From sequence record DRR723986_6171: a stretch of DNA of 34,799 nucleotides. One strand, given 5' to 3'. Below, in pieces: positions 1 to 34,799 of the stretch; positions within the stretch are counted from its first letter, which is position 1; the number at the start of each line of letters is the position of its first letter. Position numbers and translations under genes: made by a program. The notes beneath the pieces were generated by a model. It was not told the origin of the DNA and did no database searches. It was given only the letters and a program-made list of their open reading frames with translations.

Positions 1-1580
1 CCGGGGTTGAGCACGGCGTCGGAGCGGCCGTGAATAATCATGCCGCCGTGTTCGGTGATCTCGCCGTAATCTCCGTGGGCCCAGACATTGGGGTAGGTGT
101 CGAAATAGGCCGCGCGGTATTTGGCATTGTCGGGGTCATTCCAAAACCCGATGGGGGCGCTGGGGAAGGGGCGAGTGCAGACCATTTCGCCCTTTTTACC
201 GACAACGGCGTTGCCATCATCGTCCCAAACCTCTACCGCCATACCCAAGCCGAGACACTGAATCTCCCCCTCGTAGACGGGAAGGCAGGGGTTGCCGAGA
301 ACAAAGCACGACAGGATGTCCGTGCCGCCGGAAATCGATGACAGACAAATATCCTGTTTAATGTGCCGGTACACATAGCGAAAGCTCTCGTCGGACAATG
401 GCGAACCGGTTGATAACACGGCTTTTAAGGCGCTGAGTTGATGGCTTTCAGCGGGCTTTACCCCGGCTTTTTGCAGCGCTTCGATGTACTTGGCGCTGGT
501 GCCAAAAATAGAAATGCCTTCCTCGTCGGCCATGTCCATCAGCGATTGCGGCTGTGGGTAAAAGGGAGAGCCGTCGTATAGTACAAGGGTTGCTTCGCAG
601 GCGAGGCCGCTTACCAGCCAGTTCCACATCATCCAGCCACAGGTGGAAAAGTAAAACAGCGTGTCCTCACTGCCCAGATCGGTGTGTAAGCGGTGCTCCT
701 TCACGTGCTGAATGAGGCTGCCGCCGGCGCTGTGGACGATGCACTTCGGTACCCCGGTGGTGCCCGACGAATACATGATGTAAAGCGGGTGGTCGAAGGG
801 CAGCTGCTCGAACTCAATATCGTTCGGCGAATACGCGGCGAGTGTCTCCGCCCACAATGTTGCCCCTTCGGGCAGCGATATTTCCTCGGCGGTGCGGCTG
901 ACGGGGACAATGATCAGCGTCTCTATGCTGCTGATCTGCGCCTTGATCTGCGACACGCGCGGTAAGCTGTCGAGGGTTTTTCCGCCGTAGAAATAGCCGT
1001 CGCAGGCAAACAGTACTTTGGGTTGGATTTGGCCAAAGCGATCCATCACGCCATTAATGCCAAAGTCCGGGGAACACGATGACCAGACTGCGCCAATACT
1101 GGCACTCGCCAGCATGGCGATGACGGTTTCGCTGATATTAGGCATAAAGCCGGCAACGCGGTCGCCGCGACCAACACCGGCATTGCGCAGCGCCTGGGCT
1201 AACTGGCTGACTCGTTGGTAGAGGCCGGCGTAGCTGATCGTCTCGCGCCGGCCGTTCTCCAGCCGGGAAATCAGTGCGGTTTTATCACTGCGGTTACGCA
1301 GCAAGTTTTCAGCGAAATTCAGGCGAGCATCGGGAAACCATCGCGCACCGGGAAATTGGTTCCCGTCTACCAGAACTTGGTTGCTCGTTTGTGAGGCGCG
1401 AATATCGCAAAAGTCCCACACCGATTGCCAAAAAGCCTCGGGGGACTCCACCGACCAGCGGTGCAGGTCGGCGTAGTTGTCGAACTGGCGTTGTTGCTCT
1501 CGGTCGAGCTGCTGCAAGAATTGGCTCAATTGGCTGCGCTGAATGCGCGCCGCCGAAGGTTCCCAAAGACAGTTTTTCAT
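1..1580 (-). CDS. Acetoacetate-CoA ligase (acetoacetyl-CoA synthetase), C-terminus beyond window edge
   Basis: Not in ORF track because truncated. Manual translation from ATG at 1580: [18 protein letters not shown]...[16 protein letters not shown]-binding motif [26 protein letters not shown], and [11 protein letters not shown] at the window edge. Confidence 0.92.
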
Positions 1581-1648
1581 TATTCGATGTCTCTATAGCT
1601 GGAGCGAGTGATAGGGTAATTGACGTAGACTGCCTTGTTGAGATATTT

Positions 1649-1680
1649 TTATCAAATTGATAATAATTATTAATTAATAA
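1649..1680. promoter_or_regulatory. Putative LysR operator in divergent promoter
   Basis: Dyad TTATCAA-A-TTGATAA (1649-1663) containing T-N11-A, plus palindrome TTATTAATTAATAA (1667-1680), between the divergent ligase and LysR genes. Confidence 0.55.
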
Positions 1681-1689
1681 TATTTTCTT

Positions 1690-2571
1690 ATGAATGTAAG
1701 TGTAAAGCAGTTGCGCGCCTTCGTCGCTGTGGCCGAGACAGGCAGCTTCGCGCAGGCATGCGAACAATTGAATATATCGCAACCGGCGCTGAGCATGGCG
1801 GTGAAGAACCTCGAGGATGAAGTGGGTGGAAGCCTGTTTCTGCGCTCGACCCGGTCGCTGAGTTTAAGCCCCGAGGGCAATGCATTTTTGCCAACCGCTC
1901 AGCGCCTGCTGCGGGACTGGTCCGATGCCTTTACCGACTTGCAGCGTTTGTATAGCTTACAACAGGGCAAGTTGACCATCGCGGCAATGCCCTCGTTTGC
2001 CAGCACACGCCTGCCTGCTGTGTTGGCGACCTACCGGCAGCAGTTCCCCAATATTGATATCGCGGTGCGCGATATTGTGATGGAAGAGCTTATTGAAGCG
2101 GTACGCGCTGGCCGTGTTGAACTTGGCGTGGCCTTTGAGCCAGACGATAGCGAAGGGCTGGAATTTGAAGCGCTTTTCACCGACCGCTTTGTGGCGGTAT
2201 TCCCAGAGGCACACCCCTTACTGACGCGCAGTCGTCTGCGGATAAAAGACCTGCTCGGCGATACGGTGATTACCCTGAACAGGGGCTCCAGCACCCGCCG
2301 CTGGACCGAAGATGCCTTTGCCAGGGAGTCACTTTCGCCCCCGGCGATCTTTGAGGCGTTCCAGCTCACTACCGTGGGTGCAATGGTGGCCGCTGGTCTG
2401 GGGGTGGCGCTAGTACCCGCGTTGTGTGAGGAGCAGATGCATCAATTGGGCGCCTGCTGTAAGCCGATAAGCGGGCGATGCATCGAGCGCAGAGTGGGTA
2501 TTATCAGGCGCCGACGACAGCAGCTGTCATCTGCGGCAGTGGCAATGCGAGCGTTATTGATGGAGAGCTAG
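1690..2571 (+). CDS. LysR family transcriptional regulator
   Basis: N-terminal HTH (SFAQACEQLNISQPALSMAVKNLE), LFLRSTRSLSLSPEG, 293 aa, divergent from the ligase. Confidence 0.95.
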   Translation: MNVSVKQLRAFVAVAETGSFAQACEQLNISQPALSMAVKNLEDEVGGSLFLRSTRSLSLSPEGNAFLPTAQRLLRDWSDAFTDLQRLYSLQQGKLTIAAMPSFASTRLPAVLATYRQQFPNIDIAVRDIVMEELIEAVRAGRVELGVAFEPDDSEGLEFEALFTDRFVAVFPEAHPLLTRSRLRIKDLLGDTVITLNRGSSTRRWTEDAFARESLSPPAIFEAFQLTTVGAMVAAGLGVALVPALCEEQMHQLGACCKPISGRCIERRVGIIRRRRQQLSSAAVAMRALLMES

Positions 2572-2699
2572 GGGCTTGCCGAGGTCGGTGATGTTAGCAG
2601 CGCTACCTTCCCCCGCGGGGATACCCTAAAATACGGCCGCGACCCAGTGACAACTAGGGTGATAGCTGGGGTGATGACAACAATAGAGGGGAAGGACGG

Positions 2700-3593
2700 A
2701 TGCTCGGTTTTTTACCGCCTGTGGTAAAGGGATTTCTCGCTGCGTGCCTGTTGGCCATGAATACCATTGTACTGGCGCCGTTTTTGATGGTGGTATCGCT
2801 ACTTCGCTTTCTTGTGCCGCTAGTGGGCTTTCAACGCCGCTGCACGGCGGCGGCAGTGTGGATCGCCGAATTGTGGATCGCGATCAACTCTCAGTGGATG
2901 CGCTTAACCCAGCGCATGCAGTGGGAAGTGGGTGGTATTGAACAACTCGATAAGGACCAGTGGTATCTGGTGACCTCTAATCATCAGTCCTGGGCCGATA
3001 TCTTTATTCTTCAGCATTTGCTGAATCGAAAAATTCCAATGCTCAAGTTCTTTCTGAAGCAGGAGCTCATCTGGGTGCCCGTAATAGGCTTGTGCTGGTG
3101 GGCGTTGGACTTCCCGTTTATGAAACGCTACAGCAAGGAATACCTGGAAAAGCACCCAGAAAAGCGTGGCCAAGACTTTGAAAGCACCCGCCGCGCCTGT
3201 GAGAAGTTTGAGCATTTACCCGTGTCGGTCTTCAATTTCCTGGAAGGTACGCGCTATACCCCTGCCAAACACGACGCGCAACAGTCGCCTTATAAATGGC
3301 TGCTAAAACCTAAGGCAGGTGGCATCGGCTTTGTTGTGGGAGCAATGGGCTCAAGTGTCAAAACCTTAGTCGATATTACCATTGCTTATCCCGGCCACAC
3401 ACAGCCGTCCTTTGGCGACTTCCTTTGTGGGCGGGTGGATAACGTTAAGGTTCGTGTACAGAAACGAGAAATTCCCAGTGAATTTTTGGGTCGTAGCTAC
3501 AGCGACGATGAGGACTTCCGCTATGAGTTCCAACAATGGGTTAGCGCACTGTGGAAGGAAAAGGACCAATTGATGGAAGAGCTTCACCGATGA
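2700..3593 (+). CDS. Acyltransferase, PlsC/YihG family (lysophospholipid acyltransferase)
   Basis: NHQSWADI (HX4D) motif, FFLKQEL, FLEGTR, LLKPKAGG. Confidence 0.9.
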   Translation: MLGFLPPVVKGFLAACLLAMNTIVLAPFLMVVSLLRFLVPLVGFQRRCTAAAVWIAELWIAINSQWMRLTQRMQWEVGGIEQLDKDQWYLVTSNHQSWADIFILQHLLNRKIPMLKFFLKQELIWVPVIGLCWWALDFPFMKRYSKEYLEKHPEKRGQDFESTRRACEKFEHLPVSVFNFLEGTRYTPAKHDAQQSPYKWLLKPKAGGIGFVVGAMGSSVKTLVDITIAYPGHTQPSFGDFLCGRVDNVKVRVQKREIPSEFLGRSYSDDEDFRYEFQQWVSALWKEKDQLMEELHR

Positions 3594-3649
3594 TTCTCTG
3601 AGGTGAAAAGACCCATGGCCAATAACAATAAAATAGGGGCAGGCAGAAT

Positions 3650-4144
3650 ATGAAATTCGACTATGTAAAAACACGGCGCGAGGATGTGGCCAGTATTCCA
3701 GAGAGCTGGTCCGGCGCAATAAAGACCGTTATGCGTCACTACACCCGTTTCAATGTCTGGGTGTATAAGAAAAGTGGCGGGAGGTTGATGAAAAACTTTC
3801 CCGGCGGTTATCCCATTTGTCTTGTTGGTATGACGGGCAAAAAAACGGGTAAAGCCAGAGAGATCGCACTGATCCATCTGCCGCTGGGTGACAAGAAGCT
3901 ACTGGTCGCCTCCCAAGGAGGCATGGCGTCGCACCCTTTGTGGTATCACAATATCAAGGCGAACCCTGCGATTACGATTCAAGTTGGGCGCGAGCGCCTC
4001 GCCTACACGGCGCGAGAAGTGGACGCTGATACCAAGCGGGAACTCTGGCCTCACTTAGTTAGCCTGTATCCCGATTTCGATGAATACCAAGCGCGCACCG
4101 ACCGAGATATCCCCGTGTTTTGTTGCGAGCCGACAGCGCCATAA
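3650..4144 (+). CDS. Nitroreductase-family deazaflavin-dependent oxidoreductase (Ddn/DUF385, FDOR-A)
   Basis: GKKTGKAR, LLVASQGG..HPLWYHNIKANP, YQARTDRDIPV motifs. Confidence 0.88.
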   Translation: MKFDYVKTRREDVASIPESWSGAIKTVMRHYTRFNVWVYKKSGGRLMKNFPGGYPICLVGMTGKKTGKAREIALIHLPLGDKKLLVASQGGMASHPLWYHNIKANPAITIQVGRERLAYTAREVDADTKRELWPHLVSLYPDFDEYQARTDRDIPVFCCEPTAP

Positions 4145-4189
4145 ACGGCGCAATGGTAGGGGTTGCTTTACGCCCCTGATCCGTCGTTA

Positions 4190-4315
4190 CTAAGCCGCCT
4201 TCTTCAGCTTTTTCTTGAGTTTGGCGAGTTTGCCTTCGTGCTTGGCGATTTTCGATTTACGCTGCTTGATGGCTTTTTTCAGGCTGGTGATTTTCTTTTT
4301 CGCTTTCTTCGACAT
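4190..4315 (-). CDS. 41-aa lysine-rich small protein (MSKKAKKKITSLKKAIKQRKSKIAKHEGKLAKLKKKLKKAA)
   Basis: Below ORF-track cutoff; ATG preceded by GAGGA RBS, TAG-TAA double stop, C/G-ending codons, heptad hydrophobic pattern. Confidence 0.75.
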   Translation of the reverse strand: MSKKAKKKITSLKKAIKQRKSKIAKHEGKLAKLKKKLKKAA

Positions 4316-4446
4316 GATGTCTTCCTCTGCATAAATGTCACTGAGTATGGTGGGAAAAACCGCCTGCCCACCGATACTAACGAGTAACAGTATAGTCGAG
4401 TATATTCAGGCTACTGGTGTGTGCGCACGATTCGATGCGCAGGGTT

Positions 4447-4884
4447 TTAGTGGGGCAGTTTAACGCCGTGGCTAAGCAGCCACTCCTCGTCAAGCTTCCA
4501 GATAACGCGGCTGATGCCCTCCTGAGCCATAACCTGCTCTCTGGCGTAGGCTTGCAGGTCGGCCAAGGTTTGCTGAGCCTCAAAAAAACGCTCTTCGCTG
4601 ACAGAGACGTTCTGCAAAGAAGGGTCAATAACCTTAATGATGACGGGCACTGGCACATCTGCTGAGCGAGGTGACGTCATTACCGCGACGCCATTTTTTA
4701 CCGCTAAAACGCGAAAGCGGTAGGGGTAGCTATTGAGTTTGGCGTCTTGCTTCAACACCGCATTCAATGCGCGAACCTCTGAGGGCTCGTAAAAGATATT
4801 TACCATTACGGTGAGGGCGAGCGCGGCGATAAAAAACGCGTAAATCTTCATGCCTCGTGACATAGACAATCTCTTCAGCGGCAA
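4447..4884 (-). CDS. Hypothetical protein with N-terminal membrane anchor (true start probably an internal ATG, MSRG or MKIY)
   Basis: Hydrophobic N-terminal helix followed by a soluble domain (YPYRFRV, SPRSA). Confidence 0.7.
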   Translation of the reverse strand: MPLKRLSMSRGMKIYAFFIAALALTVMVNIFYEPSEVRALNAVLKQDAKLNSYPYRFRVLAVKNGVAVMTSPRSADVPVPVIIKVIDPSLQNVSVSEERFFEAQQTLADLQAYAREQVMAQEGISRVIWKLDEEWLLSHGVKLPH

Positions 4885-4951
4885 GTGAGTAAACGCGCAC
4901 TTTAGCGCATTTTCGCCGGAAGTATCTTGATGCGGCTCAAAACAGAGTGGG

Positions 4952-5926
4952 TTAAGGGCTTCGGCGTTTGCGAAAAACAGATTTCAGTAAACCTTGGAGT
5001 GCTCGCCAGCGAGTAATCATCAGCGCGAGGAATATCATCAGGCAGCCTAGCAATTGCGTTGCACTAAGGCGCTCCATAAACCATGCCGCCGCGATCAGCG
5101 CCGTCCACACAGGCTCAAGCACCATGATAATAACGCCGTTGCTATACGGCGACAGGCTCTGTGCGTAGGTTTGCAGGTAAAAGCGCAGCGCCGTGCCAAC
5201 GGTTGCGGAGAGCGTGACCCATAACCAGACCATCGGTTGCCCGGCCAATACGCTGATGTGCCAGGTCTCGAGTAGTGTTGAGAGTAGTCCGGTAACCGCC
5301 GCGACGGTGGTCAATACCAAGGTCGTTAGTGCCAATACCGGCACCTTTGGAACGTGTTGAGCGTGTCCGTGTTTATCGGCGCGTGACATCGGATTGGCCG
5401 CGCGCGTGTTCAAATTGAAATACAGCGCAAATAGCGCCGCGGCGCAGAGTAATAGCAGTTGCGATAACTCTAGCCGCAATTGCTGATTCAGAGAAAGGAG
5501 GGCGAGCCCAACACAGGCAACTGGCAGCGCGACCCAGGTGCTGCGAGGAACCGACTCCTTGAATAACAGTGCCGCAATGACCGGTACTAGAATGACGCCC
5601 AAACTGACGATGAACGCCGCTTCACCGACGTGGTTGGAGGCCGCGAGCCCTTCGACCCATAGGCTCATGGCTATGCCAAAGACCACCCCGACCTTCACGC
5701 CGCGAATAAAGTGCGCGCGGCTGAGAACCCGCAACTCCGCTCTTGCCACCATCGCCAGAATGACGGCGGCGATAAGGAAGCGTGCCGACATGAACAGCAG
5801 CGGCGGCATGATGGCGACGGCTTCCTTGGAGAAAATCCAGCTGATGGCTGCCAACAGCGTAACGATGATGAAAATGGCATCTGCGGGCAGCTTGTTAGTC
5901 GCGACGGTATTGGAGGTGGGCATCAA
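4952..5926 (-). CDS. DMT/EamA family transporter
   Basis: About 10 hydrophobic segments in two repeats; ARF, LEPVW motifs. Confidence 0.9.
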   Translation of the reverse strand: MMPTSNTVATNKLPADAIFIIVTLLAAISWIFSKEAVAIMPPLLFMSARFLIAAVILAMVARAELRVLSRAHFIRGVKVGVVFGIAMSLWVEGLAASNHVGEAAFIVSLGVILVPVIAALLFKESVPRSTWVALPVACVGLALLSLNQQLRLELSQLLLLCAAALFALYFNLNTRAANPMSRADKHGHAQHVPKVPVLALTTLVLTTVAAVTGLLSTLLETWHISVLAGQPMVWLWVTLSATVGTALRFYLQTYAQSLSPYSNGVIIMVLEPVWTALIAAAWFMERLSATQLLGCLMIFLALMITRWRALQGLLKSVFRKRRSP

Positions 5927-6099
5927 TGCGATGAATCCGGTTGATATGCTTTTTGCGGTGATGCTGTTTTACCATATTTGCCGATAAACAGCTTCGGAAT
6001 CTGCCGTAATCGCGTTATCTGCGTAAGCGGGGCGTCTGGAAACCGATGCATGAATGCCATAACGCGGTGTGTGGCCGACCCGCTTGCGCATGGTCGCGT

Positions 6100-6678
6100 T
6101 CAAGGCACTGGAATACCGAGAGTCGACAGCATCCTCGATGTCCACATGAGCGGCAGGCCGGTAATGGCGCTGTGATCCTCGCAGTCAATGCTGTTGAATA
6201 GACTGATACCGAGCGACTCAATACGGTATGACCCGCAGCAGAGTAAAGGCGAGTCAGCATCAATATACCGTTTGATCTGCTCTTGGCTTAGCTCGCGCAT
6301 GTTCATGTTGGCAGTGCAGGTGTGGAGATGCTCATTCCCGTCAGCGATGATCGCCAGAGAGGTGATAAGTTGGTGCTGTTTGCCGGATAGCGCGGTGAGC
6401 TGTTCTCTGGCTTTTTCAGCGGTTCCAGGCTTGCTTAGAATGGCGCCCTCAAAGCTGGCTACTTGATCGCCGCCAATGACGATCGCATTACGGTGTTGCT
6501 GGCTAACAGCTCGCGCCTTTAATACGGCCAGTTCACGAGATAATAGCCGGTGATCCCTAACGGTGTTTTTTGATGGAGTTTCGTCAACGTTGGGAGACAT
6601 CGTAGAGAACGGGAGTTTGAGTTTTTGCAGTTGCTCCTGACGATATATCGAACTGCTCGCTAAGATTATCGTTTTCAT
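6100..6678 (-). CDS. maf: Maf family nucleotide pyrophosphatase, YceF-like (m7GTP) subtype
   Basis: LASSS.YR, GGDQV, KPG, CGSYRIE, ITGLP; Y/Q/E signature residues point to the YceF rather than YhdE subtype. Confidence 0.88.
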   Translation of the reverse strand: MKTIILASSSIYRQEQLQKLKLPFSTMSPNVDETPSKNTVRDHRLLSRELAVLKARAVSQQHRNAIVIGGDQVASFEGAILSKPGTAEKAREQLTALSGKQHQLITSLAIIADGNEHLHTCTANMNMRELSQEQIKRYIDADSPLLCCGSYRIESLGISLFNSIDCEDHSAITGLPLMWTSRMLSTLGIPVP

Positions 6679-6779
6679 AGGGGGATATCTCGTTTGCGTG
6701 TACGGGCTGCATTGGCCAGGTTCGCCGGCGGTGTGTATTTGTCTGTCGAATTTCTTCTATTAAAACCATACGGACGAGG

Positions 6780-6818
6780 GGCACACCACGTTATTGAATA
6801 TGAATAACGCGGCGTGCC
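6780..6818 (-). terminator. 16-bp RNA hairpin just after the HHHSS-gene stop codon (terminator or 3' stabiliser)
   Basis: Minus strand GGCACGCCGCGTTATT-catattc-AATAACGTGGTGTGCC; both mismatches are G-U pairs only on the minus (sense) strand; no immediate U tract. Confidence 0.55.
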
Positions 6819-6827
6819 TGGTTGGTA

Positions 6828-7214
6828 CTACAAAGTACGAGGAATTTGCGAAGAGTGGTGGTGAACAATTGGTGCCGGCTTCGCCAGGTCCATGACGTAG
6901 CTAAAGCGCGCTTCGAAATTCAATACTTCGCCATCAACAGCAAAGCGCCAATTGTAAATACCACCCAACACATAGATCTGGTTTCCCAGTTCCTGGGTTA
7001 TAAGCGTTTTGTCGTGTAGGGCAATACTCAGCTCTGGACGACTCCCCAGCGCTTCGAAATAGTCGCGTAATTTCTCCGGCGTATTCAAGACGCGGTTGGA
7101 AAATGTGGGAATCAGTACCGCATTTGGGGCATACAAATTGAGAATCGCGTCGGCATCGGCACTGTTTACCGCCTGCATCCACTTATCGAGAATAGACCTG
7201 GGGTTGTTGCTCAT
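6828..7214 (-). CDS. NTF2/SnoaL-like (CaMKII association domain, COG4875-like) protein; putative iota-class carbonic anhydrase
   Basis: LYAPNAVLIPTFSN, GIYNWRF, ARFSYV and C-terminal IVHHHSS, the motif characteristic of iota-CA; no signal peptide. Confidence 0.75.
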   Translation of the reverse strand: MSNNPRSILDKWMQAVNSADADAILNLYAPNAVLIPTFSNRVLNTPEKLRDYFEALGSRPELSIALHDKTLITQELGNQIYVLGGIYNWRFAVDGEVLNFEARFSYVMDLAKPAPIVHHHSSQIPRTL

Positions 7215-7350
7215 TGGTGATTTTTCCTTGTTGTTAGTGAGTGAGGATTAACTAGAGGTTTTGCTTTTATAAGATCGCCAGACCGCGGGCGGTTACGGCC
7301 ACTTGAGTTATACACAAGTTGATACATGGAGATGATGGACCTTCCGTCGG

Positions 7351-8712
7351 TCATGCTTCCAAGAACTGAATTTGTTTGCCGCGCGGTTTACCGTTGAGTG
7401 CTTCGTCCCTCACAGCAATCTCGCCGCGAACAATGGTGTGTATCGGCCATCCTTTAATGGCAAGGCCGTCGTATGGAGACCAGCCACTGCGACTGGCAAT
7501 CCACTGGTTTTGGATGACCCGGTGGGCCTTTAGGTCCACCACCGTGAAGTCGGCGTCGTAGCCCAAGGCGATGCGTCCTTTACCCTCGATGCCGAAAACG
7601 CGCGCTGGCCCAGCGCTGGTTAAGTCCACGAGGCGCTGCAGGGAGAGGTTTCCGTTATTCACATGATTGAGCATGAGTGGAACGAGTGTTTGCACGCCGG
7701 TCATGCCACTGGGCGAGTCTGGGTAAGGGGCTGCCTTTTCTTCTTTAGTATGGGGGGCGTGGTCGCTGCCGATAACATCGACCACACCGTCTCGAATCGC
7801 GTGCCATAGCGCGTCTTGATGATTTTTGTCGCGTACTGGAGGGTTCATTTGCGCCAAGCTACCGAGACGCTCGTAGCAATCGGGCGCATGCATGCTGATG
7901 TGATGCGGGGTCACTTCCACCGTTACGCGCCGTTTATGCTCGGCGAGGTAAGCCATTTCCTCGGCGGTGGTAACGTGGAGCACATGCAGCCGACGGCCTG
8001 TTTCTGCGGCCATGGTGACAATTCGTCGAGTTGCCTTGAAGGCGCTTTCCACATCCCGCCAGAGTGGGTGGTCGCGGACATCGCCGCTGTCTAATGCGAG
8101 TGACCTTCGTTGCTTTAGGCGTGCCTCGTCCTCGGCGTGTACCGACATGCGGCGGCTGCCATGAGTCAAAATTTGTTGTAGAACGGTATCCTCATCGGCC
8201 AGTAGGTCGCCAAAGGAACTGCCCATGAACACTTTCACGCCGGCGCAGCCTGGCAGTTTTTCTAAGCGATTTAATTGCTCGGCATTGCTTGCCGAGCCGC
8301 CAATGTAAAACGCATAGTCGCACCAGGCTCGCCCTTGAGCGGCATCTAACTTGGCCTGTAGATCGGCTTCCCACAGTGTCAGGGGATGCGTGTTGGGCAT
8401 TTCAAATATGCCAGTGACGCCGCCAAGCACCGCGCCGCGGGTGCCGGCTTCGAGGTCTTCTTTATGGGTTAAACCGGGCTCTCGGAAATGTACCTGACTG
8501 TCGATGACACCGGGAAGAACATGCAGGCCGTGCAGGTTTAGCGACTCCTCTGTGCTCCAGTCATACAAATTGCCCAGAGCGACAATCCGGCCGTTTCTGC
8601 TAGCCACGTCGATACGTTCGATACCGCTGGGTGTGGCGATGTGCCCGCCACGCAGAATTAAGTCGGCATGTTTTGCGTGTAAGGGCGCGGAGGTGGCGTT
8701 ATTCGCGGTCAT
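7351..8712 (-). CDS. pyrC: Dihydroorotase, PyrC2-type
   Basis: [46 protein letters not shown]; 4-nt overlap with thrS. Confidence 0.88.
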
Positions 8713-10712
8713 CGGTCGGCGCCCCCAAGACGGCTGCGCAGATGCTGCAGCTGTTCATCACGGGTGGCAAAATCGGGTGCGCGGGTGTCGTTTTGCAAAA
8801 GCGCGATGACCTGGTCTACGCCAATTACGCCGAGGTCCTCCCCCTCTCTGCTACGTACGGCAACGGTACCGGCTTGACACTCGCGCGCGCCGGCGACGAG
8901 CAGGAATGGCACGCGAGCCAGTGTTTGTTCGCGAATCTTGTAGCCGATCTTTTCATTTCGTATGTCTGCTTTTGCCCGAATGCCGCTGTGGCAGAGTAAT
9001 TGTGCTACATCTGAGGCGTAGCTGGCGTTGTCGTCACTAATGGAGAGAACGGCAGCCTGAACCGGGGCCAACCACGGTGGTAGTTTCCCTGCGTGGTGCT
9101 CGATGAGTATGCCCAGGAAGCGTTCGAGTGACCCAAATAGTGCTCGATGCAGCATAACGGGGCGCTTGCGTTGGCCATCTTCATCAACATATTCGATACC
9201 GAAGCGCTCGGGCAAATTCATATCGACTTGCAGGGTGCCGCACTGCCAATCACGCCCGATGGCATCGCGAAGGACGAACTCCAGTTTGGGTCCGTAAAAT
9301 GCGCCTTCGCCGGGGTTAAGCTGGTGATCAAGCTCCATACTATTGAGCGTTTCCTGCAAGGTGTTTTCCAGAATATCCCAGCTCGCGTCGTCGCCCATAC
9401 GGTTTTCAGGCCGCGTAGAGAGTTTGATTGCGATATCGTCGAAGCCAAACTGACGGTAAATGTCTAATACCAGAGAGATGATCTCCCGACACTCGGCTCC
9501 TAGCTGCTGTGGGGTACAGTAGATATGGGCGTCGTCTTGAGTGAAGTGTCGTACTCGCATTAGCCCGTGTAGTGCACCAGAGGGTTCATAGCGATGAACC
9601 TTACCGAACTCGGCCATGCGAATGGGCAGTTCCCGATAGCTCTTTAGCCCGTGGCGGTACAAAAGAACACTTCCTGGGCAGCTCATAGGCTTCAGGGCGA
9701 GCTTGCGTCCATCTTCCGTTTCCGTGGTAAACATATTGTCGCGGTAGTTCTGCCAATGGCCAGACACCTCCCAAAGATGGCGGTCCATAACATCGGGTGA
9801 ATTAATTTCGACATAGCCCGCGTTCTGTTGGCAGCGGCGCATATAGTCAATGAGTTGCTGGAATACCGTCCAGCCGTTGGGGTGCCAAAACACGGCACCA
9901 GGGGCGTCCTCGTCAAAGTGGAACAGGTCCAGCTCTCGCCCCAATTTTCGATGGTCGCGCTTTGCGGCTTCCTCGATGCGTTGTAGGTAACGCTTCAAAC
10001 TTTTTTTGTCGGCCCAAGCCGTGCCGTAAATCCGTTGTAGTTGCTCATTGTTTGCGTCGCCGCGCCAGTAGGCGCCAGAGATTTTGCTTAGTTTGAAGTG
10101 CTTAAGGAAGCGTGTGTTCGGGACGTGGGGGCCGCGACACATATCGACGTATTCTTCATGGAAGTACATGCCCATTTGCGATTCATTGGGCATATCGTCG
10201 ATAAGGCGCAGTTTATAGTCTTCATTGCGCTCGTCGAAGATTTGAATAACTTCTTCGCGCGGCAGCACTTTTTTCACAACGTCGTAATCTTTTGCGATCA
10301 AATCTCGCATGCGTTGCTCAATGGCGTCTAGGTCCGCTGATGTGAAGGGGCGCTCATAGGCAATGTCGTAGTAAAAGCCGTCGTCAATGACTGGCCCAAT
10401 GACCATCTTTGCCTCGGGGTAAAGTTGTTTGACGGCGTGACCGATTAAGTGCGCACAGCTGTGCCGAATGACGTTAATGCCTTCATCGGTATTTGCCGTT
10501 ATCACCTTCACGCTGGCGTTGTCAGTAATTGGGTCCAAAGCGTCTACCAGACTGCCATTGACCAGACCTGCGACGGTATTTCTAGCCAGACCTGGGCTGA
10601 TTGACGCCGCGATATCGAGTGTCGATGTCGGGCATGGAAAATGATGTTGCGAGCCGTCGGGCAGCGTTATTGTAATTGGGGTATTGTCTGGTTTCTCGGT
10701 GGACACATTCAT
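8709..10712 (-). CDS. thrS: Threonine-tRNA ligase (paralog, not linked to infC)
   Basis: TGS domain, RHSCAH editing motif, [35 protein letters not shown], anticodon-binding domain. Confidence 0.97.
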
Positions 10713-10754
10713 TCTCAGTGTTCTCTTATAACGAGTGATTTCTTTACGTATTAG

Positions 10755-10979
10755 CTACGGTTCGCCCAGTTCTGACTTGGCTTTTTTGAACCAATTTAGC
10801 GTCCGAATTCGCTGAGCCTCGCCGTAGAGTTGAACGTATTTCTTGGTCATATAGTCTTTCGGCTCATTCAGTGCCTCGATGCGCGCGTCGATGTATTTGC
10901 GAGTAAGCGCTTGATCGCAAAGCACCGTAATACAGTGGTGCCATTGCTCGTAGGTTTGCGGGATCAGTGGTGTATCCAT
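10755..10979 (-). CDS. Hypothetical 74-aa protein with WHHCITxxC motif
   Basis: Co-directional inside the operon with short gaps to queD-like and thrS. Confidence 0.75.
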   Translation of the reverse strand: MDTPLIPQTYEQWHHCITVLCDQALTRKYIDARIEALNEPKDYMTKKYVQLYGEAQRIRTLNWFKKAKSELGEP

Positions 10980-11022
10980 TTACTGTGGGCCTCGAAAAAT
11001 GCTTCTGCTCACCGAAGTTGGG

Positions 11023-11604
11023 TCAGCAGGTACGGGGGTTTACGCGTTTTCTGCCGAGTTTCAAGCGGGTAAATAGTTCGGGGTCATGCCAGTCTGCAAC
11101 GACGGCTGGCGAGAAGTGGATGTCGTCAATATGGATGCGCCCCATGGCTTCATTCACTACGTCCTCCCGAAAACACTGGGCATAACCGGTTTCAGTTTCG
11201 TGGACGATGACTGACTGAAGCCACACTTGGGGTTCGCCGTTGACCATCTCCGCGAGTCCCAATGAGGTATCAGCAAGGAGAAAAAACAATCTAGAAAATT
11301 GCTCAGCACTGGGTGATACAGGAATCTGCACCCAGCGTTCGGAATGGGCTTTCATCGCCTGGATGTATTCCGGATTGTCACCGGACCACAAGGTAATTGA
11401 ATGATCGAATGCATCGACTAAATCGCGCACATTGCCTTTGAGTAAGCCGAAGTCATACACCATTTGGCCGTTGTCAAAGGCGTGGGCCTCTAGAATAAAT
11501 TCCACCTTGTACGAATGACCGTGGATTGAGGAGGCGCATCGCTTAGTCGTACACCCTCGCACGATATGGGCATTCTCAAATTTGAATAATTTTCGGATTA
11601 GCAT
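11023..11604 (-). CDS. queD: 6-carboxytetrahydropterin synthase, QueD2-like (6-pyruvoyl-tetrahydropterin synthase family)
   Basis: FKFENAH, CxxxxC..IHGHSY, DFG, DH, PSAE, VHETETG. Confidence 0.85.
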   Translation of the reverse strand: MLIRKLFKFENAHIVRGCTTKRCASSIHGHSYKVEFILEAHAFDNGQMVYDFGLLKGNVRDLVDAFDHSITLWSGDNPEYIQAMKAHSERWVQIPVSPSAEQFSRLFFLLADTSLGLAEMVNGEPQVWLQSVIVHETETGYAQCFREDVVNEAMGRIHIDDIHFSPAVVADWHDPELFTRLKLGRKRVNPRTC

Positions 11605-11792
11605 CGACGGTGATCACCGTACTGGTTGTTATCGCGATGTTGATGGCCGTGGTAGAGCCCTGCATCGCTGATGGCTACTGGTTCGACGAGTGCGGGGTGT
11701 CTGGACATTGCGCGTAGAGCCGCGCCTGTAGCCTTGTGAGGAGAGCCGGAGAGTAAGGTCTTTGCGGAGCCGTCTGGGGGAATTGAACTCAC
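11598..11792 (-). CDS. Small 64-aa ORF with His-rich tail; microprotein or gene remnant
   Basis: GTG start overlaps the folE2 stop (GTGA) and its stop overlaps the queD start (ATGCTAA); exactly fills the gap. Confidence 0.45.
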
Positions 11793-12703
11793 AGATCATC
11801 CTCGGCGCTGTCGCTTGCCCATGCCACCGCGTCGTGCGGATGCAGGCTCTCCAAGTGCCTGACATGTACCTTTGGGCTGTTATAGCGCGCCCGTAGTGCG
11901 GACTGTGTTCGGCGAGCGGCATCCTCTACAAACATCAGGTTCTGACCATTCAATGCGGCGAATGCTTGCTCATCCTCGCGCTTCACCGCCGTTTGCACGG
12001 GTGTAGCCAGTGCTCGCTCTACATCATCGATCAGCGTTAGTAATCCCAGGGTGCTTGAGTCCTCGCTAATGCTAACGGATATATCCGCCTCACTGCGTTG
12101 GCTGTGCGGGGTGGCGAGTGTGGCATGGTCTCTTAGCCAGCTCGCGGCGGTGGCCGTGTCAATGTGGTCGCGATCTTTGAATGCGCGTGTAAATCCCTGT
12201 TCGACCAATTGGCGTGACAACGCTGCAGAACACGGACAAGTTGAGGAATATTCCACGGTGGCGTGTAGACGGAGCGAAAATACCTTGTCGATCAAAGAGG
12301 CATCTAAACGTATTGGGTAGGACTTCCAGCCGGCCAAGTCGTCGGTCACTAATGCTGATCGACGTGTTAATAAATTGAAACACAGGCTAAGCCGAGCGCC
12401 CGCGCTTTCGCAGTCGCTGTGACTGTCGATCATAGCCTGGAGCTGAGCTCGCAGGCGCGTTGGTGTTAGTGGTTCTGTTTCCCCTAGGTCGTCCAACAGC
12501 CGATATAGGCGTGACATATGAATGCCTTTGACGTGAGGTGACGGCAAGTCCACCTGAACATCTGCACGCGCATGTAAGGTCCGCCGATAGTCGGCCTCGT
12601 CGATCAAAATGGGTAGGTCGATACCTTGCATACCCACCCAGTCCAGTGGGCTGGAGTCTGTCAAAATTTCAGATGTTGAAACATCGGGTAATACTGCATT
12701 CAT
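11789..12703 (-). CDS. folE2: GTP cyclohydrolase IB (Zn-independent FolE2)
   Basis: [54 protein letters not shown]. Confidence 0.95.
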
Positions 12704-12756
12704 ACGTTGGGGAGGTCCTAAATTGGCATGATCTTCAAAGGAGGTGGCGCTCTATT

Positions 12757-13158
12757 TCATTTGCGTAGGTGCTTTTCAAACGTCTCCTGGCGCTCTTTCG
12801 CTTCAATACAGAGTGTTGCTGTGGGCCGCAGTAATAACCGAGGCAGACCTATCGGGTCGCCGGTCTCTTCACACCAGCCGTACTCGCCGCGTGCGATTAA
12901 GTCCAAGGCGTGATCGATTTTGTCGAGAAGTTTTTTTTCTCTCTCAAGGAAGCGGAGGTGGGCATGACGCTGCTCTTCGGTGCTGCCAATATCCGCTGGA
13001 TCACTGCTCGGTTCGAATTTCCGAAGCCCATCAAATTCCTCTTCTAGGCGCTGCTGCAGTTCATGGCGTTGTTTGCGAAGCAAGTCCCGAAAGAAAGCCT
13101 GTTGCTCTTCGTTCATATACGCGTCGTGCGGTTGCTGCAGTAGTTCTGTCTCCGTCAT
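12757..13158 (-). CDS. dksA: RNA polymerase-binding protein DksA, Zn-free DksA2 type
   Basis: YMNEEQ, coiled-coil tip DPAD, CxxT-x17-CxxA (CEET...CIEA) in place of the four-Cys zinc finger. Confidence 0.93.
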   Translation of the reverse strand: MTETELLQQPHDAYMNEEQQAFFRDLLRKQRHELQQRLEEEFDGLRKFEPSSDPADIGSTEEQRHAHLRFLEREKKLLDKIDHALDLIARGEYGWCEETGDPIGLPRLLLRPTATLCIEAKERQETFEKHLRK

Positions 13159-13186
13159 ATGAATGCGCCTTCTTTAATTTGCGTAG

Positions 13187-14407
13187 TTATTGTGGCCAGC
13201 CGGGAAGTGGGTTCGCCCAGGTTTCCCAGACGCGGGGGCCAAAGGCCATTTCGTCATCGTTGAGCAAACATTCGTCGAAGCGGTTTCGCAGCGCGTCCTC
13301 ATTCATGTCCATACCTATCAGTACTAACTCTTGACGAGCGTCGCCGACCTTTTCGTCCCATTTAGATAAGATGATGGCGACGGTTTCCGGGTCTTCGGGC
13401 CAGTTTTCACTCGGCATGGCGGCCCACCAGTACCCCGCAGGGCCATGCCGTGCTACCGCACCAGCCTGAGACCAGGAGCCTGCTAAAGTAGGGTGGCTGG
13501 CTAGCCAGAAATAGCCTTTCGAGCGAACTACGCCGGGCCATTCGCTATTTACCAGTTGGTGAAATCGTTGAGGGTGGAAGGGGCGGCGAGCGCGGTAGAC
13601 AAAGTTGCCAATACCGTACTCTTCGCTTTCCGGTTTGTGTGTGCCGCGAAGTTCTTGCAACCAGCCGGGGGCCTGGGAGGCGTCATCGAAGTCGAAGATA
13701 CCGGTATCCAGCACGCGCGCTAGTGGCACTTTTCCGAAGCTTGCGGTTTCAATGCGAGCGCGTGGATTGAGTCGATGGAGTATTTCGATTAACTGATCAC
13801 GTTCATTGTCAGTGACCAAATCTATCTTGTTGAGCACGATTACGTCGCAGAATTCGACTTGCTCTATTAGAAGGTCGACAACAGTGCGCTGATCGTCTTC
13901 TCCAAGCGACTCTCCGCGCGCTTGAAGACTGTCTCTAGAACTATAGTCGCGGAAGAAGTTAAGCGCGTCGACAACGGTTACCATGGTGTCCAGTTGCGCC
14001 ATTTCATTTAAGCTGCGGCCGTCTTCCCCCTCGAAGGTAAAGGTTTCCGCGACAGGTAGGGGTTCGGAAATTCCGGTGGACTCAATTACAAGCTGGTCGA
14101 ATCGACCGAGCTTTGCGAGGCGTTCAACCTCTATCAATAGGTCCTCTCGCAACGTACAGCATATGCAACCATTGCTCATTTCCACCAGCTTCTCGTCTGT
14201 GCGTGCTAACTCCGTACTGCCGGCCCTTATAAGCTCAGCATCAATATTGACTTCTGACATGTCGTTGACGATTACCGCCACTTTCCGACCTTCACGATTG
14301 TTTAAAATGTGGTTCAGTAAGGTGGTTTTGCCAGCACCCAGAAAGCCAGACAGCACGGTGACGGGTAGTTTCTTCAGTTCTTCGGTACGCGATGTTGTGA
14401 TACTCAT
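13187..14407 (-). CDS. zigA: COG0523/CobW-family zinc metallochaperone GTPase (ZigA-like)
   Basis: [10 protein letters not shown] Walker [24 protein letters not shown], CobW_C domain. Confidence 0.93.
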
Positions 14408-14749
14408 AATTGGACTCTAAATAGCGCCTGTTTCCGCTAGGGTTTTACGTTGTTGGCTGACGTGTACCTGCACTTGTCATAGGTTGTGGTTTCGTCGCTC
14501 CAGATCGAAATTCCGCGGCATTACGGCGCGAGCAAACAGCCCCCACATTGAGGTCGTCATATCTGAGGAGCAGTTACTGACTGCCAGGGCGGCGGCAGGG
14601 CTACACCTAAAATGCGGTGCCGCCGCCTAGCGTAAAGCCCTTGGTTGACGTATCCACCCAAAACGCTTCAAGCCGGTCATCCGCTTTCCCAGACCCAGTG
14701 CCTGCTGTTTAAGGGCTTGATAAGTCAAAGAGCCTCACCCTCTATCGGC

Positions 14750-14772
14750 AAAACGATATGATATAACATATC
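14750..14772. promoter_or_regulatory. Zur box
   Basis: Minus strand GATATGTTATATCATATCGTTTT, 18/23 match to the gammaproteobacterial Zur consensus GAAATGTTATAWTATAACATTTC; upstream of a typical Zur-regulon operon. Confidence 0.8.
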
Positions 14773-15072
14773 ATTTAACAAGGGCATTATTCGAGTACTT
14801 TCGTCATTTGCGTACTCGCTGAGGTGATGGAATGTAGCCCGATTGTGGTATTTCAGTGGCGGGCGTGGGGCTTCATAGGTAGTGCTATTCACGGCGTCTG
14901 GGTCATCACCGCAGCAGAGCGCACCAGCGGTGTTGAGTGCAAACTCGGATGCGCCGTTCGCCCAGTGTGTGATGGTTCGGTCATTCGTGTAGACGTTAGT
15001 ATCGCGTTCAGCTGTGTTTTGTTAGATTAAAGGGCGTATCTCCTCTCGGTTTTGACCCGCAATAGGTTGCTA

Positions 15073-16074
15073 ATGACTTCGTATATTTCGAACCCAGACG
15101 CTCTAGAAGCCCTTGTAGGGAAAAGCTCGCCGGTCATTGACCTAAAGGTCATCGATTATTTGGATGAACACGCGATGGCGTGGCTACACAGTTCGACGTT
15201 CGCAGGTGTGGCATTTGCGGGAAAGGGCGAGCCTCCAGTGCTGACGATTGCCGCAGGGGTGGCTGGCTTCGCGGTGCCAACGACTCCCAACGAGCTGACT
15301 ATCCCCTCGGAGGCGCTGGATGAATTTAATGGCGTTGAGGAAGGTGCCGGTGTCGCGACTATCTTTTTTGTGCCGGGCCTCGGCGAGACGCTACGCATCA
15401 ATGGCGAGCTTTTGTCGGCGAGTGATGCCGCGCTACATATTCGTATTACAGAGTGCTACCTTCACTGCGCTAAGGCATTGATCCGCTCCGAGTTTTGGTT
15501 AGGCAATGCGCCATCGCCTGACGATCAAACGCCACTTGCCGCGTGTCCTTTTATGTTGTTTGCCACGGAGCACGCGGACGGAAGTGTGGATCTTAGCCCA
15601 AAAGGCGACCCTGCTGGTGCATTGTTCCTAACGGAGGGTGATGACTGCGTATATATTGCTGACCGGCCCGGGAATCGCCGTATGGACGGTCTCAAGAACA
15701 TCCTTTCAAACGCGATGGTATCGGTGCTGGGTCTTTACCCTGGGCAGAACTTAACTGTCAAATTTGCCGGCGCAGCCCGGCTGCAGGCAGACGAAACCGT
15801 GTGTGAAAGGCTCGCCGTAAAGGGGCGAACGCCGAAGTTGTTAATCGAGGTGTATCACAAAGGCATTGTCTGCAAGAACAACCAGGCGCTCTCTAATGCG
15901 CAGCTGTGGCCGGCATCATCAGCGCCGCCAACACTACGCCCCGCGGAAATATTGTCGGCGCATATCAAGCTAAACAAGGCCCGAGGCGTGTCGGCGTCGT
16001 TGGCTAAATTTATAGTCACTCCCAAGGCGGTCGAAAAAGGGCTCAAGCAAGACTATAAAAAGAACCTGTATTGA
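15073..16074 (+). CDS. Pyridoxamine 5'-phosphate oxidase-like FMN-binding protein with tandem split-barrel domains
   Basis: F.VPG.GETLRING and YLHCAKALIRS in domain 1; DLSPKGDP and DRPGNRRMDGLKNI in domain 2; ATG 15073 preferred over TTG 15052. Confidence 0.8.
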   Translation: MTSYISNPDALEALVGKSSPVIDLKVIDYLDEHAMAWLHSSTFAGVAFAGKGEPPVLTIAAGVAGFAVPTTPNELTIPSEALDEFNGVEEGAGVATIFFVPGLGETLRINGELLSASDAALHIRITECYLHCAKALIRSEFWLGNAPSPDDQTPLAACPFMLFATEHADGSVDLSPKGDPAGALFLTEGDDCVYIADRPGNRRMDGLKNILSNAMVSVLGLYPGQNLTVKFAGAARLQADETVCERLAVKGRTPKLLIEVYHKGIVCKNNQALSNAQLWPASSAPPTLRPAEILSAHIKLNKARGVSASLAKFIVTPKAVEKGLKQDYKKNLY

Positions 16075-16132
16075 TACGACTTGATTGTGGGCGAGTGTGC
16101 TGAGGCTTCGTATCGATTGCGTGTGATTTTGC

Positions 16133-16147
16133 TTTGCAGAATGCAAA
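16133..16147. promoter_or_regulatory. LuxO-type enhancer box 1
   Basis: TTTGCA-GAA-TGCAAA perfect dyad about 125 bp upstream of a sigma54 -12 element. Confidence 0.7.
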
Positions 16148-16251
16148 AAAGGCCGTCGCATTATCAGGTTTGCGGTTCATCTCCCTAGTGGCACACGGTG
16201 TATACACCTCCATACATGCGTGAGGCGCCTATTTCCGTCAGTGTATAAAGA

Positions 16252-16267
16252 TGGCCTGGCTTTTGCT
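16252..16267 (+). promoter_or_regulatory. sigma54 promoter of the flippase gene
   Basis: TGGCCTGGCTTTTGCT, GG-N10-GC spacing. Confidence 0.65.
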
Positions 16268-16313
16268 GAGTAAACGCACCAGTCTTTTATTCGCGGTGTT
16301 TCAGGGCAAGGGC

Positions 16314-17561
16314 ATGAAATCAGCAAGCAATTTTCGGCGTAATCTCAGTTGGCTGGCAACCGGCGAACTGATGGTTCGCGTGTCGCGATTGATCACGACA
16401 CTCATCCTGGCTCGCTGTTTGAGTTTGCAGGACTACGGACTCGCGGCGCTCGCGCTAGCGACCGCGGAGATTGTGAGAATTCTTGCTGCCAATGGCATTG
16501 GCAACCTAATCGTCAAAGCTGAGGAGCACAAACTGGGGCGGGTTTCGCAGACGGTGTTTTGGCTTAACCTGTCTATCGGCATCGCGATGTTTGCGCTGCA
16601 GTTTTTCCTCGCCCCCCTTATCGCCGACCTTTACCAATCTCCCGTTTTGGCCTCGCTGTTAAAGGCGCTGGCATTTAGTCACTTAATTTACCCCTTTGCG
16701 ATGGTTCAATTTAACCTCTTACAGCGTGATAGCCGCATGAAGGAAGCGGGTCTGATTATGGGGGCCACGGTGACAATGGATAACTTGATCAGTGCCGCAC
16801 TGGCGCTGAGCGGATTCGGTGTCTGGTCCGTCATTTGGCCCAAGTTATTTGCCGCTGTGGTGTGGGTAGTGGCGATTAATCGGCGTATCCGCTGGGTGCC
16901 CAAGCTGCAATTTTCATTGCAGGAACTGGTGACCGCGCGACGCTATTCCGGAGGGGTATTGCTCGCAGAGTGCTTAAAAAACGGCCGCGGTCAATTTGAC
17001 TTATTTATCCTCGGCCGCCTGTTACCAGCTGACCTGTTTGGGCTTTATGCCTTTGCGCGCAATGCCGGTCTGGGAATCAGTCTGTCGCTGACAAACAGCT
17101 TTAATACGGCCTTGCTGCCGAAACTGTGTGATACCCGTCGCGAGGGTGGCGCACTGGAGCCGAGTTATTACGCAAGTTTAAAAACGGCGATGCGACTCAT
17201 CGCGCCAGTGATTCTTTGCCAGGCACTATTGGCGCCGTTATACGTGCCGTTACTGTTCGGCGAGAAATGGGCGCCAGCCAGTGTGCTTGTTGCGCTTTTG
17301 TGTCTGTCGGCGGTTCCTCGAATGGTGTTTGAGTCTGCCAGTATGTATTTTCGTGCGGCTGACAACTTACGCAGTGAAAATCACATTGCCGTGGCCTTCA
17401 CCGCGCTGTTTTGTGCGGTGATCGCGGCGTCGAGTTTTCTGGGAGCGCAAGCCGTCGCCCTGGCGATGATTATTTGCTATCTCGGCGGCGCGTGGGCGGT
17501 ACTCGTGATGATACACCGCGCACCTCGCGGTGTTATTCGCGCGCCCTTATCTGCCGCATAG
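16314..17561 (+). CDS. wzx: Wzx oligosaccharide flippase
   Basis: Polysaccharide-synthesis family topology (LAR.LS..DYGL, many TM helices); start moved to ATG 16314 because ATG 16251 overlaps the sigma54 promoter. Confidence 0.88.
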   Translation: MKSASNFRRNLSWLATGELMVRVSRLITTLILARCLSLQDYGLAALALATAEIVRILAANGIGNLIVKAEEHKLGRVSQTVFWLNLSIGIAMFALQFFLAPLIADLYQSPVLASLLKALAFSHLIYPFAMVQFNLLQRDSRMKEAGLIMGATVTMDNLISAALALSGFGVWSVIWPKLFAAVVWVVAINRRIRWVPKLQFSLQELVTARRYSGGVLLAECLKNGRGQFDLFILGRLLPADLFGLYAFARNAGLGISLSLTNSFNTALLPKLCDTRREGGALEPSYYASLKTAMRLIAPVILCQALLAPLYVPLLFGEKWAPASVLVALLCLSAVPRMVFESASMYFRAADNLRSENHIAVAFTALFCAVIAASSFLGAQAVALAMIICYLGGAWAVLVMIHRAPRGVIRAPLSAA

Positions 17562-17635
17562 CGCCACTGCGCTCGGCGTGCTTACCCCGTCTTTTATTTT
17601 CCCCTGATGATCGTCGCTTTAGCCGGCAAGCTGCC

Positions 17636-17648
17636 TTGCAAAATGCGA
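17636..17648. promoter_or_regulatory. LuxO-type enhancer box 2
   Basis: TTGCA-AAA-TGCGA (1 mismatch), followed by an AT-rich IHF-like tract (AAACATGCAGTTA, 17705-17717). Confidence 0.65.
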
Positions 17649-17732
17649 ATAGCTTTGCAGTAGCGGTAAAGTTTTTTAGCGATGATTTTTAAAATTGTTA
17701 ATAAAAACATGCAGTTAATTTAATTTTTTGTT

Positions 17733-17748
17733 TGGCATAGCGGTTGCA
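17733..17748 (+). promoter_or_regulatory. sigma54 promoter of the sugar transferase operon
   Basis: TGGCATAGCGGTTGCA, near-consensus -24/-12. Confidence 0.8.
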
Positions 17749-17785
17749 ATTTCCCTGGAAAGCGAACACCAATGGGGTAATTGAT

Positions 17786-18475
17786 ATGCAAGCAATAAAG
17801 AATCAGGTCTCCAGTGCCTACCTAATTTTTATTTCCAGTCTGTTCATGCCCGCCGGGTTATCTCTGCGGAAATTTCTACGCAGTGGTTATAAGCGTAGCT
17901 ACGACATTGTATTAAGTGGCGGATTGCTATTGCTGCTGTCACCGCTACTCGTCGTTACAGCGGCGGCCATTCTTTTTGAAAGCCGCGGCCCAATTTTCTT
18001 CCGTCAGCAGCGTGTCGGAAAGAATGGCGAGCAGTTTTCAATTTATAAGTTTCGGTCGATGTGTACTGACAGAGCACTGCATAGACAAGTGGAATCAATG
18101 TCAGGTGACCGGGATGGTATCTGCAAGAAATTCGTAAACGACCCTCGCGTGACACGGGTAGGGCAGTTTATTCGCAAATACTCAATCGATGAGTTACCGC
18201 AGCTGATTAATGTACTGCGCGGCGAAATGTCGATGATCGGTCCGCGCCCGGCACTGCCTGCAGAAGTGGCTCAATACAGCGAGTATCAGCGCGGACGTTT
18301 GAAGGCATTACCTGGAATTTCAGGCCTATGGCAGGTGTCTGGCCGAGCGGATTTGAATTTTGATCAGCAGGTGGAGCTGGATCTGCAGTATATCCGCCAA
18401 CAAAGCCTAGCCACTGATTTGCGAATAGCGTTGAAAACGGTACCCGCAGTGTTGTCGGGAAGCGGAGCGTATTGA
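17786..18475 (+). CDS. Priming sugar transferase (monotopic phosphoglycosyl transferase, Bac_transf family)
   Basis: KRSYD, RVGKNG, YKFRSM, DPRVTRVG, SIDELPQL.NV, GPRP, PGISGLWQV; start ATG 17786 lies downstream of the promoter. Confidence 0.93.
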   Translation: MQAIKNQVSSAYLIFISSLFMPAGLSLRKFLRSGYKRSYDIVLSGGLLLLLSPLLVVTAAAILFESRGPIFFRQQRVGKNGEQFSIYKFRSMCTDRALHRQVESMSGDRDGICKKFVNDPRVTRVGQFIRKYSIDELPQLINVLRGEMSMIGPRPALPAEVAQYSEYQRGRLKALPGISGLWQVSGRADLNFDQQVELDLQYIRQQSLATDLRIALKTVPAVLSGSGAY

Positions 18476-18534
18476 AGAGCGGGCCGTCGGGTATCTGCCC
18501 GGCACTGCCAGTAATAGTGAATGAGGAACCAGCG

Positions 18535-19551
18535 ATGAAAAATAATCACTCAGCACACCGCGATCAGCCCTTAGTGAGCGTTGTTATCCCAATGTATAAC
18601 GCGGCGGCCTATCTTCGCGAATGTATTGACTCTGTTATTGCGCAGAGCTATCCACACCTGGAGATAATTGCGGTGGATGACGGGTCTCCGGACAACGGTG
18701 CCGACATCGTGCGGGGCTACCAGGACTCGCGCATTGTGGTTATTCAGCAAGAAAACAGGGGCTTGGCCGGTGCGCGCAATACCGGTATTCGCCACGCGCA
18801 CGGCGAATTTATTGCCCTGCTAGACGCTGACGACAGCTGGCATTCGACGAAAATTGCCAGGCATGTAGATCATCTCCTGTCCAACCCTGACATCGGTGTT
18901 AGCTACAGTGCATCGCGGTTTATGAACGAAGCCAGTGTCGATATGGGGATCGGCCAATACCCGAAAACAACGGGCGTCACGGCAGTCGATGTATTTTGTC
19001 GAAACCCGGTGGGCAATGGCTCTGCGCCCGTCTTCCGCGCAGGCGTATTTAAGGACATCGCCTTCACGAACGCTGCTGTCGGCCATCGCGACCAGCAATT
19101 CTTCGATGAATCCTTTAGACAGTCCGAGGATGTGGAATGCTGGTTACGGATTGCGCTCTCGACGTCGTGGCGATTCGAGGGGCTGGCGCAGGCCTTAACG
19201 AACTACCGAGTAAACGGAGGCGGCTTATCGGCGAACTGGGTCAAGCAATTGGCCGCCTGGGAGCGCAATGTCGACAAAAATCGCGCGCTGTCGCCATCAT
19301 TTTTTAACGACCACGAAGGCTTGGCGCGTGCCTACCAGTATCGCTACCTTTGCCGGCGTGCCATTCAATCTCGAGATGCGAAGAATGCGGCGCTGTTATT
19401 GCTGAAATCACTGCGCAGTGACTGGACGATCTCGCTTAGGGATCCTGTAAAAACGGTGCTAACGGCCGGATGCGCATCGCTGTTGCTGATTCTTCCCACT
19501 CGCGGATACGACACTGTTGAGCGACTGATTATGTCGTCAATGCCGTCATAG
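18535..19551 (+). CDS. Glycosyltransferase family 2
   Basis: VSVVIPMYN, VDDGSPD, ARNTG, LDADD, SED; GAGGA RBS before ATG 18535. Confidence 0.93.
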   Translation: MKNNHSAHRDQPLVSVVIPMYNAAAYLRECIDSVIAQSYPHLEIIAVDDGSPDNGADIVRGYQDSRIVVIQQENRGLAGARNTGIRHAHGEFIALLDADDSWHSTKIARHVDHLLSNPDIGVSYSASRFMNEASVDMGIGQYPKTTGVTAVDVFCRNPVGNGSAPVFRAGVFKDIAFTNAAVGHRDQQFFDESFRQSEDVECWLRIALSTSWRFEGLAQALTNYRVNGGGLSANWVKQLAAWERNVDKNRALSPSFFNDHEGLARAYQYRYLCRRAIQSRDAKNAALLLLKSLRSDWTISLRDPVKTVLTAGCASLLLILPTRGYDTVERLIMSSMPS

Positions 19552-19563
19552 GTGCGCCGGCAA

Positions 19564-20277
19564 ATGGAGTCCTTAACAAAGCTCGTTGTCAGGCGCGCCC
19601 CGCATTATCGGCGGTGGCTCGCCTTGCCCTCCTTGTGGCCACTGACATTGAGCCTGGCGATTTTGTTCTCGGTACTGATGTTGTCGAATACCCTGGGCGT
19701 GTCGCCAGAGGCGCTCATAGATGGTCGCACCGGCAGCAGAGGCCAGGCGGATTGGTACGATGGTTTGCTGGCGAAACTCAGTACCATAGTCTTGGGTATG
19801 AGTGCCGCCATATTGCTATTTGCCGTGTATCTACGGCGGCAGGATGAGCGCTTCCATTGTCGCAGTAGCGCCAGCTTTTGGTTTGCAAGTTATACCCTGT
19901 TATTGCTTTTGCATGATTTATTCTCTGCGCCGATGACAACCGGCAGTATTTTGGTTGATGTTATCCGAGCCTGTTTCCAAGCGGCGTTGGGTTTGTTAGC
20001 GCTTCTTCTACTTTGGCTGTTTCGCGGGGTTGTCGGCCGGTCGCGACGCTATGCGCTGACTGCGGCGATGTGCTGGGGTATTTCCGTTAGCGTTGATGTA
20101 CTGATCGACAGTGGCATCAGCAATGGTGTTGCGCTATTGCAGCTAGAGGAGGGAGCGAAACTGCTGGGTATTTTTTTCTGGGGTCAGTTCTGTGTAGAGC
20201 TTTCCAGCCGCAGTATTCGCGAGCCGGCACATATTGGCCGTCGTACTCCACCGCCTCTGGGTGACCACTATGAATAA
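19564..20277 (+). CDS. Hypothetical integral membrane protein
   Basis: About 6 hydrophobic segments, EEGAKLLG motif, overlaps the next gene. Confidence 0.7.
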   Translation: MESLTKLVVRRAPHYRRWLALPSLWPLTLSLAILFSVLMLSNTLGVSPEALIDGRTGSRGQADWYDGLLAKLSTIVLGMSAAILLFAVYLRRQDERFHCRSSASFWFASYTLLLLLHDLFSAPMTTGSILVDVIRACFQAALGLLALLLLWLFRGVVGRSRRYALTAAMCWGISVSVDVLIDSGISNGVALLQLEEGAKLLGIFFWGQFCVELSSRSIREPAHIGRRTPPPLGDHYE

Positions 20278-21064
20278 ACCACGCTTGATCTTCACGTTGG
20301 CCCTTAACGGTTATCACTTACGCTATCGGCAGTGCATTGCTGCTCAGCGGCAATACGCCGAGCGTGTCGGCGCCGAGTACCTAGCCGTTACCAAGCCAAG
20401 TGTGCACTCGCTGTGCAATGAGGTGGCCTGGCTAAAGTTGTACTTGATTCGAGACGCCTTGCAATGCGGCTACGCCGAGGTCATGTTTATAGACGCCGAT
20501 GCGCAGCCGCGTGCAGACGCCCCTGACTTTAGCGAGGCTATGTCCGTCGGAAAATCGATATTTGCGGCCAACGGGTATTCGGGGCGTATTAATTCTGGGG
20601 TGTTGATATTTCGCGCTGGGCCCGAATCACTGGCGTTTTTAAACCGTGTTATCGCCGCAATGACAATGACACTGCCGCAAGAGGATGAAGTGGGCTGGGG
20701 CGAAAACGGGCACATTATTCATTTCCTGAAAACGGAGAGCCGCTTTCAGCGTATCTCGTCGCGCTGGAATAATAATTATTGCCCGCAGATGAATGACTAT
20801 ATTCGCCACTACAGCGCTGGCCCGCTGCGCGACATGTTCAAGCCGCGATTAGGCGAAGTCATTGGCTTTTATGGCTATCGTATAATCATGCGATTGTTAC
20901 GCAGTATCGCAAAGGCTGAATCGGGCGGCTCTCCCTCACAGCAGCTGGAAGCGTTGTGCAAAGCTGTCCGCACAAACCTTCCCCGCAATAGTGCGCTGTC
21001 GACAGCCACTCCCCGGATTACGCCGCACATTTATTGCGAAAATAGTTTGCCCCACAAAAAGTAA
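20270..21064 (+). CDS. Putative GT-A fold glycosyltransferase (GT34/galactosyltransferase-like)
   Basis: WLKLYLI, FIDADA (DxD), INSGV, WNN, late His (RHY). Confidence 0.65.
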   Translation: MNKPRLIFTLALNGYHLRYRQCIAAQRQYAERVGAEYLAVTKPSVHSLCNEVAWLKLYLIRDALQCGYAEVMFIDADAQPRADAPDFSEAMSVGKSIFAANGYSGRINSGVLIFRAGPESLAFLNRVIAAMTMTLPQEDEVGWGENGHIIHFLKTESRFQRISSRWNNNYCPQMNDYIRHYSAGPLRDMFKPRLGEVIGFYGYRIIMRLLRSIAKAESGGSPSQQLEALCKAVRTNLPRNSALSTATPRITPHIYCENSLPHKK

Positions 21065-21103
21065 CGCCGTGGCTAAATAGCGCCCGCCAATGGACGGTGC
21101 AGG

Positions 21104-22045
21104 CTAGCGCTTCAGTAGCAAGGCAAGTTCCCATTTCAATTTCCGTTTTGGCAGTAGCCAGCAACGTTTGTCACGTAGTAAGGCCCGCGCTTTATCATAT
21201 TCGCCGGCCTGTATGTTTAGCTGCGCGATGTGAAGAATATGGTTAGCGGTAAGCCTTAGCATTGCCTTGCTTCGCGGATCGTTGCTTGCCTCGGCTGTGG
21301 CTCGCAGGCGCAGGCTGAATGGGCACTCCTGATCGGGGGGATTACTAATACACGCACGATTGTCGGCATCTTGTCGGTAGAGTGCTTTGTATGACCGGGA
21401 AAAGGCCATTGGGTATTTATAGGCGATTCTCACCCAAAGGTCCTGATCTTCTCCCATTGGCTCGTGCAAAGGAAATGCACCAATCTCCTCGAATACGGAT
21501 TTTGGAATGCAGCAGCTCGACGGGGTAATGGGTAGCTCGCCGCGACTGGCGACTTCGAAAAAATCATAGCTGAACTGGCTGTGATTTTTTGTGCTCGCTG
21601 GAAAGCGCGGATGGATGGGACGCTCTGTTCCGCTGTTTTCGTAATAGTGGGAGTAGGCCGTTGAGTAGGCGCCGCATTCGGGGAATAGGTGAATTAGCGC
21701 CTCGATTTCTTGTATTAACCCGGGTTTCCATAGGTCATCGGCGTCCAGAAACAACAGGTAGTCGGCCGTTGCTGCACTGATGGCAGTATTTCGAGCGGCG
21801 GAAACACCGGCGTTCTCTTGTTCGATAAGGCGAATACGCGAGTCAGATGTTGCCATGCTGCGAACTTTCTCCGGGCCGTCATCGCTGGAGCCGTCATCGA
21901 CAACAATAATTTCCAAGTCGTCGTAGTTCTGCGCCTGTATGGAACGCAGCGCATCGCCAATGTGTGCAGCCTTGTTGTACAGGGGAATAAGAACGGAAAA
22001 CCGAGGTTGTTTGTCTGTGCTGCGGTCAACATTTGAGGTCGTCAT
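21104..22045 (-). CDS. Glycosyltransferase family 2
   Basis: SVLIPLYNK, VDDGSSD, ARNTA, LDADD, GED. Confidence 0.93.
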   Translation of the reverse strand: MTTSNVDRSTDKQPRFSVLIPLYNKAAHIGDALRSIQAQNYDDLEIIVVDDGSSDDGPEKVRSMATSDSRIRLIEQENAGVSAARNTAISAATADYLLFLDADDLWKPGLIQEIEALIHLFPECGAYSTAYSHYYENSGTERPIHPRFPASTKNHSQFSYDFFEVASRGELPITPSSCCIPKSVFEEIGAFPLHEPMGEDQDLWVRIAYKYPMAFSRSYKALYRQDADNRACISNPPDQECPFSLRLRATAEASNDPRSKAMLRLTANHILHIAQLNIQAGEYDKARALLRDKRCWLLPKRKLKWELALLLKR

Positions 22046-22047
22046 GG

Positions 22048-23139
22048 CTAGTGAGTCCAGTTACTGAGGGCCATTTTTTCCGCGTCGGCAAGGGGCAAAC
22101 GGGGCGGGACATAGTCGCCCCGATGTATCGTCGCTATTGCGGTACTTAGCGAGTCTTTGTCGACATGCCGACTATCAATGGCAAAGTCAGTCGATTGCTG
22201 AATATCGCGGCACCAATTTTCGCATTTGCGGTGATAGTTCAGGGAAATACACGGGGTATTGCTGAGGTAGGCAAAGACCGCCGCATGGAGTCGCATCGCC
22301 ACGATCATTGATAGCTTGCTGATTTCCCTAACGGCCTCATAGGGGTTTGGGTTGTAGGGAATAATCTTGCAGGGCGTCTCGCCAAGTCGCGCGCATAAAT
22401 CACGGTGTACTTGTTGATCTCCTAATGTGGGGTGCCCATTGAAGTCGATCAAGCGTATCTCCGCGCCGGTTTCGCGATGATGTTGAATCAGGGCGTCGGC
22501 GAGTATCTGGTTGCGCACATGTTCAGCGTTCTCATCGCCGGTGAGCCGTTCGACGGGACAAAGTGCAACGCCGATAGCGTTGTCGCGCTCGGGCATTAGC
22601 GCGTGCTGGAACGCGGGCTGGCTGATCATACTAGGGGCCAGGTCGAAGGTCAGTGCGGTATTGGCGTTGGGAGCGATACTGCGGGCGATATCGAGACTGG
22701 TTTTGTCTCTCAGCCCGGTAAAGGTGCAGGCATTTAGGAATGTTGCGCAGGCTTTTTCTGCCGCTACGTCATTGAATGGGCCCAGGCCGACGCCTGCTGC
22801 ACAATGCTGGTTGCTGGTAGCGAGTTTTAAATAGTGGGTTTTTTGCGCAATATCTTTTGCGGTATGGAAGACAGATCCGCCGCCGATGATAATGTGCTCG
22901 CTGCGCGCCGCGGCCCAATACTTGAGCAGTCGATCCTGGCCTTTGAAACGCTGCTTTTTTGCCTGCACGGCGCTTAGCTGCAGTTGCTGCAAGGCTTCAC
23001 TGCCGCTGGCGCTAGTGGCGGCAATATGCCGGCTGTGATATCGGCGGCGCGCGCCCTCAGCAGCGGCGGCCATGAGCATATCATCGCCGGTATTTTGCAT
23101 GCCGTAATAGCCGATAAGCAGGGTGTCGAAGGCAGCCAT
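22048..23139 (-). CDS. Polysaccharide pyruvyl transferase (CsaB/WcaK-like)
   Basis: GYYGMQNTGDD, GGGS, GVGLGP, LRD..S, DLA, MRLHA, Y..K. Confidence 0.9.
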   Translation of the reverse strand: MAAFDTLLIGYYGMQNTGDDMLMAAAAEGARRRYHSRHIAATSASGSEALQQLQLSAVQAKKQRFKGQDRLLKYWAAARSEHIIIGGGSVFHTAKDIAQKTHYLKLATSNQHCAAGVGLGPFNDVAAEKACATFLNACTFTGLRDKTSLDIARSIAPNANTALTFDLAPSMISQPAFQHALMPERDNAIGVALCPVERLTGDENAEHVRNQILADALIQHHRETGAEIRLIDFNGHPTLGDQQVHRDLCARLGETPCKIIPYNPNPYEAVREISKLSMIVAMRLHAAVFAYLSNTPCISLNYHRKCENWCRDIQQSTDFAIDSRHVDKDSLSTAIATIHRGDYVPPRLPLADAEKMALSNWTH

Positions 23140-23156
23140 TTTTTTGGGGTTCCTAA

Positions 23157-24464
23157 TCAGTGATGCGTTGCTGAAGAACGCTGGCGGAGAATACTTTGTG
23201 CAATGGTGTCATTGCGAAAGGCGATGCCGATTAACACCAGCGCCGGCCAAAACAGATACGCAAGAATTTCCAGGTTTTCACCAAAGCTGAACATAATGAG
23301 TATTAGCATACAGGCTAAACCTGCGCGAGATACGCAGCATCGCTGGGCCTGCATGAGTAACAGTAATAGGGTGACAAGCATGGGAATCAGCAACGCCAGA
23401 AAGCCAACGGCGCCCTTAACGAATAGTAGACCGTACCAGCTGTGGTGGGAGCCAATAGGCATATATTCCACCAGGTGAGGCCCTCTCTCTACAACGCCGT
23501 GTCCCCAAACAGGCGCTTCATCTCGCCAGCGCTGTATTGCAATTCTTGCCAGCGCCGAGCGGACTCGGCTCGAGCCTGCGCGGGCAGCTTTGAATTCCGC
23601 AATGGAGCTTTCAGCGAAGGCCATGAGTTGGGTGGCTACAACGGCCACTGCTGATATGCCCACACCGCCAGTCAGCCACAGTGCCGGTGAGTTGAGGCGG
23701 GAAATGAAAAAGACCGCTGGTGATACGAAAAGCATTGCAACCAGTCCGGCGCGAGACTGGCACATAAGCACCATCGCGACACTGCCGATAATGCCGATCC
23801 AACGCCAGCGGATATTTTTTTCCTGCAGTGCAAAGACTAAGTAGAAATTGGCGAGTAGGCCGGCAGCTGGTGCCCAGGGGGTGAAAAAGCGCCAGCGGGG
23901 GCCGAGGGATTCGGGGTTAATGCCATAGAGCTGGAACTCGAAGAACTCCGGGCCGGGGCCGCCAATTACTTTGAGTGGCGAGATATAAATAGTGCCGGGA
24001 ATGGGGGTATACGCGGCGATAACAAATAGCGGAATTAATAACAGCGTATGCAGGCAAATAACGCAGCAGGCGCGATAAACCAGTTCTGCACGGATAGGTA
24101 GAGTAGCGCCAATTAGAATGAAAATGGCCAGCAGCGCCCAGCCCTTTGCCCAGCCGATCGTGGACTTGATCATCGCGGGCAGGCCGAGATAGAAATCCAA
24201 ATGCCCCATAATCAAGGCCACTTCCATCACCAGCATGGCGACAACCCACAGTATAACCACGGGGTGCGGTTCAACTTGAATCGATCTGGCGCGCATCGGC
24301 GCAGGTAGCCACAGGTTGTAGGCCCAGTAGCCGAGCAGAATCCAGCCGAGCACCGGCGCGATAATGTATACCGCGCCGAGGGCGTAAAAGGGATAGGTAA
24401 GAATTAGAGCGTACCAAATCCACTTTTCGATAATATTTTCTGGAGCAATTGCTTGCGTTTCCAC
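23157..24464 (-). CDS. wzy: Wzy polymerase / O-antigen ligase-like membrane protein
   Basis: Many TM helices, SR motif, large loop with SSRVR, WGHG, GSHH.W.GLLF..G. Confidence 0.82.
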   Translation of the reverse strand: METQAIAPENIIEKWIWYALILTYPFYALGAVYIIAPVLGWILLGYWAYNLWLPAPMRARSIQVEPHPVVILWVVAMLVMEVALIMGHLDFYLGLPAMIKSTIGWAKGWALLAIFILIGATLPIRAELVYRACCVICLHTLLLIPLFVIAAYTPIPGTIYISPLKVIGGPGPEFFEFQLYGINPESLGPRWRFFTPWAPAAGLLANFYLVFALQEKNIRWRWIGIIGSVAMVLMCQSRAGLVAMLFVSPAVFFISRLNSPALWLTGGVGISAVAVVATQLMAFAESSIAEFKAARAGSSRVRSALARIAIQRWRDEAPVWGHGVVERGPHLVEYMPIGSHHSWYGLLFVKGAVGFLALLIPMLVTLLLLLMQAQRCCVSRAGLACMLILIMFSFGENLEILAYLFWPALVLIGIAFRNDTIAQSILRQRSSATHH

Positions 24465-25810
24465 AGAAGAAATAATCCGAATAAGGCCATGCCGCTACCC
24501 AGCACACCGCCAATAATGGCCAGTAATTTATTGGGTGACGCCGGTTGGCTGGGAAGAGAAGGGGCTGCAAGTACCTGAATTAGCGGGTAGGACGCAAAGA
24601 TATCGGTTTTGCTGGTATCGATCTGCGTGATCGCCGAGGTATAAACCGCTTCGGCTATTTGATAGTCGCGCTCGAGGTTCTCAAGGATCGCTGCTTCTTC
24701 AGCGTAGCGCTTTAAGTTCAGGCCATGCTTCGTGATAGCGCTTGAGAGCTGTTGTATTTTGCCAATGAGGCCTTCAATTTTGGCGAATGACACCAGCAAA
24801 TCTTGAAAGAGAGCGCTCTGTTTGCCAGCATCATTCATGCTGATCAGCTTGATGGTGCCCATGTCGTTATGGCCGACCAATTCTAAGCTGCGCTGTTGCA
24901 GGGCTTTGAGCGTGTTGTCTTGTCTCGCGCTTTCTTTTACCACCTGAGGGTGAGCCTGTCCCCACTTTGAGCGATACACCGCCAGCGTGGTTGTCGCGTT
25001 TTGATAATTTTCTAAATGCTCCCGAAACTGTTGGTCGGCATTCAGGATAAACGCGCTCGCTGCCAGCTGCGGAGTAATGCCTAAGTTGCGAGAAAGTTGG
25101 TCGACGTAATTGCTGACTCGGTCGCGCTCGGCCTCGGCTCGTACTTGCTCCTCTTTCAAACGCTCTAGGCGCAGGCTGAGCTCTTCATACTGACGGCCAG
25201 ACACATATTCAGAGCTTTGCTTGTGTAATACTAAGGCGCGTTGCGCGGCTTCCAATCGCTCTTTATAGCTTTTTAGCGCTTGCGCAATACCTGCCTCGCG
25301 GCGGTCGAGCTCATCAGCGCGGAGGATTTCTATTCGGGCGTTAAACGCCGAAATTAGCGCCTGTGCCTGGTCCTGTGCGAGGCGGGGAGAGCCCGCTTTG
25401 GTTGCCACTTGGATAATGGTGGTCTCGTCTACGAGCTTTACCACAGGCTTGCGAAAATCCGCGTAGTCGATATTCAGGGCTTTCGCCGCGCCACCAATCA
25501 CGCTGGTGCTCAGCAGGATTTCCTTGTAATTCACTCTCGGGTTAACACCCCTGGTGCCAAACGGTGAGCTACTACTGCTGCTGGCCTCACCGATGCTTTC
25601 CAAATTAACTTTGGTGGATACTGCCTTGCCCGGCAGCATAAACGCGAATTTACTGACGTACTGGGGCGCCGAGGCAATGTAGAGAAATACCATTCCCCAA
25701 ATCATTGCAAAGGAGATCACCCCCACCACGATGTATCGCGTCCAGCGCGGTTTGTCAGCGGGCGCCTTGTAGAGTTGCAGCTCTTGATTTGGCTGTATCG
25801 TCGGTGTCAT
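24404..25810 (-). CDS. Polysaccharide co-polymerase (GumC/Wzz-like), no tyrosine kinase domain
   Basis: Two TM helices flanking a coiled-coil periplasmic region; HPQVV and PSLPSQPASP motifs; short cytoplasmic tail. Confidence 0.85.
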   Translation of the reverse strand: MTPTIQPNQELQLYKAPADKPRWTRYIVVGVISFAMIWGMVFLYIASAPQYVSKFAFMLPGKAVSTKVNLESIGEASSSSSSPFGTRGVNPRVNYKEILLSTSVIGGAAKALNIDYADFRKPVVKLVDETTIIQVATKAGSPRLAQDQAQALISAFNARIEILRADELDRREAGIAQALKSYKERLEAAQRALVLHKQSSEYVSGRQYEELSLRLERLKEEQVRAEAERDRVSNYVDQLSRNLGITPQLAASAFILNADQQFREHLENYQNATTTLAVYRSKWGQAHPQVVKESARQDNTLKALQQRSLELVGHNDMGTIKLISMNDAGKQSALFQDLLVSFAKIEGLIGKIQQLSSAITKHGLNLKRYAEEAAILENLERDYQIAEAVYTSAITQIDTSKTDIFASYPLIQVLAAPSLPSQPASPNKLLAIIGGVLGSGMALFGLFLLWKRKQLLQKILSKSGFGTL

Positions 25811-25831
25811 GTCACTTCCCAGCCGCGCAGA

Positions 25832-27109
25832 TCAAAAGAGTGAAAAGGGAGTGGCGACGTCGACAATCGCTCTGGCGATATCACGCCAATTCCCTATTGT
25901 AGAGTCATAGCAGCTAACGGTGTCGTTGGGTAGTAAATAGGGATTGATATCGTCGGAATCTGGATTGCGCAGCAGTTCTTCGACATTGCGTTTCATAATT
26001 TCGCTCTCGCCACTGATGGGGTTAGTGCCCACCAACACGACGTAGCGTGAGGCATTGGTGAATTGCGTGCCGCCACTGCAGTTGCCCGATACCACCGCCT
26101 GATGTAACCGCGTGCCGTAGGGCATGCTGCTGCTGTACTTGCCCACTGCCGCAGAGGCGTTGTTGCTTGCTGGATTGGTCAAATTTGAAATGAACACCCG
26201 TATTCCCTTTGGCGTGATTTGACTCGGGCGAATCAGCTCGGCTTGCATGCAGCCTGCTGAGGGAACGATCACTTGATCGCCTGCAATCAACGGTACGTCG
26301 TAGGTGTGCTGGCCCGAAAATATCCCTGCGAGATTGATTTCTTGCTGCCAGCCGTCGCGAATCAGCAGAATTTTGTCTACACGCGCGTCAGGGCGTGCAC
26401 CCGCTGCTGCGCGTATGGCTTCACTGAGGTAGCGTTTGGTGGGGTAGTCGCCGCTGATGCGAATTTTACTATCGTCGGTCTGCGCGGGAATCAGGTCGTT
26501 GATGAGTACGCGGCCAGGCTCAAATACCGCGCCTGACACCGAAACCATAATGGGGGCCCACTGAAGCGGGCGCACACTGATGTGAAGGGTGTGGGCGAGA
26601 AACATTTGTTGGGCAACCAGCATGATGCGCAGGCGGTTCTCCACTTCTTCGGTGTCCAGTCCAACCACCTGCACCGGGGCGAGGTAGGGAAGCTCAATAT
26701 TGCCATCGTGGTTAACCAAGTACTCGCCGCTGAACTCCTCCCCTTCATGGATGCGAATTTCGATCCTGTCGCCCGGTGACAGTGGCAGCAAGCGCCGGCC
26801 TTGGCTGTTCAGCGATCGCGGGGTACCGGGATTTCGCCACTGCTGTGCTAAGGGCTCATCGACACGATAGTCCGCACTGTTCAGCGTCATGCCGCTGCCA
26901 TCGGTCGAGCAGGTATTCACCGCCATGCGACTGCTAAACTCGTGGCGTTGTTCCACCTCTGACTTGTCGCGCTCAGGCAGGCTTGTCGAAATATCCGGCA
27001 TCGACGCACAGGCCGCCAGCGTTAATGCGACACTGGCGAGGACGGCGCGGCGGCAGCGTCGCGGCGTGAAAAGGCGGTGTGAAGATAGGGTCCATTTGGC
27101 AATGTTCAT
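25832..27109 (-). CDS. wza: Wza-type outer-membrane polysaccharide export lipoprotein
   Basis: Lipobox LAAC, LSPGDRI..DGNIELPYL, SLBB repeats (VSGAV.EPG), C-terminal amphipathic helix. Confidence 0.88.
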   Translation of the reverse strand: MNIAKWTLSSHRLFTPRRCRRAVLASVALTLAACASMPDISTSLPERDKSEVEQRHEFSSRMAVNTCSTDGSGMTLNSADYRVDEPLAQQWRNPGTPRSLNSQGRRLLPLSPGDRIEIRIHEGEEFSGEYLVNHDGNIELPYLAPVQVVGLDTEEVENRLRIMLVAQQMFLAHTLHISVRPLQWAPIMVSVSGAVFEPGRVLINDLIPAQTDDSKIRISGDYPTKRYLSEAIRAAAGARPDARVDKILLIRDGWQQEINLAGIFSGQHTYDVPLIAGDQVIVPSAGCMQAELIRPSQITPKGIRVFISNLTNPASNNASAAVGKYSSSMPYGTRLHQAVVSGNCSGGTQFTNASRYVVLVGTNPISGESEIMKRNVEELLRNPDSDDINPYLLPNDTVSCYDSTIGNWRDIARAIVDVATPFSLF

Positions 27110-27173
27110 AGCGCTTTCCTGCTGCTGATTAGGTTGATCTCACTGCTATTGTGAGACGGCATATCTTGGATAT

Positions 27174-27189
27174 TGCAGGGGGCGTGCCA
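27174..27189 (-). promoter_or_regulatory. sigma54 promoter of the wza operon
   Basis: Minus strand TGGCACGCCCCCTGCA. Confidence 0.75.
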
Positions 27190-27253
27190 GCTGATGTGAA
27201 TAAAAATATGCTTTAAAAACAGTAGGATAGTGTTTTTTGTCGAGGGCGGTGAA

Positions 27254-27293
27254 TTGCAAAATGCAAATCGTGGCTTGCGTTTGCATTTTGCGA
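27254..27293. promoter_or_regulatory. Tandem LuxO-type enhancer boxes 3a and 3b
   Basis: TTGCA-AAA-TGCAA (27254-27266) and TTGCA-TTT-TGCGA (27281-27293). Confidence 0.75.
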
Positions 27294-27349
27294 ATCATAT
27301 TGCTGGAGGGTGCGCCACCGCAGTGGCGGTATACGATGTGGTGCGATCC

Positions 27350-28591
27350 TTAGCTCTGGCTGGCCTGCCGCAGCCTGAGTAGAAACAGAGGGTTGCCAAT
27401 GATGTAGCGCTTCCACATCCGGCCCGGTTCTTGTAGTAGCCGCCAAATCCATTCCATACCCAACTCACGCAGCCACAGGGGCGCTCGGGAGACCTTCTCG
27501 GCATAGAAGTCGAACAAGCCGCCAACGGCGATGACGACTGGGCTATTTAGTTGCTCCCGGTGGGCGAGAATCCACTGTTCCTGGAGGGGTTGACCCATGC
27601 CGACCAGCAGCACGTCCGCCCCGCTATCGTTAATTTTATCGACGATGTCCTGGCAGTGCTGTTTGTCGAAATAGCCGTGCTGTGTGCCGGCGCTTCGCAA
27701 GTGTGGCTGTTGCTTCAACATTGCCTGCATCGCGGCATCGGCAATTCCGTCTTCACCGCCGAGCATGAACAGGCGCTGGCCGCGTTGGGCGAGTTGCTCG
27801 CACAGCAAAGGCAGCATATCGGTGCCGTTTACATTGCCCTTACGGCGAATACCGTTGCGCCGACAGGCCATTTCGATACCGCTGCCATCGGGCAGCATAT
27901 AGTCTGCTTGATTCAGTTGTGATCGCAGTTCGCTGTCATTGTAGGCGAGATTTAAGGTGTGGGCGTTCGCGAAGAAAACTGTCGCACGATGTCGATGTGT
28001 CACGTGCTTATTAATCACCGAAAGTGCGTTTTCCATTGAGATGTTGGCGATGTTTACGCCAAAAATCGTAAAACTGTCGACGTCTTTCAGAGTTTTGCCG
28101 CCGCTGTACAACAGGCCTGCCAGCAGCGATTTGCCGATGATGGCAGCATCTGTTTTGAATCCCTGCTTGTCGGCGTATTCGAGATTGCAGGCCTCTTCGT
28201 CGATAAAGTCGATACCAGAAATTCGTCGCAGTTCGAACAGTGAAAACATACCGGGATTCAGGGTTTCGGTACCCGCTGCAGCGGGCTCTTGCTCGGTGCG
28301 CGCTCGGTAACCGACCAGTGCCAGCTCGCCTTTAATAACGTTTAGGAGCAACGGCAGGCGACTGAGATTTACCTGATCGTGCAGCAGTAAGGCGGGCACG
28401 CCATCACCGGCAGCGCTGTGCAAGGTGACGCGGTCAACGATTTTTTTGCCTTTAATCAGGCGAAAAAGGCTATGAACGAAAAGCCACGGAGCGAAGGCTA
28501 ACGCGGCTGCCACTGCCAATATACGGTCTGTTTTTTTTACACAGCGTGGCTGGGCGCTGAGCGATTTGTTGTAAACGGTGTGATGGCGCAT
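27350..28591 (-). CDS. WecB/TagA/CpsF (GT26) glycosyltransferase with N-terminal degenerate sugar-transferase domain
   Basis: C-terminal FANAH, PDGSG, NGTD, HGYF, GMGQPLQE.W, VGGLFDF, RAP, EW.WRL..EP.R. Confidence 0.9.
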   Translation of the reverse strand: MRHHTVYNKSLSAQPRCVKKTDRILAVAAALAFAPWLFVHSLFRLIKGKKIVDRVTLHSAAGDGVPALLLHDQVNLSRLPLLLNVIKGELALVGYRARTEQEPAAAGTETLNPGMFSLFELRRISGIDFIDEEACNLEYADKQGFKTDAAIIGKSLLAGLLYSGGKTLKDVDSFTIFGVNIANISMENALSVINKHVTHRHRATVFFANAHTLNLAYNDSELRSQLNQADYMLPDGSGIEMACRRNGIRRKGNVNGTDMLPLLCEQLAQRGQRLFMLGGEDGIADAAMQAMLKQQPHLRSAGTQHGYFDKQHCQDIVDKINDSGADVLLVGMGQPLQEQWILAHREQLNSPVVIAVGGLFDFYAEKVSRAPLWLRELGMEWIWRLLQEPGRMWKRYIIGNPLFLLRLRQASQS

Positions 28592-28624
28592 GCTGGCATC
28601 CTCTCGGCTGTTTAGAGCTAAAGG

Positions 28625-28640
28625 GGCAATGCCTGTGCCA
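28625..28640 (-). promoter_or_regulatory. sigma54 promoter of the TagA/WecG-like gene
   Basis: Minus strand TGGCACAGGCATTGCC; IHF-like AATCATAGACTTA at 28658-28670 (minus). Confidence 0.8.
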
Positions 28641-28739
28641 GGCGCGTAAAATTATTTTAAGTCTATGATTTATAAGTGATTGCCAAAGGGTTAGGTGGGT
28701 TTTTAACGGCGCAGAGAGTGGTTCGATAGCCAGCATGAT

Positions 28740-28752
28740 TTGCATTTTGCAA
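28740..28752. promoter_or_regulatory. LuxO-type enhancer box 4
   Basis: TTGCA-TTT-TGCAA, exact TTGCAW3TGCAA. Confidence 0.75.
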
Positions 28753-28802
28753 TGCAACTGGCTTGCCGGTGATGCTAAGCCGCACTGCGAGAAACATTAG
28801 GC

Positions 28803-31526
28803 TTAGAATGACCGCGCTTCTAACTCAGCGACCGCATGATTGAGGGCCTCTTTGCCCGACGAGAATTTCTCGCCGGATACCGAAAGTAGCTCCATAAGAA
28901 GCTGGGTATTTTCAGCATCGCAGCATTTTTCGATCTGCAAACAATAGTCCTGCAACGACGTTGCGCCGCAATAACCAAGATTACTTTTCGCGGAGTGCAC
29001 GGCGTCGCGAAGCCCGGCGAGTGCTGGTTGATCGACGGAGTCCGCAATCGCTGCAGTCAGAGACTGCAACTTATCAAGCTGCTCCACGACCATTTTTAAA
29101 ATAATGAGCGCGGTCTCTAACCCTGTATCGACAACGAGTTGTTCAAGGATCGTGGTGTCTATCTCCGCGGCATACAGGGCTGCAGTGAGTGTTGCGGTGT
29201 TGCCCACGTCATCTTGGGAGCTGGACGCAGCGGTTTGTTCAACAGGCAGCCAGGACTCAAGTGTGTTCAGCAATTCATCGCGGTTTACCGGTTTAGACAG
29301 GAAACCATCCATGCCCGCGTCTTCACAGCGCTTTACATCGGTATCGAAGGCATTGGCGGTCATTGCGATAATTGGGGTGTTGCGCTCTTTACCGGGCAAT
29401 TGGCGGATGTGTCGGGTTGCCTCTAAACCGTCCATTTCAGGCATGCGCAAATCCATTAGCACCAAGTCGTAGCGGCCACTGGTTACGGCCATTAATGCCT
29501 CAATGCCGTTGGCGACGATGTCGACTTGATAGCCGGCGCGCAACAACAGAGTCTTCGCGACTAACTGGTTTGCTTCGTTATCCTCTGCGAGTAGGAGCTT
29601 GTGCCGGCTTGGGTTTATTTCGTCGGTGGTGTGTTCATCGGCGGGCTCCGATTCGGCGTCGCCGTCGAGAATGGCAAGGAGCTGGCTCGGCCGAAAGGGG
29701 CGATACATCATATGTTGGAAGCCGGCCTTGCTACTGTGTTGCAAGAGTTCCGCCGAAAAATTGCGGTTGTACAGCACCACTTGTTGAATGGGGATCTGCT
29801 GCGCCATCAATAACGTGCTCAATTTTTCCGGTGTGGCAAAGCAGCGCATGTCCACGATCAGTATGTCGCGTGCAGATAATTTCGGAAGGTTCTCTAAGGC
29901 ACGAATTGCGATGGCTTCTATGCCCAGCCAGTCCGCTTGTTGCAGTATGCTGGCAAGCAGTGTTTTGTTGTCGCTCCGCAAAAACAGCTTGCCTGGTGCG
30001 CGTTTTGGCTTTGCCAGGCTGGGAAGGCTAGTGCTGCTTGCATTGACCGGTATCTCAACGCGGAACCGGCAGCCTTCGCCTTTTTTGCTCGTCAGCGAGA
30101 TTCTGCCGTCGAGCAATTCAGTCAGTTTTTTACATATGACTAAGCCAAGGCCCGTGCCGCCGTGAACGGCGCTGTCACTATTATCTACTTGAGAGAATTC
30201 ATTAAATAACTTCTCTTGATCCTCTTCTGAAATCCCAACCCCAGAGTCGCGCACTTCAAGTACCAGTCCGAGTCGGCCGTCAGCCAGTTTTTCATCGGTT
30301 TGAGAGATTTTTAGATTTACGCCGCCAGAGTCAGTGAACTTAATCGCGTTATCGAGAAGGTTGGTGACGATTCGCCGTACAAAGCTCAGGTCACTGATTA
30401 CCGTTTTCGGTATGCGGGGGTCGATGCAGGCGGAGATCTCGATATCTTTATTTACCGCGCGAATGGTTGATACCTCCATCACGCGCTCACATTGCTCTAA
30501 TAAACTGAACTTGCTGGAGTGAATTTCTTGTTGCCCGGACTCGATTTTTGAAAAGTCCAGCACGTCTTCTATGACGCTTAATAAACTATTGCCTGCCGCA
30601 AGTGAGGTCTCTGCCAGCATGCGTTGCTCGGTGGATAAATCGCCTTCAAGCAGCAGGTCCATACAGCCAATAACGGCGTTCAGGGGCGAGCGAATCTCGT
30701 GGCTCATATGCGCGAGAAAGCTGGATTTAGCCTTACTGCTTGCAACTGCGGTTTCCCTTGCCTGAGTAAGCGCTTTTTCCCGCTCGATGCGCGTTGTAAT
30801 GTCTCGAATGGTTGCGGTAAAGAAGGTTTGCCCTTCGAATTCGGCAGTGGGAACAACGGTTAGCTCGCAGGGGAAGAGGCTGCCATCTCGCCGGATAGCT
30901 TCTACTTCTATCCGCGTATTCAGCACAGGCCCCTGCCGGGTCTTATTGAAGTTGGCCATGCCCTCGTTGTGAGATTTTCTCATGCCGTGGGGAATGACGA
31001 TGTCCGCCACATGTTTACCGACCACCTCTTCCCGGGTGTAGCCAAAGAGTTGTTCCGCAGAGCTGCCAAATTCATGGATGACGCTCTTGTCATCAATGGT
31101 AATGATGGCGTCGAGGCTGGACTCGTACAGTGAGCGGGAGATGATTTCCAGGTGCTTTTGCTGGCGTTGAATACGACTCAGCCCCAATCGATCGGGGTAG
31201 ATCGTCAGTAGAAAACGCCCCGGCGGCTCATCAGAGGCCGTAAGGTGGAGGATAAGCGGCTCGCCATCCATGGTTGCGGCAAAGCTTTGCGATGCGACGC
31301 CAGCCGCCGCCCCGGATTTGAGTGAATGCAGCGCAGCACTGGGCAGGCGGTCACGTAGTTTGTCTCCCGGACTGACTGACGCGAGAGACCGAAGTGTATC
31401 GATAGGACCGCGGTGCAGAATGCGGGTAATGGTGCCCTCGTGGTCGATCTCAAATTCAGCCCAGCTTTCAATACTTCTGCTGCCAGCCTGCGGCTGCTTT
31501 GAGGGACGATCGTCAGTCATAAGCAT
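28803..31526 (-). CDS. Cytoplasmic hybrid histidine kinase: PAS-HisKA-HATPase-degenerate REC-REC-Hpt
   Basis: H box MSHEIRSPLN, NAIKFT, DSGVG, GTGLGL; REC AEDN..MDLRMPEMDG..SKP; Hpt VHSAKS; no TM segment. Confidence 0.93.
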   Translation of the reverse strand: MLMTDDRPSKQPQAGSRSIESWAEFEIDHEGTITRILHRGPIDTLRSLASVSPGDKLRDRLPSAALHSLKSGAAAGVASQSFAATMDGEPLILHLTASDEPPGRFLLTIYPDRLGLSRIQRQQKHLEIISRSLYESSLDAIITIDDKSVIHEFGSSAEQLFGYTREEVVGKHVADIVIPHGMRKSHNEGMANFNKTRQGPVLNTRIEVEAIRRDGSLFPCELTVVPTAEFEGQTFFTATIRDITTRIEREKALTQARETAVASSKAKSSFLAHMSHEIRSPLNAVIGCMDLLLEGDLSTEQRMLAETSLAAGNSLLSVIEDVLDFSKIESGQQEIHSSKFSLLEQCERVMEVSTIRAVNKDIEISACIDPRIPKTVISDLSFVRRIVTNLLDNAIKFTDSGGVNLKISQTDEKLADGRLGLVLEVRDSGVGISEEDQEKLFNEFSQVDNSDSAVHGGTGLGLVICKKLTELLDGRISLTSKKGEGCRFRVEIPVNASSTSLPSLAKPKRAPGKLFLRSDNKTLLASILQQADWLGIEAIAIRALENLPKLSARDILIVDMRCFATPEKLSTLLMAQQIPIQQVVLYNRNFSAELLQHSSKAGFQHMMYRPFRPSQLLAILDGDAESEPADEHTTDEINPSRHKLLLAEDNEANQLVAKTLLLRAGYQVDIVANGIEALMAVTSGRYDLVLMDLRMPEMDGLEATRHIRQLPGKERNTPIIAMTANAFDTDVKRCEDAGMDGFLSKPVNRDELLNTLESWLPVEQTAASSSQDDVGNTATLTAALYAAEIDTTILEQLVVDTGLETALIILKMVVEQLDKLQSLTAAIADSVDQPALAGLRDAVHSAKSNLGYCGATSLQDYCLQIEKCCDAENTQLLMELLSVSGEKFSSGKEALNHAVAELEARSF

Positions 31527-31619
31527 TTACGTAGTCGCGAAAGGTAATCTGAGTATTTGATATCTGGTCGGCGCAGTCAATTTCCGCCTGGCTGGCGATA
31601 TTGCTGAGTTGCAGAACAG

Positions 31620-31634
31620 TTTGCATTTTGCAAA
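31620..31634. promoter_or_regulatory. LuxO-type enhancer box 5
   Basis: TTTGCA-TTT-TGCAAA perfect dyad between the divergent kinase and REC-Hpt/activator genes. Confidence 0.75.
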
Positions 31635-31740
31635 GCAATATAGGATGTTGGTGATAAAAATTGTCGCTGTTCTGGCTGTCGTTCGCCGCAAAGTAGGCTA
31701 ACAACATGATAGTTATAACAAAGTTGCTGTTGTAAGTACT

Positions 31741-31756
31741 TGGTGCCGATATTGCG
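31741..31756 (+). promoter_or_regulatory. Putative sigma54 promoter of the REC-Hpt/activator operon
   Basis: TGGTGCCGATATTGCG, GG-N10-GC with TTGC. Confidence 0.55.
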
Positions 31757-31804
31757 TAGTCATGGGAGAAAATTATTTTCGCCACCGCAGCGCAGAGGTA
31801 AAAA

Positions 31805-32584
31805 ATGATGGCCCGACCGCAAAGCCACTCACTAGTGACACGCAAAGTCTTGGTCGCCGATGATAGCTTGCCCGGCTTATTGGCAGTAAAGGCCATGCTT
31901 GAGGCTGAGGGCATCATCTGCGATACCGCCAATGATGGAAGCAGCGCACTGGCAAAAGCGCAACACGAGCGTTACGACGCACTGTTGTTAGACGAGCACA
32001 TGCCGGGGCTGCAGGGGTCGGCGATATGCGTTGCGCTGCGAGGGGAGTCGGGCCCTAACCAGCATGCCATGATTATTTCGCTCAGCGGCGAACAAGGGAG
32101 CGGGCACCGCGCGGTAATGGACGCAGCGGGCTTTGACGCGATGTTGGCGAAGCCGGTCAGTAAGCTGGCGCTGGTGTCCGTACTGAGCGAATCGGGCGAC
32201 AGTGAGTCATCCATCAAGGGCGATGACATAGCCGGCTTCGGCGATGACGAAGCGTTGCTCGATGTAGCAGTGCATCGCGATATGCAGGAACAGTTCGACC
32301 CGGCTACGGTTGCGCGTTTGTTTGGGCTGTTTATTGACGAATTATCAGTATTGTCGGCGCGTTTGAGTACCGCCATCGATCATAATTCAGAGACTGAAGT
32401 CATGGCCGTTGCGCATATTCTAAAAAACTCGGCGGAGTTGTACGGCGCCAAACGCCTGTCGTGTCTGGCCCGCTATATCAATGAAACGCCACCAAGTGGC
32501 CGAGAGCAAATCATCGAACTTGCCGAACAGTTGCTGGCGGTGTGTCATGAAACACGTCAGAAAGTTCAGGTAGAGCTGCTGTAG
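31805..32584 (+). CDS. Receiver-Hpt phosphotransfer protein
   Basis: REC (VADD, LLDEHMP, AKP) plus Hpt (AHILKNSA..YGA.RL). Confidence 0.87.
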   Translation: MMARPQSHSLVTRKVLVADDSLPGLLAVKAMLEAEGIICDTANDGSSALAKAQHERYDALLLDEHMPGLQGSAICVALRGESGPNQHAMIISLSGEQGSGHRAVMDAAGFDAMLAKPVSKLALVSVLSESGDSESSIKGDDIAGFGDDEALLDVAVHRDMQEQFDPATVARLFGLFIDELSVLSARLSTAIDHNSETEVMAVAHILKNSAELYGAKRLSCLARYINETPPSGREQIIELAEQLLAVCHETRQKVQVELL

Positions 32585-32620
32585 TCGTGTTATTTTTTAA
32601 AAATCTGCGGAGGGCATTCA

Positions 32621-34060
32621 ATGTCTGAGGGATCGCAAAAGCTGGTATATGTTGTGGAAGACAGTGTGTCCAGCGGGGCCCTTTATAGCAGTTACCTCGA
32701 GGCCGCTGGTTATGCGGTGTCGCATTTTATTGACGGCCATTCCGCCCTGGTAGCTATCAAGGAAAAGATGCCAGATATCTTGGTGCAGGATGTCTGCCTA
32801 CCCGACATCAGTGGTATGGAGGTAATGCGCTTTACCAAAGCGCGTGCCGATATTCCGGTGATCATTATTACCGCTAACAGCTCCATCGATATCGCCGTTG
32901 AGGCGATGCGCGATGGCGGCTTCGATTTTATAGAAAAGCCGTTTTCCAAGGACAGACTGATCGCCGCTGTTGCCGATGCCGCGCAGCAGTCGACCTTAGA
33001 TCAGGGACAAGTCACTGCTGGTGCCACGGCGGCATCAAAACCCCGGCCAATCCGAGCTGTAAGAGAGCATTTTGTCGGCGAGTCCTCGGTAATGGAGAGC
33101 ATTTATCAGCTTCTCGACAGCGCGGCCCGCAGTAAGGCGAGTGTGTTTGTCACTGGCGAAAGTGGCACCGGCAAGGAAGTGTGTGCGCAAGCGCTGCACG
33201 ATGCCAGCTCGCGCGCTTCCGGGCCGTTTATTCCCGTTAACTGCGCGGCGATCCCCGCTGAGTTATTCGAGTCGGAAATTTTTGGCCATGAAAAAGGCGC
33301 CTTCAGCGGCGCGGTGTCCCAGCGCAAAGGTGCGGCCGAGTTAGCCAATGGTGGCACCCTGTTTCTCGACGAGATCGGCGAAATGGATTTGGCCTTGCAA
33401 GCAAAACTGCTTCGCTTTTTGCAAACCGGGACGTTTAGTCGAGTCGGTGGCCAAAAAATGATGCACTCAGATATACGCATTGTTTGCGCCACAAACCGCG
33501 ATCCAGAAGACGCTGTTCGGCAGGGGCAGTTCAGGGAAGACCTCTATTATCGTTTAAATGTTATTCCGGTTAAGTTGCCGCCCTTGCGTGACAGGGGCAG
33601 GGATATTATCGCCTTGGCGACGCATTTTCTGGCAGAGAAGTCCGCGGCAAATAACAAAGTATTTCGTGGGTTTACCGATGCGGCGATGGAGCTGTTACTC
33701 AGCTACGAGTGGCCTGGCAACATTCGCCAATTACAAAATGTTATCGAAAATATCGTGGTGGTCCACGATGAAGAATTCGTCAATGATGACATGCTACGAG
33801 TGGTGACGAGCAGCGTTGTGCCAACGCCACTGACGACATCGTCTCCTGCACCGCAATCGTTAACGGGTGCCGACTCCATGCCGCCAGGCGTCGTAGCGGC
33901 TAAGCCGGGTATTCGTCCATTGTGGATGGTGGAGAAAGAAACCATAGAATCGGCGATCGAGCAGTGTGATGGCAATATCCCGCTTGCTGCGGCATGCCTT
34001 GGTGTGAGTGCATCGACAATCTATCGAAAAATAAAAGCCTGGGAGAAAGATGAGGCATAG
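32621..34060 (+). CDS. sigma54-dependent response regulator, LuxO/SypG-like
   Basis: REC-AAA+-Fis HTH; GESGTGKEVCA, GAFSGA, FLDEIGEM; LuxO-like segments SAARSKASVF, LLRFLQTGTF, PLWMVEK..IE.AIE.CDGNIP.AA..L.VS.STIYRK..AW. Confidence 0.93.
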   Translation: MSEGSQKLVYVVEDSVSSGALYSSYLEAAGYAVSHFIDGHSALVAIKEKMPDILVQDVCLPDISGMEVMRFTKARADIPVIIITANSSIDIAVEAMRDGGFDFIEKPFSKDRLIAAVADAAQQSTLDQGQVTAGATAASKPRPIRAVREHFVGESSVMESIYQLLDSAARSKASVFVTGESGTGKEVCAQALHDASSRASGPFIPVNCAAIPAELFESEIFGHEKGAFSGAVSQRKGAAELANGGTLFLDEIGEMDLALQAKLLRFLQTGTFSRVGGQKMMHSDIRIVCATNRDPEDAVRQGQFREDLYYRLNVIPVKLPPLRDRGRDIIALATHFLAEKSAANNKVFRGFTDAAMELLLSYEWPGNIRQLQNVIENIVVVHDEEFVNDDMLRVVTSSVVPTPLTTSSPAPQSLTGADSMPPGVVAAKPGIRPLWMVEKETIESAIEQCDGNIPLAAACLGVSASTIYRKIKAWEKDEA

Positions 34061-34096
34061 CCTTGTGCTACCTCAACGGCAGGCAGATGGTGTTGT

Positions 34097-34498
34097 TTAC
34101 CAACTGTTAAGCCAGTCCCAGAGCCCCAGAGACTGCTCGCTAAAAATGTTGATGCCAACAGCAGACTTGGCAATATACAGTAGCAATAGCCCCACGCTAA
34201 CTGCGACAGTTAGCGCCATCGCCGCCACGAATAGAAATGCCATTGCCGACGCGGCTTGCTCGCGCGGAGATAGCGTGCGCTGGTTTCGCCCCGCCAGCAA
34301 CACGATAAAAAGACTGCTCGGTATCAGCGGTAATTTCAGTGTCAGGCGGAGGTCGACAGGGAGTTTTCCCCCTTGCCGACCGGCAATCGCCTGTTGAATC
34401 CCGAGCAGCTGTTCGGTGCTGAAACTGTTCGCCGCACTAGCGGGCATAGACTGTAAAAAGCGTTGTACAGCAGGGTCGCTATTTGGGTGATCCACCAA
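34097..34498 (-). CDS. Hypothetical membrane protein
   Basis: AGGAG RBS 7 nt before TTG 34498 (GTG 34495 alternative) suggests a later start than the track's 34609; SFS.EQL, VDLR, LAGR..R, LYIAKSAVGINIF. Confidence 0.7.
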   Translation of the reverse strand: MVDHPNSDPAVQRFLQSMPASAANSFSTEQLLGIQQAIAGRQGGKLPVDLRLTLKLPLIPSSLFIVLLAGRNQRTLSPREQAASAMAFLFVAAMALTVAVSVGLLLLYIAKSAVGINIFSEQSLGLWDWLNSW

Positions 34499-34770
34499 GA
34501 CTAAACTCCTACTCGCGTATATTTTGTAACAAGAGTCTTCACGGTGTAGCCAGTCTGACAAGTACCGCGGTGATGGCAATACGAACATATACGCGAAGCA
34601 CCCGAGCAAACTGTTACCGTGAGTCGATCGTCGATGAACGGCGTGGCTGCCTTAGCCATCGATGTGTTGTGTTCAGGAAGCAGAAGAGGGGCGGTGCTTT
34701 CGGGGTGGAATGACACCCGTAATCAATCAGATGGGGGCTGGCACACTAAGCGTGTTTGTCTTTCGGGGAT

Positions 34771-34799
34771 TGGTCGGAATGAGAGGATTCGAACCTCCG
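34771..34799 (-). tRNA. tRNA-Pro, 3' portion only (anticodon outside window)
   Basis: Minus strand CGGAGGTTCGAATCCTCTCATTCCGACCA: T arm GGTTCGAATCC, acceptor end CCG-A-CCA typical of tRNA-Pro. Confidence 0.85.

Follow-up and report, generated by a model that had tools for sequence, protein, structure and literature searches.

Results

The window, by which we mean the whole 34,799-nucleotide stretch of DNA that was analyzed in silico (record DRR723986_6171), encodes a predicted Wzx/Wzy-type exopolysaccharide (EPS) cluster and a set of signaling proteins. Profile matches gave the following genes.

16315..17561, plus strand: Wzx-type flippase (Pfam Polysacc_synt_3, 1.5e-50)
17744..21064, plus strand: sugar-transferase operon
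likely start 17787, plus strand: polyprenyl-phosphate sugar transferase, first gene of that operon
18472-19551, plus strand: GT2 glycosyltransferase, same operon
19552-20277 and 20234-21064, plus strand: two reading frames without family assignment, same operon
25832-27109, minus strand: Wza-like exporter, first transcribed gene of operon 21104..27109
24404-25810, minus strand: chain-length-determinant-like protein, second gene
23157-24464, minus strand: Wzy-like polymerase, third gene
22048-23139, minus strand: pyruvyl transferase, fourth gene
21104-22045, minus strand: GT2, last gene
27350..28591, minus strand: WecG/TagA-family glycosyltransferase with a partial sugar-transferase domain at its N terminus
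28803..31526, minus strand: hybrid sensor kinase, PAS-HisKA-HATPase-REC-Hpt
31805..32584, plus strand: REC-Hpt phosphorelay protein
32621..34060, plus strand: LuxO-family sigma-54 enhancer-binding response regulator (the activator), with REC, AAA+ (GAFSGA loop), and HTH_8 domains

The flippase frame is listed from 16251, and the ATG at 16315 is its likely start because no family match starts before residue 29 of that frame. The hybrid kinase has its H-box, receiver Asp, and Hpt His motifs, and a REC-Hpt gene also lies immediately 5' of the activator in related loci L001, L240, and L243. No exosortase family match was found among the 17 scanned reading frames of the locus.

Boxes and promoters

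A search of the window with TTGCANNNTGCRA returned 10 strand matches, which correspond to six sites (16134, 17636, 27254, 27281, 28740, and 31621); 100 shuffled versions averaged 0.40 and peaked at 3, none of them reaching 10. When one mismatch to TTGCAN3TGCAA was allowed, no site beyond these six appeared in the whole window, and all six are intergenic with respect to its listed reading frames. The sequence-only reading, which had placed six intergenic TTGCA-N3-TGCRA boxes here and none elsewhere in the window, is thus borne out. As it also proposed, the boxes fit TTGCAWWWTGCAA, the published LuxO site according to the available excerpt of PMC10162802: three of the six match perfectly, and the other three differ at one position each, box 1 (16134) by a G in its spacer and the boxes at 17636 and 27281 by reading TGCGA. 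The extended consensus is TGaT-TTGCAWWWTGCAA-AtCA. Boxes (no strand assigned; pattern search) and promoters (consensus search for P2, P3, and P4) are arranged as follows.

16134..16146: box 1, TTGCAGAATGCAA, upstream of flippase promoter P1
16252..16267, plus strand: P1, weak sigma-54-like promoter, TGGCCTGGCTTTTGCT, conserved in the nearest genome (G001)
17636..17648: box 2, TTGCAAAATGCGA
17733..17748, plus strand: P2, sigma-54 promoter, TGGCATAGCGGTTGCA
27174..27189, minus strand: P3, sigma-54 promoter, TGGCACGCCCCCTGCA
27254-27266: box 3, TTGCAAAATGCAA, first of a tandem pair spanning 27254..27293
27281-27293: box 4, TTGCATTTTGCGA, second of the pair
28625..28640, minus strand: P4, sigma-54 promoter, TGGCACAGGCATTGCC
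28740..28752: box 5, TTGCATTTTGCAA
31621..31633: box 6, TTGCATTTTGCAA, between the divergent kinase and regulator genes
31741..31756, plus strand: P5, weak sigma-54-like promoter, TGGTGCCGATATTGCG, of the regulator operon (candidate autoregulation)

The pattern TGGCAC-N5-TTGCW with at most one mismatch occurs three times in the window (17733+, 27189-, and 28640-), a count that by itself is not above chance (1.78 expected; 25 of 100 shuffles reach 3). Five sigma-54 promoters had been claimed; these three stand, and the two at 16252+ and 31741+ (P1 and P5) are weak, with three mismatches each from the consensus used. Each of the six boxes is followed, 84 to 127 bp downstream, by a -24/-12 element in the correct orientation, close to the 85 to 130 bp first estimated. 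Measured from box center to the -12 GC, the distances are 125, 104, 84 and 111 (the tandem pair), 119, and 127 bp. Two IHF-like sites (WATCAANNNNTTR, one mismatch), at 28658 and 31699, fall in box-to-promoter intervals, as had been noticed, but the whole window contains 20, and thus their placement is only mildly enriched. A recognizable sigma-54 promoter was sought for the hybrid kinase gene, and none was found.

The arrangement recurs in relatives. Box 1 is surrounded by strain-specific DNA, and G001 has TCGCAAAATGCGA at equivalent spacing; the DNA upstream of P1 is otherwise unalignable between the two, yet the box is retained 118 bp (window) and 116 bp (G001) from the same promoter. Boxes 3 and 4 are 27 bp apart, center to center, and tandem pairs are also found at the P3-equivalent promoter in L239, L240, L242, L247, and L249. 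An element identical to P2 precedes the sugar-transferase genes of L240. The TGGTT(C/T)-N6-TTGC form of P5 is kept in L238, L245, L246, L247, and L249, and a box equivalent in position to box 6 is found in nine more related loci.

Contigs from RNA libraries of three studies cover the operons of the locus (X2 and X3, whose contigs are identical, were counted as one data set). Contigs start at 16295 near P1 (X1), at 17803 near P2 (X2 and X3), and at 31792 (X1), 31832 (X2/X3), and 31834 (X5) near P5, or 28 to 80 bp downstream of the -12 GC, a weak hint that P1, P2, and P5 are used. One X1 contig, 23675-28411, crosses P3 and boxes 3 and 4 and may have come from upstream read-through or library DNA.

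The activator

That the product of 32621-34060 is a LuxO relative, as the sequence-only reading held, was supported by each comparison. The top NCBIfam model is LuxO (560.8 bits, against 405.7 for NtrC), the top PDB match is the LuxO structure 5EP0, and the STIYRK recognition helix matches Vibrionaceae LuxO at every residue. Across the HTH stretch (...GNIP.AA..L.VS.STIYRK...), 27 of 45 residues are shared with Vibrionaceae LuxO, and identity to a Vibrionaceae LuxO representative is about 49% overall (228/466). PrsR (TIGR02915), which is tied to EPS loci, and NtrC are likewise sigma-54 response regulators, but both assignments were rejected with scores under their cut-offs (354.6 against 502.6 and 405.7 against 558.6, respectively). 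Moreover, the HTH is unlike that of the NtrC-like paralogues of the same genome (6/38 and 15/45 identical).

The earlier placement held in part: LuxO is the best-scoring model, but in a tree of the activator, its relatives, and Vibrionaceae LuxO, the activator falls in a separate, well-supported clade A and Vibrionaceae LuxO joins clade B and Zobellella (SH-aLRT 96). Clade A, an uncharacterized part of the LuxO radiation, occurs in Spongiibacteraceae and in some Pseudoalteromonas, Shewanella, Colwellia, Psychromonas, and Marinomonas. The host is a marine bacterium whose closest relatives are Spongiibacter and Zhongshania, in agreement with the suspected non-Vibrio origin.

Boxes in other genomes

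G001 encodes an activator 100% identical to that of the window, and rpoN was found there (508.5 bits, above its cut-off). A genome-wide scan agrees with the proposed linkage of boxes to promoters. Exact TTGCAWWWTGCRA occurs at five sites in G001, all inside the matching locus, and the sixth site is TCGCAAAATGCGA. Outside the locus are 33 one-mismatch boxes, none of which has a sigma-54 promoter beside it (at most two mismatches, 60 to 200 bp), and 32 of which fall within open frames of at least 135 aa.

Within the family, 16 of 40 genomes encode the activator, and all 16 contain perfect boxes (58 sites) versus 4 of the 24 activator-negative genomes, one site apiece; the reversed pattern gave 8 sites across the 40. 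In the order, 4 of 251 sampled genomes carry the activator. The distribution of the locus is patchy and like that of an accessory island. In 15 related loci (267 kb), 41 of 66 boxes have a sigma-54 promoter 60 to 200 bp downstream, mostly at 83 to 149 bp, and in 1,000 trials of random placement the number paired averaged 2.9 and peaked at 9. In the wider LuxO-like radiation, 28 of 42 activator loci have no box within 1.5 kb (at most one mismatch), and box use is thus supported only within clade A and in the Vibrio cases already published.

Discussion

We think it likely that the locus works as a biofilm-matrix switch, self-contained and horizontally mobile, that a clade A activator runs via its boxes. 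Judging from domains, the hybrid kinase (28803-31526; predicted to be soluble, with PAS) and the REC-Hpt protein (31805-32584) would phosphorylate Asp57 of the activator. The activator would then bind TTGCA-W3-TGCAA palindromes through its LuxO-identical recognition helix and, by DNA looping from boxes about 85 to 130 bp upstream, open five sigma-54 promoters with a presumed dependence on rpoN. Four of these would serve Wzx/Wzy-type EPS genes, and the fifth would serve the activator's own operon in positive feedback. Thus a LuxO relative with LuxO-type boxes at sigma-54 promoters probably turns on biofilm-matrix genes directly, much as SypG does, the positive sign of regulation being part of the prediction. 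Counting against this reading are the GAFSGA activation loop in place of GAFTGA, the poor fit of P1 and P5 to the consensus, the chance-level count of the three better promoters, the X1 contig across P3, the scarcity of boxes in the wider LuxO-like radiation, and the kinase gene's lack of a recognizable sigma-54 promoter. The SypG/ScvE-type design, and the use of LuxO boxes by SypG, were already known.

The nearest locus layouts are SypG/syp of Vibrio (Aliivibrio) fischeri, ScvE/scv of V. parahaemolyticus, and RbdG of V. vulnificus, and the activator might be a SypG or ScvE orthologue in a divergent syp/scv locus of the described family. In each case, a LuxO-related sigma-54 regulator and an Hpt hybrid kinase lie inside a Wzx/Wzy polysaccharide cluster of several operons, and every operon has its own -24/-12 promoter with an enhancer upstream of it. 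SypG and ScvE activate EPS genes directly, according to excerpts of PMC10162802 and PMC8941931, and the activator is predicted to do so here. Moreover, PMC8941931 (section 10) reports that 28 genera of aquatic bacteria carry loci of the syp/scv type with SypG-like activators, including Cellvibrionales members, Marinomonas, Psychromonas, Pseudoalteromonas, and Shewanella. The contrast with SypG drawn earlier from its different enhancer is also overstated, as SypG shares about 48% identity with LuxO and uses LuxO boxes to activate qrr1 (excerpt of PMC10162802). We nonetheless consider orthology unlikely. The boxes here are the full LuxO palindrome and not TTCTCANNNTGMDWN, the SypG enhancer in that excerpt. 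SypA (STAS) and SypE-like genes, the partner switch of syp, were absent from the locus in family profile searches; the locus has another set of glycosyltransferases (GT2, pyruvyl transferase, WecG); and the REC-Hpt gene immediately 5' of the activator distinguishes it from syp/scv. No Vibrio or Aliivibrio protein is among the best 120 relatives of the activator, down to 49% identity, and SypG therefore probably lies outside clade A. The phospho-Asp, at 54 to 62 across clade A and at D53 in ScvE, argues weakly in the same direction.

It is improbable that the activator is a genuine LuxO orthologue acting in a quorum-sensing cascade like that of Vibrio, with an unrecognized Qrr-like small RNA and the EPS boxes as a side branch. 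Domain order, the palindrome upstream of sigma-54 promoters, and a phosphorelay with an Hpt step and a hybrid kinase all resemble LuxQ/LuxU/LuxO. Moreover, the activator is the sole LuxO-like protein of G001 (the next activator there reaches 367.5 bits with the LuxO model), and a single clade uniting clade A with Vibrionaceae LuxO is not rejected by an AU test (P = 0.374). Against this, the best tree separates the two, the score of 560.8 bits is below the LuxO cut-off of 800, and the activation loop reads GAFSGA. Histidine replaces the linker glycine (Gly141) reported to be conserved in all LuxO (PMC4878744); clade A lacks this autoinhibitory glycine, and thus its on/off mechanics may differ. 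Unlike LuxO, whose targets are small-RNA genes, the activator appears to target protein-coding EPS operons and its own, and the locus is accessory and patchy. As the sequence-only reading supposed, Qrr was not found: the window has no Rfam match at E up to 1, and the best hit in G001 reaches 19.3 bits where the gathering score is 50. G001 also lacks any pairing of a box with a good sigma-54 promoter outside the locus. By any test run, the activator appears to be a LuxO relative and not a LuxO orthologue or equivalog, and the small-RNA layer of Vibrio LuxO would not be involved. An ancestral state of the LuxO circuit, as first suggested, is a speculative reading.

Finally, it is highly improbable that another factor binds the boxes, or that they belong to a repeat that travelled with the island and are linked to the activator only by coincidence: the palindrome is short and its binding by the activator is a prediction, but the boxes co-occur with the activator, keep a fixed distance to sigma-54 promoters, match the published site of a protein with the same recognition helix, and are conserved within nonhomologous flanks.

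Returning to the activator-run switch, we note that its output seems to vary. The boxes had been read as wiring for EPS specifically; in sister genomes, however, the same regulatory core and boxes precede Tad-like pilus genes instead of polysaccharide genes, a further difference from syp/scv. Judged by gene content, the regulon appears not to be EPS specific.

Boxes, promoters, and genes of the locus

A pattern search with TTGCANNNTGCRA found six sites in the window (boxes 1 to 6, at 16134, 17636, 27254, 27281, 28740 and 31621), and all six carry TTGCA as the left half. Counted as strand matches, the sites give 10, a number reached by 0 of 100 dinucleotide-preserving shuffles (mean, 0.40), and no seventh box was found in the window at one mismatch to TTGCAN3TGCAA. 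Scanning the window for TGGCAC-N5-TTGCW at one mismatch or fewer returned 17733 (+), 27189 (-) and 28640 (-); three good -24/-12 elements are at chance level by count alone, as 25 of 100 shuffles reach three. Poorer sigma-54 matches lie at 16252 (TGGCCTGGCTTTTGCT) and 31741 (TGGTGCCGATATTGCG). The promoters, and the genes as assigned by family searches, are laid out as follows.

Sigma-54 promoters (P1 to P5) and genes of the exopolysaccharide (EPS)/activator locus
P1, 16252, +: serves the gene for a Wzx-type flippase (+), the leftmost EPS gene of the locus
P2, 17733, +: serves the sugar-transferase operon, right of the flippase gene (polyprenyl-phosphate sugar transferase, GT2, two ORFs without assignment)
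P3, 27189, -: serves the export operon, - (Wza-like exporter, chain-length-determinant-like protein, Wzy-like polymerase, pyruvyl transferase, GT2)
P4, 28640, -: serves the gene for a WecG-family transferase, between the export operon and the kinase gene
Kinase, 28803-31526, -: soluble hybrid kinase (PAS-HisKA-HATPase-REC-Hpt), right of the WecG gene
P5, 31741, +: serves the REC-Hpt/activator operon, divergent from the kinase gene
REC-Hpt protein, 31805-32584, +: first gene of that operon
Activator, 32621-34060, +: REC-AAA+-HTH_8 protein, following the REC-Hpt gene

The distance from the box center to the GC of the -12 element is 125 bp at P1, 104 bp at P2, 84 and 111 bp at P3, 119 bp at P4 and 127 bp at P5, and P4 and P5 are each separated from their box by a stretch with an IHF-like site (one mismatch). 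The sequence-only reading had already described the boxes, promoters and spacing, and it was accurate in every particular that could be checked (six sites, about 85 to 130 bp, two IHF-like sites). P5 stands in front of the REC-Hpt/activator operon, and autoregulation is therefore implied. No sigma-54 promoter was found for the kinase gene, either by eye or by scan. In the kinase and the REC-Hpt protein, the His and Asp motifs expected of phospho-acceptors are present. Directly past the activator gene are two overlapping ORFs with no family matches, 34050-34397 (+) and 34097-34609 (-); the former overlaps the activator stop by 11 nt, and RNA contigs cross the region.

Contigs from RNA libraries, at 95 to 99% identity, span the operons. 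These contigs derive from four runs in three studies (those of runs X2 and X3 are identical), are stored as contigs only, and prove neither transcription starts nor levels. Contigs start 3' of the predicted promoters at 16295 for P1 (with an adapter tail), at 17803 for P2 and at 31792, 31832 and 31834 for P5, and one contig runs across P3. As evidence that transcription follows the predicted units, the RNA contigs amount to a weak hint. Most of the kinase gene (28794-31250) is near-bare of contigs from runs X2, X3 and X5, though contigs cannot show absence.

Box-promoter pairs in related genomes

Our genome-wide statements rest on G001, the nearest genome, which encodes a 100% identical activator and matches window positions 1-5896 and 16252-34799 at 98.3 to 98.7% identity. 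The exact W3 box occurs at five sites in its 3.6 Mb, all within the EPS/activator locus, and a sixth site of the locus is a variant palindrome, TCGCAAAATGCGA. Elsewhere in G001 there are 33 boxes with one mismatch, 32 of them inside long open frames, and 0 of the 33 has a sigma-54 element (two or fewer mismatches) at 60 to 200 bp; nor was an orphan pair of box and sigma-54 promoter found outside the locus at these settings. G001 has one LuxO-like activator, and rpoN was found.

The activator and the boxes occur together across the GTDB family of G001, in counts where kin are not independent: an activator orthologue (65 to 70% identity) is present in 16 of 40 genomes, and all 16 have perfect TTGCAWWWTGCAA boxes (58 sites in total), against 4 of 24 activator-negative genomes with one site each. 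A reversed-pattern control gave 8 sites across the same 40 genomes. Within the genus the gene is patchy (11 of 28 genomes). Pairing was scored in 15 loci totaling 267 kb (the window, 11 family loci, and loci of Spongiibacter thalassae, Litorivivens and Pseudomaricurvus) for boxes with one mismatch or fewer and a correctly oriented sigma-54 element 60 to 200 bp downstream, with GG and GC fixed and at most two mismatches. By these rules 41 of 66 boxes are paired; random placement gave a mean of 2.9 and a maximum of 9 in 1000 trials. We conclude that the box-promoter pattern is well beyond chance. Many of the 25 unpaired boxes fall in the divergent region between kinase and regulator, which has a weaker TGGTT(C/T)-N6-TTGC element kept in position. 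The aligned boxes extend to a longer palindrome, TGaT-TTGCAWWWTGCAA-AtCA. Moreover, the window carries a 10.4-kb strain-specific insertion (5897-16251) where G001 has only 268 bp, and the two strains therefore cannot be aligned upstream of P1; as in a natural footprint, both still have a box at 118 and 116 bp from P1, which is conserved.

We note one further site in G001, at C2:172866 (401-413 of locus L259; also L288), where TCGCAAATTGCGA, a palindromic variant of the box, is 80 bp away from a weak element, TGGTATCAATTTTGCG. This TGGTAT...TTGCG element and its box precede a gene whose 698-aa product has DUF6923, GEVED and DUF4842 domains and is possibly an extracellular extra member of the regulon, for now a lead only.

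Relationships of the activator

The activator has the Pfam order REC, sigma-54 AAA+, Fis-type HTH, and its Asp57 aligns with the LuxO Asp. Its best NCBIfam score is for LuxO (560.8 bits), ahead of NtrC (405.7 bits) and PrsR (354.6 bits), and all three scores are under the cut-offs. The LuxO model (NF041946) is a Vibrionaceae equivalog with a curated whole-protein cut-off of 800 bits, and P0124, the Vibrionaceae LuxO representative, reaches 828.8 bits. The best solved structure for the activator is LuxO 5EP0. The activator is 49% identical to P0124 overall, and the two have in common an HTH stretch, GNIP-AA--L-VS-STIYRK, which NtrC-like paralogues from the same genome lack. In its recognition helix the activator is identical to LuxO. 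The activation loop is GAFSGA. A Gly in the R-C linker that enters the ATPase site is ascribed to all LuxO proteins by Boyaci et al. (PMC4878744), as Gly141 in V. angustum and Gly145 in V. cholerae. Both the Vibrionaceae representative and Aeromonas have this Gly; the window activator has His at this position, and clade A, the tree group that holds it, has mostly H, Y, N, D, E, K or S. Best model, best structure and recognition helix support the claim of a LuxO relative; as LuxO proper, the activator falls short of the 800-bit cut-off and lacks the linker Gly. PrsR (TIGR02915, PEP-CTERM) was rejected as an identity, with a cut-off of 502.6 bits and no exosortase-family match among the 17 ORFs scanned. 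ESM Atlas returned only generic sigma-54 regulator clusters, and of 80 metagenome relatives at 35 to 49% identity, 76 are under 45%.

The absence of a Qrr layer, also part of the sequence-only reading, agreed with the Rfam searches: the window has no match to any family up to E 1, and the best Qrr match in G001, at 19.3 bits, is below the gathering score of 50.

How clade A and LuxO are related was approached with a tree of 84 rows that did not include SypG (LG+G4, short search, SH-aLRT only). The activator lies within clade A, 16 rows with an SH-aLRT of 100, which takes in proteins of Zhongshania and Spongiibacter and some of those of Pseudoalteromonas, Shewanella, Alishewanella, Rheinheimera, Colwellia, Psychromonas, Marinomonas, Aliiglaciecola and Porticoccaceae. 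Vibrionaceae LuxO (support 99) instead joins clade B, a second Pseudoalteromonas/Aestuariibacter group, together with Zobellella (SH-aLRT 96). Clade A and LuxO unite only in a 49-row set, with weak support, and the AU test does not reject them as a single clade (p 0.374). P0148, a protein considered as SypG, falls in the Alteromonadales clade B and was ruled out.

LuxO-like proteins are present in 14 of 301 sampled gammaproteobacterial genomes (LuxO model, E <=1e-120), with 0 matches over the cut-off, and no Vibrionaceae LuxO was found in the class-level samples of 301 and 401 genomes. The order around genome G238, one non-Vibrio family, has such proteins in 31 of 55 genomes (E <=1e-130), often in several copies. 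We note up to five LuxO-like paralogues per genome in this order (loci L038 and L152), some in tandem, as at G314:C93 7882-9237 and 9270-10604. Clade A matches occur in only 4 of 251 sampled genomes of the window's own order, three of the four in its family; this rarity is in keeping with a module that is accessory and transferred. Across the broader radiation of LuxO-like proteins, 28 of 42 activator loci have no box within about 1.5 kb, and Aeromonas caviae LuxO (668.5 bits) has none nearby. Boxes there are inconsistent, and box use is therefore not generalized beyond clade A. One record, L250 (NZ_AP026896.1), is a 4.9-Mb Aeromonas caviae replicon labeled a plasmid, with 18 annotated features, and is evidently a chromosome.

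Comparison with LuxO and SypG

LuxO is a textbook quorum-sensing integrator, and nearly all that is known of its DNA site and sRNA targets comes, to our knowledge, from Vibrionaceae. PMC10162802 gives the LuxO UAS as TTGCAWWWTGCAA and the SypG enhancer as TTCTCANNNTGMDWN (quoting Ray et al. 2013), puts LuxO and SypG at about 48% identity, and says that no activator but SypG is predicted to have the linker of LuxO as well. In PMC8941931, ScvE, a SypG orthologue, activates the scv EPS locus, and scv/syp-type loci are counted in 148 species and 28 genera of aquatic bacteria, some of the scv loci without sypE and sypF. Given these precedents, direct sigma-54 control of EPS genes by a LuxO relative is a known design, also outside Vibrio.

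The window activator resembles LuxO in its domain architecture with the Asp, in its recognition helix and in the TTGCAWWWTGCAA boxes, which it is predicted to bind, upstream of sigma-54 promoters. It differs in its score, in the His that replaces the linker Gly and in the lack of a detected Qrr. The likeness to SypG/ScvE lies in a sigma-54 activator inside an EPS cluster whose operons each have a -24/-12 promoter and an upstream enhancer. Unlike TTCTCANNNTGMDWN, however, the window boxes have the left half TTGCA, while the right half, TGCAA, fits TGMDW. Moreover, no STAS (sypA) or SypE-like domain was found among the 17 ORFs scanned, and the structural genes differ from the syp-type set, the transferases being of GT2, pyruvyl transferase and WecG types. 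The sequence-only reading had set the two sites apart more sharply than is warranted, as qrr1 is activated by SypG through sites that are perfect LuxO boxes (PMC10162802). We conclude that the activator is predicted to be LuxO-like at the DNA and SypG-like in its wiring, differing from LuxO in score, linker Gly and Qrr. In a mechanism well supported in silico, the activator would probably bind the six boxes and drive the five sigma-54 promoters, its own included, with predicted rpoN-dependent transcription and a putative phosphorelay as input.

In open-access text we found no report of clade A, of non-Vibrionaceae protein-coding promoters that use the full LuxO palindrome, of a REC-Hpt partner, of a lost linker Gly or of a swap between EPS and Tad cargo; Spongiibacteraceae may already be counted in Tables S4 and S5 of PMC8941931.

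Cargo and adjoining DNA

The core of kinase, REC-Hpt protein and activator is kept in all annotated family loci, and the adjoining cargo differs. Pfam matches identify an EPS cluster like that of the window in L240 and L247, and the layout of boxes, promoters and ORFs does so in L238, L239, L241, L242, L245 and L249. A Tad-like system with a secretin, a TPR protein, a CpaF-like ATPase and TadB/C-like proteins is found in L243, L001 (which coincides with L244), L003, L289 and L291, its pilus-type genes preceded by the same boxes and sigma-54 promoters. In L289 five of five boxes are paired with sigma-54 elements, four of them with elements of one mismatch or fewer.

Sister genomes also encode proteins of about 126 to 129 aa, without a Pfam family, adjoining the Tad-like genes: a tandem array of seven in L289 (10267-14715), two in L291 (8277-8663 and 10122-10505) and one in L001 (4605-4985). 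These genes sit behind LuxO-type boxes and sigma-54 promoters, and the products may be secreted or pilus subunits of the Tad-like system.

Signaling genes also adjoin some loci. L247 has an EAL phosphodiesterase gene and a second hybrid kinase gene. In L003 (Pseudomaricurvus alcaniphilus) the activator gene has one hybrid kinase gene on each side; an EAL phosphodiesterase gene lies 5' of it, and an H-NOX (haem-NO-binding) gene and one of the two kinase genes, with Hpt, lie directly 3' (11537-14155). NO/H-NOX inputs to LuxO and SypG occur in Vibrio, and the L003 arrangement recalls them. HahK is named in PMC8941931.

Tentatively, palindrome recognition might be old in the whole LuxO radiation and its first job the direct activation, through sigma-54, of surface or matrix genes (EPS, Tad-like pili), with LuxO-Qrr and Gly autoinhibition arising later and clade A keeping the pre-Qrr state. 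The kinase, REC-Hpt protein and activator would then form a portable cassette, re-wired to new cargo simply by gaining boxes. That clade A keeps an ancestral form of the LuxO circuit is possible, though at present unsupported. Whatever its origin, the locus offers a natural non-Vibrio case in which a LuxO recognition helix and palindrome are predicted to act directly on biofilm genes, without an sRNA or a Gly lock. The regulon is small and sharply bounded (six boxes, five promoters, none elsewhere in the nearest genome), and it is tractable for studying the evolution of LuxO/SypG circuits, the movement of enhancer wiring with an island, and AAA+ control without the linker Gly. A box with a -24/-12 element at about 85 to 150 bp can also serve as a ready regulon-prediction rule for many marine gammaproteobacteria.

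The insertion at 5897-16251 encodes Maf-like, SnoaL-like, amidohydrolase and PTPS/QueD-like proteins, a second threonyl-tRNA synthetase, FolE2 (GTP cyclohydrolase IB), a CobW/COG0523 GTPase and a PPOX-type flavoprotein. This gene set resembles a zinc-starvation island of the Zur-regulon type, made up of zinc-independent paralogues. Its right end adjoins the flippase promoter.
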